Shown here: one piece after another, positions 1 through 64,000 of the stretch
Numbering within the stretch: position 1 is the stretch's first letter
Layout: each line of letters opens with the position of its first letter
Assembly (NCBI GenBank): GCA_965649765.1
Contig: OZ287749.1
Location: 1,550,001-1,614,000, forward strand
Length of the DNA: 64,000 nt
Direction: 5' to 3'
Source of the DNA: Bispira polyomma
Lineage: Eukaryota
The notes under the pieces: generated by a model
Databases searched by the model: none
What the model saw: the letters and a program-made list of their open reading frames with translations, nothing else
Told to the model about the DNA's origin: nothing
Position numbers and translations under genes: made by a program

Positions 1-133
1 GGCGGGAAACTCCCGACCATGGACGCATTCGATTGGCTAGAGCTCAGTAAACAATCTTGCTAAATAAGTATACAGTAAAGTGTGAAATTTTGCCGACTGA
101 CTTGCCATGCTTTTCACCCCGCAGTGACATACA
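1..133 (-). repeat. E1 direct repeat, downstream (A2-like) copy
   Basis: ggcgggaaactcccgaccatggacgcat...ttgccatgcttttcacccgcagtgacataca matches 5360-5465 with substitutions and one ~27 bp indel. Confidence 0.9.
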
Positions 134-267
134 CAGTCTCTTAAAATTTAAGGTTATGTGTAGGTCAAAGACGAGGACAAAAAGATTCTAACTCTTTGGA
201 GAATTTTATTACATGGTAAGTTTATATACATCTGTACGTAAAAAATTAAGATATAGTTAATTTTTTA

Positions 268-1139
268 TTACTGCCAAAACCAAACAACTAAGTAATGACA
301 AATGGCGTCCGACCTCCAGCACCCGTGTTTCTGTATATGGTGTAATTTCACGTTTGCATTAAAAGCTAGTGAAGCCCCCGACCTTCTTAAACAGTGAAAT
401 GTGTGTGCTTGTGGTACTAGACCCACTTTAAGCACTTTAAGTACCCACTTTATAGGACGGGTGAGCAGGTATTTTTTGAACAAACTTCTTGCTGAAGTTA
501 CTGGACAAAGCCATTTATTTTATAAACACGGGAGCTGGATTACATTAACTTTGGTTCTGTCCTGATTCGTTTTGGACCATTTTAACACCAGATGAATCCC
601 AGGTTCAGCAAATAATACATCAGCTTATGTAAGGTAACGAGTGGGGTCAAATTTTCCCCCACTGGTGGGAGTAAGATTCGAGATTCTCAAAAACCCAAAG
701 AAAGCAAATAATATTGCTGTCCTATAAAGTTCTGGAAAAACTAGAGTTTCACAGAATTTACAAATTTGTTGAAGTTGGACAATGTCCAGTACCCCTTTGG
801 GTTTAGGAGAAAAATTCGAATTTATGGCCAGTGATTTTTGGTACATAGAATTTCTGTCATCATGGAGTTGTGTGTTATTTATGTTCAGCAACTTACACGA
901 GTGCCTTGTTGCTGACAAATAATTGTTAATCACTTTAGTTGAAATGTTGCATTGATGAAGGGATTCCATGAAAGCCAGTAATGTGGCAAAAGAGAAAGCT
1001 TCTTGTAAATTGTTGTATACCACAAAAGCTAGAAATAATCTAAATTGTTGAGAATATTGTTTCTGAGTTCTTGGTCTTTGGCTGTCCTGTATCTTTGTCA
1101 TGGCGTCATATATCAGAGATCTCACTGCTAGTGGATTAC
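268..1139 (-). pseudogene. E1 tyrosine recombinase
   Basis: FFGFLRISNL (catalytic R), HCLRRSGA (HxxR), HGCWRSDAICHY (H/W and Y). Interrupted by a stop at 625-627 and an indel near 480. Confidence 0.92.
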
Positions 1140-1145
1140 CTGAAA

Positions 1146-4020
1146 TTATATGTCATTGTCCATTGTAAATAAGTCTGTCTTGACTTCGTCCATAATGAAG
1201 TTATTCCTTATGTCATGTTTTATACTAGAACTATAAGTACCCAAGTTATGCCACCTGGACAAATTATCTGCAATCACGTTCTTTTTTCCCTCAATATGTG
1301 TAATTTCCACATTAAGATTATTTTCAACACAAATTAGCCATAAATTTCTCAGACACATGCTTAAATATGAATCTCTTGACTTAGCCGACTGCACAACAGA
1401 AACGACAGCTGCATTGTCAGACTGTATATGAACTGACTTATTTTTGAATTGGTCAATCCAAAAACGAATACTAACTAATACACTAAGCATTTCGAAATGA
1501 ACTTTTGATAAGTTCTGCCTAATACAAGGGGGAAGCACTGCTGTAAATACATGGCTTCTGATACACCGCCTATGCCCTGCAAGCAGTCATCTACTTGCAT
1601 GGGGACAAAATGATTCATCGTGTCATTATCATATTTCTTAGTTCCATTGAATTGTATTAAGAACCTTTTAAACCAATTGAAATCTCGTTTGAATTCATTT
1701 GTTAACTCGATTGTCTTTAAACTTGTGGCATTCCTTAAGATTGCCAACATGCGATTCATAAAAATCCTAGCCGGTTTAATACATCTATTTATGTATAATA
1801 ATTTCCCAAGTAGAGATTGATATTTTTTTTTCTAACTTTTTCTAAATTCTCGAATTCTATGACTGATTCATAAATCGAATTGAGTTTATCCTGGTCTATA
1901 CTGAGGGTTTTTTTACACACATCTATCGTGATGCCCATACATGTCACTCTAGTACTTGGTGCAACGAGTTTACTTTTGTTTACTGGAATACCTAGCTGAT
2001 GCATTAATTCTTGAAGGAACTTATATGCTAAGGTAGCCCTATTTTCAGTTTCTATAATCAAAAAATTGTCTATGTAGTTAAAGACCTTAAAGTGTTTTTT
2101 TTTTTCATTATGTACTCTAAGTACTGGAGTAGGAGTTTATCATGGTAGTCACTTAAATAGTGTTTCCACATGTCTATATTCAAGCCAGAAATCAAAGGAA
2201 TTCTGGCATTTAGATAATTTGGCTGACCTGTCAGTTTTATGCAATCAACTGTGTTACATATAGGGACATTGTGGTGTGTTGAAGAAAAACCGGTCTAGTT
2301 AGTACTAATGGTCTTACACTCTGCTGGAGTGATCTATTTATAGATTTGGGGAAACCCCTAAGCTTCTAGAAACCGGTTCTATTTTATTTCTGAAGGTTAT
2401 TAAAGTTGTATTCATATGTATATCTCATCTCTGGAATGTCCTAGCGATTGCTTACACATTCTAGCAACCTTCTCTAGCAGTGGTATATATAAGGGTTGAC
2501 AGCCTAGCCACAGACCAGAGTTAGTTGAGCTGAGGTGCTATATGAACTGCTATACTGTGAAACATTTTATTTCTTCTCCTGTGGATATAAAAAGTTTGTT
2601 ATATACATTTTGTGGTGAACTCATTGGAGTGAACTGGATATAAAGTTGTGGATCTACCAGAGATTGGATTTGCTGTAAATTGGATATTGTTTGCATCCTG
2701 GACTGGATAGCTTAGTTGTGCAGACTCTCTGGATATATACATTTTGTGTTCGTGGACACTGAACAGATAACAGGATACAGGCATTGTGTGGACATTGAGC
2801 GGATCTCAAGACAGATTGCTGGATACAGTGGACAAACTGGTTTAATTGTTATTTGAGTGGACAGGACTGTGGTCAGGTCAGATTGATTTCATTATTGTAT
2901 TATTGTGTGAGCTATTAAGGGTATCTCAGTTGACTGTAATTTTGTAATTGTATAATTTTGTAATTCTGTAATTGTTATTTTATTTGTTAAATAAATTTGT
3001 TAAGTGAAACTTTTTGTCTTTTCCTGTTACAACCTCAAAGCAACCGGTAATTGCTACCGCGCTGGCTCCCGTCACCGTAACAACTGTTTTTTTCAAAGTA
3101 CTGAAATCCCTAATGTCCACAGGTTTCCTACTTGGGCCTGTGAAGCCAATAGACAAATTCTTATTTTAAATAAAACCATAATCTCTGTCATCACAGTCTC
3201 TGATTGTGTCACTACTGGATATGTCCTCACTGTCATCCCTTGTATGTTGAGATAAATTGGATACTACACAGTCAGTATTGTCATAAGTCATTGTCATAGA
3301 ACTCTTGGTGTGAGATGTGGATTTTTCGTGTTGTGATGTAGGAAAACAGCTCAAATAAGTCTGTTGACTATCATACCTAATTGTGCTGTGACTTGTGGCT
3401 GTATCTATATTGTCTATGTCCTTGTCTATGTTTTAACATATCTTATCTATAATGTCTATGTAGTATTGTGTGTTTCCAGTTTTTGTCCTAGTGTGACTGA
3501 TGTGTTCTGTTTTGTTTTTGTGTGAATGTGTGTTTTGAAAAGTTTGTGTAACTGCTTGTACTTGTATTGTTGTTTGTACATAGAAGTTCAGTGGCCATAT
3601 ATTTGTCACTGAATATTCTGTTTTATCACAATATATCTGAAATACATCATTGCAAAACATTTGATACACCACATTCATTAAATCACTGTTCTTAAATTTT
3701 AAATAATACAATTGATAACCATCATAACTAATTGCATTACTTGTATATATATCAACAGTTTCACAGTTCTAAGTCTCTTCTTCTGGTAGTCCACCAGCTG
3801 AAGCATATTTTACATTAAAACTCATTTGCAATGAGTCAAACTTGCTCGTATTAATATCATTACACAATTGTTTATCAGTTCCTATATAATTTTGAATGTC
3901 ATTGCGGAAATTTCTGTCTTCATCATTAACCCTATTTGTATTAACCAGACTTTTACTATAAACGTCATGTGCGAATTCAGATACCTTTGTACTAGTTGGT
4001 TCTGTGTGCAGTCGACTGTC
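1146..4020 (-). pseudogene. E1 pol (RT / RNase H), disrupted
   Basis: RNase H motifs QVDDCLQGIGG, HFEMLSVL, SDNAAVV, HIEGKKNVIADNLSR. RT motif YIDN (YIDD in E2). Solo LTR inserted at 2252-3082. About 0.5 kb of the RT core is deleted near 2115 (LQYLEY joined to IM) relative to E2. Confidence 0.9.
2252..3082 (+). mobile_element. Solo LTR (Gypsy-type, 831 bp) inserted in E1 pol
   Basis: Ends TGTTAC...GTAACA. 4-bp TSD ACTG at 2248-2251 and 3083-3086. Internal TATATATAAG (~2484) and AATAAA (~2990). Removing it restores pol homology (DFSTLKKTV-DCIKLTGQPNYLNARIP vs E2 VANIIRATGTPNYKVARFP). Confidence 0.88.
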
Positions 4021-5174
4021 CTATTGTTGGGTCGTTCCTACTGTCGGCGTTTTCCCATGTAACTTAAAACATTTGGTTTCAGGATGTGTGTTTTCCTTTT
4101 TGTTGAAACAATAGCAATTTGCACAGATGTGTTTGAAGATTGTAGTCGAATTTTATTGGTCACCCTCTTGTGAGCATTGCCCCTTTTGATAATGGCGACA
4201 TGGCATTCAAGACTTTGTAGCAGTAATAGTAGCTGAGGTTGAGATGGACGCTTGTGAGTAGGAGAGCCTGTTAAGGCTCCATTTGTTTTCGTCTCCCCAC
4301 CCTAGTCTGCCCTCCTCCACATCGTGCATATTGCTGGCGTATGCGGTGCAAGCGACTGGCCATGAGATATTGCCGGCATCGCGAAGTGTGTCTGATAACT
4401 GCTTCAGCATAGCTCTAGCGACGTTACTGTTTCTAACTTCTATAATATTCTGTATCTGCCCCGATGCAAATTGTGTTGCTGATAGGTTGTCATAAGATGG
4501 GTGTTTTTATGGGCACCAGCTAAACAGCTTTCGTTTGGCCATCTGTATATGGGGTCCCTAGTACACATGTCTGAGGTGTTGAAACGCCCCGAATGCTTTT
4601 TCTGATGAAGCTTACCCTGTATTATGTCCTCTGCTGCCATGGACTCATACTGTTTCAATCTGAAATTGACCTCGTTCTGGACTAGTGCAGAGTGTCGTAA
4701 TACCTCTGGTGTGGGGTGAATGTCCCGTGTCGAATCGTCAGACCACTGTTGAGTAGGAGCAGGGTGTGTTCGACGTGAAGCACTAGTCTGGTGAGTTTGT
4801 GTCGACCAAAAGTCGTCAACACGTTGTGGTGTTCCGTATGGATCAGCCCTTTGGTTCCAGTCATCCTGGTTCCATGAGGTGGTGAGAGGGTTCGTGTGTC
4901 GAGCATGTTTCGGCTGTGCTGGTGTTTAATGTGAATTGTAGTCTAATAAAGGGTTACTACCTTGAGTGTCGTTGGTTTCATCGGGTTGGTCAGAAGATCC
5001 CTTACCCGTGTCGTGTTGCGAACGAGTATCTGGCTGTCTGTTTCTTTTCTTCATCTCGGACATATCTTTCTCTAACCTTGCTACAGTGCGAACCATCATT
5101 TCAATCATGGTTTGCTGGCATTTACACATATCTCGAAACATCTCTATCACACTTTTTTGTATAAACTTTCGCAC
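4021..5174 (-). pseudogene. E1 gag-like ORF (frameshifted)
   Basis: Homologous to E2 gag (WPNESCL, MLKQLSDTLRD, HDVEEGRL). C-terminal Cys/His cluster CRHYQKGQC...HICANC...HPETKC ends in CAA-TAG at 4026-4021. Confidence 0.85.
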
Positions 5175-5359
5175 ATACGATGTAAATCACTTCTCCCAAA
5201 AACATACGGTTAAAATATTGGGATTAAAATAACTAAAAACATAAAACTTGTAAAAATATAATATAAAATTCAGTTTTTGTCAATATGGCGTCTTAGCCAA
5301 GAATTTTTTACTTGTTTCCACCTTGGTTTCTTATTAATTAATGACAAATTTACAGGAAA

Positions 5360-5465
5360 GGCGGGAAACTCTCGACCATGGACGCATCTTGCTAATTAGG
5401 TTTACAGTAATGTGTGAAATTTTACCGACTGACTTGCCATGCTTCTCGCCCCGCAGTGACATACA
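5360..5465 (-). repeat. E1 direct repeat, 5' (A1-like) copy
   Basis: Matches 1-133. The element 5' end on the minus strand reads TGTATGTCACTGCGGG. Confidence 0.9.
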
Positions 5466-5990
5466 TAAGCCGACGTTGTCAGTTGGATTGTTTCTTTACT
5501 CCAGAATAGCAAGCAGTGGATCTTGGCTACTGTGTTTTGACTTTTCATAATGTTTGTCACTGTATTGTACGTTCAGCAAGTCCATTACTACATGGATAGT
5601 ATGGCGACGATGTCACATGCTGAAATACTGAAGTATTGAAGGTGCTGCACGCAAGTTGGTTTTCACAATTTGTTCTAATGGACGGTGGTCACTTTCAAGT
5701 AGTACAGCTTCTGTTAATGTCCATGTATTAAATACATCTCTTGATTCCTGACCAAGATACAAAAGGAAATAGTAACATTTTTCTTCATCAGTACTTTTAG
5801 AGAGAGGTTCCGCCAAACAAAGCTTTATGGTGTGTGACCTTTTTTAAGAATCTGACAAGTTGAAGATTTGAACTTTCAGGTCTTAAGCCATCCACAGTTG
5901 TTTTTGCTTGATTTGTACAACAGAATTATTCAGATTTATCTAGCAATGAGTCTGGCTGTCACAATATGACCTAAGGTGTTGGCAGCCATG
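5466..5990 (-). mobile_element. Heavily deleted Gypsy/Ty3 LTR-retrotransposon remnant
   Basis: ORF 5613-5816 fuses gag-like EEKCYYFLLYLGQESRDVFNTW to the Gypsy RNase H motif LESDHRPLEQI. Confidence 0.6.
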
Positions 5991-6288
5991 TAGATTCCAA
6001 CGAAATCCTATTGTTTTCTGATTCATTCCTTATTGTGGGCAAGTTGATTAGGTCCTTGTGGAGACTGGATTGTCTATAATGCATCAGCCCTGGTTTTCCA
6101 GTGAGCGTTAAATTTGGCCACCATGATAGGACGTTAAAGGAGGCTGTTAAAAGTGACCTAAAATCAAACTCAATTCAAACATGAAGAAATGAACGGGATT
6201 TAAACCTACATTGGTGAGAGGCAGGTGATTGAGAAGCTAACACGTCCAACTTCAAGGCATCAGAGTCACAGTTTAGAGTTGAACTCCT

Positions 6289-6521
6289 TTAACCCTTTAC
6301 GATCCCAAGAGTAAACTATCACCTGGAATTGAAGACAATTTCCGGGTAATAGGTTACAGATAGCTGGAGTCACTACAACGTACACTACAGACTATTACTG
6401 ACATTTAATAATGGCCTCATGCATAAAACTGGGAATTCTGCAGTACTTCCTTTGCAAGGAACTAAAGGAAAAGATAATCATATTTTAGTGGTGTCGACTG
6501 CTTGCTGACAGACAAAGGTTC
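6289..6521 (+). mobile_element. piggyBac-like non-autonomous element (copy 1)
   Basis: Begins TTAA-CCCTTT and is homologous along its length to 49010-49253 (taataggttacagata, ggagtcacta, ggaactaaagg, gtgtcgactgcttgc). Confidence 0.55.
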
Positions 6522-7369
6522 TGGTAGTAACATATAATCTCCGTGGTAGCCCACAATATAGCTGTCAAAAAGGTGAAGTATGTAGAAGCTCATCATTGTT
6601 ACTTTCTGTTTTCTGCTGTAGTCTCTAAAGAGGTTGGATACTCTGGGAGAGAAAATACTATGAGAAGTACAGCCAGTGCAGTTGATGTTAGTTCTATAGC
6701 AAATGTATCTGGGCACAGATGAATATTGTTTGTGTATGTAAACTACACCACTCATGTAACTCAGAGTAACAGCATCCTCCTGTGAAAATACTAGGATCGA
6801 AGACATGCTACACACACCCACAAAGCTTAGTTGTACTGCTGATGTTGTTTCATAAATATGTTATAGTAGGATATATATATGTGGTTTAATTTGATTAAAG
6901 CAATTAAGGCTTTTTGTAATCCAGTCTTTTTTCTGTTTTAATTTTTAAATAGTCATTCCTTGATTAAATGGGAAAAAGCTGAAATGAGTCTATTATCTGA
7001 GGTAATTGTAAATACAAAAAGTCCAACTGATAAACACGGTGATATGCTGTGAACATACTGCGCCATCAACTCACTGTGTCTTTTTGTCAACCATTTGAAG
7101 TATGGGTGTTGGATTCGAATCTTATGAAGTGTTATTTGTGAGATCTGATTGGGTGAGGGGTATCAACAAACAGCTTTGTAATTCGTTGCGTGGTCCTGAA
7201 AAGGACTTTTTGGGGGTTAGAGCTACTGTGACATCTCAGGCTCGGGGTGGCTTCTTATCAGGCTCAGGTGGTTAGGCTCAAGTCAGGCTCAGGTTAGGTT
7301 CAGATCAGACTTCATAGTCGGTCATTCTACCACTGGACTACCCCCTCATTCATGAAATAGTTCATCAAA

Positions 7370-8330
7370 GTGTTCCTTAACTCTTTCACCCTTCTAGATA
7401 GATTTCTATTTTCATTGGCTAATTCATCCCCCAACAGCTGCGTCTCAGGCTCAGGCAGATCATCTTGTGTAATGTTTGTGGCTAATAAAAAATGTTGTTA
7501 CATGGTCGTGAGTAGAACCTGGAACCTACTGACCAATATTCTGAAGGCATTTTCAATCCTCCTATCCCTAGAGATTCTGTAGTTGCATATCCTTTGAGTG
7601 TTAGTGAGTTCTCTCCTGGAATAAGGTTTTATTAACCAGGGCATCAGAACGAAGGCGTCGTCCCCCAGTAGGCAGTAGTTCACATTATGTCTGGATCTTT
7701 CAAATAGTGGTTCAGGTCTCGGCAGCCTGATGGATCCGTCTTCCAACTTTTGTTTCAGTTCCTAATGGTTAAAAATTTGAGCATCTGAACAAGAACCATG
7801 GCATCCAAGGTCCACCAAAATTAATCTTTAGTCACCATCAACCACAGGACTAACAGCACAATCGAATGGAACCATTTGTAGTTGTGATATTCACTGCCAG
7901 CCTTTCGAGGTTTCTTGATGGCTGCATGTTTCCCACAATGGAGGTCACAGCATAAGGGATGTGACATCTTTTTCTGCATACTTCTTCAAGTTTCATCCAG
8001 TCTGCGAGGAAGTTGGGCTGGATAGATTTTCTGCCTCGTATTCTTGAGATATGGATTCTTGCAGATCTCTAGGACGAAATTGCTGTTCGTAGATTTTTCC
8101 ACCCTGAATTGGTAGGAGAAGGAACCGTACTTCTTCCCAGTGGCCAGGTGCCTCAAGGTGACTGCCAGTTTAAGTTCCACATCCAAGGGCTTTCTGCAGC
8201 AAGTTGTGGTTCTTTTCCCATGGGGTGTGATCCTCTCCTTGATTTCCAGGAATAGCTGTGAAGGCAACCTGAAGAAGTTTCTGTATGAATTTCCATTCCA
8301 TTCCATTCCCTTAACTCAAAAAAAAACAAC
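7370..8330 (-). pseudogene. PIF/Harbinger DDE transposase remnant
   Basis: YRNFFRL..., KLAVTLRHLATG..Y.S.SYQFRV..ST, LLGDDAF..MPWLIKPY, NYRISR.RR.IENAF.ILVSRF. Multiple frameshifts. Confidence 0.88.
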
Positions 8331-8852
8331 AATAACCTAGCCTCCTTATACATTCTCTCTGGTCGATGGTATTGTACTCAATTTTCTATTTGATAGGTTT
8401 TAGGGCTCAAAAGGGGTATATATATATATAGGGTCAGATAGCATTGGCATAGCAGTCCCGACCTTGATTTTGAGAGGTTTAATCCTGAGGAAAGGGGGTA
8501 TCTGTTAAATCCTATTGCCAATACGGTCAATCCTAGGGTGATACGTCAGATCCTATCGCGAATCAGTTCGATCCTATATTGGTTGGGAAGGCCGGGTCAG
8601 CTTTAGGTTCATAGTCGTAGACTTCAAAGTCGATCAGGATTCGTGTCTAGTCAAAACAGGACACAATCAGTTTGATCTGGAAGGTCCTCCCAAATTTACA
8701 TTTTCCCGCCTAAAATGTTTAATTGATTGTTTTTATTAGCCTTCATTATTAAATCGGACCCATTTTCTTGATTGTACTTAATAGTGGAAACGCTACATTA
8801 GATGTAGTAACATTAGAATATGTCATATTAGAAGTATCCCATGGCAAACTGA

Positions 8853-9353
8853 TCAAGAATTATCTCCCCAGTTGATTTTAAGAATACTTTCAGGATAAAC
8901 ATATCTACTTTGGGTGAAATTTAAAGCATTACTAAACAATAAATTGATGACAGCTTGATCAAACCGGTGACAGTCCCAATATGGTTTATAAAAATTTTCA
9001 CGCTTACACTCAACATTTGCTCCAGCCGGTGCAATGCAGTCTTGGTCCAAGGCACAAAAGACAAACCAATAAAGTATATTTTCCATGATCCATTTGGTCC
9101 TATAAAACAGTGCAGTTCCACCTCCATACTGACTTGTACGACTTTGCCTTGATTGGTCAGTTGGTAAGTAAGTGTATGTGGCTGGATGCGTTGCAACGAA
9201 GTTAGCATGAGTGGCAGGGTTATTGCTAAACAGAACGCCTCCTTCAGTCTTCGATATGATATAGTTGAATAGGTGAGAAAGATCCTGAGCTTTTTCTGTT
9301 AGCCGTACACTTGCATCAATCCAGAAGACAGCCGGGTGATCTTGAAGCATCTC
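8853..9353 (-). CDS. DUF1647-family (glycosyltransferase-like) protein, last coding exon
   Basis: Acceptor TTTAG|GAG at 9354/9353, phase 0. Encodes EMLQDHPAVFWIDASVR...CALDQDCIAP...CHRFDQAVINLL, motifs characteristic of DUF1647. Stop TGA at 8855-8853. Confidence 0.85.
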   Translation of the reverse strand, partial: EMLQDHPAVFWIDASVRLTEKAQDLSHLFNYIISKTEGGVLFSNNPATHANFVATHPATYTYLPTDQSRQSRTSQYGGGTALFYRTKWIMENILYWFVFCALDQDCIAPAGANVECKRENFYKPYWDCHRFDQAVINLLFSNALNFTQSRYVYPESILKINWGDNS

Positions 9354-11438
9354 CTAAATTATAATACAGTGCAAATTGTGTATAATGACCATTCAAGGAA
9401 ATGCTTCAAAATGGTCTCATCTGGAAGTTGGTATTTCTAAAGAATGTGGTGTCCAGACCTTTTTTGTAACAATGCAAGACTTAGTCTCATAGTTAGGTCA
9501 GCTATCATCAAACATTCTTGTCATTTTTGTTATAACATTAACAGCCTTCTTTTGTAGGTGATTTCTTAATATTATTAAAATGCCAGAGGTTATTAATGAA
9601 TGATAAAAATTAATACACTTCGGGTTTGTAGACCTGGTTGTGATGTAAACTGGGTTACTTGATACTATTAGAAATAAGGAAAAATATAAATAACTTTGAG
9701 GCTAGAAATTTGTGATATGGCCTGTTATATTTTGAAGTGGTCTCTTCTATACAGGTTAAGTATTGCTATTTGGAATAGTTAAAGTGTTCTCTAGTCACAA
9801 CTTGGGAGTGGTCTTTTCATGCATGTAAGTATTCAAAGTAGTCTTCAATCGGGAGTGGTCTCTCTTTGAGAGTAGTCAACATTACATCTACGACTGTATT
9901 GAGTAAGGTGCCAGGAGTATGACAAATTAGTGTTGGTAATGACAAGGGCTAAACAAATTCGCGAATTCATGAACAGGATACAGCCATATTGAAAATAGTT
10001 CTCCCTACTATGACAGCATTAGGGTTTAGTGTTACCCATAAGGTTTAGTGTTACCCTTAGGGTTTAGCTTTATGTGTCCATATGTCAAATCCAATTTGGC
10101 TAAACCCTGTCCAGTGAATTCTAGAATCGTTCGATGGCAAGTCAATATAGAAACAGAAACATGTATTTATCAGCCATTTATGTTTTTCTTTCACATCTGA
10201 CATGATGTATTTGTTGCTGCTTTAATTTAGCTTACCTTGGGCTTAACAATGTGTTCTACATCAATGTGTTATAACCCAAAGGGCACTTCACTGGCAGAGG
10301 ACATCAGAACAGGGCAGTTAGTCAATGCTTTCTACTCTACAAGCCATGTGCTTTCAGCAAGACTACTGCCAACTTTCCTACATACAGACCAGGGGCATGG
10401 AAATCGAAACCTTGGCAAATGGAACGAACGTGTACTGAGATATCTACGAGACAGAAACTGAACAACTCTGTGGGTAAATGGAAAGCATTGGTGAAGTTAT
10501 AGTTAGTTCAGCCCAAACGAAGGCCTATCTAATGTGGTTCTATGGCATCATATAATGTGGTTAAAATATAAATGCAGTATATATTCCATCTAACATACAC
10601 TAAGCTTTAGGATGTCTTATACATAATTATTTAAATCATAATGTGTAACAAGAAGTAATGTGTATTCGATATTTATAACTTAGCAATAAAGGTAAAACAC
10701 AATGGACTCGTGTACAGCCCCAACTAAATTATCTGAAACATACCAAGACAAAAATGTAGGAGTGCATTGGCAAAAATCGACGTCAACATTATTAGTGATT
10801 TTTTTACAGGCTGTATTTGACCTGAACATTATTATTGATTTTTGTATAGGCTGTATATGACATAGAAATTTAAATGTAGTGTGTAACTGGACTTTAAATT
10901 ACTTTTGGTCTTTTTATTATCACTTTTATTGCTTTATTGGTGAATATATTGTCTAACTGATACCTAACAACAAAGTCTGGGTTGTCGTTAAAAGTGGAGG
11001 GGTTTACAAACATGTTAACAGTAAACTAGCAACAGCTTGCACCTACACAACACCTAATTAACTGGTTTGTGCAACAAAGGCTTGGATTTACAGGCCACGT
11101 GGCCGAGATTCAAACCTACAATGGCAGAGGTGGGACACGGGTGTGTCACCAGTAGAATTCTACACCTCTAATGCCACCTTTCGAAATCTTACAAGGAATA
11201 TTGGTTGCTACTTTAGTTTAGCTTAATGTGGGCTAAACATCGCTGTCAACATATTAGTTTCCTATCACAAATGACAGTTCAGTTGTGGAAGAAATCCAAA
11301 CAGGAGAGCTGTTCAAGGTTTCCTGCCACTTCCAACGTGTCCTATGAAAAATGATATTTTATTTCATAGATGGAACCTTCCAAAAGTTTAAATTTATACA
11401 CTGCTAACTTTTTTAAGATGTATATATTTTAAACTTAC

Positions 11439-11543
11439 AGAAATGATAAGAGGCTTCCAAACACAGTGCAGTAACTGGTGTACGTGTGGGGGATATTTGG
11501 AGAAATCCAGTTTCTTGTATTCCACATTATCCATAGATTTAAT
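11439..11543 (-). CDS. DUF1647 gene, internal exon (35 codons; absent from the ORF track)
   Basis: Acceptor TTAACAG and donor GTAAGT, phase 0/0. Encodes IKSMDNVEYKKLDFSKYPPHVHQLLHCVWKPLIIS (F.KYP.HV and WKPLII motifs). Confidence 0.85.
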
Positions 11544-12257
11544 CTGTTAAACATAATCTAAACATTTATCAGTTGTTACATGAATGGCCACTCTATCCTT
11601 TACAGTACCAATGTGTCGATTTGAGCCATTTTTGGTGCTACAAAATGGATATTAATGCCAACTGGAAATGTATGACTGCCAAACCGTTTGGGCTATTTTT
11701 CACACTTTGTAATACCAACTGGAAATCACTATTAGAGTGCTAATGTATAAATTGAGACAGTTTTTGTTCAAGCTTCATGAATTGTGCAAATATTTAAACT
11801 TTGAAAATACTTACATAAATGCTGAATATTATTAGAAAAATTATAGATATCATCTAAGCTTTTTGCTATCCAAGTTATTGAGGCAGACTATTAGAACTCG
11901 TATGTATTGTCAGTGTATTGTCAGTGTATTGTCAGTCTTGTCTCAGTTTTTCTACCTTTTGTCTTGCAATTTCCTCCTCTATGTATGATGTTCTTTTTGA
12001 CTGTCATGTTATTTTGTCTTATTATCTGATCATGTAGCTCATGTAATTTAACTATTACATGTAAATAAACGATAATAAAAAAACATAAATTATTTTAAAA
12101 TCATTAGCTTGAGGGGGCCATTAGTCTATTAGAATGGTACAGGTCATGTGACCACCTGTAAGCTAATGAAATCCTATAATACAAGAGATACTATTGACTC
12201 GGTCAGAATAACAGGATCAGAATGGAATGTAACAATCCCGATCAACTGTCCAGTTAC

Positions 12258-12431
12258 CTGGTCTATCCATTCCTGTGTGGTTATCCCTAAATCATAGAAG
12301 ATCACCTTCCTTGACCTCTGGTATTTCCTCACTGTGTCCAGACAATAGAGTGAGGCTTTAGTGTGATTCTCACTGGCCGCTGTCACAAACACAAACTCCT
12401 CCACACTGGATTTGTTCAGCTGTATGTAATC
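12258..12431 (-). CDS. DUF1647 gene, internal exon (58 codons)
   Basis: Acceptor TTTTCCAG and donor CAG|GTAACT, phase 0/0. Encodes DYIQLNKSSVEEFVFVTAASENH...KVIFYDLG (FVTAAS.NH and YDLG motifs). Confidence 0.85.
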
Positions 12432-13650
12432 CTGGAAAACAATTAGCTTGCCATTCTACCATATATAATCTAATCAATTCTGTAATGGCGCTTACTCTGC
12501 GTACTAGGGGATTCAAAGGCGCAACAATCAAAATCACTGTTCAGTAGTCGTGTTGTGGTGGAGGACAGGAAATGGGTCGTTACCAGGGAGGGAGTGTCTT
12601 GTGGTCAGACCATGTCAGGTGGGATAAGTGGGTAAATGTTATGACAGGATTAGTTGACATGGATAATACAATAATGTGTTTGTGATCAAGATTGACTAGT
12701 TTGCTGTCTCCCTTTGATGGTCTTTTAGAGCCCTTGGTGACATAGCTGAGGCCTAATGCTGGACAGCCATGGTTTGCTGTCGCTGTTATAAAGCGTTATG
12801 TTATAGGAAGAACACCTGCCAAACCATGGGATGGATCTTCTTATATAATTTTACCAATATTCAAGGTTTAGGCAAACGTTCTAACATGACAAAATAATAA
12901 AAAAGATAAAATTGATCTTAAATTTAAAAGATAACCATTTTATTGTTTAGTCATGAACATCCATAAAAGCCCACTTTTCCACCGTACTTACGTTTGCATT
13001 TCTGTACTGATTGAACAGCCATGGGTATATTCAAAATTTTATTAAAGCTTTTGGCCAATGAGAATCTCGAACACAGTCGTGTCATGTTAGAACATAGACT
13101 GACCAAACTGGGAACATTTGTTAAAAACAATTACAAACAACTGCAACACAGTTGCAGTTGTCATTAAATTAATCATAACATTGATTAGTGCCACATAGAG
13201 GTGCAACCTTTCTAAACCCAGGAGGTTAGGTTGAAAAAAATAGATCATATCTTTTGTTCAACCTAAGCATCATCGACGATAAGCAGTGACTGTTTTGAAT
13301 TCCAGAAAGGAATTGCATAAAGAAATCGAGATATCAAGATTCCAATGTTACATATTGGCGAGTGGTGGACATAATATAGTGCTCTGATGAAGAAAAGTTA
13401 TATGTTGATACACTATGTTTTTTTAAATTAAAAAATTTATAGATAAAGATTTTACTTATCAGTAGCTAAAATTGGGTGATAGAAGTTAGTGTTAATAAGT
13501 TAAGGGGGTTGACCACAAATTAGGTAAAGGTAAGTTTACATGGTGAGGAAACCAGTTGCTGTTTGGGATATATTTATTTTCTATCTACTGTCTCTATGTA
13601 CAACTATACAAGTAAAATTTGTGTAAAATTTTAAAATGCCAAAAGCGAAG

Positions 13651-14633
13651 TTAAAAAGTAGTGGTAGAGACAATAGAGGCAAAAGTAGATGGTATAATGG
13701 AGGCTGCATGGGAAGTAGCCTGCAAATAAGACCAAACAGCATCGGATTTCCAACACCCGTGTCTTTGTATATCCTGAAGTTTGATATTTGAATTGAAGGC
13801 TGAAGAGGCTCCAGAACGACTGAAGCAATGAAAAGAATGGCCATCTAAAGGAATGTTAAGATGACTGAGAATGTTTTTAAGTGTAGATCTAAGTTTAGAA
13901 TCTGAGAGGCAGAGGCCTTTATCTAAAGGATTGGCCAGTAATGAGGCCATGGAGGGTAGGGGATATTTCTCGAACAGAGATGTAGAGGCTCTGACTGGGC
14001 ACAACCAGGGGTTTGTAAGTGAGGGTAATTGAATGATATCTGGGTTTTTCCCACCCTGGTTAGTCTTACTCCATTTAAGGATAAGATGTATACCTGGGGG
14101 GGCGAAAACTATGTCAGCCCTAGTAAGGTGTCTTGTAGGGTCAAAGGGGGAGCCAGAAGTACTAGTAAGGTTGGAGATCCTTAAGAAGCCAAAGAAGGCA
14201 AAGAGGAAGGCTGTCCTGTATAGCTCAGGAAAATGGAGAAGGTCGCAGGCCTGTGAAATTCTGGATAATTGATGGAGATCAAAAACTCCTTTGATTCTGG
14301 GAGTGTATTAGGTGGTGAGTTCTAGAGATCTAGTGTACAAGATTAGCCTAGGGTCATACAGGCCTGTGTGTTGGAAATTAAGTAATTTAGCATTGTGTCT
14401 CAAAGCGGACAAATAATTTGCAATTACTTTGTGGGATATACCTGACTGGGTAAGGAACTCTAGGAAGGCCAATATAGTATTGAAACTAAATGTGTGTTGT
14501 AGGTCATAATACACAGTGAAGGCTAAGAAAAGTCTGAATTGACTGTTATATTGTCTCTGGGTTCTGGGTCTGTGACTCTGACGCAATCTTGAGAAGGCAC
14601 CCTGGATCAGTGAGCCCGCTGAGTGAGAGGTGC
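13651..14633 (-). pseudogene. E2 tyrosine recombinase
   Basis: One frame from 14631 to 13651 with a single premature TAA at 14310-14308. Motifs FFGFLRISNL, KWSKT, CPVRA, HCFSRSGA, HGCWKSDAVWSY. Confidence 0.93.
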
Positions 14634-14639
14634 CTGAAA

Positions 14640-17277
14640 TTAAAAATAATTATCTAATGTAAAGAAAGTGAGAGGAATGTCAAACATTTTAAAACTATCA
14701 ATGATAAAGGACCTAGTGTAGTCATCACAAGAGTCAGGTTCATACCAACACGAAAGTGTGTCAGCGATGATATTGTCCTTACCTGGGATATGGCTAATAA
14801 CAAGGTCAATATTTTCTGTGGCACAAATCTGCCAGAGGTTCCTCAAGCATAGCCCTAAGTAGTTATCTTTAGTCTTAGATGACTGCACCACAGAAACCAC
14901 AGCCATGTTGTCTGACTGAACCTTAAGTTTTGGTTTTTCCATTTGTGACTCCATAGTTTCAAGGCAATCAAAATGCTAACCATTTCAAAGTGTACGATTG
15001 ATAAAGTATGGGTCAAGAAGAGAGGTAGAGGAGTTTTGAACACATTGTTATTCCATATACCGCCAGTGCCTGATAAGCAAGCGTCCACCTGTAGTAGGGC
15101 ATCATGAGGTTTGTTAATGTAGTTATAAGTGGTAGTTCCGTTAAATTGTAAAAGAAATTTTAGAAACCAGGCTAAATCCAAATGGAAATCGGTGTTGAGA
15201 ACAACTGTATTACTACTGGTAGATTGGCGGAGCAGAGTAAGCATTCTGTTCATAAATATAGGGGTTTAATACATCTGTGTATATATAGCAATTTTCCTAG
15301 TAAAGATTGATATTTTTGTTTACGTACCTTTCTTAAGTATTGGAACTGTACACAAGTATCGTATATGGTATTCAGTTTATCCTTGTCAATACTGAGCGTT
15401 TCAGTGGTGATATCAATAGTGATGCCCATACAGGTGACACGTTTACTGGGAGGGACTAATTTTTTAGAATTAATTGGGAGACCTAGATCTGAAAGGGTTT
15501 CTTGTAAGGTGTTGTAAGCTAAGGTGGCCTTATCCTCAGACTCTACGAGTATAAAATCATCGATGTAGTTATACACTGTAAAGCCTTTTAATTTCATAAT
15601 ATAAGTGACACAATCTGAGGCCATCATAAAGGCCGCCGTGCCGTGTGTTAAGCCAAAAGTAAGAGTAAGATCAATGTAATAATTATCTTTCCAAAAATAT
15701 CTAAGTTTAAGGCAGTCATAAGGGTCAATTCTGATATTGCGAAAAGCGTGAGAAACGTCCACTTTCGCTAAGGTGGCCTTAGGACCGATGGACAAAATGA
15801 GAGAAGTGATTTGGTCAATAGTTGGAAGTTTAAGGTTGAAATTAATGTGGTCATATTTGGTTTTGACTGTGCAGTCATTAACAGATTGTCCTGTTGGATG
15901 GGAAAGGTTTAGTACTAATCTTCGTTGATCAGTGTCCTTGGGGACAGTTAGCAAGGGAGAACAATGTAAGTCAGGGTGGAGATCACTATTAATGGGGCCA
16001 ATTATGGTGCATCTGTTTACCTCAGTAACGAAATATTTGTCTATTGCCTGAGGGAAGGCTTTGGCTGAATGATGATTTTTTACCTTTGTGACGTGGAGTC
16101 GATCTCTCTCACGCAAGGAAATGGGAAATCCAAATTCCACATACTGTAAAATAATTTTGTCAGGGTAGTCAACCAAATATTCTTTCCACTTAGCCACATT
16201 AAGATTACTCTTAAGTGGAAAACGTGCTACCTTATAATTAGGAGTGCCAGTGGCTCTAATAATGTTGGCTACCTCTACAAGTTTATCATAGGAGTCAATG
16301 TTGACCTCTTGTCTAACAGGACCCACAAAGGAAAATTTGTTATAATGGTAAGGAATGTAATCAAAGGGTTTACTTTCAGTGACCAAATAGACCTCTTGTA
16401 TGTTGTTGTCTTTAGTAAGTATGTGAGAGCATTGTGATGGAAGTTCTTGTGTTATAACGTCCTCAAGAGCTGCAAGTGAGGTGTGTATGGCAGTGGTATT
16501 ACAGCTGGGAGTGTGTTTAATGTGTGAAAATTTTTCAAATTTTTTAGTGACAGGTTCTACCTGAGCTTGCTTCTGCTGGTCAAGCTTGCAAATGTTATCT
16601 ATGATGTCTGTATAATATATGGTGCTACCCAAAGTAGTACGTGTATGTGAAGTAGTTCTGTATGAGCCACCTTTCTGAAGTCTGTTCAGAGAGGTGACCG
16701 TAGCACAAGGTATTCTGGTCAAGACTGGGATGTACCCAGAGCTCTAATAAGTTATTGGCCAAATTTGTTGTAATGACCAAGAAGAGGGCTGGAATAGCCA
16801 GCTACCTTGTACAAGACTACACACATAAACGCCAGAGAGAGATACATCCTGTCGACATGCAAGGTAACAAAAATTTGTAAATAGACAGTTATCCAGACTA
16901 CAACTGAGATACATATCAAAAGCTTTAAAGTCCCAAAAATAGTCTTTACATGTGCTGTCCAACAGGTTAGAAACTGTAGCATCTGAATTAATATCTACAT
17001 TAAAACAATTTCTCTCAGTATGCATACTGCCAGAATAAATATTATCACAATTTAATGATGCCTGCGATGCACTGATCCTGCTATCTACAAGCAAATGTCC
17101 AGTACTCTTAAACTCAATGTGATCACTCAAGCTAGGGGTAAAATTATGGTTCTCATTATCGTCTGACTTAAAATTTTGCTTAAACCTATGTCTATAACTA
17201 ACACTGTTCTTCTGACTCATACTATATACACTATCTGGTTCGCACTCGGTGGTGGTGACTGTGGGCAGTCCGTGGTA
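14640..17277 (-). pseudogene. E2 pol (N-terminal extension, RT, RNase H)
   Basis: RT motifs RRLVLNLS, AKVDVSHAFRNI, FGLTHG, NYIDDF, CMGITID. RNase H motifs QVDACLSG, HFEM, SDNMAVV, HIPGKDNIIADTLS. In-frame TAG at 16746-16744 and frameshifts near 15255 and 14935. Confidence 0.93.
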
Positions 17278-18546
17278 CTATTGAGTCGGTGTAGGTGTTG
17301 GCGCGGGGCGACCATGTAGTTTAAAACATTTCGTTTCTGGATGGGGGTTAGACTTTTTACTGATCCGGAAACAATTCGCACATATATGTTTAAATAACAC
17401 ATTGGTGCCCTCGTGGTCTTTCTGATGCTGGCATTGACCCTTTTGATAATGCCTACACAGAATTTCTTGTTTAGTGGATGCAGAAGGAGTAGAATTCGTG
17501 GGAGCGTTGCTGGTGACTAGTGCTTGAGAATAAGCCTGTTGAGGGTCCACTTGGTCTCGTTAAGCCAGATGAGGCGACCCTCTTCGACATCATGCATGTT
17601 GCATGCATATGTTGCAGGTGTCTCTGAGGGTATCAGCTAGTTGAGTGAGCATAGCCCTGGAGATGGTTGGATTTTTGACCTCTAAAATGTTTTGAATCTG
17701 CCCGGCAGCGAATTGGGGTATGGTCAAATCGTCAAAGGAGACCCGTTTCTTATTAATGCCAGAGAGACAAGCCTCGTTGGGCCACCGTTTCATCGGGTCG
17801 GAGACGCACACATCCGATACGTTGTAACGCCTAGACTTCTTCTTGGTGGCTAGCTTACCTTGCAGGCTTTCGTCGGCTGCCCAGGCCTCATAACGGGCAA
17901 GACGGAGGGAAACCTCATTCTGAATCATAGAGGACTGCTTGAGGACATCGGGTGTCGGTACAATGGCATCATGTAGAGCCTGCTGTGTGTTGTCAGTACT
18001 CTGGAAACCTTGTGGCTGACCTGATACAGGAGGTTGAGCGTAAGGTGAGTGCATAAGCTGAGGAAGGTTTCTATGGACGTCATACCCGGGTACACTGAGA
18101 GGACCTTGAGTAGTGAATCTAGGATCCTGGTCTAGCTGTGTACTATGCACTGGTACGTGAAGCTGAGTAGTAGTTGTAGGACGGGGCGCGACGGAAGCCC
18201 CTGCTATGGGCAGCTGAGGAGCTGGAGTCTCGGGCCGACGAGACTTGAGGTCAGAAACGTCCTCTTGAAGTTTAGCTACGGTTGTGAGCAACGTTTGCAT
18301 CATGGCTTGCTGTCTAGTATGTATATCACGGTAGAATATATCAGAGGTAACTTTATCAGAGAAATTACTCACAGAATCACCGTCCAAATAACTAGCTGCT
18401 CCTAAATCTTGGCCTTGGGGAAGTTCCACTTCAGGCGGATCGGATACTCTGTTGCATCTAGTCCCGACCGGTCGGGGATGAGAGATGTCACACTTAGAAC
18501 ACATAGCCATATTAATGGCAAGTTGCTTCTTCTTTCCTCTGCCCAT
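17278..18546 (-). pseudogene. E2 gag-like ORF
   Basis: Start context AAA-ATG-G at 18546 (MGRGKKK). N-terminal CSKCDISHPRPVGTRC motif, heptad-like LLTTVAKLQEDVSDLK, C-terminal CRHYQKGQC...HICANC...HPETKC. Small indels at ~17535-17610. Confidence 0.85.
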
Positions 18547-19579
18547 TTTACTGATAAGATCCAAGTATAAGCTTCCAAGGATGAAACTATAATGTAACTT
18601 AAGTAATAAAACACTAAAAACACGTAAAAACAAAGTGTAATATAAACCAGAACATATAAAATAACCAAGTATTCTTCCAAAATACACTAAAAATCCAATA
18701 TGGCTGCTTTGGGCTGAGAAAATATGTATGTTGCTTCTTTGACTTGCAACTTAATAATGGTAGATTTGTAAGAAAGGCGGGAAGAGCTATGCTATGAAGG
18801 AAGGTAATTGGTCGCTTAGCCTAAGTGTGCTGATGTTTAATTGGGGTAGCCAGGTAAACAATTTTAAGAGAGGGTTTACAGTAAAGTAAGGAATTTTTGC
18901 CACTGACATGTCATGCTATGCTAGCAGTGACATCAACAGATTGTATGTTAACTTTATCTATATGGTCAGAATGTGAAGTTATGTGGATCCAAAGACCTTT
19001 ACGTATGGCAGTGATTTGACTGTCATTTGAACCCACTACCACTTAACTGGGAGACAAATGTGTTTACACCATGTAAAAATTGTAAATTTCTGGTAAATAC
19101 GATAAATCATAAAAAAAAATCTAAAGAGTTATAACTTTTGAATATTTCATAAGATAAAATTATAGACCTTGAAGTTCACAAACAGTGGCATAGAGTGAAT
19201 TCAATGAAGCCATTGTTGATGTAAGCATTTGCAATTAGGGAGAATTGATGTGAATGTGCACAGGGTGTTTGTTTCCAATATGGGACCTTAAAATCAGTCA
19301 CTTGAATGGGAGAATGTGTCACAAAGGTGAACAATTAGTACTAAAGTGGGGATTTTGTGAGCAGTGAAATGTGCTGAAATACAATTGAGGGACAGCTGGT
19401 GCTGAACAAGTAAAATGTGTCAAGAGAGTTTACTCAAACAATGACAATGAAACAAATTAATTTGCAGATAGCTATACCCAACAAAGTGAACAATTTACTT
19501 AGAAGTGGTTAAAAAAGGTACACAGCCCAGATCTATTTGTTTGTCACTGAGAAGGCAATTGATCGATCGAGTAGTTTCA

Positions 19580-19706
19580 TTCTCAGTAAATAATAGTAGT
19601 AAATAATTGAGCTGTTTTGTGGTAAATGATATAGATAAATTTAGAAAACCTCCATTTTTTCTTAGCAATATAGACAAATTTAACAAAAATTATATTTGTC
19701 CTACAA

Positions 19707-19743
<37 letters not shown>

Positions 19744-20135
19744 CCTTTTCAAAGTAATAAGAACATTTAATAATTTGTCAACTGTCAATTGTCAACTATC
19801 AATTTGTCATTAGGTTTTCCTATTTCTCCTATTCCAAACAACACATTACAAATTGTCAAATTTAGTTTTGATTCTAAGTTAATTGTATGAATAACCATTT
19901 TTCTTTGTGTTACAAAATGGATTTTCTCTAATTTCCCTTTATCTAGATTATAATTGATCAATCTGTTCAAGATTTTCTACTAAAAAGTCTGTGAGTATGA
20001 TTCAACAGCCGTGTGATGAATGATCAAAAAATATTTTTCCAAGAAGCTACTTCTAAGAAATGGAACAGGTCAATCCAAGTATTCTTTTGCTGTTGGTTTT
20101 TTTAGCTTTCAACTGACTTGGGTGCTTTTTACCCC
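19580..20135 (-). mobile_element. Probable 3' part of the Tx1/L1-clade LINE
   Basis: Degenerate C-terminal ORF2-like text (LNLTICNVLFG...LNVLI...YIY) typical of Tx1-type elements, on the same strand as 22510-24714. Confidence 0.45.
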
Positions 20136-20138
20136 ATA

Positions 20139-22510
20139 TAACATAACATAACATAACCTAACACATAGTACTTATATGGTGCCTATTACATAGTGTCTCT
20201 ACGCACTGATAATTAAACATCATAAGCACATTAAAAAGGTATGCTTTGAGCTTTTTTCTAAATTTGGGTGGTGATTTTGACGATCTGATTCCACAGGCAA
20301 CTTGTTCCATAAAGTAGTTGCAGCACAGACAGAAGACCAATCACCAATCATTGTTGTTTGGCACTTTGCGAGGGTATGACAATTTAAGACTATTTGAGGC
20401 TGTTGTAAATCTACCCAGCTCTGAAACTGAGAGAAGTTCACTGATGAACTGTGGTCCTAATCCATAGACAGACTTGTAAACATATGTGAGGAGGCTAAAA
20501 GCAATCCTCTCCTGGAGCCAGTTGAAGCTGTTTTCTGACTTTACTGATGTTGTAAAAAAAATCAGTTTTTCGATGACATGAACAGCACAATTGTACAACC
20601 TGTTGGCTTTTTAAAAAGGTCTTGTTAACTCAATACAGTAAATAATTTGCATAATCTAGTTTTGATATCACCAAGCCTTGAATGAGACCGGAACAGATAG
20701 ATATTTTCGAATCCTTGCCATTTTATAAATTTGGAAATGGCAGGCCTGCATTTGTTAAGGATAAACTCATCCATATTTAATAAAGAGTCAAAATAGGCAC
20801 CCAGGTTGCGGACAGAGTTTGTCGTAGGAATTGAGCAATCACCCACTTTGATAGAAATAGATAGTATTTGTTTCATATAATGTCTAGATCCAAAAATAAT
20901 AACTTCTGTTTTGCCATAATTCAGCATAAGTAGATTTTCCAACATCCAATTTGTTATGTCCTCAATGCAAGATTAAGGCATTGAACAGTTCCTCCATTGA
21001 ATTGTGGTCAAAGTTAACATAAAGTCATCTGCATAGAGCATATGTATGCCACTGAAGAAACATATAGAGTAAACAGTATTGGGCCCAATACACATCCCTG
21101 AGGAATTACAAATGTTTTTGCAGATGTTCTGTTTTTTATCCTAACTGTCTCAGTTCTGTCTGAGAGGTAGGATCTGAATTTAAAGCTTTGCTGTGTATAC
21201 CAAATCTAGTTTTTAGACGATTCTGGAGTTCATTGTGGTATATGGTGTCAAAGACAACACTCATGTCAAGCAGTACTAATGCTTCCATCTTCTTGTTGTT
21301 GATTGAAGTTAAAATGTCGTTTTGAACATGAAGTAAAGCATATTTGGCAGAGTGAAAAGGTCTATATGCCGCCTGCATTTTACTTCATAGGTCCAAATGA
21401 TCTAAATAGGTTCTAAGATGATTTGCAACAACTTTTTCAATCACCTTTGATAGGGAATGGCAAATTTGAGACAGGTCTATAATTTTTGGAGATTTTTTTA
21501 TCAAAATTTTTTTCTTAGATTTCTTAGATTTGTTGGAAATGTTTGCTCTTCCAAAGGTTTGTTGACAATTCTAACAATCACATGAGCCAAAATGTCTTGT
21601 TTGCCTTGGTTAACTTTGTTAGAAAAGGATCTTGAATTGCAGAAGCATTGGAGCATGTGATGATTATTATTCTTATTTCATCTTCATCTGTTGACTTGAA
21701 AGTCATCAGAGCAGGATTGAGTTTCGAAAATATTTTTTAGTGGTCTCAACATCAGTATGCGAAACAGAGTTATAGATAGCATCTCTTATTTTCACTATCT
21801 TGTCAATGAAGAATCTATTGAAGGTTTTAGCTAGGATTTGATCAGTTTTTTGTTGTCTATATCTTTTAACTTTCGATAGTAGGGATATTTCATGACTGGG
21901 TCAGGCTTCTTGTTTATTAAGTACGTTGCCACGAAGTATTGATCCGAGATTTCTGACAGATACAGAACTAAGTAGCTAGTCACATTCACGAGCAATAACA
22001 AGGTCTAAACAGTGACCCTTGATATGTGTTAAGGGTTTGACAAGTTGTTGCAGATTTATACTGGAGAGAAGGGTTGAGAAGGTGTGTGTTTGAAAGCAAT
22101 TTTTTTCATCAAAATGAATATTGAAATCTCCCAATATAAGCACAGAGTTCGGAGAATTAGATGCAGATGCTAAATAGTCACAAAATTCATCCATAAATGA
22201 GTTAAAGGTAAAGCAATTTGTGACACTTGGTGGAGGTCTATTCAGAAAAGTAACACACACAGTTGAGGCTTTTAGTTTTAGGTGAAATTCTTGACACCTA
22301 AAAGTTCTGAACTTCTGATAAGTAGCTTCTTTAACACTGAGTGGGCTCTTGTAGAGAAATCCAATACCACCCCCACTTGAACGAGATCGAGGACAGTGAG
22401 GGAAAGAATATCCACTAGGAGTAAAACTGCTGATATCATTACAGGAAGACAGCCAGGTCTCAGTAATGGCTTAAAAATTAAAATCTATGTCAACTAACAA
22501 GTCAAAGTCC
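20139..22510 (-). mobile_element. L2/CR1-clade LINE, decayed
   Basis: APE motifs AITETWL, LILGDFNIH, THIKGHCLDLVI. RT motifs QAAYRPFHS, ALVLLDMS..FDTI, YADD, LNYGKTEVI, VRNLGAYFD. 3' (TATGT)n tail at 20139-20165. Confidence 0.85.
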
Positions 22511-24714
22511 AAAGGCATGTGGTTTGAGCATATGTACATGTTATCAAAAACAAACTCGTTGCATATTTCTTCTACACTTTCAGCAGGTATGCATTTAATT
22601 TTATGCAAAATTTTCTGATTAGGAAAATTACTACGACACTTATCTTTATAGATGATGGGATTTTGCATTTTATTAAATCTTTTTCTGTATTGAGCATATA
22701 CCAGGCTTATTTTCTCCACCTAGAAGTATAACTTTCATCCCTTAGCAATCTTTTGATTCAATTCATTTTAGCACTTATAAGTATACTAAAAATATCTGGC
22801 CTTCTAATTCGACCTAAATGATACTCTGCCATTACAGTTTCTTTTCTTTCTTTTTTTTTTGTTTTGTGTGGGTTTTTGTCCCACAAGAAATTAAATAACA
22901 TGCTGTCTTTTTTATCTCGAATGTTGGGTGGACAAAAACACATAGACAATAGATGGCTTATCTGAGGTATAACCATTATTTTGTTTGCTGTAACTTTCAC
23001 TTTCCCAGATAAATTTCTAAATATCCAAATATGTATGTAGAATATTTTAAATTTTTTTGTCAAAGTTTAATCTGGTCATTTCAGTTTGATCATGGGAGAC
23101 CAAACACCTACAGTTTTAAAAGCTGTATAATTCAAAGAGATTTTTTTCAGTTCCTTTGGGAATCTTAGGTGTTTTTACTTGTTTGCACCCAAAGGTATAA
23201 TTACTGATTTGTCTAAATTTATCTTGATTTAAGAATTTCAGTTTGTAAAGCTATTCAATGTTCAGATCGAAGTACCTATTGATGCAATATTACTTACGAA
23301 TAGGGTAGTGTTATCTGCCAACTGACAGATTTTGTATTCATAATGTTTTACCTTTATTCTGAAGATTAATTTATTTCTCTGTATGTTACTTGCCAAAACT
23401 TCACCTACCAATATAAAAAGCAGAGCAGATATCGGGCTGCCCTGCCTTATGCCTTGGCTTAAATTAAAGTACTAAGACAAGTAACCATTGTTACTCACAC
23501 ATGATCAAATATCTTTGTACATAATTGGAATTCATTTAATGAAATTCTCACCAACTAACAGTAAATATCAATTTAAGTTATTTGTTTTTGCATGTGTAAG
23601 AATATCTTGTACAATTCTTACATTTTGTCCTATATATCTACCCTTAACATATTCTATTTGATCATTATCTATCAGTTTTGCTGGTACTTGTCGAAGAATA
23701 TTTCCCAAAGCCTTGGTCAAAATTTTATTATCAGTATTAAGTAAGCTAACTGGCCTCTAATTACGTAAGAGGCTTAGGTCTTTCCCCTCTTCAGAAATCA
23801 TTTTGATTATACCTCTCCTTTGATCAGCTGACAATTTGCCAGTTATAAAACTGAAGTTAAAGCTATCAACAAATAAGTATTTTAGGCTTTCTGTCTTTAC
23901 TCTCTCTATAGCCTCCCATTCTGATTTATTTTTATAATATTCTATCAGTTTCTCTTGGTGTTCTAATATTTCTTGTTCTAGAATTGTAGTTGTCTGAGAA
24001 TTGACCTTTTTTGAGTATGTGATCGTTTTGGTTTGTAACTGACAAAGTCCCAAGGAATATTCTTATCTTCCATGACAATCTGTTTTTTTAATTTTCTGTA
24101 AAAACCTCCTCTACATTTTTTCACGTTATGTGAACTGTATTTGATCTGGATTCCATATATCTACTATGGATAATTCATCCAATAACCTTTGTAACCATTT
24201 TGTATTTTGAGAAGTGGTTACTTTCATGCCGCCTTTCTTGTCTAATTTGTTATTCAACTGAGTGTTGAAATCATCTGCTATAATCAAATTACTTGCACTA
24301 TAAATTTCAAGAAATTTCTGAAGTCCTGTCTTAAAGTAGATTTGATCTTTTTAACAATTCTTTGTGGGTGCATAAATGTTCACGAGAATGAGTGGTGTGT
24401 TTTCTATTTTACAGGAATCCAGTAGTATTCTGCCTTCGAGATCTTTTGTTTCTGTTATTAATTCAAAATCAAAGTTGAAGTTTTCTGGAATTAATAAAGC
24501 CACCCCTTACTCTGAGTTGACTCATTTGAAAAATAAATGTTGCCTCCCATTCTTTTTGCCATTTAACTTTATCTTCAAAAGAACCATGAGTTTCCTGTAA
24601 AAAGGTAATACCTACATGTGACCCGTTCAGCCAGCTAAAAATGTTTTCTCTTTTCTTTTTATCCTGTAGCCTCCTACAGTTGAAGGAGTTAATAGTTACA
24701 CTTTTAAGTGCCAT
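22510..24714 (-). mobile_element. Tx1/L1-clade LINE ORF2, decayed
   Basis: APE start SFNCRRLQDKKKRENIFSWL...FLQETH. RT motifs QRRGIIKMI...RPVSLLNTDNKILTKAL, GIRQGSPISALLF, QLADNTT. Confidence 0.85.
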
Positions 24715-26169
24715 TTATACTTTATACTAACTAATAAGATCAGTCTTTTTATTTTCCTTATGTATTCATAACAGGCTTTATACATCTTTAAAATCTCATT
24801 GAGAAATAACAAGGAATAGTAATGCACACATGACACAGAAACATACATTAGCTAATATACATAAAAAAAAAGACTCGGAACTTGTGGTATGATAAAATAA
24901 TAGTTTGTAACTGTTTAATATAATTATATACTCTGACAAAAATTATGAATGTGACTTTTTAGAAAGATCGCTAGATGTTATCTGAATAGCCGGAAAGTTG
25001 GAAGTCTATATATATATGTATGTTTTTATATATTTTTCATTAATTAATTTGTAATAAGCCATTACACAAATTTTAACACATTTTTAAAGATCCTGCATTC
25101 CTAAAGCGTCTTGTTATAGTATATTTTCATAATAATGGGTCTCTAAACTTATGTCAAGTTTTTTTTTAGCAAAACACGCATGAGTCTGAACACATTTCAG
25201 TTATATAAAGCTTTACAATAATGGCTATAACCATTAATGTGGCATATAAGTGCCATCACTGAAGATTATCTTTATTGGGATTTATAACTACTGGATTTGC
25301 TGCATTGTTGCAATTGGACATACAACAAATTGCATCTTACTTCATATTATATTGGTGACCCATTGACTTACCCTTATAGTGTAGCTAGTTATGGGAATCT
25401 TAGACTGATAAGCCAATAGTCAGAAGTTGTACATGAAACTATGTGTACTTACTTATATGTGTATATATTTAAATTCCTATAGGCCTTTGCTTCATTTAGT
25501 CTTTTGACTTTATTTTCATATTGAGTCTATAATTTTTTAGGCAAAGCATACATAAGCTTTAATACATTTCAGTTATATAATATTTAACAATATATGACCA
25601 TTTGTGATAAGCCAACAGACAAATTAGGACATGTTTTGAAAGATCCTTAACAACTAAAAGGTTTTCCAAAAGTTTGTTTTCACAAGTAGTCTTTAAAATT
25701 TATTTTTCATCAATAAGCTGTTTTACGTTTCGAACCAATGTATAGTAAATTTTTCTAGTAACACACTGTTTTTGTAATATGGGACTAGTATACATGTATG
25801 AGTCAATCTTTTGCAACGAAACAATTATAACGTACTAGATCCGACCTCAGCGCATCTTTAGTCTGTCAGACCTCTGCCACTATCATTTCCAGTACATCAT
25901 TGCCAGTTTTACTGAAACACTATTTGGTAAAATAACACACCTGGGATCAGTAAAATACTACTTACTTAAGCACTTTGTAGCATATTAACTTATGAATAAA
26001 ATAATACTAGCACACCAGTATACCTGCATTAGTTAATCAGTAAAGATGATACAATTATAATATACTAGATCCGACCTCATTACATTTCTAGTACATCATT
26101 ACATTTCTAGTACATAATTACATTTTTAGTACATTATAACATTACATTTTTAGTTGTTGTTTTTAACGT

Positions 26170-26588
26170 CTTAGGTTATAAGATTCATTGGTGGAAGAAA
26201 GCAATGCCAACGCACTGTAAATCGCCACCAGTGACCTGTGACATGATTTGACCCATTTGTAACGTGCCTAATTGATGCCAGGCATTGTCTAAAGCGCAAC
26301 ATCAATGACAAATTTGTGATATCAGGGGAATGGAAGGTGGAGGGGGTAGGGTTAGCAGAAAGATGGAGGGTGGAGAGATGGGTCTTAAGGTTGTGACTCA
26401 AACCAGACAGGGTTTCCTGGGATATTATATTGGCTGGTAAATTATTCCATGGGGTCAGTGATGCAACAGAAAAGGCCTGGGGGCCAGTCCGTTTCCTGGT
26501 TCTGGGATAAAACACTGAAATTCCTTTTCCTCCTGGTAAAGCTGCTGAAAGACAACAATGTGCAAGGTAGCCCGAAGGGGCTAGTAGG
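26170..26588 (-). mobile_element. L2/CR1 LINE 3' fragment
   Basis: GPQAFSVASLTPWNNLP...LKTHL, followed by a 3' stem-loop-like sequence (gcgctttagacaatgcctggcatcaattaggcac on the minus strand). Confidence 0.7.
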
Positions 26589-27009
26589 GTCAGTGCTAGA
26601 AGGGGTTTTTAAAAAACTATTCTGGTCTGCATGACCTCAATGGCCATTGGCTCTCATTAACCCAATTAGACAGCTAATTCCCGCCAAATAGCCTAAGGGG
26701 TTCACTTTTATAATTGAAGTCAACAAGGCAACACGCCATTTTACTTTTTACTTTCTACAGTGAATCAAGGATCATATTGGAGTGTGATGGACAACCTATG
26801 CTTTGATATATGCGAATATTGCTCTGGCTTTGATGTTGGGAGCAAAAAATTGAGGGACGTAGCCTTTATATTTATTCTAGTCATTAAACAAAGTAATTTT
26901 ACATCTATAGCCTTATATCCGCAGATATCAAAGTACGGTGTTTATATTATATATTTCAGTGTACTGACTTCAAGAAACTAAATAAAACTGTGATAATAGT
27001 GTCAACGAG

Positions 27010-28314
27010 ATGGCACCACATAAACTGTGGTGTGGAACGAAACACACCAAACCTATTAACTTACAATGCCCTTGGCAGGATGTAGAGAGTGAGAGTGAGG
27101 ACAATAGTAATAGCAGCACCATGTCATCGGCGGAGGTGAATTTGCTCATATTACAAGAACTTAAAGACCTTGGAAGTAGAATGTCTAAAGTTGAGAAATG
27201 GGTAGAAACGGACAGACAGTGTGTTAATTCCCCCGTTCAGAAAGTGGCTAGTGTGCCTATAAGTCTAGAACATTGTGTTAGTAGCACACAGGTATAGCCA
27301 CAGGTGGGAGGAGTGGCTCAGGCATTTGGCAGGCAGCAGGTGATGCAGCAAACCCAGGATTCACAGGCATTTGGCAGGCAGCAGGTGATGCAGCAAACCC
27401 AGGATTCACAGGCATTTGGCAGGCAGCAGCTGATGTAGCAAACCCAGGATTCACAGGCATTTGGCAGGCAGCAGTGATGCAGCAAACCCAGGATTCACAG
27501 GCATTTGGCAGGCAGCAGGTGATGTAGCAACCACAGGAGTCTCAGGCATTTGACAGGCAGCAGGTGATGTAGCAGCCTCAGGAGTCTCAGGCATTTGGCA
27601 GGCAACAGAACCGTTGGCCCACTGATTCGGATGACCTGGTGGTTCCATCTCTCCTGACGTTGAGGTCGGACCAGCTCCAGAGGGCAGTGGACACCAGAGT
27701 AAAGGACCTTCAGAGAATCAACGAGACAGGTAATTTTAAGTCTCAAAGGGGGGGTACAGAGACAGTCTGGGTAAAACAACAAGTCTCTTGGCCTCAGAAC
27801 TTCATCCTAGGGGATCAAAGTAAAAACCGTTTGTCTTATGATAGCCTGTCAATGGCCCAATGGATTTCTGGCTTTAGTACTATAATGAGAGAAGAGTCAA
27901 ATTTAGATACAAAAAATGCTATGTTGGAGTATCTCTCAGAGATAATGGAGGATTGCCATGATTTTAGCTGGTCAGCTGCCAAAGGCAGCCATGCCGTCCT
28001 CCTATGTAAAATGGACGAGGGCAAAGGTGTCTTGGTCAGAAACTAATAAGATCGACAGAATTAGAAGAGCTCATGCTCAGAAAGGTTCGTTCCAAAACTC
28101 AACTCATTCTCAGGTTAGCAAAAATGGACATAGTAAGAGCATGCCCTGCAAATATTTCCAAAAGGGCACTTGTCCTCAGAAAAACGACCACGAAAACAAT
28201 GGCAAGCTCTATACTTATGTGTGTGCAGCCTGCTCTGCTATAGGCAAAAATTTTCCCCACCCTGAAAAAGATTGTAGGAAAAGCAAGGCTAATGCAGCTC
28301 CAAAAAACGACTAG
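27010..28314 (+). pseudogene. E3 gag-like ORF
   Basis: N-terminal WCGTKHTKPINLQC, WPQNFIL, SYDSLSMAQWISGF, SWSAAK, C-terminal CKYFQKGTC...VCAAC...HPEKDC. Several stops and frameshifts. Confidence 0.85.
27319..27605 (+). repeat. 45-bp minisatellite within E3 gag (~6.5 copies)
   Basis: Unit caggcatttggcaggcagcaggtgatgcagcaaacccaggattca. Confidence 0.92.
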
Positions 28315-28619
28315 GGCACTGCAAAACGGCAGTGCAAGCATAAAACTCGGCATTTATACCAGGTACAAATAGTCAGGCATGTAGCAGAGCAGGCTTCACT
28401 TTGTCTAGAATCATTGCAAATTCTGAGGTTACCAACATGAGTAGTGACAACTGGAGATCTGACTGGGCGAGATTCAGTAGTAAAACATATGTATAGGTCG
28501 TGAAACAAAAGCTCTCGAGCCCTAAACAGGCTAGTAAAAACTCAAAACACAGAGAAGTAGTTCAAAATAAAAAAAATGATCCCCAGTTGTCACACCAGAA
28601 AGGTTGTAAATAAAAAATG

Positions 28620-29091
28620 TATAATGTATGTCACAGATGAAATTGAGCTTGACGCCTGTTTAACCGGCTTAGGAGGTAGATGTAATAACATAGTTTATAC
28701 AAAAATCCTCCCCCTTAATTATCTGGGAATGAACATTGCCCATTTGGAAATGCTCAATATTTTGGTAGCCTTACGACTCTGGAAAAACACTTGGAAAGGT
28801 AAGAAACTAATAGTACACTGTGACAACCAGGCAGTGGTCACCATCTTGAACTCTGGCAAAACCAAGGACCTAACTGTGGCAGCCATTGCAAGGAACATGT
28901 TTATGGAAATTGCAGAATCAGACATAAATCTAAGGCCAGTACACATTTTAGGCAAATTGAATGTCGTAGCTGACCTCCTATCTAGATGGCACAAAACTCA
29001 AGAACCAGACATTAAATTACAACAAATAATACCTGAACCATACTGGGTGGAGGTTCAGGATGAATTACTAATTATTGACTGGGGTATGTAA
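28620..29091 (+). pseudogene. E3 RNase H domain
   Basis: ELDACLTGLGG, IAHLEMLNIL, HCDNQAVV, HILGKLNVVADLLSR. The RT domain upstream is missing. Confidence 0.9.
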
Positions 29092-29101
29092 TTTATTTCA
29101 G

Positions 29102-29930
29102 ATGTCTCGCCGCTGGTGTTGCAACTAGCTGGTCAGGCTGCACATACAGCTAGGCAGGCCTTTAGGCCTGCCACTCAGCAAGCCTATCAAACCATGTTCA
29201 GGGTTTTCATAGCTTATACTATAATTGTAAGTGCCAATATTACACACATTTCTCCCATTTTATTACTTTCGTTTCTACAGGTACTGGTAGCCAGTAAAGT
29301 GTCGCAGCCCTCTATTGCCAACTATCTGTCAGCAATAAAAGCTAAACTCAGCTTATATGGTATAACTGTGGCTGTATTTGCAGACCCTCGTATCAAGTAT
29401 TTTCAGAAGGCACTTATCTTACAAAAACCTTTAGAGCCAGAATTAACAAGGTCATTGACATTCCCTTGCTTACAGAAGTAGTAAAAATCTGTCATACAAT
29501 GTTCATGGGGCAAATCTTCAAGGCTGCTTACCAATTAGCCTTTTTCTCTTTTTTAAGAATTTCAAACTTCGTTCCTCATACACTCAGTACGTTTAATCCA
29601 TTAGAACAGCTTGCCAGGGCGGATGTGCTTTTTGCTCCCCCTGGATTGCAAGTAATAATAAAATGGTCCAAAACCCTTCAGGATAGAAATTCAATAAAAA
29701 TTATCAAGGTTCAGGAATTCAGTACTCTGCCCTGTGGCAGCAATTAGAAATATCTTAGCCCTGTCAGACGTTCAGGGGCCACACTGGCCTTTAATAACCA
29801 TGTTCCAAAAATTCAAAGCCATGGCACATGGACTTCAGAATGGAAATATATTACGAAAGATATGAAGCTTCCGACCAAGTGGCCACAGTTTTTCAAAACC
29901 TACTTTCCAACCCTACTCACCAACTTGGGT
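29102..29930 (+). pseudogene. E3 tyrosine recombinase (frameshifted, internally deleted)
   Basis: SIANYLSAIK, FFSFLRISN, IKWSKT, LCPVAA, GATLAF, HGTWTS. Confidence 0.85.
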
Positions 29931-30755
29931 TTGGGTGCTTTTCTTAATCCATTTTATACTTTAAACTTGTTACTTATGTATCTCAGACTAAGGTCACCTA
30001 CATCTTTAAACTTAGACTTAAGTTAAAACTTAAACCCATTAAGGTTACCCTAACTTAAACAACCATCTTAAGCTAAGATGGCCTAAAAATAATCCAATCC
30101 GGCATCTTAAGGTAAGATGACCTTAATTTCAAATTATAAACTCAATTTAGGGTAACTTTAATATCATAACTTAAACTCAGTTTAAGGGGTCACTTTCTGA
30201 TCTCCTTAAACCCCTGGTGACATTAGTCTTTCAGTATGTATATAGTGTAGTGTAATCAACTTAGAATAAAACTAATATTCCCAACGGCTATAGTCTTTAC
30301 TGTGTTTACCTCCAACTTTAAGGCCACAATAGGGCACTGAGCCAATATATGACACAATATGTGTTAAACCTGACATAAAACCTTAATTACAAAATGACAC
30401 AGATGTGTCAGCGATTCTGATTAGCTGAATCTTATGGCAAAATTCACCATGTACACATGGACTTTTTTGTCTTTATTGTACTTGATACCCAGCTGGTATA
30501 GTTGCTTCAATGACATGATTGTGCTGTAAATAAAGCAGGAATCAGGTAATAATTTTAATTTGTCTTGCTGGAATCGCAATAACACATTCCAAATGGTAAT
30601 TTTCACCACTCTTGGACAGTAGAAACACTCAATTTGACCACAACAATTACTGCATATCATGGCTTTCTCATGTATTATTCCTGAAATAAAATAAACGGAA
30701 TATTAGGGGTGTGGTTCATTTGTAAAACAAAACAAAAACAAAAAAACAGACTTAC

Positions 30756-31070
30756 AGTATTGGTCCATAACATGTTACAGTATTCAGTACGCAGTGGTTT
30801 ACCGGTGTAAGAATGACAATGGTTTACATCACATATCCGGGTGCTGTATTGGTTTGCACAACTTCTCAAGGGAGTCGTGTAATTAGTAGTAGTGTTGGTG
30901 CTGCTGATGCTACTGCGGTTCCAGATGGTGTGTAAATATGTCTTATTATCCCTGGTACGATCCAGAGCATAGTTCCATCGATACTTGTCCAGATAAACTA
31001 ATAACAGTATAAAAGATGCGAGACATGCCAAATTTAAATTTCCAAACTGATTTCTGACAATATGCATCAT
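30756..31070 (-). CDS. Probable first coding exon of the DUF1647 gene (type II membrane anchor plus stem)
   Basis: ATG-initiated. Hydrophobic LACLASFILLLVYL followed by an N/T/S-rich stem with NxS/T sequons. Phase-0 donor ACT|GTAAGT at 30756/30755 is compatible with the phase-0 acceptor at 12431, giving a ~364 aa product. Confidence 0.65.
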
Positions 31071-31529
31071 TGTCGGTGTGTATTTCTATCTACAATAAGT
31101 TTGCACAGGAAGTGTACTAGTCACTCAGTTCTTACAGGTAATTCTCATTGAGTTTAACAGTCTAACTTCCAGCCAGCATGTTCTTAATGAAGTTCTCATT
31201 GAGTTTAACAGTCTAACTTCCAGCCAGCATGTTCTTTGTAAACACTAGAAAGAGCTTCAAACATTGTTGTATATTGGCATTTGCATTACAATTGTAGCTT
31301 ATTAGCACCACATTGTAATTGATGGTTGTATTGATGCCTCCGACAAGGCTACATGTATTGCCAATTACTACAATTAAAATATTCATTTAGAAGGAATCAT
31401 ACCTTTGCAATTTGCTTTGTATTAGAACCAATAATAGTATTTTTATGGTGAAAGTGTGACCAATTGGCAATAGTAGTATACAGGGCAATATCTAGAAGAT
31501 GCACAACAACATAGCAATGTGATTTAAGG

Positions 31530-32275
31530 ATACCCAAAAAAACATATCACACAGAAGACATGTCACCATTCTTCCCTCCCACACCTCAGTGAAATCCCTC
31601 TGTGATGATTTTGTCCATTTTTAGCAACAAAATAAAAAAGATAAGAGACAGTTCCTATCACTCCCAAGTCAAGAAGAAGAAATCCTTATGGGTAAATATA
31701 TAATTTTTTGTATGATATGTATATTTAAAATGATATAAAATATTTTCTTGACTACAGTCTATGTACATTTCTGGTAAGCTATACAAGATAATTAAGGTTA
31801 CAACATTTCAATGTTTATGGTGCCCAATGTTTATGGTGCCTTTAACGTAAGGTAAGATAACACCCTACAGTATCTTTTATTGTAGCTCTAACCTGAGGGG
31901 CACGTAAGTCAACCAAAACAAAATTAGTTTAAGGTGACCCCAACCTGAAGGGGGTCTTTATGAATTTGAGTGGTAAATGTTTTAGACCCAGTTGACCTCA
32001 ACTTTTACAATCATATAGAATTATTACCAGAGTAAATGTAAAGAATGCCTCAAACCCAACTACCATGGCATCTACGTCCTTGGCCGAGCCTACTCCTATG
32101 TCTCCTGCTTTTTGTTATGTCAATAATGATGATAGAGTAAAACATATTAAAGATTGCTGAAGCAAAACATGCAGTCTCGATTCCTGGCCGAGCGGATTCC
32201 GGATGCTTTCAAGCACATTGTTATAACCCTCCTTATTGAGAAGTCAACAGTGCCAAAAGATGATTTCAAAAATCA
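31530..32275 (+). mobile_element. Scattered L2/CR1 LINE fragments
   Basis: LPSHTSVKSLCDDFVHFFSNKIKKIR-like text at ~31570 and KTCSLDSWP / ITLLIEK-like text at 32160-32270. Confidence 0.45.
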
Positions 32276-32734
32276 CTACCACTAAACAGTACCACTCACC
32301 TTGATCAACATAATCTTGGTGACAATCTACATATAAATCTGCCGAAACAACTCTCCTCTTTATGAACAGTTAGATACATGTGTCACTTGAATGTAAACAA
32401 ATTCCCAAAAAGAAATACCCAACATGTACTTTGCGGCACAAAAATTAGGGTATGTGTTAGAGATTTTCATTTTAAACTTTTGCAGACTTTTCATGGAATT
32501 TTCCAGCCGGCCCTATAAAGGTTGAAAAAAGTGCCTCAAATTACACATCAACACTTTAATAGTGATTTTTACTTATTAGTGCGCACTACGAATCACCCAA
32601 AAGTTGGCCCAAAACTGCAGGTTAGCACAATGATGTCTAGTTTGCACTTGAAAGGAAATATCTAGTCCATGGTATCACCCACATTTTATTTATATTATAT
32701 AGAAAAGCTTCAGGAAGCCTGCTCTTAACTTGTT

Positions 32735-35700
32735 CTCATGCATACCAGGGATATAGGCACTACCACTAAACAGTGCCACAAGTGTCACCACTACACCAAT
32801 GACACCAACACCTCATGTATACCAGGGATATAGGCACTACCACTAAACAGTGCCACAAGTGTCACCACTACACCAATGACACCAACACCTCATGTATACC
32901 AGGGATATAGGCACTACCACTAAACAGTGCCACAAGTGTCACCACTACCCCAATGACACCAACACATCATGTATACCAGGGATATAGGCACTACCTGTAA
33001 CCAGTGCCACAAGTGTCACCACTATCCCAATGACACCAACACATCACGTATACCAGAGATATAGGCATTACCTGTAAACAGTGTCACAAGTGTCACTACT
33101 ACACCAATGACACCAACACCTCATGTATACCAGGGATATCGGCACTACCTGTAAACAGTGCCACAAGTGTCACTACTACACCAATGACAACACCTCATGT
33201 ATACCAGAGATATAGGCACTACCACTAAACAGTGCCACAAGTGTCACCACTACACCAATGACACCAACACCTCATGTATACCAGGGATATAGGTACTACC
33301 ACTAAACAGTGCCACAAGTGTCACCACTACACCAATGACACCAACACCTCATGTATACCAGGGATATAGGTACTACCACTAAACAGTGCCACAAGTGTCA
33401 CTACTACACCAATGACACCAGCACCTCATGTATACCAGGGATATAGGCACTACCTGTAAACAGTGCCACAAGTGTCACTATTACACCAATGACACCAACA
33501 CCTCATGTATACCACGGATATCGGCACTACCTGTAAACAGTGCCACAAGTGTCACCACTACACCAATGTCCCCAACACCTCATGTATACCAGAGATATAG
33601 GCACTACCACTAAACAGTGCCACAAGTGTCACCACTACCCCAATGACAGCAACACCTCATGTATACCAGGGATATAGGCACTACCACTAAACAGTGCCAC
33701 AAGTGTCATTACTACACCAATGACACGAACACCTCATGTATACCAGGGATATAGGCACTACCACTAAACAGTGCCACAAGTGTCATTACTACACCAATGA
33801 CACCAACACCTCATGTATACCAGGGATATCGGCACTACCTGTAAACAGTGCCACAAGTGTCACTACTACACCAATGACAACACCTCATGTATACCAGAGA
33901 TATAGGCACTACCACTAAACAGTGCCACAAGTGTCACCACTACACCAATGACACCAACACCTCATGTATACCAGGGATATAGGTACTACCACTAAACAGT
34001 GCCACAAGTGTCACCACTACACCAATGACACCAACACCTCATGTATACCAGGGATATAGGTACTACCACTAAACAGTGCCACAAGTGTCACTACTACACC
34101 AATGACACCAGCACCTCATGTATACCAGGGATATAGGCACTACCTGTAAACAGTGCCACAAGTGTCACTATTACACCAATGACACCAACACCTCATGTAT
34201 ACCACGGATATCGGCACTACCTGTAAACAGTGCCACAAGTGTCACCACTACACCAATGTCCCCAACACCTCATGTATACCAGAGATATAGGCACTACCAC
34301 TAAACAGTGCCACAAGTGTCACCACTACCCCAATGACAGCAACACCTCATGTATACCAGGGATATAGGCACTACCACTAAACAGTGCCACAAGTGTCATT
34401 ACTACACCAATGACACCAACACCTCATGTATACCAGGGATATAGGCACTACCTGTAAACAGTGCCACAAGTGTCACCACTACACCAATGACACGAACACC
34501 TCATGTATACCAGGGATATAGGCACTACCACTAAACAGTGCCACAAGTGTTACCACTACACCAATGACACCAACACCCCATGTATACCAGGGATATAGGC
34601 ACTACCTGTAAACAGTGCCACAAGTGTCACTACTACACCAATGACAACACCACATGTATACCAGAGATATAGGCACTACCTGTAAACAGTGCCACAAGTG
34701 TCACTACTACACCAATGACAACACCCCATGTATACCAGGGATATAGGCACTACCACTAAACAGTGCCACAAGTGTCACTACTACACCAGTGACACCAACA
34801 CCTCATGTATACCAGGGATATAGGCACTACCTGTAAACAGTGCCACAAGTGTCACTACTACACCAATGACAACACCTCATGTATACCAGAGATATAGGCA
34901 CTACCACTAAACAGTGCCACAAGTGTCACCACTACACCAATGACACCAACACCTCATGTATACCAGGGATATAGGTACTACCACTAAACAGTGCCACAAG
35001 TGTCACCACTACACCAATGACACCAACACCTCATGTATACCAGGGATATAGGTACTACCACTAAACAGTGCCACAAGTGTCACTACTACACCAATGACAC
35101 CAGCACCTCATGTATACCAGGGATATAGGCACTACCTGTAAACAGTGCCACAAGTGTCACTATTACACCAATGACACCAACACCTCATGTATACCACGGA
35201 TATCGGCACTACCTGTAAACAGTGCCACAAGTGTCACCACTACACCAATGTCCCCAACACCTCATGTATACCAGAGATATAGGCACTACCACTAAACAGT
35301 GCCACAAGTGTCACCACTACCCCAATGACAGCAACACCTCATGTATACCAGGGATATAGGCACTACCACTAAACAGTGCCACAAGTGTCATTACTACACC
35401 AATGACACGAACACCTCATGTATACCAGGGATATAGGCACTACCACTAAACAGTGCCACAAGTGTCATTACTACACCAATGACACCAACACCTCATGTAT
35501 ACCAGGGATATCGGCACTACCTGTAAACAGTGCCACAAGTGTCACTACTACACCAATGACAACACCTCATGTATACCAGAGATATAGGCACTACCACTAA
35601 ACAGTGCCACAAGTGTCACCACTACACCAATGACACCAACACCTCATGTATACCAGGGATATAGGTACTACCACTAAACAGTGCCACAAGTGTCACCACT

Positions 35701-36704
35701 ACACCAATGACACCAACACCTCATGTATACCAGGGATATAGGTACTACCACTAAACAGTGCCACAAGTGTCACTACTACACCAATGACACCAGCACCTCA
35801 TGTATACCAGGGATATAGGCACTACCTGTAAACAGTGCCACAAGTGTCACTATTACACCAATGACACCAACACCTCATGTATACCACGGATATCGGCACT
35901 ACCTGTAAACAGTGCCACAAGTGTCACCACTACACCAATGTCCCCAACACCTCATGTATACCAGAGATATAGGCACTACCACTAAACAGTGCCACAAGTG
36001 TCACCACTACCCCAATGACAGCAACACCTCATGTATACCAGGGATATAGGCACTACCACTAAACAGTGCCACAAGTGTCATTACTACACCAATGACACGA
36101 ACACCTCATGTATACCAGGGATATAGGCACTACCACTAAACAGTGCCACAAGTGTCATTACTACACCAATGACACCAACACCTCATGTATACCAGGGATA
36201 TAGGCACTACCTGTAAACAGTGCCACAAGTGTCACCACTACACCAATGACACGAACACCTCATGTATACCAGGGATATAGGCACTACCACTAAACAGTGC
36301 CACAAGTGTTACCACTACACCAATGACACCAACACCCCATGTATACCAGGGATATAGGCACTACCTGTAAACAGTGCCACAAGTGTCACTACTACACCAA
36401 TGACAACACCACATGTATACCAGAGATATAGGCACTACCTGTAAACAGTGCCACAAGTGTCACTACTACACCAATGACAACACCCCATGTATACCAGGGA
36501 TATAGGCACTACCACTAAACAGTGCCACAAGTGTCACTACTACACCAGTGACACCAACACCTCATGTATACCAGGGATATAGGCACTACCTGTAAACAGT
36601 GCCACAAGTGTCACCACTACACTAACACCTCATGTATACCAGGGATATAGGCACTACCTGTAAACAGTGCCACAAGTGTCACCACTACACCAATGACACC
36701 AACA
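32735..36704. repeat. 77-bp tandem satellite, ~52 copies, with higher-order structure
   Basis: Unit cctcatgtataccagggatataggcactaccactaaacagtgccacaagtgtcaccactacaccaatgacaccaaca, with occasional 74-bp variants. Confidence 0.97.
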
Positions 36705-38499
36705 ATGTGATTATTGAACAAGAATAACCTTAAAAAGGCAGGTCTGAGGATTGTGTTATAATTAAATGAAAAAGCTCTTAATATGAGCTTTAATATGCTT
36801 TTCATAAAAATTTAAATAAACTAATTTTCAGGGTTATAGTTAAAAAACACTTTTGCAGGTCTTTTCTGGTTCCGAGTACATTTCAGGCTTTAATAATAAC
36901 CATTTCGCTTAGTGATTTAATCTACTTTCTAATCAGGTCAGCTATGATGTCTTATCGGACACGAGAATCCCAGAAGCAATAAGCTGTATTAGCTTTTTCA
37001 AGGTAAACATTGTATTTCTACATCAAATAATTCTTGCATTTATCTTATGAAATAAACTTCTGCCAGTCCCCCTATAAGAGAGAAATATAGTAACCATAAA
37101 TATGAGACAAATATAACATTAACCACGGAACACATTGGAACATCACCCGTACCTTTCTGTTGAAAGCAAAACAATTTGGGAAAATTTTGAAAATTGTGTT
37201 TCAAGTTTCTTTACATCTGCGCACAAGGTTCAATTTACAATTTGTGAAATAATGGGCAGCCTCATAACACAGGGTAAATGATACATAAATTAGTGTAGTA
37301 CTTTCAAAAAACCTATTCTGGTTGATAAATTTAAAACCATAAGTAAACATAAATTTGTTCTTGTTACTAATATAAATATTTACTCTGTTACTGCGATACA
37401 TGACGATACTGAATGTGACTTTGTAAATATATTGCACACTTTTAAGAGAAAGGATTTTAAATCACATTTTTGTCATTAGGTATTATTATTTAGGTATACA
37501 AATAGCAGGGGTGTAACCTACTACTAAACTTTCTTATCAGTAATTGTGTTTGTTCGTATAGTAGAATTTTTGTATTGTAAGCATGGAATTAAAAAAAAAG
37601 TATTCTAAAAATAACAAAAATAAACAAAATTATCCACGATGAAAGAAGATACTTAGTTCATCTTAGACCAATCATACAACATGGCGGCCTTCAAAGCTAA
37701 TAAAGTAATAACCGAGAATTGAAATGTCTGAGAGCTGCCTTTAAGTCACCATTGAGTCTGGAGTCTTCATATCGCCCTTAGATCAGAGATGTATTTTTTA
37801 ATAATTTTAAGAATTTGAACAATATTTTAGGAATTTCTGTGTAATTAGTATGCTGATCATATCGTGCCAATTACGTTTTACAATTTACTGAGTACTACAA
37901 AGTAATTTACTAATCCCATATTGCAGCTTCATTTATGTTTATCACAAAAATGACATCAATGACACCAAATTGCACACTGAATAACCGTACATTTACGGCT
38001 GTGATGTTTATAAAATCGCTCCTCAATGAACCAATCCCAAGAACTGTTCTCATATGTGGGATTTGCAGCTCGCGGCTTATGCTAATAAATTGAAAAAAAT
38101 ATCAAATTAAATTTTGCCGAATCCTTTTAATTTATTTAAGCAAAATAAGGCTTTTCGGGATTAATCTGTTTGTCTTATCGGCTTACAGAAAATTCCACAT
38201 CTCCATAAGTAATGACATAAACCTTGTATACATTGGATAACAAAACTGTAGCACTCACCCTTCTAGCTCTCTCAACAGCTTGTGATACCATTGACCATGG
38301 TTTATTTTTCTATTTGATCGCCTTAAACATTAGTTTTCTCGATTATTGCCTCTATGGCATGGAATAGTCACCCAGTTGAGTTTATATCGCTATAAACATT
38401 TTCTCGGTTTAGGAGAGAACTTATCTCTTCAAACTCATTGACCCCCTCTTTAATTCACTCACTGTACACCCCCACACAACTCTTGATGGCTTGGCCACA

Positions 38500-39895
38500 T
38501 GAAATAATAATAATCATCGTTATATTTCTATTGGCCCAAGATTCAGACAAATGTCTGTTCCAAGGGGCTTTACAAATGACAGCAATTTACACATACTCCT
38601 ACAGCATCTTTGTCAATAAAGACAATAGTGGCACTAGGTTTGGCTTTAGGTTTTTCTAAACAAATAAGACTTTAATTTACAACTGTCAACAGAGATTAAG
38701 GTCTTGGTGTCTTCAGGTACAGAGTGCTATAGTTTCAATGCAGCTACAGAAAATGAACGACCACCAAATGTTTTGCATTTTGACTTTGAAATTATAACTT
38801 GGAGCTTCTCACTGGAGTGGGTTATCTTACAAGATTCCCTTTTTGTCAGCAGCTTAAGGAAAGCAATTAAATGGTACTTCCGGTAAGCAGATTAGTGTTG
38901 CACTCTGAGGGAATTGTCTTTTGTAAAAGAACTAAGCTGAGATGACACAACCTTTTCCAATATTTTTGACGGAAAAGGAAAAATTGCTACTGGACGGTAA
39001 TTCTTCAGTATTTCTAGATCCAGTGATGACTTCTTGAGTAATGGAGTTACAATAGCTTGTTTGAATTAATCAGGTACTATTCCAGAAAAGAGAAAATTAT
39101 TTACTAATGTTGAAATATATGGTGCTAATAATCTGTACACTGTTTCAACCACCTTGTTGAGAAAGGATGCAATGAACATTGTTTACTTGGAGAGGATTTT
39201 AAGAGTGTTATTATCTCCTTCACAGTATTTTGTTGAAATTGTGTGAATTGAACTGAACTAACAAATTTGTGTGAATCCTGACCATTATGCACTAAGACTA
39301 GATCTAATATGATTATTTAAACTTTATCCATGAAGAACGTTTGAAACTGGTTTGCACGTTTATCAGTATTGTTGTAACTAGGTAACTGAGGTGGCTTATT
39401 TCAATTCAGTAGTTTTGGATATTAACCTATAAACTTTATTCTTTTCTGAGGATAGCCCTATGTTTCTCCACAGACGCTGAGCCTCCTTACGCTGGCAGTT
39501 TACAGAATTTATTTCTTGTGTCATCAATGGTACCAACTCATGGCATAAAACAACTCTGGTCCTAAGTGGACCATGTTTATTGAGAAGACACTCTAATGTT
39601 TCATTATACCTGTTGACCATTGTGGAGACATCCATGGTATTACACTGAACTAATGTTAAATGTAATATATCGTCCTTTAAATGCTCAACATTTATGGATT
39701 ATAGTTTTCTGTATGTGGCAATTTTCTGAGTTGGAATAATCACAGGCGTGCAGAGGTTAAAGGCAACTGCATAATAATTCGAAAGTAATGGACTCAAAAC
39801 ATACATCTGAGATACCAGATTATCTGCCTGTCTAGTGAAAATCAGGTCAAGAATACCATTGTGTTTTTGCGTTGAGCAACAAACATGCTGCATCT
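38500..39895 (-). mobile_element. L2/CR1 LINE, decayed and internally deleted
   Basis: GILDLIFTR, LLNKHGPL, AIVTPLLKKSSLDLEILKNYRPVAIFPFPSKILEKVV, FGGRSFSVAA...F...K.LF. Confidence 0.8.
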
Positions 39896-39959
39896 AACAT
39901 GTAGTATAGTCGAGACTATACTACCTTTGAAAATATAGTCATAACAACTGTTTTTCCAG

Positions 39960-42200
39960 ATCATAGCTTGTCTTTTGCATGCATCTATCGCCCTCCTATC
40001 TCCAATATGTCAAGTTTTCTAGATGAATTCTTATCATATATGAGTTTTCTCAGCTCTGCCAGCTCCTCATTTGTGGTCAGTGGTGACTTCAATATTCACA
40101 ATAAAGCCAATTTTAGTTCCATACTGGATTTCTGCAATTTAACTCAGTATGTTTCCACTCCCACCCACATTCACGGTCAGATCTTAGACCTCATTCTGGC
40201 TCCCTCAGATCTCGAGTTAGTTAGAAGTACAAGGTGCTCGCATTTTATATCTCATCATGCATTTGTTTCATGTGACATAAACATGATACCATAAACCGAA
40301 TCAGTCAAGCGTACTGTCAGTTTCAGGTGTTATCACTGTATTGACATGTGCAAACTAAAGTATGACCTGTCTACCATTCCCTTTGTCACAGACCCTTGTA
40401 AAAATGCTACTAACTTGTATAATTAATACATCAGTGACCTTAAAATCTTACTTGACAAACATGCCCCAGTTAAAACTAGATTACTAAAAAAACAGCACCA
40501 AAATGGGTTACTAAAGCATAACGTACGGCTAAAGCACTGCGCCGTCAATATTAAAGAGCCTGGCGAAATGAGAAAAGTCCACTAAACAGATCCAGATTAA
40601 GGAAACAAGTTGCATGGTGCAATAAATTGTTAAATAAAGCAAAAGGAGATAACTACAAATCAGTCATCAAAGAAAATTCCCAAAAAGAACGAAAGCTCTA
40701 GCAAGATGTGCGTCCTCCATACCACACCTGAGTCCATCCGTCCAGCATTCAAATCAGGAATATTTCTGGCAGAAAATTTGGGGTTTTCTTCAGTGAAAAA
40801 AATAAGAATATCAGAAACATGTTCTTTGGCTTAAATACATGTTACATTCCCCCTACCAGACCTCCACCAAAATTCTCTGGCTTTACCAAAGTTTCAAATA
40901 ATGAAGTCCTAAAAACTATTATTGAATCCCCCACTAAAACCTGTATATGAGACCCCTGGCCAACCTTCCTGGTGAAAGAATGCATCGATATACTTCTACC
41001 GTCTATCACCAAACTTGTCAAGCACTGTCTTGCAGAGGGTATTGTACCTATTGGCCAGTATCGGGCCTAAGTTTCATCTCCAAGTTAGCGGAAATAATTG
41101 TTGCAAAACAAATAACAGAACATATCAACAAAAATTGTTTAGGTAATCTCCTGCTGTCTGCTTATAAACAGGGCCATTCCACTGAAACAGCTCTTCTATT
41201 CATCAAAAATGAAGTACATATATCTCTTTCAAAAGGTGAACCTACAGCACTAGTCCTCCTTGACCTGTCGGCAGCTTTTGATACTATTGATCATGCTACC
41301 TTGCTTGAATACTTATCGTCCTGGTTCGGCTTTCATGGTACAGTTCTGGAATGGCTCACTTTATATTTCTGAAATCGATTTCAGTCTGTCAAGATAGGCT
41401 CTACTCTGTCAAATTGTTTACGCTTGAGTTTGGTGTTCCACAAGGGTCAGTTCTGGACCCAATTTTGTTTTCTTTGTATACTACTCCGCTCAGATATATC
41501 AGCAAACATAGCAATATCAAGTACCACTTTTATGCTGATGACATGCAGCTGTATGCTCATCTCTTATCTCAGTGATGTTCAAAAATGGATGTTTGCCAAC
41601 AAGCTTAAATTAAACCCGGACAAGACTGAGTTTATACTATTCGGATCAAGAGCACAGGATGATAGATTTAAGGATTTTTTCATAGTCAATATTTTAGGAA
41701 ACATGGTGTACCCTGCAAGTGCTGTCAAGAATCTGGGGGTGTGCTTTGATTCTACGTTTTCCTTCTCAAAACAAGTTCATAAAGTTTGCAAGTCTTGTTT
41801 CATCTAAGATCTAAGAAGGATTAGGCACTATTTGTCAGCTAGTACGGCTACTTTAGTCGCAAATGCCCTGGTTACAAGTCGTCTTGACTACTGTAATTCT
41901 CTTTATAGAAGTTTATCCAAGGCTGACATCCGAAAGTTGCAATGCATCCAAAACTCATAAGCCAGACTGGTGGCCAACCATTCCAAGTACTTCGATGTTA
42001 CTCTGGTCTTAAGAAGTCTCCACTGATTACCCATTGAGTTTAGATGCATGTGCAAAACAGCTACCTTAGTCTACAAATTCTTAAATTATGGCCTTCCAGC
42101 ATACTGAAATCTATACCTCAAACTTTACACATGCAGTCATAATACCAGAAGGAGCAGACCGGAAAAAAGTTACCTGACCGTTCCAAATTTCTAGGCTAAA
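39960..42200 (+). mobile_element. L2/CR1 LINE ORF2, decayed
   Basis: [83 protein letters not shown]. Confidence 0.9.
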
Positions 42201-42659
42201 TTTCAGTGGCCATACATTTACAAGTAAATTACAGTCGTGACGGTCGTTGGTAGGAAGTGAGGAGTGGCTGACTTACTAAAAGGTTAATTTTAATGCTAAA
42301 ATCATAGGAAGATTCCACAACGGTCTCGGATAATTGGCAGAATTCTGTTTCAGTTGGACAAGTGATCACCCTTTTCACAGAGAGTTACAGCAAGGCTATG
42401 TAAACGACAAATGACTATTCTTTAGTGGATAGCTGCATAATGATCACGATACTTTTAAGATTTATGTCTCAAACCTTCTCACACTTTTCATCACTTACAT
42501 AACCCTTCATGGTATTCTTTCCTTTTAAGCAGCATAAATGTAATCAACCACCGCCAGTAGCGAGCATACCCCGAAGAGAGAGGCTCCAGCATCATCATAT
42601 ATTACTATGCAAAGGCTCTTTAGTCTGGTACTGGGTGTATAACACAATCAGGACTATTA

Positions 42660-43140
42660 TTTATTATTATTAAGTATTCGTCCCAAGGAGTAAGCTAGTC
42701 TGAAGAGATAGGTTTTAAACTTTTTTCCTAAACCCAGAAAGTGTTTCAAGTGATCTAAGCTCAACTGGAACACTATCCCATAACATACGGGCTGCAATAG
42801 AGAAACCTCTAGATCCAGCCCTCTTGGTAGGTTTTACAGAGGAAACAGAAAGTCTCACTCCCTCTAAAAGGTTGCTGAAGGGAAGATGAGTAGCAAGGTA
42901 GGACGGCTGTTGAGAACCAACAACTTTAAAAGTGGTCACATGGATTTTAATGTAAATTTGATAGTGAATATGAAACCAAAGTATTTTTTGGAGGTATGGA
43001 GAGAAATCAGGATCCCCAGATGCGAAATAACTAATAAGACTTTTTACCCCAATCAAAAGTGAATAGCAGTAGTCGGGAAATAGCCACGGGGGATAGCCAC
43101 AGTGATAGCAGTATCCAATTGATATCGGAGTCTTTTATAT
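42660..43140 (-). mobile_element. L2/CR1 LINE 3' fragment
   Basis: KIHVTTFKVV..QQPSYLA...AGSRGFSIAARMLWDSVP; same family as 47070-47669. Confidence 0.8.
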
Positions 43141-43349
43141 CGGTGCATTATAGGTAAAGCGCACCCCAAAATTTTGCATACAATGGTCATTTTGAATTTA
43201 ATTAATCGAAATGGGTTTTTTCAAAAGTTCTAAAATATTTAAGAGTTAATTATTAAAAGAACCGATTCCAGGTGTCTTCACAATATGACATCTTAATGTT
43301 CAGAATGCAAGAATTTCAGCAAAATTCCAGTAATTGTATTAAATGAAGT

Positions 43350-43450
43350 GATTAGCGATCTGAGGTTCCAGATTCGATCCTTGCTGCTGGCCTAATGATT
43401 GTACCCTTGGACAAGGTACTTTACACAAAGTTATCACTCTAGTATGCTTC
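43350..43450 (+). mobile_element. tRNA-derived SINE fragment
   Basis: B-box-like gattcgatcc followed by ttgtacccttggacaaggtact. A reverse-complement copy lies at 48690-48880. Confidence 0.55.
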
Positions 43451-43639
43451 CTGAGGGAGTTGAGAGTAAACAATTGGTAAAGAGTAAACAAGTGGAAGAA
43501 TCCAGGCAGGTAGCAAAAAAACATAACAGTGAAGTTCATAACTACGCTATATTAAGTGTGTATTCTTGATCTCAGATTCAGAATGTCATGCCTTGTTATT
43601 GCACAATGCAAAAAACTAAGAACATTGGAAGTTCAAATA

Positions 43640-45000
43640 GAACTAGACCTAACGCATCAGAGAACTGATGCATACTTGTATCAAGCACCTTAGGTAGCAA
43701 GCACCCTAGCTAACACCCAAGCTAGGAGCCTATGATTTCCTGTAGGGCATTTATGCTAAAACCTTAAATGGAACAAGTGGGTTTTACATTGCAAACCTGT
43801 GGGACCAATAATAAGTGTGAGATAGGCACTTTTAAGTTTAGCCTACCCATTTGACCTTTTACGAGGGATCCAAGGTCAAATCTGACCACAGCCAAAGATT
43901 TTCCGCCCGTGATATTCTATAGGTTGGTTTTGGCACTCCAAACCTCTGGGTTCAATAATAAGTGAGGTTTGGCACTTTTAAGTTTGGCCATCCGCATTTG
44001 ACCTTGAACAAGGGGCTCAAGGTCAAATGGGACCAGATGAAAAGATTCCCAGACCTTGATTTCCTATAGGTTGGTTTCATATTCCAAACCTCTAGAACCA
44101 ATAATAAGCGAGATATAGTCACTTTTAAGTTTGGCCATCCGCATTTGACCTTGAATGAGAGGTCCAAGGTCAAATCTGAGCACATAAAAAGATTCCCAGC
44201 CCATGATTTTCTATAGGTTGCTTTGGCACTCAAAACCTCTGGGATCAATAATAAGTGAGATATAGGCACTTTTAAGTTTGGCCACCACATTTGACCTTGA
44301 AAGAGGGGTCCAAGGTCAAATCGGACCACATCAAAAGATTTCTAGGCCATGATTTCCTATAGGTTGGTTTCACATCCCAAACCTGTTTGACAAAATAATA
44401 AGTGAGATATGGGCACTTTTAAGTTTGGCCATCCCTGTTTGACCTTGAAGGAAAGGCCCAAGGTCAAATCGGAGCACATCAAAAGAATCCTAGCCCATGA
44501 TTTTCTATAGGTTGGTTTGGCACTCCAAACCTCTGGGACTATTAATAAGTGAGATATAGGCACTTTTAAGTTTGACCATCCGCATTTGACCTTAAACGAG
44601 GGGCTCAAAGTCATGTCAGACCACATCAAAAGATTCCCAGGCCATTATTTCCTATAGGTTGGTTTCACATCCAATACCTGTTTGACCAAAAATAGGCGAG
44701 ATATAGGCACGTTTAAGTTTGGCCATCCCTGTTTGACCTTGAAGGAGAGGCCCAAAGTCAAATCAGAGCACATCAAAAGATTCCTTGCTTGTGAGTTTCT
44801 ATAGGTTGGTTTCAGATTCCAAACCTCTAGGACCAATATTAAGCGTGTTATAGGCACTTTTAAGTTTGGCCAAAATCGGTCACTTGGGGTACTTTGGCAC
44901 TCAGTCGATGACCTTGAATGAAGAGATTCAAGTTGAAATGTCTGCATGCTTACACAGGACATATATATCCGTTAAACATATCATCCGTAAAGAGATTAAA
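43640..45000. mobile_element. Non-autonomous element carrying a central 147-bp tandem array (43790-44871)
   Basis: The motif cacttttaagtttg recurs at 43973, 44120, 44267, 44414, 44561, 44708 and 44855 (period 147). Each unit has a tttgaccttg...caaggtcaaa palindrome. The left flank begins aactaga and has the hairpin GCATCAG-agaa-CTGATGC. Outer boundaries are approximate. Confidence 0.7.
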
Positions 45001-45004
45001 CATT

Positions 45005-45375
45005 TGGCCTAGGGATTGAAAGCTCCGGCTTTAAAATCATTGGCCTCTTACCAATGTGGGTTCGAATCCCGTTCATTCCTTTATGTGGGAAAAAAACACT
45101 TGTTTATTTCACTGTTGAATCTAGCTGTTGTGATATGAACTAGGTTGTTGAAAGCACCGTAAAAACACAACTAAATTCTATCCAGATCTGCTCTAGTTTT
45201 TAATGGGTTATTCCTGGATCAATGCCCCATCCTTGTATCAATTCAGTGTTTGTCACGTACTTGCCCGTAGGTCGGTGGTTTACACAGTGTCTTCAGCACT
45301 GCTTTCCTTAACCACTAAACCTGGCCGTCACGATATGAGAATGCTGTTTAAAATAACGTAAAAGCCAAATACATT
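45005..45375 (+). mobile_element. tRNA-derived SINE pieces
   Basis: Head ggcctaggg...ggttcgaatccc (A/B boxes). Body and tail ggtcggtggttt...ctggccgtcacgatatga...aacgtaaaa. Confidence 0.6.
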
Positions 45376-46099
45376 TAAATACCGTCGATTGAGTAATTGT
45401 AGTTTATTCCTGGTGATAAACAAACCAAGCAATGTACACAGGCGTAAAAACATAACCATCTTGGCAGAGGTATGCAGCCATCGGGTGATACAAACCAAGC
45501 AATGGAAACAGGGGTGAAAACATAACCCACTTGGCGGAGGTATGCAGCCATCAGATTAGGGTGACAAAAACCAACAGAAACATAATATGATAATATTTGA
45601 TTTCTATTTCTAATATAGATATTTATATGATGTAAATCCAGGTGGAAAACAATATGTTGACAACATAACATGAACAGGATTTGTTTTTGAAACAAAAAAA
45701 GTATAAATGCAAGATTAAATAACTACTCAGCTAAGAACAACAACAGTGGCATGTATTGCTTACAAGTAAAAAACAACAATCCATTAGATACACAAACAAA
45801 ACAGCACATGATATTATCATAGTACATCAGTGGTAGATAGAACTGACTTGATGTTATCTGTACATTCTTAGCTTTAGGAAATGTGTTTGTTTGTGTGCAA
45901 AAAGCAAATACTATGTGACCAATTTTATGATTTTTCATATTTATATGAACACATTGATCACTTAAGATCGATTTATACATGCAAACAATTCTTGGAATGA
46001 ACTACAGCCTTAACATCATATCATGATGAGAGATGGCATTGATATGCATCGGTGCATCAACATCACAATTAGATTGTGGTGGATTATTATTGTATTTTG

Positions 46100-46430
46100 T
46101 GTTTTATTTAGCATTTTTAACATGCCTTATCGAGGCAATGCACCTTCCAAGCACAATAACAGCAACCTCAATCAACCAGAGAAGTCGAACAAACACAGCC
46201 ACAGTCAGACGAAGGATGTGGGGGTGTACAAGGAGGGAATTTAGGGCGGTAGGCGAGTTTAAAGAGATAGGTTTTAGATTTTTCCCTAAGCCTAAAAGTG
46301 TTTCTAGTGAGCTAAGCTCAACCAGAAGACTTTTCCATAACATGGAGGCAGCAATAGAGAAAACTCTGGATCCAGCCCTCCTGGGTGGTTTAGCAGAGGG
46401 AACAGAAAGTCGTTATATGGTACCTCGTTT
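46100..46430 (-). mobile_element. L2/CR1 LINE 3' fragment
   Basis: AGSRVFSIAASMLWKSL...LKPIS, homologous to 42700-42850 and 47330-47520. Confidence 0.7.
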
Positions 46431-46594
46431 CTCGGTAATGGCATTATTGTTTATGTGATTTTATAACTTAAGGTTATATATAGCTGGGTTCGAGCTCGAT
46501 TTAAATGAAATACTACCATATTCAAGACATTCAAAGATATCTAGTTTTTATTATAGGAAATAACAGTATGCTTATATATGATTTTAACCAATGA

Positions 46595-46826
46595 GGGGCC
46601 TCGGTGATGTAGTGGTAACAAACTTCCCTATCTGCTACCATGGGTTCGAATCACGGCCTTGGCATCTATGTGGGCATGTGGGCAGGTTGGCATCAGTCTT
46701 GTTTGAAGGAGGTTTGCACAGCAGAAATCATTGACCAACAGCCCTTTGATTTCCTCCATCAGTGAACGAGCTATCGTCATATGATACAGAAGGTGTTGAA
46801 AAGCGACGTTAAACACAAAACTAAAC
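46595..46826 (+). mobile_element. tRNA-derived SINE, near full length
   Basis: ggggcctcggtgatgtagtggtaa (A box), ggttcgaatc (B box), tail cgtcatatga...gttgaaaagcgacgttaaacacaaaactaaac. Confidence 0.7.
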
Positions 46827-47069
46827 AATTTAAAAAGCTTAAATGACAATCATATCGTATTTTCTGTACTAAAGACCCCCTTCTCTATAATTATAGTCTT
46901 TAAAGTGATTTGTATATCAATAAATGCAATATGTCAGCAGGTATTAAGCTAAAATATTATTGGAGATCTCTCCTCGAGGCAGTATCGAAAATGTTAAAAT
47001 AGTAACTTGTATCAGAAAATTGTATGACAATGTAGGTCAGCTTGTAAATGACATGAACCTATGGTTACA

Positions 47070-47669
47070 TTGGTTACATAGCCGCCTCGACTACTGCAAT
47101 TCTCTCTTGTACGAAGCAAACAAGTCAAACATTAAAAAGCTCCAGTCCATCCAAAACTACCTATGTAGGGTCATTTTTCGCCTGGGTTGTCGCACAGATG
47201 TCACTTCTTACCTCAAAAAATTACACTGGTTGCCCATTGAATCTCGAATTTTGTTTAAGATTCACGTTACCACTTTTAAGGCTGTAGTCACTCAACAGCC
47301 ACCCTACCTTGCCTCCCTTCTTTCCTTCAGTAACCGTAAGAGAGGAAACAGACTCTCTGTCACTTCGGTCAGACCAATCAGAAAGGCGGGTTTCAGAGCA
47401 TTCTCCACTGCAGCTCCACGGTTATGGAACAGTCTCCCAGTCGACCTCAGATCAGTTGATACGCTTATCGGTTTTAGGAAAAAGCTTAAAACCTATCTTT
47501 TTAATCTTGCCTACCCACCTTAGCTTTCCTCGTGCACGCTCCCACTTCCTTCCTTAAGACTTTGCAATTTCCACGGACTTAATGATTGGACTAATGATTC
47601 TGCTGTTGCGCTTTAGAAGATGCCTAGCATCAATAAAGCGCGTTAAAAATCCATAATAATAATAATAAT
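47070..47669 (+). mobile_element. L2/CR1 LINE 3' end with stem-loop and (AAT)n tail
   Basis: SRLDYCNSLL...LHWLPI...AFSTAAPRLWNSLP...FRKKLKTYLF*. Hairpin at 47608-47641. Tail ataataataataata. Confidence 0.92.
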
Positions 47670-48689
47670 ATATATCAAGAAATTCTGGGTATTTCAACTA
47701 TTTTATACATATTACTATGATTTGTAAGAACATGTTACACTTCCACAAAGAACATTGTCTTCTATAATTTTAGCCCCTGCCCCCCCCCCTCCCCCCTCCC
47801 CCCCCCCCCCTCCCCCCCTCCTCTTGGAACAATACAAAGCCCCAGAGGCATTTATTACAGAAGTTATGGTATGTGTGTGTCAGTTTACACAATTCAATAG
47901 CATACCTAGAGTCTGTTTTTGTCACTATAGCTGACATCTGCAGCCTTTGTATACACCTGGGCCCTGTTTTGATTTTAAAGCTCTTAAACTCTGTTATCAG
48001 AACAGAGTAAAATGTTGGTCAGATATTAGAAGACACATAACAGATATTTTAGCATGAAATAATAGGAAAACACAAATTTGCGAGAATCAAAATAATTCAT
48101 TAAAACATTTCGGAAAGCAAAATTTTGGACAATAGATGTTATTACTGTTGTCTATAATATTTCCTTATTAATGGAAATAACCTGAACATTGGTACCATTC
48201 CATTGTCAAAGAGCTTGTAACGAGAAGCTCATATATATATATAATGGGATTGGAGATCTGTTTTTGTCCATGTAGATACAGCAGGCCAGTTTGTGGTTAT
48301 TGGGAGTCCAATTCAGTTTAAGGGCAGTTTTGATAAATGTGTGGTGCTACATTTTTGCCATCAATTGTTGCCTTTCTACTCTATAGTGCTACAAATACAT
48401 TGGTGAACACAGAAGAACCTCTATTATTCGAACTTGGGTTATTCAAATATTTACTTTTATGGGCACCTGAAGAAAATATTTTGGTCGATATTTTACAAAA
48501 TGCTGGAGTCACTAAAAACACACATCACATACTTCTTCCGGTATTCAATAATGCAATATTCATATATTTTTTTAAACAAAGGAATCTACTGTACTACCCA
48601 TTTCCTATTGGCTGCTTGTCGACAACATACAGGTTAAAAGGGTAACATTGACATTTATGAACCTAGTAGTATTTCCAAACAAAATTTAG

Positions 48690-48880
48690 GTCTTGTAATA
48701 TATTAAAGGATTATACTGGCTATGCTGCCACATATGGCGCTCAGACTAATACACATTAACAGTCAGGTACCAATTTATACACCTTTATTGAGGGACAACT
48801 TTGCGTGAAGTACCTTGTCCAAGGGTACAATCTCTAGGCCTGCAGTGAGGATCGAACACTCAATCCACTAGGCCATGCAG
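48690..48880 (-). mobile_element. tRNA-derived SINE
   Basis: The reverse complement contains gttcgatcc, ttgtacccttggacaaggtact and ataaattggtacc. Confidence 0.6.
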
Positions 48881-49009
48881 ACCACAAGACTGAAAGCATG
48901 GACATTCTTCTGACCTGACTTTATACACACTAGGTCACAAAACACACATACCACACAAAATATGATGTATTGAATGAGGAAACTCCTACACCTAAATCCT
49001 CAACTGGTA

Positions 49010-49253
49010 TTAACCCTTTTGACTCCAAGAGAAAACTATCACCGGAAACCGAAGGCAATTAATAGGTTACAGATAACTGGAGTCACTAAAACACACACAC
49101 AGACTACTTCTGGCATTCAATAACGGCCTCGTGTATATTTTTTATAATTTACTATTGCGAGGAACTAAAGGCAAATTAATAAATATTTTGGGGGTGTCGA
49201 CTGCTTGCCAAAAAAACAAGTAAAAAAGGGAGTAAAAAGGTTCAAAAGGGTTA
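49010..49253 (+). mobile_element. piggyBac-like MITE (copy 2; partial third copy ~48500-48645)
   Basis: TTAA-CCCTTTTGACTCC ... GGAGTAAAAAGG / TCAAAAGGG-TTA termini. Homologous to 6289-6521. Confidence 0.6.
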
Positions 49254-49400
49254 TTTTTATATAACTAGCAAAGCAATTTTCAATAGATCTGAGAGACATA
49301 TGATGCAATTATACAATAAAGTATGATATATGCAAACTAAAACTAGCTCACACAATTAGGGAAACAATCTACCCTCTAAAATACAAGTGTAATAAACTGC

Positions 49401-51281
49401 TTAAGTAGGACAGAAACTGACTCTTCTCTGCACTGTGAATCCACCGTTCTTATATGTAAAGACTTTTAGCGTCCGTTCTTCATCGGCAACTACCAGTTGA
49501 CCTTTGTTGTCCACAGCGATACATGATGGACCCATTCTTAAACCCAGGTCACACGAGAGGAGAGACCGCAGGCATTTACCACATGAGTCTAACATGTAGA
49601 CCCTACAGTTGTACAGATCGCTGACAAAGATATAGCCGTTCTGGTCGGCACAGAGAGAATTCGGATAGAACGGTCGGGGTGTTGTACAGGAAGGCTTGAA
49701 ATCCCACTTGTGTTGTCCGAGGCTAGTAAGAGCAATCACGGACTGTCTGATGTCATCACCAAGTAGAATATCCGATGTAAGAGGGTTTGTGGCGATGCTA
49801 ACTGGACTGGAAAAAGCCCTGTTGCTATGGCAACCATTGAATACTGCACAGGTAGGAATGCTGTAAAGAAATGCTGTGTTTTTCTCGTCGTGAACAGAGA
49901 TCCGGGCACTCTGGTGATTCACGACAAAGATATGATCGTTCTGGTGACATGTCACAGCGGCTAAGTTAGAGAATGAGTCATCCTCTATAGTCTTTAGATG
50001 CTGTCCTTTTGTACTGAAGACGTGAACACTATTGAGAAGCTTATCCATGATCACAACATTGCCATTCTTGTTCAGACAGAGAGCAATGGGGCTCTTTAAC
50101 AGACAACCTCCCTTGTTGCCAATCTTTCTTTTGAGACGACCCCTCTGATCCACTACATACACCTGTTTGGTGTCTACTACAATCATCTCTCCCTTGTCTG
50201 TCACAACCATATCTGATATCCACTTGTTTTGGATGTAATCCAGTTTCAATGTAGTCTTTAAGGTCACCTGACTGTCTGGTAGTGAAGTCTTATTGAACTG
50301 TGAAGAAAACTCTGTATTCGGAGCGAGCGAAAACCTGGCTACCGACTTTCTGATTTCCTCCTGCGACATGGTCATTTGTGAATCAGGAATGGCTACTTTG
50401 TGTCTTTTTTTCACTGCCCCAAACAACTGGATACTCTGCTGTAGTCCTTCCTTCTGCCTATCACTCAATGTCAGCTGACCTCCTGGTTGACTAGCATTTT
50501 GGTAAGCATGTCCTGCTTGGTCTCTGGCAACAGAATGACCTTGAATCAGATTTTCAGTTTCAATTTGCAACAGCCGTCTTGGGCGAGTGACTCGCGAACA
50601 TTGACACATGCGAGGATCTTTCAGAAGACGCTTACACTTTTCGCAGTCCGAATTTACTGTTTCAAAGTAACACCTGTTCTGGAAGGATGGGCTTCCAATA
50701 CTTTGCTGTACTATGTCGTCTATATAATCGCACTTTGCATAGGTCAATGGAGGAGGATTCTGAGGAATTGGCTTCTTCTTTCGAAATGACAGTCTTAAGT
50801 TTCTTAAGTCAAATCCAAATTGCTTGGAACATTTTGGCACAGTATGTTTACTTGTTTTGTCATTGCACGTTGTAGTTTGCTGATGCTGCCATGTGGGATT
50901 GTTGTGCAGAAGTTTAGGCTGTTGAAAGACAGTTTCTGGATCTTCGCTCAATGTATGCAAACTCGAGAAGGATTTGGAACGTGGAAGGCTGTTGCGCCCA
51001 GTAGAGCCGTCAATTATTTCTGGACATTCCGCCCTTCGTGACATATTCTGAGAATTCCCCAAATAACCGGACTCAAATCCGGCTACTAACCTGTGACCTC
51101 CCGAAATTTTCATTGTCTGGATCTTTTCTGGAGTAACATCCGGAGAAGGAAGTGTTCTTTCTGTGATCCCGTTTTCCAGTGCCTTAAACACTCTAGCCTC
51201 ATGCTTGAGCATTTTAGTAATTTCAATGGCACCATCTGGGCGATAATTGGTGCTTTGAGTGGGATTTCTCCGTAAAGACAT
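49401..51281 (-). CDS. NHL-repeat beta-propeller protein (TRIM2/3-, brat-, lin-41-like C-terminus; no RING or B-box seen), single coding exon, ~626 aa
   Basis: Uninterrupted 1.9 kb ORF. NHL-like repeats: SPIALCLNKNGNVVIMD, SPVSIATN...ILLGD, YPNSLCADQNGYIFVSDLYNCRVYML, GPSCIAVDNKGQLVVAD. The ATG at 51281 has a GCAAAATG context. Confidence 0.85.
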   Translation of the reverse strand: MSLRRNPTQSTNYRPDGAIEITKMLKHEARVFKALENGITERTLPSPDVTPEKIQTMKISGGHRLVAGFESGYLGNSQNMSRRAECPEIIDGSTGRNSLPRSKSFSSLHTLSEDPETVFQQPKLLHNNPTWQHQQTTTCNDKTSKHTVPKCSKQFGFDLRNLRLSFRKKKPIPQNPPPLTYAKCDYIDDIVQQSIGSPSFQNRCYFETVNSDCEKCKRLLKDPRMCQCSRVTRPRRLLQIETENLIQGHSVARDQAGHAYQNASQPGGQLTLSDRQKEGLQQSIQLFGAVKKRHKVAIPDSQMTMSQEEIRKSVARFSLAPNTEFSSQFNKTSLPDSQVTLKTTLKLDYIQNKWISDMVVTDKGEMIVVDTKQVYVVDQRGRLKRKIGNKGGCLLKSPIALCLNKNGNVVIMDKLLNSVHVFSTKGQHLKTIEDDSFSNLAAVTCHQNDHIFVVNHQSARISVHDEKNTAFLYSIPTCAVFNGCHSNRAFSSPVSIATNPLTSDILLGDDIRQSVIALTSLGQHKWDFKPSCTTPRPFYPNSLCADQNGYIFVSDLYNCRVYMLDSCGKCLRSLLSCDLGLRMGPSCIAVDNKGQLVVADEERTLKVFTYKNGGFTVQRRVSFCPT

Positions 51282-54200
51282 TTTGCCAACAACAACAAAA
51301 ATGAGTGTCAAATCTAAAATAAATCTCGCCAATATGGTTTCTGGTGTAATCACATAACGGATTAGTTGATCCAATAGGTGGCCATTTAGTAATACTACAG
51401 TGAAATGCCTATATAAATCAAGTCCTGCTCGCAATAAAACCATGCTTTTGTCATATTGTTTGGCTGATCTTATGTACAAACCATATCCATTCTGTTCATG
51501 GGATAGTTTTCCAGGAAGTTTATTCCTTCTGTTTTAATCCATTTTCTTTTTAATTTCAAGTGCATACAATTCCTCTGTTTGTCTCCACACTTTTATTTTT
51601 GCACAATTTGCACATATTCTGTATTATATCCACATTTTGCACAATTTGCACATAGTCTGTATTATATCCACATTTTGCACGGCTTGTGTTTACTAAACTT
51701 ATATGTGTATCTATTTCCTTGTGTATATACTTATGTATACGCGTTACATAAGTATAGCCTCCTCTTTGAGTACAAAGAACTAAAACAGTAACCATGCCAA
51801 TTGAATTATTCTACAAGACCCATATCAAATTTAGATTTATTCAATACATCCTGAAATTTTAAATAACAAAAAAGCGTCATACGGTACAGATGCTATATAA
51901 GTTATAATATAAGTTTCCCATGTATAGAATGAGGGAAGACTATATATGTAGACTTATATAATGACTCTGTATACGCATCCAATATACATCTAGAGAGAGA
52001 GAATTTCTTGCACCTGAAATCTGCAAAATGTTTGTTTTACTAGAATGAAGTTCACACAATTTACCCCAGGTAATTTCTTACACTGTTCAAACAGAAGGCT
52101 GAATATTGCTTTATGTACCCAAGGCAAACATTCAAAGTGTTGTCTTATAACCGTTAAATCTGATACTCTGTGGTCTTAGATAGTTTCAAAAAGACAAGCC
52201 CAGCCTAGTTTAAGCTTTAAATAAGTCTAAATCAATCTATTTATTCAATCCATTTACTTTAAATGGGTTTTTATTCCTTTCTAGCAGAAATTTATATATA
52301 TATATATTGTTTAGCTTGCCATTTAATAGATTATGGTTTGTAACATCAATACAAAAATATTTAAAAACGCACATCGATTTTGCAGTTTAAGTTAAGGTTA
52401 ACTAATCTTCTCAAATCACTTTTTTCTGTTTAAGGAATGGCAGAATACTGACCCAGCCAATCATCCTTATCTACCTGTACTTCACTACTCCATCACTAGT
52501 TTGGAAAGTACCTTAAGTTTAAGACTTAAACTAATATATAAACAGAGGCAGGAAGATTTTTGGAAGTTACTTAAATAAAGCTGAAAAAGTGTCATATTAT
52601 AATCAACATAATTACACAATAATCAGTGCATCTATTATTTTATGAAAACAAAAGAATTAGCTCATAATCAGAGATACACAGAATATAAGGTGCAACCTTA
52701 GCTTAAGGATTACAAGCATCAATTACCATTGCACTATAAAAGGTGGGGAAGAGTAAACATAGAGATAATAAAACCACTTAATCAAATTTAATTTGTAGTA
52801 AGGGTCAGTATTTTTTTTTTTTTTTTTTTTTTACTGTGGGGAATGTTACTAAAGTTTGGATTTTATGGTCACCTTAAAAGTAGACGGTTATTAATGTTGA
52901 TAGATTTTATGTTAAAATTATGTTGTTTGATGTGTTTAACCCTTAAGATTAGGTTTCTGACAATTAAATTAAGCAGACGCTGATGGGATATAAAGAACAT
53001 AGAAAATATGGTGTAAATTATAGTTCTGTAGATTTGATCTGAAATGATATTCTTTAACATTTAAAGTTAATACTGTTCATGATATATATATATATATATG
53101 TTTAAAAGAGAGTGGTTATTGATAAGGTAATTCTTGAACCTGACAGAGTCATGGTCACCTTAAAGTAGATATGTACTGATGTTTATACTGTTTGGTTTTT
53201 GTTTCTAAATTTTGCCTTCCTCAATTAAGTTTCTATATAGTTTTAAACTAAAGCCGACCACTCAGGGGAAACATATTCAAACTCGGCAAAAGAATCTTGT
53301 AGATTTGGTGTGAAATGATATTTTTAAATCTATACATAGTGAACCCTTTCTATAAGATATATAATTGAAAGGGGAGGATACCGCACATAGAGTATTATTG
53401 ATAAGGTAATTATTGATTCTGACAATTTCATTACAAGACTTTTTTAAGCCCAAAAAATAAAGAACAACACCTACTTAAACAAGAGTGAGCCTTTTTTAAA
53501 GACACAGACGCACAGTATGAGAAACTGTTGGAAACCCGGGAGAGTTCCGAGTTTAAAAATCCACAAACTTCCAAAGTTTAGTATCCACCAACTGCTATGT
53601 GAAAAAAAACTCTTCCGTGAGGAATATAAAAAAAAAATACGTAAGAAAAAGTGAGAGCCATTTTGCTAGTTAAACATAAGCTAGTAAATAGATTATTGAA
53701 CACAAATATTGTACGATTCTACCTTATTCTATTTTAAGAAATACAACAAAATATTAATCTGACACCCATCAGTTTGGACCGGTCAATTGCTTCCAACCAA
53801 TCCATGAAGGCCTTACATATTATTTTTAACATGGGCGGGCAATAATAGTCTATGCCTGATATTTGACAATATAAATCAAACACCCCGCAGTTTGGACTGG
53901 TCTGTTGCTTCCAACCAATCCATGAATGACTTAGATATTATTTCCAAGATGGCTGTGCCCTTGTCAGAGTGAAAACAATATCAGCTAGCGCCTGATAAAA
54001 ATGATCTCCCAAATTGCCAGTTAAGTTTACACTCCTTCAATCTGAATAAAATGGTCTTATTACATCATACTATATATGTCCAACTATCATGTAGCATATG
54101 TGCGTGTGTGTGTGTGTATGTGTATATGTAAATTATTCTTCAAACAAAGAACTTGTTCACACATCCAAAAAGGTGATGTGTTATCTGTCCACACACGTTA

Positions 54201-54869
54201 CACCCGATTTATAGATGGTCCAATTTAATTGTGTACTTATAACTGGGAATTTTAAATGATGCCCATTTTTTTTTTTTTTTTTTTTTTTTTTGAGTCAACA
54301 CACATATAAGTATAGAGATTATTATCAGTGGGTGCATTTTAAATATACCTTGGTTAGTATATCTTGGTTATATATCAGTCTCCAATGTGTTGTTCGAAAT
54401 CCAATTTTAGACTCATTTTTGCAGGGAGTGTTATTTATAATGGCGAATAGAATTTGGTAATGTATCGACAAACAAAAATGCAATTAAAAAATATATTTCG
54501 GTTGAGCATTTAAAAACACATCATAATATAACAATAATTATTGCATATGTGAGGTTACTTTCTTAATGTCAACCAGAAAGTTCTGAAGTAATTTGTTCAA
54601 TTGGGACTGTCAATAAGTATTTGTCTTTCTTCGCCCATGTCTTTGCTGTACTTATTAGGTCTCCAGTCAAAAGAGGTCAACACATATTAACTGTACATGT
54701 TACACTCTCAATCTCTAAAATAACATATCTCACAACAAATGCCTCAAATTTTGAATAATTTTTCGTTTATATTTGTATTTTATTGTTTATATATTTGTTT
54801 TTATACAATTTTTACCATTTATAAAAACTTACTTTAGTGTTACTCCGCAAATCACATTGCAATCATATT

Positions 54870-55210
54870 GCAACTAATCAGGAGTGGTGTTCATTAAAGG
54901 GATTAAATTAGGGATTAAAATCAGATGAAATTTGAGAATTTCTTTTTAACTTTTTTTGTACTTATTAAGTTTCCATTCAAGAGAGGTCCACACATAATAA
55001 TTCCAACTAATCAGGAGTGGTATTCACTAAAGGGATTAAATCAAGGACAGGTTAAATTTGAGAATTTCTTTTTAACTTTTTTTATACTTATTAAGTTTCC
55101 ATTCAAGAGAGGTCCACACATAATAATTCCAACTAATCAGGAGTGGTATTCACTAAAGGGATTAAATCAAGGACAGGTTAAATTTGAGAATTTCTTTTTA
55201 ACTTTTTTGG
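54870..55210. repeat. 126-bp tandem duplication (~2.5 copies) containing a MITE terminus
   Basis: caactaatcaggagtggt.ttca.taaagggattaaa recurs at ~54871, 55004 and 55130. Confidence 0.85.
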
Positions 55211-55464
55211 ATCAGCCACTCCATAAAACATTTGATCCGTATTTTTTAAAATTAAATAATGGATAACCATTAATCCTGCCAACTTAGTGGATTAAATTTG
55301 GATCAGCACGGATCAAATATGGCTGACAGGAGATGTTTGAAGGAAAAAGAAGAACACAAAACCGATTAAATATTTGATATTTTCTAATCAAGTGATTGAA
55401 ACTTTTTCCTCAAATTTGATCTGGTTTTTGATCCGATACTGATCATTTTTTGTGAATACCGCCC
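55141..55464 (+). mobile_element. Harbinger/Tourist-like MITE
   Basis: Imperfect TIR GAGTGGTATTCAC ... GTGAATACCGCCC flanked by CAG on both sides. Confidence 0.5.
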
Positions 55465-55774
55465 CAGAACTCTACCACGGCTTGTTTTCTCCAGAAACAT
55501 ACTATGTATGAGCTCATTATGAATCCAGTAGAGAGTAGAATGATTTGTTGCCTTCACTGAAATGTCAGAGGACCAATTAGCCTTAAAATATATACAATGC
55601 CCTCATATATTATTTGAGACAAAATAACTTCAAAAACTCAAGAACCCACCGCCCCTGTCCCCCACCCCAATAAATAAATAAATTTGAAAATAACTTAAGC
55701 TCCACATCAATGAAGGCTGGACCTTTCTCTATACAGAAAGAACCTGGACTGGGACCATTCATTTTAGAATATAT

Positions 55775-56713
55775 CAAGATGTACATAGACTTAGCAAGAC
55801 GCACATAGACTTAGCAAGATGTACAAAGACTTAGCAAGATGTAGACAGACTCAGCAAGATGTAGATAGACGTAACAAGATGTACATAGACTTAGCAAGAT
55901 GTAGATAGACTTAGCAGATAGACTTAGCAAGATTAGATGTAGATAGACCTAGCAAGATGTATTTAGACTTAGCAAGATGTACTTAGACTTAGCAAAATGT
56001 ACATAGACTCAGCAAGATGTAGATAGACTTAGGAAGATGTAGATAGACTTAGCAAGATGTACTTAGACTTAGCAAGATGTAGATAGACTTAGCAAGATGT
56101 ACATAGACTTAGCAAGATGTATATAGACTTAGCAAGATGTAGATAGACTTAGCAAGATGTAGATAGACTTAGCAAGATGTACATACACTTAGCAAGATGT
56201 AGTTAGACTTAGCAAGATGTAGATAGACTTAGCAAGATGTAGATAGACTTAGCAAGATATAGATAGACTTAGGAAGATGTACATAGACTTAGCAAGATGT
56301 ACATAGACTCAGCAAGATGTACTTAGACTTAGCAAGATATACATAGACGTAGCAAGATGTAGATAGACTTAGCAAGATGTACATAGACTTAGCAAGATGT
56401 AGATAGACTTATCAAGATATACATAGACTTAGCAAGATGTACATAGACTTAGCAAGATGTACTTAGACTTAGCAAGATGTACATAGACTCAGCAAGTTGT
56501 AGATAGACTCCGCAAGATGCACAAAAACTCAACAAGATGCACAAAGACTCAACAAGATGTAGATAGACTTAGCAAGATGTAGATAGACTTAGCAACATGT
56601 AGATAGACTTAGCAAGATGTAGATAGACTTAGCAAGATGTACTTAGACTTAGCAAGATATAGATAGACTTAGCAAGATGTAGATAGACTTAGCAAGATGT
56701 ACATAGGCTTAGT
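55775..56713. repeat. 20-bp minisatellite, ~46 copies
   Basis: Unit gacttagcaagatgta(c/g)ata. Confidence 0.97.
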
Positions 56714-58755
56714 AACATTCATGACTTGTTATGTACAGGGGAAATTATATAGTAGAGTCTGTTTTATCCAACAGAAATTAATATGTTATAACAATATGTC
56801 TGCTACAGTTTATAGTTTGGATGTAGAACATTAAACTGACGTAACTTATTGTTATATTTTAGTATTACTTTGGGTACGAATTTCAGCCTTAGCCGGACTA
56901 AATTCCCACGTCACAAACTCACACATCCAATTAGTCCCACTGATAAGTATAGTATGGGTTCTTGAGAACAACGCTTTTCACTGAACACATTTTATTGGGT
57001 GCAAACTGTCAACACATGCTGTAATGTTATATTGAACGTAGAATTGCTTAATTAATCCCCGAATGGATGAAGACAAATATTCGAATTCGCCTGTATACAT
57101 ATATGTATGTAGCTTCCAATAAACTTTGTATAGAACTCTTTAATTTGCTCACGTGTATGTTAGCCCAGGGTTATTGTCATTGATAAAGACCAACATTTAG
57201 CAAACAATACCATTTGTAACCCGAAAGTTAAGTGGATATGTTTTCTTTGTTATTTCTCAATCAGAAAATAACAGCAAGTAAATATTCTCCATAATTCGTA
57301 AAATAGAACTGGGTCACAATGACCTCATTCAAGTAACTCAATATACATATATTGCTACGGGAGCCGAACTGGTCGGGCGATAATGTGAGGTAATATAAAC
57401 AGGATGTAGTGATCCTGGTGCCTATTTGTGAGGGGATATGAGAAGGCTAATTCGTGTGTAGCGCTTGCCCGTCTCTAACACCGAAGGGATCACTGTTGTA
57501 TTTCTATGAGCAATCTTTTGCACACAGAAAAAAATATTGCCACATCAGACTCGATGCAATGGCTTGCAATCTGAGAAAACTGTGAATTATGTAGAATTGG
57601 TTTTTCTTCTCGTTTCTCGGTGGAAATAGGGGAGGGCTAAAAAATACACAATTTACTCCTGAGGATGTGTAGCAAAGAAGAGATCTTTGTTTTTTTCATT
57701 GTGATGCAGCAAGTGAAACAAATCAGGATTTATATGAGAGGATATTACAAGTTATGTGAGTAGTGTTGATGTGGCTGTGATATTTATCTATCTATCAGAT
57801 ATATATATATAGCAGATAGACAGTATAGATAATATTCAAAAGTGGCTGTAGAATATTGGTGAATATATACTTTATGCATATATATCCTACATGGAAGATT
57901 AATTATTAACTTGCAGTGTGTTCGATTTTGTACAATAACAGAAGGCATTTACTCAATGTGTTACATCCGGGATTTCCCAATACACATCAAAACACGTGTA
58001 TATTGAGCCCCCTATATTTACTTGGTGGGGGAGAGGAAGTGGAGGGGGTTTAGTGCTTGTGGGGGTCTGTGAACCAAAGCTGGCTGTGTGAACTGGCATT
58101 ACTGTGATCAACTGCAGTTGGGTTGATATACTTTTTTCCTGGTGGAGCATTTTGTCTGTGTGTCCCTGTGTGTGATGAGTAGAATCTCAAATGGGAAATA
58201 TACTTGATTTTTCTTTTTCTGGATAAAATACAGTATTTTTGCAGAGGGACTGTGAATCTTCACATATATATCCACCAGAGTGGGAGCAGTATTGAATATA
58301 CCCTGTACCAATAAAGGCTATACTATTTGGTTACGGTTGTTTATATTTATTGGTATAATAAGCTAGTTGTTAGTATGATTTGGTTATGAAGAATAATATA
58401 AATACTAACAATTTTATTGCAAAAACAAATTCCATATAATAATGAATTTTTCAAAAAATGATACGTTTGTGAAGTATGCGAAGTATCCATCTTTCTCCTG
58501 AATAAAGAGAAATTCGAGTTTGATGATATCGAAATAAATAATTGAAACTGTGTACCAGATATTATCCAATTTATATTTTAATTTTAAAACGAGAAAGGAG
58601 AAATCAACAAAAACAAACCATCATTTGAACTGTGTAGTACCTTTTTTTAACCTTTTTGTGATTTTATCACATAGCAATCAGAAAAGCATCATTTAAAGTG
58701 TGTAGTACCGCATATCATCTTATATTGTGGTGTGTAAGCATAGCAATCACTAACC

Positions 58756-59253
58756 ATGAATGAGATCAATTACCCCACTGAATCGACTCAAGGGCCTTTC
58801 ATTGACTATTCGCACTCCTTTCGCTCCTACCGCTCCACAGGAGGCGAGCCTTTATCGTCTGGTCAGAGCCAAGTCCACCCTCTTCGGCGTAGGACACGGT
58901 TTGCTATCTTCTGCTGGAGCAGCGTGCTCATCTTCGCAGTCGGTTGCCTGACGGTTGGTGTCTTGGCCATCATTCTGCTGCCAGGATACGGAGTCGAGAC
59001 GGGGATTCCCCTTTTGATCGTCGGCGGTGCTTGTCTCGGCTCGAGTATATTCTGTTTCTACACGATTTTCTCCGTCCCAGAATGCCGTCTGCCCGAAGGC
59101 CACGTCTTTCCTGAGTCATCCCGTGGGGAGGATTTTGAGAAAGACACAAGTTACGTGGAGAGACACACTGACTCACGTACCTGTAGAAGAAGTCCTAGTG
59201 ATTCGCAAATAAGTGGTGAAAAACAATCATTAAAGTTTGAAGTACAATCTTAG
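58756..59253 (+). CDS. Small two-transmembrane protein of unknown function (165 aa)
   Basis: AACCATGA start. GC/CpG-rich coding-like island in AT-rich surroundings. Basic RRRTR then two hydrophobic helices (FAIFCWSSVLIFAVGCLTVGVLAIILL; GIPLLIVGGACLGSSIFCFYTIF) and polar tails. Confidence 0.75.
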   Translation: MNEINYPTESTQGPFIDYSHSFRSYRSTGGEPLSSGQSQVHPLRRRTRFAIFCWSSVLIFAVGCLTVGVLAIILLPGYGVETGIPLLIVGGACLGSSIFCFYTIFSVPECRLPEGHVFPESSRGEDFEKDTSYVERHTDSRTCRRSPSDSQISGEKQSLKFEVQS

Positions 59254-59699
59254 ATTTCGACATACAATTGACTTTATTCTACTGCTGAGAGAAGTGTTAG
59301 ACTTGTGTTTTGTAAATTATAATGAGGTGTGTTGTAATGTCAAGGCTGTATTTTGAAATATGATGTTGTATTTGTTGGTTGAATTTTAAATGTTTACTTA
59401 TTACTCCCAAGTAGATATATTTTAAAAATAAGTAAAATATATGAAAAATATTAGTATGGTGGTGTTTGTAACTATGTTCTTTTCTGATGAGGGATCTATG
59501 TGTATGAGCGTTTATGGAAAAATAGGTCTTGATTATGTTCTGTATCATTTATTGAGAATTTATTACTTATTAAGAATACAGTATGCATTATACAGGTATA
59601 TAGTTGGCTTGGTGGAGTAATGTGCATCTCTAATAGAAGTCACTGCCTTGTTTAAATGTCAAAAAAATCCAAATCAATAAGCAAAAGAATAGTCCTATA

Positions 59700-59990
59700 G
59701 AGGAAAAGGATTGTGATCAGTGTTCAGTCATGACCAGGAGACGACGGTTAAAGCGAGAAAGCGTGTTGACACAAATGTGTTTTGAGCTTTTTCCTGAAGG
59801 CTGTAATCCTTGTCTCGTTGCAAAAACTAGTAGGGAGACTATTCCACTCAGCAGGTGCTGCAACTCTAAACGATTTTGAACCAGCCTGATTTTTGGGGTC
59901 GGAAACCAAAAATGGAAAGATGATTCCCTCTGGTAAGATTGCTGGGAGACAACATAGACCATAAGTAGGCCTGCTGCTACACATGGACTG
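59700..59990 (-). mobile_element. L2/CR1 LINE 3' fragment
   Basis: AGSKSFRVAAPAEWNSLP...FRKKLKTHL. Confidence 0.8.
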
Positions 59991-61249
59991 TCTTTCTAGT
60001 GTTACATAAAGATTTGATTTTCAGTCATCGTCTGAGGCACATATCCTAATTAAGGCCCAGAATGTAAATAGTCCTACAACAGGTATTGATTGTCATCGCC
60101 AGGCATTGGGTTGTTCAGATTTTGCCCATTATGGTATTGCCGGTATCGTTGAACCAGAGATATTTTGATCACCAGATCAACACCCCTTTGGGATTCAAAC
60201 CAGGAACCTTCTAATCACTAAGCCATAGCATACTATAGGGGATAAATTGAACACGTATGATAAAAGTTATTGAGCATAGTGATGTTTTGTGTAGATTTAT
60301 AAAGTGTCAAAGGTTGTTCGGAAAGGTTATGTCTGCATGGAAAGTTGTCATTATATTAGTTATGAAACTTCAGCAAGATGTTGATTAAATATTTCCAATT
60401 GCTACTGTGGCTTGTTAGTAATAAAGTGACTACTTTTGGGGTATTTCTCTGAGCCAAAAGTTATACATTTAAAATCATGGTTTAAAAAGGCTTCACCAAA
60501 AACATTTATCAAAAAAAAACCATCAAACTATTCACAAAAGGTCCTCGTCTTAACTTAGTCTAAAGCTTGACATTCATGTCTAAAATATTTACGACTGTCG
60601 GCTGTTATTTTTAGCGTCTTGTGCAAAGTTAACACTAAGAAAATCCATTTTCTTACTGCATATGGGATTAAGACCAACATATTTGGGGCCAAAATCCAAG
60701 ACCAAAATCTTAAGTTCAAGACTAAGGCCTGGCGTTTTAGAGATGAACCATTGAGTGTTGTATACTAATGATCTCCGAGATACATTCTTTCAACAGTAGA
60801 TCACCAGACTGAAGACCCGATCATGCAGCAGCTGTATTAACCTAATGCCAGAGCTATCTGTGATCTAGTGTACTTTCTGTGCTAAATATACGACAGTGGC
60901 TAAACTGGTTCCCTTTAACAATACAGCACTCAAAATATGACTAGGTATTAAACATTTTATAGTTAAATGTTCTTTTATGGGGTTCCTATTGATGAGCTGA
61001 GAAAACACAGGTCAAAAGTTATAAAATGTTGGCATTCTATTGGCCCTATCATGTGAAACAGTTTATCTCATTGTATTAGTACAGCTCCTACCTGACATTC
61101 CTTTTACCACCGATTAAACACACACTTGTCTAATGATACGTTGCCACCACAGCTGTCTCCCTGGTGTCGGATGACCTTTTGGTGTTGACTTTTTTCATTT
61201 AATCATTCATGATTTTTGGACTATCATTAGTAATTAATCTAACACCTTG

Positions 61250-61746
61250 TAGGGATGCCACGGCTGCAAAAATGTTAGGTCAGATAGTCACCTAGTTATT
61301 CGTAGGCTAGTTATTTGTATCGGCCCAACATAGTCGTCAAACATTTTAAAATGTAGGTTTTTCTACATGTGACTAACTGATAAAATAGTATAACTAGAAA
61401 TAAGTAAAATAATAGTTAAATATATACGTTTTCCAATTTTTTTATTTTATGGTCCGTCATTGATACATGCAACAAAACAAGAAGTCCGCCATTTTAGTAA
61501 AAATTTGCATTTCTTGTTTTATGTTAAGAAGTAAACAAAGCAAACAGTGGCTGAATTTTCATTTTATTTTCTATTTAGTATATATTTTATTACTGAATAA
61601 GTGATATGAGCAGAGAGATAATCTGATTATTTGAAATATTTTGCTATTTTTATATTTTGAGCGATCATTCGTTCACATAAATTTTGGACCGTTAGTTATC
61701 TCTATACCTGTCCCCGCCGAATAGCCGGCTAGTTGTGACTTCCCTA
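61250..61746. mobile_element. hAT-like MITE
   Basis: Imperfect TIR TAGGGATGCCAC ... GTGACTTCCCTA. Degenerate 8-bp TSD acaccttg / gcaccttc (6/8). Confidence 0.6.
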
Positions 61747-62658
61747 GCACCTTCTAAGCTGATTACTTAGATTACACTAAAAATAAGTGCTAGAGAATAA
61801 CAAGTTTGTCTAAAACATTAGAGGTATGTCTTGTGCTAACTGTAGGGTAATGACACAATGATTATGACCACTTTCACTGATTGCAGGATAATGACACTTT
61901 TCCTTAACTAGAGGTCTTCAATGGAACTGAAACAGCTATCTTTGGCCAAACAAAGGAAATCAGTGGTTTTATCAGAACAAAGTTACTTTATTAAGAACAA
62001 AGTAACATAAAGAGGCCTTGTGTTGTCACACTGATAGGCTACCATTTGTTCAAGAGTGGTATTTAATTGATCCTTTTACATTAATCATGGCTTGCTTCAA
62101 TGATCGAATAACCAGGTTTTTCCAGCACTTATTCTGGAACAACGTTCTCATTAGAATCGGGTTTCAAACCTATTTCTGTCATCCATATCTAAGACAGACT
62201 GTGATTAGCTTGGTGGTCTACTATGATTAGTAATCATCTTCTCCAATGGCTAAATTGGCATCTTATCAATTTATTTACCTGTTTACAGAAGGACTTTAAT
62301 GCCCCTAGGAACCCATGATGGTTCTCTAATTACCTGTTCTTATATTCTGCATACAATGTTTCAACTGACTGGAGTGTTTATCTACAGCCTCCAGGCATTT
62401 AACCTGTCACCGCCCTCTTTAGTTGGTTTGAAACTGGTTTTTCAACATTGTGTATTTTTGAATGTACATACTTCTGTCAAAAATATCATTGGTTTAATCT
62501 GTTTTAGTTGCGATCCTTAAGTAATGTAAGTTTTTCATTCTAAATTTCCCCTGTAGTATGAAGTCTCTGTTCATTGGAAAGACTACAGAAGTAGTGGCTA
62601 ATTTTGGTCTGTTATCTTTCCAGAATCACAAACACCTGGAAGTGTTATAAGTGAGCCA

Positions 62659-62870
62659 GTCTGAATGCTATTCTAGCCCTAGTTGGTTTGTCTGAATGCT
62701 ATTCTAACCCTAGTTGGTTTGTCTGAATGCTATTCTAGCCCTAGTTGGTTTGTCTGAATGCTATTCTAGCCCTAGTTGGTTTGTCTGAATGCTATTCTAG
62801 CCCTAGTTGGTTTGTCTGAGTGCTATCCCTAACCTAGTTAGTTTGTCCGAATGCTATCCCAGACCTAGTT
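62659..62870. repeat. 31-bp minisatellite, ~6.5 copies
   Basis: Unit gtctgaatgctattctagccctagttggttt. Confidence 0.93.
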
Positions 62871-63005
62871 AGTTGAATCACCACATGTGTCGCTCCTTCT
62901 TTTAACATACACTGGCATTAATTTGTGGACTTCTCTATTGGGTTCATTGATTATGTTGTTCGGCTTTAGAAGATGCCTTGCATCAATAAAGCGTGCTACA
63001 AAAAT
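62871..63005 (+). mobile_element. L2/CR1 LINE 3' UTR remnant
   Basis: gctttagaagatgccttgcatcaataaagc is nearly identical to the 47608-47641 stem-loop. Confidence 0.7.
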
Positions 63006-64000
63006 GTAATACACTGCAAATACTAGGTTAAGAGTGACACTAATGGTTTTCAAAACAACCAAGATAGGTATTAAACAAAGCTCGCTGTGGTACCAGAAAA
63101 GGACATAATATTACATTTTTAAAGAGGTATACCAAGTAAAGGTGTAATACAATAGAAGATTTGTGCCAATTATTTATTAGTGACTAGCGTGTGTTTAATC
63201 TACAATTTATATTTACAGTTTCAGCTGGATAGGTAGGGGGCATAAGGTCATCTTAAAATCAGCTAGCTTGAAATAGGGTGCCCTAACCAAACCACTGTTA
63301 AGTGAACATATCCCCAGGTTACCAGTTTTACGAAAGCAAAAAAACATTGTTTGCAACAGGTTTAATGAGGTTATTCTAGCTCCGGGGTCGCATAATTATT
63401 AATTTAGAAATGTAAATTATTAATTTAGAAGTTAGGCTAATTTTTATCAATTTTAATTTCAATTAATTTTAATGTCAATTTTAAAATTTTCTGTCTGACC
63501 ATTAATTATATTCATGATTTAATCTGACAACTAAGATAAACTTATATTTTTTTGTACTGTAATCCAAAGCAAGAATATTTTCCCACAGAAACAAAACACC
63601 TGGCTTCAAACCGGTGACCGTCCTTGGAGATGAGAGAATTGTAGAGAAAATTCTTTGGATGTTTTAGAATATTTGGGCTGGTATTCTCGAAATAAACTCT
63701 AAATACACTCCTACTCAACTCAAACACAGGCTCTGTGGAAAAACCTATACATGGAAATAACCTAGACTTGTGACAAGTCATTTTAATAAAGCTTTTAACA
63801 CTGAATTCGAATTAGAGTCAGATTTTAGACAGGTTTAATTTATCCAGAGTTCTAGACCATCCAGTCAGTGCAATGATGCTTGTTGATTTTCAGTTTGAAA
63901 TATACGACTCTGGTTATTATGCTTCTTTTATAGGGGCGTTTAAAGAGGCTAAATTCATGGGTTTTTACCGTAGCTTCTTCCAAATTGGACAACATAGATT

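Follow-up and report, generated by a model that had tools for sequence, protein, structure and literature searches.

In avian sarcoma/leukosis virus, the env mRNA is generated by splicing a donor inside gag to an acceptor before the downstream gene, and its product uses the gag AUG, fused in frame to about six gag codons. Foamy virus Pol also comes from a spliced mRNA, with its own AUG and unfused to Gag; in copia and BARE, pol is spliced out, and the result is more Gag rather than enzyme; and Gag-Pol of the murine leukaemia virus type is made by stop-codon readthrough. The absence of a methyltransferase separates Ngaro from DIRS1-like and PAT-like elements. Ngaro elements have been described as carrying three ORFs—gag, RT/RNase H and tyrosine recombinase (YR)—and split direct repeats; in these descriptions, YR is an ORF of its own or an overlapping, "frameshifted" one, and neither introns nor splicing are mentioned (PMC6681497, PMC9210276, PMC3783388, PMC8547959). 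Here, we analyzed a window of 64,000 nt from Bispira polyomma (contig OZ287749.1, positions 1,550,001 to 1,614,000; coordinates below are those of the window), together with related elements taken from public assemblies and metagenomes. The original prediction for this window held that, in three elements, a donor inside gag is joined to an acceptor before YR, which would fuse a Gag N terminus to the recombinase.

The three elements in the window (E1, E2 and E3) are, judging from their domains, decayed Ngaro-like tyrosine-recombinase retrotransposons with gag, RT/RNase H and YR. RT and RNase H lie within a single pol ORF (Pfam RVT_1, E = 1.2e-10 in E2; RVT_3 / RT_RNaseH in E2 and E3), which is followed by a tyrosine recombinase instead of a DDE integrase (Pfam Phage_int_SAM_1 in E2 and E3, with E = 1.3e-5 in E3). 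The catalytic part of the E2 recombinase, in which HxxR and the C-terminal Y align, has 3399 YR relatives in a database search (best E = 9e-51). As in described Ngaro elements, the domain order is the same, ORF1 is gag-like and no methyltransferase domain is present between RNase H and YR in E1, E2 or E3, where the spacer from RNase H stop to YR acceptor is only 4-8 nt (E1 and E3) or 5 nt (E2). E1 also has terminal direct repeats, which may correspond to those of described Ngaro elements, its 3' repeat, on the minus strand and cut by the window edge (1..133), having a partner at 5360-5465 that is 91-96% identical; at the settings used, such repeats were not found for E2 or for two relatives, L001 and L029. 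All three window copies are dead. In E1, gag has lost its ATG and zinc-knuckle part and contains an in-frame stop, and pol is mostly lost. In E2, both gag and RNase H are frameshifted, and YR carries a stop (14310-14308). E3 has no RT, and its exon 1, broken by a 45-nt tandem array (27319-27608), contains 8 stops on the way from the ATG at 27010 to the donor.

Direct reading of both strands found all six predicted splice sites in place, each in phase 1 and giving the junction peptides first written. In E2 (minus strand), a proposed exon 1 (17859..18546), stop-free over 229 codons + 1 nt, runs from the gag ATG (18546) to the first base of a linker Gly codon, where the 5' splice site AAG^GTAAGC (CAA G^GTAAGC, the caret marking the cut; 17853..17861, GT 17858-17857) is the best-scoring GT of the entire gag. 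The proposed intron (14634..17858), whose length of 3225 nt agrees with the earlier figure, would remove the Gag C-terminal part, which includes a KSxR..WPNE core and a C-terminal zinc finger, together with RT and RNase H. It ends at the 3' splice site TTTCAG^GC (14634..14653, AG 14635-14634), within whose T/A-rich tract sits the RNase H stop TAA (14642-14640). The YR exon that follows (13651..14633) encodes a SAM-like N-domain and the catalytic domain, and has no ATG among its first 30 codons. In E1 (minus strand), the 5' splice site AGG^GTAAGC (CAG G^GTAAGC; 4610..4618, GT 4615-4614) is placed in phase 1 by the local gag frame, and the RNase H stop TAA (1148-1146) is followed by TTTCAG^GT (1140..1148, AG 1141-1140); the YR exon remnants (271..1139) are open from 1139 to 628 and then frameshifted (519-271). 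In E3 (plus strand), the 5' splice site CAG^GTAATT (ACA G^GTAATT; 27727..27735, GT 27730-27731), phased in the same local manner, is the best-scoring GT in that gag segment. The acceptor region (29066..29101) contains a branch-point-like TACTAAT at 29066-29072, as had been noted, the RNase H stop TAA (29089-29091) and TTTATTTCAG^AT with its AG at 29100-29101, ahead of YR exon remnants (29102..29999) that are open from 29102 to 29478 and then frameshifted. Some of the initial claims have to be narrowed. A fusion in frame, proposed for all three copies, extends from the gag ATG in E2 but holds only locally in E1 and E3; retention of the N-terminal CX2CX3HX2PX4C motif applies to E2, E1 being without it; and, as to the lack of a starting ATG in the YR ORFs, E1 has an in-frame ATG 13 codons in (..DAM-TKIQDSQRPRT). 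A splice-like pair, GTAAGT...TTTCTACAG, is present by accident within the E3 YR coding sequence (29227-29280), so such motifs arise by chance. This, and the close relationship of E1 and E2, whose agreement counts once, favor an explanation by coincidence and protein constraint, in which two conserved peptides, G-K/N of gag and I/F-S/T-G/D where YR begins, happen to resemble splice sites. The window copies alone would not convince; the case is carried beyond chance by 22 further loci.

The acceptor was studied in 25 loci holding a YR N terminus, i.e., the three window copies and these 22. In 25/25, a pyrimidine-rich tract and a phase-1 YAG lie just upstream of the conserved YR domain, and position -3 is a pyrimidine. 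The 20 nt before the acceptor contain a mean of 14.0 pyrimidines, versus 10.2 +/- 2.6 for all AGs in the same loci, the window copies having the weakest tracts of the set (9-12 of 20). When the acceptor was picked blind, by best tract with a 12-nt AG exclusion zone, the pick was in phase 1 in 19/22 loci (binomial versus 1/3, p = 4.2e-7). The YR frame opens just 3-29 codons upstream of the AG in 24/25 loci, and in many of them a YR-frame stop lies 3-10 codons before it. An ATG occurs within 13 codons after the AG in 4/25 loci (E1, L007, L008 and L032), which suggests that some families might start YR on their own ATG; an ATG in the short open stretch upstream of the AG is found in 6/25, about chance level. 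Like most relatives with a full-length open YR exon, L001, L004, L005 and L010 have no early YR ATG, and the database "M" start of P0006 is actually TTG.

Across families, 4-251 nt separate the pol stop from the AG. The acceptor directly follows the RNase H stop, as first described, in E1-E3 and three relatives, other families having a spacer of up to 251 nt. Depending on the family, YR is in frame 0, 1 or 2 with respect to pol. Because frames and spacers vary to this extent, production of YR by readthrough or frameshifting from pol was excluded. A broader version dispenses with splicing altogether: YR would be translated from full-length RNA by frameshifting, readthrough or termination-reinitiation, and the T-rich stretch would be coding sequence or spacer. 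E3, where YR is in frame with RNase H past a single TAA, would fit such a scheme, which we nevertheless consider very improbable. Besides the family-dependent frames, the spacers contain stops, the YR frame in E1, E2 and L001 is open for just 4-8 codons before the AG with no slippery heptamer, and the phase-1 YAG with its -3 pyrimidine (25/25) and the conservation of GGT in gag would be left unexplained. The pyrimidine tract could instead be a replication signal (a primer or recombination site) unconnected to RNA processing, an idea encouraged by the poor understanding of Ngaro replication and by the conserved homopurine primer tract of LTR elements. This is scarcely credible for a tract whose sense strand is rich in pyrimidines, whose sequence and length vary irregularly, and which lies upstream of YR rather than beside the terminal repeat; moreover, a YAG always at a fixed codon phase corresponds to what a 3' splice site, not a primer tract, needs.

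On the donor side, 14 main-clade gag genes were compared at the linker Gly after the second conserved helix, which is G^GT(A/G)A in 11 and G^GCAAGT in 3. Alignment of the linker is unreliable, and "same codon" here denotes the same position between two conserved blocks, not an alignment column. The Gly codon is followed by AA in 13/14 and by GA in L031, whose frame is interrupted shortly before the site. GGA or GGG is never used (0/14), and the flanking residues are variable (Q, S, N, H, T or E before; K, N or E after). As a control, six conserved Gly columns elsewhere in gag have GGT in 15/46 and GGA or GGG in 18/46 cases. By hand calculation, the probability of never finding GGR through codon choice alone is 0.61^8 ~ 0.02 over about 8 independent lineages, and this codon-choice signal is by itself modest; Gly followed by Lys/Asn could be partly protein-constrained. 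One family has a GC donor, AAG^GCAAGT, that matches the usual consensus for such donors; it persists in three copies that share just 54-84% identity over the N-terminal part of Gag. The linker site is the best-scoring GT of gag in seven (E1, E2, E3, L005, L007, L013 and L032) and is among the three or four best in L004, L011 and L014. A distant clade (L015, L017 and L018) is without the linker site, and its donor seems to be elsewhere in gag, with an alternative candidate, AAA G^GTACG, farther downstream. These data leave coincidence and protein constraint with only a slim chance: the nucleotides at both sites are conserved whereas the surrounding residues are not, the choice of linker Gly codon differs from the control columns, the blind acceptor pick has p = 4e-7, and in-frame stops just before the acceptor mean that the stretch cannot belong to a pol-derived protein. 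The prediction extends to independent and far more divergent relatives, with acceptor (25/25 loci) and donor (14/14 main-clade gag genes) kept and phases matching. Missing sites, mismatched phases or an ATG of YR's own, named beforehand as signs against splicing, are not what most of these relatives display, and the core proposal of a spliced mRNA without the Gag C-terminal part and all of pol is supported at the level of sequence.

Pairing of the two exons could be followed in eight elements for which a single contig holds both gag and YR (E2, L001, L004, L005, L007, L013, L029 and L032). In all eight, no stop interrupts exon 1 after its ATG, and its phase-1 end puts it in frame with the YR exon; the proposed introns are 2.6-3.9 kb, and in five elements exon 2 has an open frame of 320-326 codons. 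Exon 1, as its conservation and modeling indicate, is more than a leader because it contains conserved protein modules. In E2, these are a CX2CX3HX2PX4C knuckle, a long helix and, beyond a disordered stretch, a second conserved helix, with an AF2 model showing a hairpin (13-24) and helices (63-103 and 199-228), and the Gag N terminus in 11 families has invariant C, C, H, P and C together with a conserved P..LR....Q..V..RL..LE block. An unlikely alternative keeps the acceptor but pairs it with a donor from the 5' leader or the early part of gag or, in hosts that possess one, with a trans-spliced leader, YR then starting at its own or a non-AUG codon. The evidence for the acceptor is indeed stronger than that for the donor, the 4/25 loci with an ATG within 13 codons of the acceptor would suit such a start, and gag contains further phase-1 GT sites (L004 has five with similar scores). 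However, most YR exons have no early ATG, so that exon 1 must supply a phase-1 AUG; a leader ending in AUG would need phase 0, versus phase 1 in 25/25 loci; and the linker site is the only phase-1 donor common to all 14 main-clade gags, besides being top in half of them. A Gag-N–YR fusion was not found among the best 150 representatives of YR relatives (all <=420 aa), among the best 120 profile hits (284-353 aa), or among relatives of the L001 Gag N terminus. This silence is weak evidence, because most of these entries are ORFs called from genomic contigs.

The sequences directly establish the signals and their phases, that these are conserved, and that the frames are open; from these we infer use by the spliceosome and partnership of the two sites, and the recombinase is probably made by joining the first part of gag to YR through splicing. 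In live elements of the clade, low-efficiency splicing would act on the full-length transcript. The donor would lie in the flexible linker that follows the second Gag helix and split a Gly codon there (G^GTAA, or G^GCAAGT in one family), and the acceptor would be the pyrimidine tract and YAG between the pol stop and the first conserved YR residues. Both sites being in phase 1, the spliced mRNA would start at the gag AUG and encode the Gag N-terminal module—CCHC-like knuckle, long helix, linker and second helix—followed by a complete recombinase. Splicing would give YR, startless in most families, an AUG, and would set its amount well below that of Gag. That the shared N-terminal module brings YR into the Gag particle is a conjecture, and roles in nucleic-acid binding, multimerization or recruitment to the RNP are guesses. 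More tentatively, and with slightly less than an even chance of being right, a single translation start may serve all products in this widespread Ngaro clade—Gag by termination, Gag-Pol by readthrough of the one in-frame stop and YR by splicing—with the module as a shared address tag to the element's RNA/cDNA.

If true, gag and YR would be one two-exon gene with a conserved intron, which would explain the startless YR ORFs in many families and change annotation, since ORF finders give a 320-aa "YR" with a false start. A fusion of 450-700 aa with a nucleic-acid-binding or oligomerizing N terminus would be predicted, and junction reads or a junction peptide would be a simple, testable means of gauging activity in a class that abounds in many animal genomes and has been little studied. 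The searchable open literature, with the founding Ngaro papers outside this scope, contains no description of a Gag-YR splice fusion, and an expression logic of termination, readthrough and splicing is undescribed there for tyrosine-recombinase retroelements.

Compared with described Ngaro elements, the difference is that YR is read here as the second exon of a gag-initiated mRNA. As in murine leukaemia virus, gag and pol share a frame across a single stop in E2, L004, L005, L007 and L013, where pol is also without an early ATG. Foamy virus, copia, BARE and the elements proposed here have in common a suboptimal intron that sets the ratio of structural to enzymatic product, replacing or supplementing recoding. 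Unlike foamy virus Pol, with its own AUG, YR would be fused to the Gag N terminus and, unlike in copia and BARE, where splicing boosts Gag, splicing would yield enzyme. The proposed subgenomic mRNA resembles that of avian sarcoma/leukosis virus env in joining the gag AUG and gag codons to a downstream protein, but there about six codons are fused to an envelope protein, whereas here 126-368 codons with conserved modules would be fused to an integration enzyme. Since the former is a retrovirus and the latter a tyrosine-recombinase retrotransposon, this would be another retroelement to have reached retrovirus-style suboptimal splicing.

Three decayed retrotransposon copies lie in the window, as a reading of both strands and a three-frame translation of the sense strands show. 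E1 (about 5465-1) and E2 (about 18900-13650) are on the minus strand and E3 (about 27010-30000) on the plus strand; in each, gag is followed by reverse transcriptase/RNase H and then by a tyrosine recombinase (YR). Pfam recognises RVT_1, RNase H (RVT_3) and the SAM-like N-domain of phage-type integrases in these copies, which we filed as Ngaro-like elements because the interval between RNase H and YR is too small for a methyltransferase and because E1 is bounded by terminal direct repeats. All three are dead: E1 has lost the start of gag and most of pol, E2 carries frameshifts and a premature stop in YR, and E3 has lost its reverse transcriptase and has a gag disrupted by a 45-nt tandem array. 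In E1, non-homologous low-complexity sequence replaces the 5' half of pol (about 4000-2300, minus strand), through deletion or insertion; in E3, the reading frame from the ATG to the donor site is interrupted by the array (6.5 copies of the 45-nt unit, 27319-27608). Elsewhere, the window holds a 77-nt satellite with strong negative GC skew (52 copies, 32735-36704), a 147/294-nt array (43780-44872), a 20-nt array (47 copies, 55775-56712), a reverse-transcriptase fragment (RVT_1) of another retroelement (40947-41369, plus strand) and an intronless ORF of 692 aa with C-terminal NHL repeats (49404-51479, minus strand), possibly a TRIM-NHL-like host gene or retrogene.

The original prediction was that a donor splitting a Gly codon in gag is spliced to an acceptor just before YR, both in phase 1, so that the N-terminal part of Gag (exon 1) is joined to YR (exon 2) and the rest of gag is removed together with pol. 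The coordinates, motifs, phases and junction peptides proposed for the sites in E1-E3 are all correct on direct reading. Two points need correction: E1 does have an in-frame ATG, 13 codons into its YR ORF, and the fusion is in frame from the gag ATG only in E2, whose exon 1 is open throughout, whereas in E1 and E3 it is in frame only locally. By themselves, the three decayed window copies are weak evidence for splicing, because two of them are close relatives, donor- and acceptor-like motifs are common, and a chance pair is found in E3. This pair, an in-frame 54-nt GTAAGT...TTTCTACAG (29227-29280) within YR coding sequence alignable to other YRs, is a chance splice-like match and a useful warning control.

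The splice-fusion interpretation is supported by independent comparative evidence, all of it at the level of sequence. The catalytic part of the E2 YR retrieved 3399 relatives among 1.8 billion representative proteins; ENA assembly ERZ22147071 was the DNA source for six elements (including loci L001 and L029-L032), and a scan with a YR alignment yielded 27 metagenome contigs (L002-L028). In YR, the relatives are about 27 to 90% identical to the query; none of the contigs appeared to be human, and no relatives were found in the viral contigs scanned. In all 25 loci that include the YR N terminus, the YR frame opens shortly before the conserved A.RP.T region, and the opening stretch carries a pyrimidine-rich tract whose last three bases are CAG or TAG, such as TTTTATATTTTCCAG|GT in L004, TTCCTTTTCTCTCGGCAG|AC in L015 and TTGTTTGTCTTCCAG|AG in L017. 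The acceptor is in phase 1 in 25/25 loci, the G of its AG being the first base of a codon, and position -3 is likewise a pyrimidine in 25/25. The 20 nt before the acceptor hold on average 14.0 pyrimidines, against a background of 10.2 +/- 2.6 over every AG in these loci. A script that ignored frame and applied a 12-nt AG exclusion chose the best start-zone tract as acceptor and arrived at phase 1 in 19/22 loci (p = 4.2e-7 against one third), a p value that three pairs of near-duplicates among these loci weaken somewhat without changing the outcome. We consider it very likely that this acceptor works as a 3' splice site in the expression of YR.

Frameshifting, readthrough and a Pol-YR polyprotein are excluded as general ways of expressing YR: between the pol stop and the AG lie anything from 4 to 251 nt, families differ in whether YR is in frame 0, 1 or 2 with respect to pol, and in-frame stops lie directly upstream of the acceptor. 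A -1 frameshift from RNase H was rejected, there being no slippery site, an overlap of only 4-8 codons and varying frames, as was a short intron starting at the end of RNase H, since the stop-to-AG distance is only 4-10 nt in the window copies; with G|GTATGT at 29084 in E3 as its donor, such an intron would be 18 nt long. As for initiation within YR, an ATG occurs no more than 13 codons after the AG in only 4/25 loci, and an ATG in the short open stretch upstream of the AG is seen in 6/25, about chance level. In most families YR is without a start codon of its own. YR proteins in databases do begin with "M"; in one of them, P0006, the actual codon is TTG and the "M" is an artefact of bacterial-style gene calling. 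Another, P0033 (a 1155-nt contig from Logan SRR20820736), has a 20-residue Met-initiated N-terminal extension that runs through the pyrimidine tract and looks like translated tract rather than exon 1. In L031, a DIRS1-like element (10413-14990, minus strand) adjoins the Ngaro-like one, and its YR has its own ATG start (MAPRATAIKEQGF...), in contrast to the Ngaro-like YRs.

The evidence for the donor comes from gag. Homologues of Gag were found in L001, L004, L005, L007, L011, L013, L014 and L029-L032, with a common N-terminal motif, C-x2-C-x3-H-x2-P-x4-C, beyond which come a helix, a variable stretch and a conserved P..LR....Q..V..RL..LE helix. A poorly conserved linker, not alignable column by column, joins this second helix to a KSGR..WP(Q/H)E core, and it contains the split Gly codon in 14/14 main-clade genes, that is, E1-E3 and these 11 relatives. 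The donor reads G|GTAAGC in E1 and E2, G|GTAATT in E3 and L005, G|GTAATA in L007, L013 and L014, G|GTAACG in L011, G|GTAAAA in L004, G|GTAAAT in L032, G|GTGAGT in L031 (where the frame is broken directly upstream) and AAG|GCAAGT in L001 (4705-4711) and in L029 and L030 (6379-6385). GC-AG introns typically have a strong donor consensus, which AAG|GCAAGT fits, and the GC donor is kept in these three copies of one family, which share 54-84% identity in the N-terminal part of Gag. The residue before the Gly is Q, S, N, H, T or E and the one after it K, N or E, and the Gly codon is GGT in 11 genes and GGC in three, never GGA or GGG; at six conserved Gly columns elsewhere in gag, taken as a control, GGT makes up 15/46 codons and GGA or GGG 18/46. 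If selection on the protein favours Gly-Lys/Asn, the codon choice by itself is only modestly significant when about eight independent lineages are counted. By a rough 5' splice-site weight matrix that served only to rank sites within a gene, the linker site outscores every other GT in gag in seven genes and is one of the top few in another three.

Gag and YR lie on one contig in eight elements, with donor and acceptor both in phase 1. Counting lengths and frames from the separate exons, exon 1 (open from its ATG in each), intron and exon 2 measure 126 codons + 1 nt, 3272 nt and 325 codons in L001; 137 codons + 1 nt, 3441 nt and 320 codons in L005; 187 codons + 1 nt, 3108 nt and 323 codons in L004; 169 codons + 1 nt, 3926 nt and 324 codons in L007; and 368 codons + 1 nt, 3150 nt and 326 codons in L032. 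Exon 2 is open for 256 codons in L013 (exon 1 of 182 codons + 1 nt, intron of 2597 nt) and for 242 codons in L029 (126 codons + 1 nt, 3092 nt), and has one stop in E2 (229 codons + 1 nt, 3225 nt). The partner of the acceptor is probably the linker Gly donor, which would give a Gag-N–YR fusion. An AlphaFold model of E2 exon 1, built with an 11-family alignment and of low overall confidence (pTM 0.22), forms a small hairpin at the Cys/His motif, followed by a 40-residue helix modelled with confidence (pLDDT 80-91), a disordered region and a second confident helix (pLDDT 86-94). As this second helix ends at the exon boundary, the donor sits at a natural domain border. The "coiled coil" in exon 1 and the co-assembly of YR with Gag, both part of the original prediction, are guesses.

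Searches for the fusion protein used the exons separately. The E2 Gag N-terminal exon had no match whatever among proteins of 201-638 aa, and that of L001 found ordinary Gag ORFs of at most 317 aa and no fusion. When 1.8 billion representatives were searched with the E2 YR catalytic part, the best 150 matches were all YR ORFs, as were the best 120 hits of a YR profile run against 5.8 billion proteins; these ORFs were about 280-420 aa long, and no fusion was among them. Because most entries in these databases are ORFs called from genomic DNA, the missing fusion protein counts only slightly against the model.

A distant clade (L015, L017 and L018), with YRs about 30% identical and a different Gag N terminus, keeps the phase-1 acceptor and lacks the linker donor site. 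Its only conserved phase-1 donor candidate is an invariant AAA G|GTACG at FSSK-G-T (L015 2717, L017 1460, L018 657), around which synonymous positions vary; tentatively, this could be an alternative donor further downstream in gag. A separate observation concerns gag and pol, which share a frame with just one stop between them, TAG in E2 (window 17280-17278) and TGA in L004 (1562-1564), L005 (1122-1124), L007 (3007-3009) and L013 (1317-1319). Since pol has no early ATG in these five elements, this arrangement suggests that Gag-Pol may be made via stop-codon readthrough. If both readthrough and splicing hold true, a single translation start would serve all products.

YR retrotransposons have been described as having three ORFs, possibly overlapping or "frameshifted", in Ngaro from Cafeteria (PMC8547959), a survey of YR retrotransposons (PMC6681497), Xenopus (PMC9210276), fungi (PMC3783388), nematodes (PMC4157794) and work on the DIRS-1 mechanism (PMC7192593). 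Introns or splicing go unmentioned for them in these six sources; an earlier description may exist in the founding accounts, Goodwin & Poulter 2004 and Poulter & Butler 2015. The proposed mechanism would work like retroviral subgenomic splicing. The nearest parallel to the proposed splice is env of avian sarcoma/leukosis virus, which takes its AUG and a few codons from gag; foamy virus Pol and copia/BARE are looser ones.

Follow-up and report, generated by a model that had tools for sequence, protein, structure and literature searches.

A candidate UAG readthrough signal with a predicted kilobase-range RNA partner in Ngaro-type retrotransposons of Bispira polyomma

E2, a decayed retrotransposon copy in the genome of Bispira polyomma, belongs to a group of elements in which gag and pol share one frame, with a conserved UAG between them. 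The bases just past this stop are complementary to, and covary with, RNase H codons far downstream. We consider it probable that Pol is made by UAG readthrough of some kind, and with less assurance we favor a type III-like mechanism in which, as in tombusviruses, the stimulus is a long-range stem. More guardedly still, we lean towards a broader proposal, in which readthrough in a deep animal Ngaro clade depends on a 2.3–2.8 kb stem and Pol comes only from unspliced RNA, while a sister clade would have swapped to a local −1 hairpin at the same position. All compared lineages come from this one genome. Coordinates refer to the window, the whole 64,000-nucleotide stretch analysed (contig OZ287749.1, positions 1,550,001 to 1,614,000).

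E2 occupies 13460–18936 on the minus strand, from its A1 to its B1 repeat, as delimited by BLAST against the full-length copies L041 and L043; the A2–B2 end is absent from the window copy. The gag frame (17278–18546, minus strand) ends in a CCCH-type finger, a weak zf-CCCH_4 match under the Pfam cut-off; two gaps, at about 17610 and 17535, break the frame. The pol frame (14640–17277, minus strand) comprises a poorly conserved linker, reverse transcriptase (RT) and RNase H, and is interrupted by a stop at 16746–16744 and a gap near 15261. The tyrosine recombinase frame follows (13651–14649, minus strand), split in the window copy by a stop at 14310–14308, with Phage_int_SAM and Phage_integrase matches that are weak and below the cut-off. 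Across E2-type ORFs, Pfam places RT above the cut-off, and RNase H, the finger and the recombinase weakly below it.

The order of these ORFs (gag, RT/RNase H, tyrosine recombinase) is the one Ngaro requires. Split direct repeats in the arrangement A1-ORFs-B1-A2-B2 were present in all four full-length copies examined, with an A repeat of about 223 nt, a B repeat of 183 nt and 97–100 per cent identity. Copy L043 has 880 open pol codons with RVT_1 and RVT_3 matches; its Pol ends just past RNase H, and the 880 residues gave only these two matches at E up to 1, with no methyltransferase after RNase H. By ORF order, repeats and domain content, E2 is a Ngaro-type element (order DIRS). A DIRS1-like identity, which implies inverted terminal repeats and an internal complementary region, was rejected since the bounding repeats are direct. 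A protein search returned twenty-two relatives (one ‘hypothetical protein’ and twenty-one unnamed), with no named Ngaro reference among them, and Rfam gave no match over 13400–19000 at E up to 1.

The junction itself is CAA-UAG at 17278–17283 on the minus strand. A preliminary description of this DNA had read the end of gag as ACT CAA TAG, followed by TAC CAC GGA CTG in the same frame, and had measured 558 nt from 17280 to 16722. On the minus strand both readings are correct (the gag end lies at 17286–17278), and a single frame runs from the CCCH finger before the TAG to the RT after it. The description had also supposed that the TAG at 17280 would be a family feature and the one at 16746 a decay mutation. 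We took as the E2 family the best 30 of 45 genomic matches; the TAG at 17280 is present in 30/30 of them and the TAG at 16746 in 1/30, the window copy only. In the same best 30 of 45, twenty-eight copies stay in register between the TAG and 16746, frame 0 is wholly open to the RT core in twelve, and frames +1 and +2 shut within about twenty and fifteen codons, respectively, in nearly all. E2 departs from the type III UAG-G in having UAG-U, a point against a type III-like reading.

By a census of alignment columns, the E2 lineage has an in-frame UAG as its stop at 118 of 128 loci; so does a second lineage, whose Pol is 38–46 per cent identical to that of the first, at 37 of 42. Near-open copies place pol in frame 0 in 44 of 48 cases in the E2 lineage and in frame −1 in 12 of 12 in a third, sister lineage, where the stops vary freely (25 TAG, 10 TAA, 9 TGA and 1 other; n = 45). 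The fourth base favors G, with UAG-G at 86/118 loci of the E2 lineage (UAG-U at 31/118) and 36/37 of the second; E1, a diverged relative in the window, has a CAA-UAG-G junction at 4021–4026 (minus strand). The commonest hexamer, UAGGAC, is one base from the listed type III contexts UAGGGV, UAGGUA and UAGGAU, and UAGGGA, UAGGGC, UAGGUA and UAGGAU, which match that class, occur among the lineages. The type I context of TMV, UAG CAR YYA, is not found, as C follows the UAG at 0/118 and 0/37 loci. The CAA before the stop, likened in the preliminary description to that of TMV, is kept at 112/118 loci of the E2 lineage; with 0/37 in the second UAG lineage, it does not belong to the signal in general. 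Synonymous-site conservation near the stop is mildly raised (0.60–0.61 against 0.45 overall), a signal we set aside because other windows were equally high. Of the two loci from a metagenome scan, one is a frame that is unrelated and lacks RT, and the other is a 14-residue match; a viral scan gave three 11-residue matches.

The proposal that Pol is made by readthrough is thus well supported by comparison: in-frame UAG-G recurs in many diverged families, no ATG is conserved and the sister lineage has a −1 signal at the same place. The stimulator first suggested for it fared differently. GACTG-CCCA-CAGTC does lie seven nt past the stop and can be drawn as a 5-bp hairpin, but it is no better than chance, being neither significant nor conserved. 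The 60 nt after the E2 stop fold at −6.9 kcal/mol (z = +1.03), and 170 of 200 shuffled sequences reach a fold at least as stable. Local folds with z below −2 were found in only 1/27 lineages at 40 nt and 0/27 at 100 nt, and in the second UAG lineage z lay between −2.0 and +2.1 across eleven rows and three lengths. Nor was there a significant local fold to suggest a compact H-type pseudoknot within about 60 nt, though the folding program is blind to pseudoknots.

These bases covary instead with a partner 2.3–2.8 kb downstream. In E2 the proximal arm of the predicted duplex spans +11 to +29, counted from the U of the stop (17252–17270, minus strand), including the local hairpin at 17270–17257, and the distal arm (14881–14900, minus strand) lies about 2.35 kb away in the RNase H codons for D-N-M-A-V-V-S-V-V-Q-S. 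The window copy of this duplex scores −33.1 kcal/mol, with the next best site at −22.6; for the E1 proximal arm the best partner is again in RNase H, near window positions 1410–1380 (−35.1 against −27.9 for the next). The RNase H site was the best partner of the post-stop bases in 16/16 rows of a first scan and 30/36 of a wider one, and among the thirty-one rows that have this site only L291 has its best partner elsewhere. Duplexes within a family average −31.5 kcal/mol, compared with −21.1 when the distal arm is taken from other families (0 of 20,000 permutations). In 3/3 tested cases the helix is within the minimum-energy fold of the whole 2.7–2.9 kb region.

One register for both UAG lineages fitted poorly, so a separate register was used for each; these registers come from the same data as the covariation counts, in which 241 of 304 cells are paired and nine of sixteen columns show two-sided change. 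On the Pol tree, fifteen double changes keep a pair and one breaks it, against 0–4 in slid registers. Thirty-three one-sided changes break pairs, so the duplex is imperfect, and the second UAG lineage has only one double change, not above its slid controls. Complementarity and covariation of the arms are observed directly, and we consider it likely that the duplex forms in cells.

The sister lineage is represented in the window by E3 (28302–28335, plus strand), with pol in the −1 frame. Here A_AAA_AAC (28302–28308), a stop and a 7-bp hairpin (28316–28335) make up a candidate −1 frameshift signal. In this lineage the local hairpin has z below −2 in 13/13 cases, and the RNase H site is the best long-range partner in only 1/14, by 0.3 kcal. 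The Pol tree, having no outgroup, gives no direction for a switch between readthrough and frameshifting.

We propose that a minority of ribosomes read through the conserved UAG to give a Gag-Pol fusion. The stimulator would be the predicted duplex of 17–25 bp, which starts about 7–9 nt past the stop and would stand at the mRNA entrance of the ribosome while the UAG is in the A site, raising readthrough. A conserved phase-1 splice-donor-like site in gag, CAAG/GTAAGC (17853–17862, minus strand), and a phase-1 acceptor-like site, TAATTTCAG/G (14633–14642, minus strand), at the start of the recombinase frame define a predicted intron that contains both arms, with about 270 nt between the distal arm and the acceptor. 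Only full-length unspliced RNA would then have both arms, and because of this Pol would come from intact genomic RNA alone. Elements of this type are described as having no protease (PMC3783388), so the Gag-Pol fusion would remain about 1,300 residues long, which speaks against the model.

The position of the arms within the predicted intron would also fit a role in splicing, and one can imagine readthrough from local context alone, with a real duplex that serves intron folding or splicing, packaging or reverse transcription. The CAA in the E2 lineage would suit this, as two 5′ adenines are reported to raise readthrough in yeast (PMC4615788). We regard this combination as improbable. The −1 lineage shares the gag donor and recombinase acceptor with the UAG lineages, yet has a local hairpin in place of the duplex; the proximal arm begins between +4 and +11 whichever lineage is considered, and a bridge for splicing would have no need of so fixed a spacing; and the second UAG lineage lacks the CAA.

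About as improbable is a spliced mRNA for Pol, in which either the phase-1 gag donor is joined to a CAG with its last base at +22, or TAG/G is the acceptor for a phase-0 donor. The conserved donor does have an AG in phase with it at +21/+22 (A in 23/27 and G in 26/27 lineages, and 9/11 in the second lineage), several families have phase-0 GTRAGT sites in N-terminal gag, and TAG is the sole stop codon ending in AG. The sequence upstream of these AGs does not resemble an acceptor, however, with a T fraction of 0.11 (TAG) and 0.13 (+22) compared with 0.48 at the recombinase acceptor, and +11 and +12 are purines in 27/27 lineages. The AG at +22 is accounted for by pairing and co-changes with its partner in two families. 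Phase-0 donors number six against three expected and form no single homologous site; there is none in the E1 copy examined and none near that place in the second lineage. None of four donor-variant matches was an already-spliced genomic copy, in a search whose patterns reach some of the families only, and the two of 54 post-stop motif matches not yet placed behind the finger both had a normal junction. We think this route unlikely. Contigs of unrecorded kind in three runs (X1–X3), with varied flanks that look genomic, have no joint at the predicted splice sites among the 15 of 83 joints listed.

An independent start of Pol, whether by reinitiation past the gag stop (at the first AUG, or at a CUG in frame at +13) or from an internal promoter of the kind known at the Tca2 junction (PMC2194720), is very unlikely: it leaves the near-constant in-frame UAG unexplained, the CUG (fourth codon past the stop in about 21/27 lineages) is explained by pairing with a CAG in RNase H and is missing there from the second UAG lineage, and the first Met falls anywhere from codon 16 to codon 122 over fourteen lineages. 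The E2 family does preserve its first ATG (17218–17220, minus strand, codon 20 after the stop; 29 of the best 30 of 45 matches), which the preliminary description had offered as an alternative start, but between families it is not kept, and no pol ATG is conserved across the two UAG lineages. The open stretch before the first Met is longer than shuffling predicts in seven of the fourteen lineages (P ≤ 0.009); for E2, chance suffices (P = 0.50).

How DIRS-order elements express Pol without a start codon is not addressed in the accessible portions of the DIRS and Ngaro descriptions, and the duplex offers a concrete model. If readthrough stimulated by this duplex is confirmed, tyrosine-recombinase retrotransposons would have their first recoding mechanism, and retroelements their first stimulator of readthrough that acts over kilobases. 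Readthrough in some lineages and −1 frameshifting in a sister lineage would then take place at the same spot within one genome. Such a signal would be missed if the TAGs were annotated as decay mutations or only the 60 nt past the stop were folded.

Among known systems, Ngaro elements share the gag, RT/RNase H and tyrosine recombinase frames, the split direct repeats and the absence of a methyltransferase (PMC8547959, PMC9210276, PMC4157794, PMC3783388). The Xenopus Ngaro ORFs are described as overlapping, in contrast to the in-frame UAG found here, and the accessible text of these four papers gives no gag-pol recoding signal. The elements studied here also differ from the described Ngaro in a spacer of about 490–710 nt between the A2 and B2 repeats. 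The Candida albicans element Tca2 (Ty1/copia) likewise has a single in-frame stop splitting gag and pol, though it is an LTR element with UGA and a predicted local pseudoknot (PMC2194720). A yeast reporter showed no readthrough at this stop with its pseudoknot, which counts against readthrough here; the local flanks were insufficient and the authors propose remote signals, with no partner identified in the portions of that paper available to us. The duplex suggests where to search in such in-frame gag-stop-pol elements with failed local flanks.

Known readthrough stimulators begin after a spacer of 7–12 nt (PMC13517186, PMC3159437). The gammaretrovirus MoMLV shares a gag finger, an in-frame UAG-G and, about 8 nt further on, a structure from near +12, predicted in our case (PMC13517186, PMC3159437); here there is no compact pseudoknot and no protease behind the stop, the purine-rich spacer occurs in some families only, and E2 has UAG-U. 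The 3′ stem-loops of alphaviruses, tobraviruses and Drosophila resemble the predicted duplex in their stems of at least 10–14 bp, frequent 1-nt bulge, 7–12 nt spacer and coding arms, although their loops are about 100–270 nt, compared with about 2,350 nt here, and their stops are mostly UGA (PMC3159437). The closest parallel in range is tombusvirus readthrough, driven by pairing over 3.5 kb (PMC3234231). Like the UAG lineages, the type III tombusvirus CIRV has a UAG-G-type stop before its polymerase (PMC3234231, PMC13517186) and a partner at kilobase range, 3.5 kb there and a predicted 2.3–2.8 kb here. In CIRV a large local stem-loop pairs with a 3′-terminal replication element through PRTE-DRTE (PMC3234231, PMC13517186); here local structure is undetectable, all 17–25 bp of the predicted stem form at long range with RNase H codons as the distal arm, and the element is an animal retrotransposon. 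If the model holds, kilobase-range control of readthrough would be known beyond plant RNA viruses, in a retroelement of an animal.

Re-reading the window sequence bore out every coordinate and letter that the preliminary description gave for the gag-pol junction of E2, a decayed copy without 3' repeats. Gag closes, on the minus strand, with a CCCH-type finger and then CAA-TAG (17283-17278). Beyond this stop, a linker, RT, and RNase H follow in an unchanged frame, and then comes the tyrosine recombinase frame. E2-type elements fit an assignment to Ngaro on sequence features, because all four full-length copies examined have split direct repeats (97-100% identical) and a domain search of the full-length element's 880-residue Pol found no methyltransferase match.

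Searching the genome with E2 produced 238 candidates; 40 of these were scored and yielded 45 matches, of which the best 30 were aligned. As had been proposed, the gag stop is conserved (TAG at 17280 in 30/30 copies) and the further TAG at 16746 is not (1/30). The register between the two is kept in twenty-eight copies, and frame 0 is fully open as far as the RT core in twelve, with the other two frames shut early. Since the ATG at 17220 is also retained (29/30), readthrough and internal initiation cannot be told apart within the E2 family by itself.

The set was widened with finger searches, using subsets of the 150 matches listed per protein search, picked for diversity and long frames. Loci with an identical 140-nt finger stretch were merged, by which one TAA copy was lost, and a few places may be counted twice. 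The loci, all from one genome, sort into three lineages that each form a clade in Pol trees built without an outgroup. Pol identity is 38-46% between the E2 lineage and a second UAG lineage, and 32-41% to the third. The junction column holds TAG in 118 of 128 E2-lineage loci fetched and 37 of 42 in the second lineage; the forty-five third-lineage loci have 25 TAG, 10 TAA, 9 TGA, and 1 other. CAA directly precedes TAG in 112/118 E2-lineage loci versus 0/37 in the second lineage, and G directly follows it in 86/118 and 36/37, respectively; in the E2 family (31 loci) the following base is U. Where no more than one stop precedes RT, pol lies in frame 0 in 44/48 copies of the E2 lineage, and in frame -1 in 12/12 copies of the third. 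The fetched loci show no family in which gag and pol are fused; single copies with a sense codon at the junction (L241, L059, L295, L307) all look decayed. Eight near-identical copies of a second-lineage element (L287-L290 and four more) recur about every 29.4 kb along a single contig, as part of a large tandem array.

In the third lineage, A_AAA_AAC lies just 5' of the stop in 34/45 loci, and a hairpin of 7-9 bp begins 7 nt after this heptamer, with z below -2 against shuffled sequences in 13/13 cases. E3, which belongs here together with loci L151-L199, has heptamer, stop, and hairpin at 28302-28335 (plus strand). The heptamer is ranked among the most shift-prone in extracts of one account (PMC5009743). 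On its sequence, this junction is a candidate programmed -1 frameshift signal; a literature search found none in print for Ngaro. Farther along the window, 33000-36000 is a tandem-repeat region with strong skew, in which short frames recur, and 49401-51533 (minus strand) is an open frame of 710 codons whose C-terminal part presumably resembles NHL/beta-propeller repeats.

Local folding is unremarkable in 26/27 lineage representatives picked for clean junctions, and likewise ordinary in the second lineage. Individual bases at +13 to +22 after the stop are nevertheless conserved although the amino acids change, and this conservation needs an explanation. Post-stop bases were scanned against up to 4.3 kb of downstream sequence. 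In 16/16 elements, and in 30/36 rows of a larger set, the best complement fell at a single homologous site, namely the RNase H codons that follow D-N. Five of the six misses were fetched DNA without a recognisable RNase H motif; the other, L291, has the motif, yet pairs more strongly elsewhere. In the window, the predicted arms are 17270-17252 and 14900-14881 (minus strand), at -33.1 kcal/mol versus -22.6 for the next site. In the third lineage this site was best in only 1/14, with a margin of 0.3 kcal/mol and the pairing split into two short stretches.

Mean duplex energy was -31.5 kcal/mol with a family's own arms versus -21.1 with those of other families (0/20000 permutations; 28 lineages, including one whose motif was misplaced). 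With pair registers read from the same data, and 6/34 lineages left out for want of the motif, three register sets had 241/304, 94/112, and 105/117 cells paired and two-sided change in 9/16, 4/7, and 4/13 columns; permutations did as well in 0, 7, and 8 of 5000. With the motif columns excluded from the Pol tree, fifteen pair-keeping double changes and one pair-breaking are counted in the E2 lineage (0-4 for slid registers), along with thirty-three one-sided breaks. In the second lineage there is only one pair-keeping double change, which does not exceed its slid-register controls. Folding the entire region to minimum energy included the predicted helix in 3/3 elements tried. In some families part of the proximal arm is self-complementary (in the window, the local hairpin at 17270-17257, minus strand); a weak fold of this kind would be a competitor of the long-range stem, perhaps as a switch, perhaps by chance.

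We infer that Gag-Pol is probably made by UAG readthrough stimulated by this predicted stem, because it starts 7-9 nt past the stop, where known stimulators begin (PMC3159437; PMC13517186), and because type III contexts, weak alone, require structure (PMC13517186). The earlier proposal of readthrough thus stands in part, with the stimulator moved: the local 5-bp hairpin it invoked is not significant (z +1.03, 60-nt post-stop fold versus shuffles). Caution is needed, since the local flanks of Tca2 yielded no readthrough in yeast (PMC2194720).

It is unlikely that the duplex serves splicing instead. All three lineages conserve a phase-1 donor in gag (17862-17853, minus strand) and, where the recombinase frame begins, a phase-1 TAATTTCAG acceptor (14642-14633, minus strand); splicing between them would fuse the N-terminal half of Gag to the recombinase. 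In a wider scan across both predicted-intron ends, the duplex ranked first in 6/6 UAG elements, and best pairs were scattered in six frameshift-lineage elements. In the lineage lacking the stem, the corresponding position is occupied by the local hairpin of the candidate frameshift signal, which favours a role in recoding without proving it. A second possible duplex (-24 to -33 kcal/mol) occurs at similar places in 4/12 elements (L214, L219, L204, L201), in both readthrough and frameshift lineages; one arm lies some 310-360 nt ahead of the gag stop and the other some 135 nt ahead of the recombinase acceptor, so that it could bridge the intron. Splicing of Pol itself to TAG|G or to CAG at +22 would be in phase with gag donors, but seems improbable: the T-rich tract is missing (T fraction 0.11 and 0.13, respectively, versus 0.48 at the recombinase acceptor), and genome searches with patterns covering part of the families found no already-spliced gag-pol copies. 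Internal initiation fits E2 alone, where the open stretch ahead of the first Met is explicable by chance (P 0.50), but is very unlikely for the whole set, in which the first Met falls at codon 16-122 across fourteen lineages and that stretch is improbable by chance in seven (P at most 0.009).

Literature searches, which extended to retrotransposon readthrough with long-range pairing, brought up no title or abstract that deals with gag-pol recoding in DIRS/Ngaro, though the original Ngaro paper, a 2015 review, and Repbase may mention in-frame junctions. Extracts of DIRS/Ngaro accounts give architecture only (PMC6681497, PMC3266345, PMC7192593, PMC9210276, PMC4157794, PMC3783388, PMC8547959 section 11). 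The closest comparison for stem-stimulated readthrough is tombusvirus type III readthrough, where the structure is supplied by long-range pairing over 3.5 kb (PMC3234231), whereas the pairing in these elements is a predicted one.
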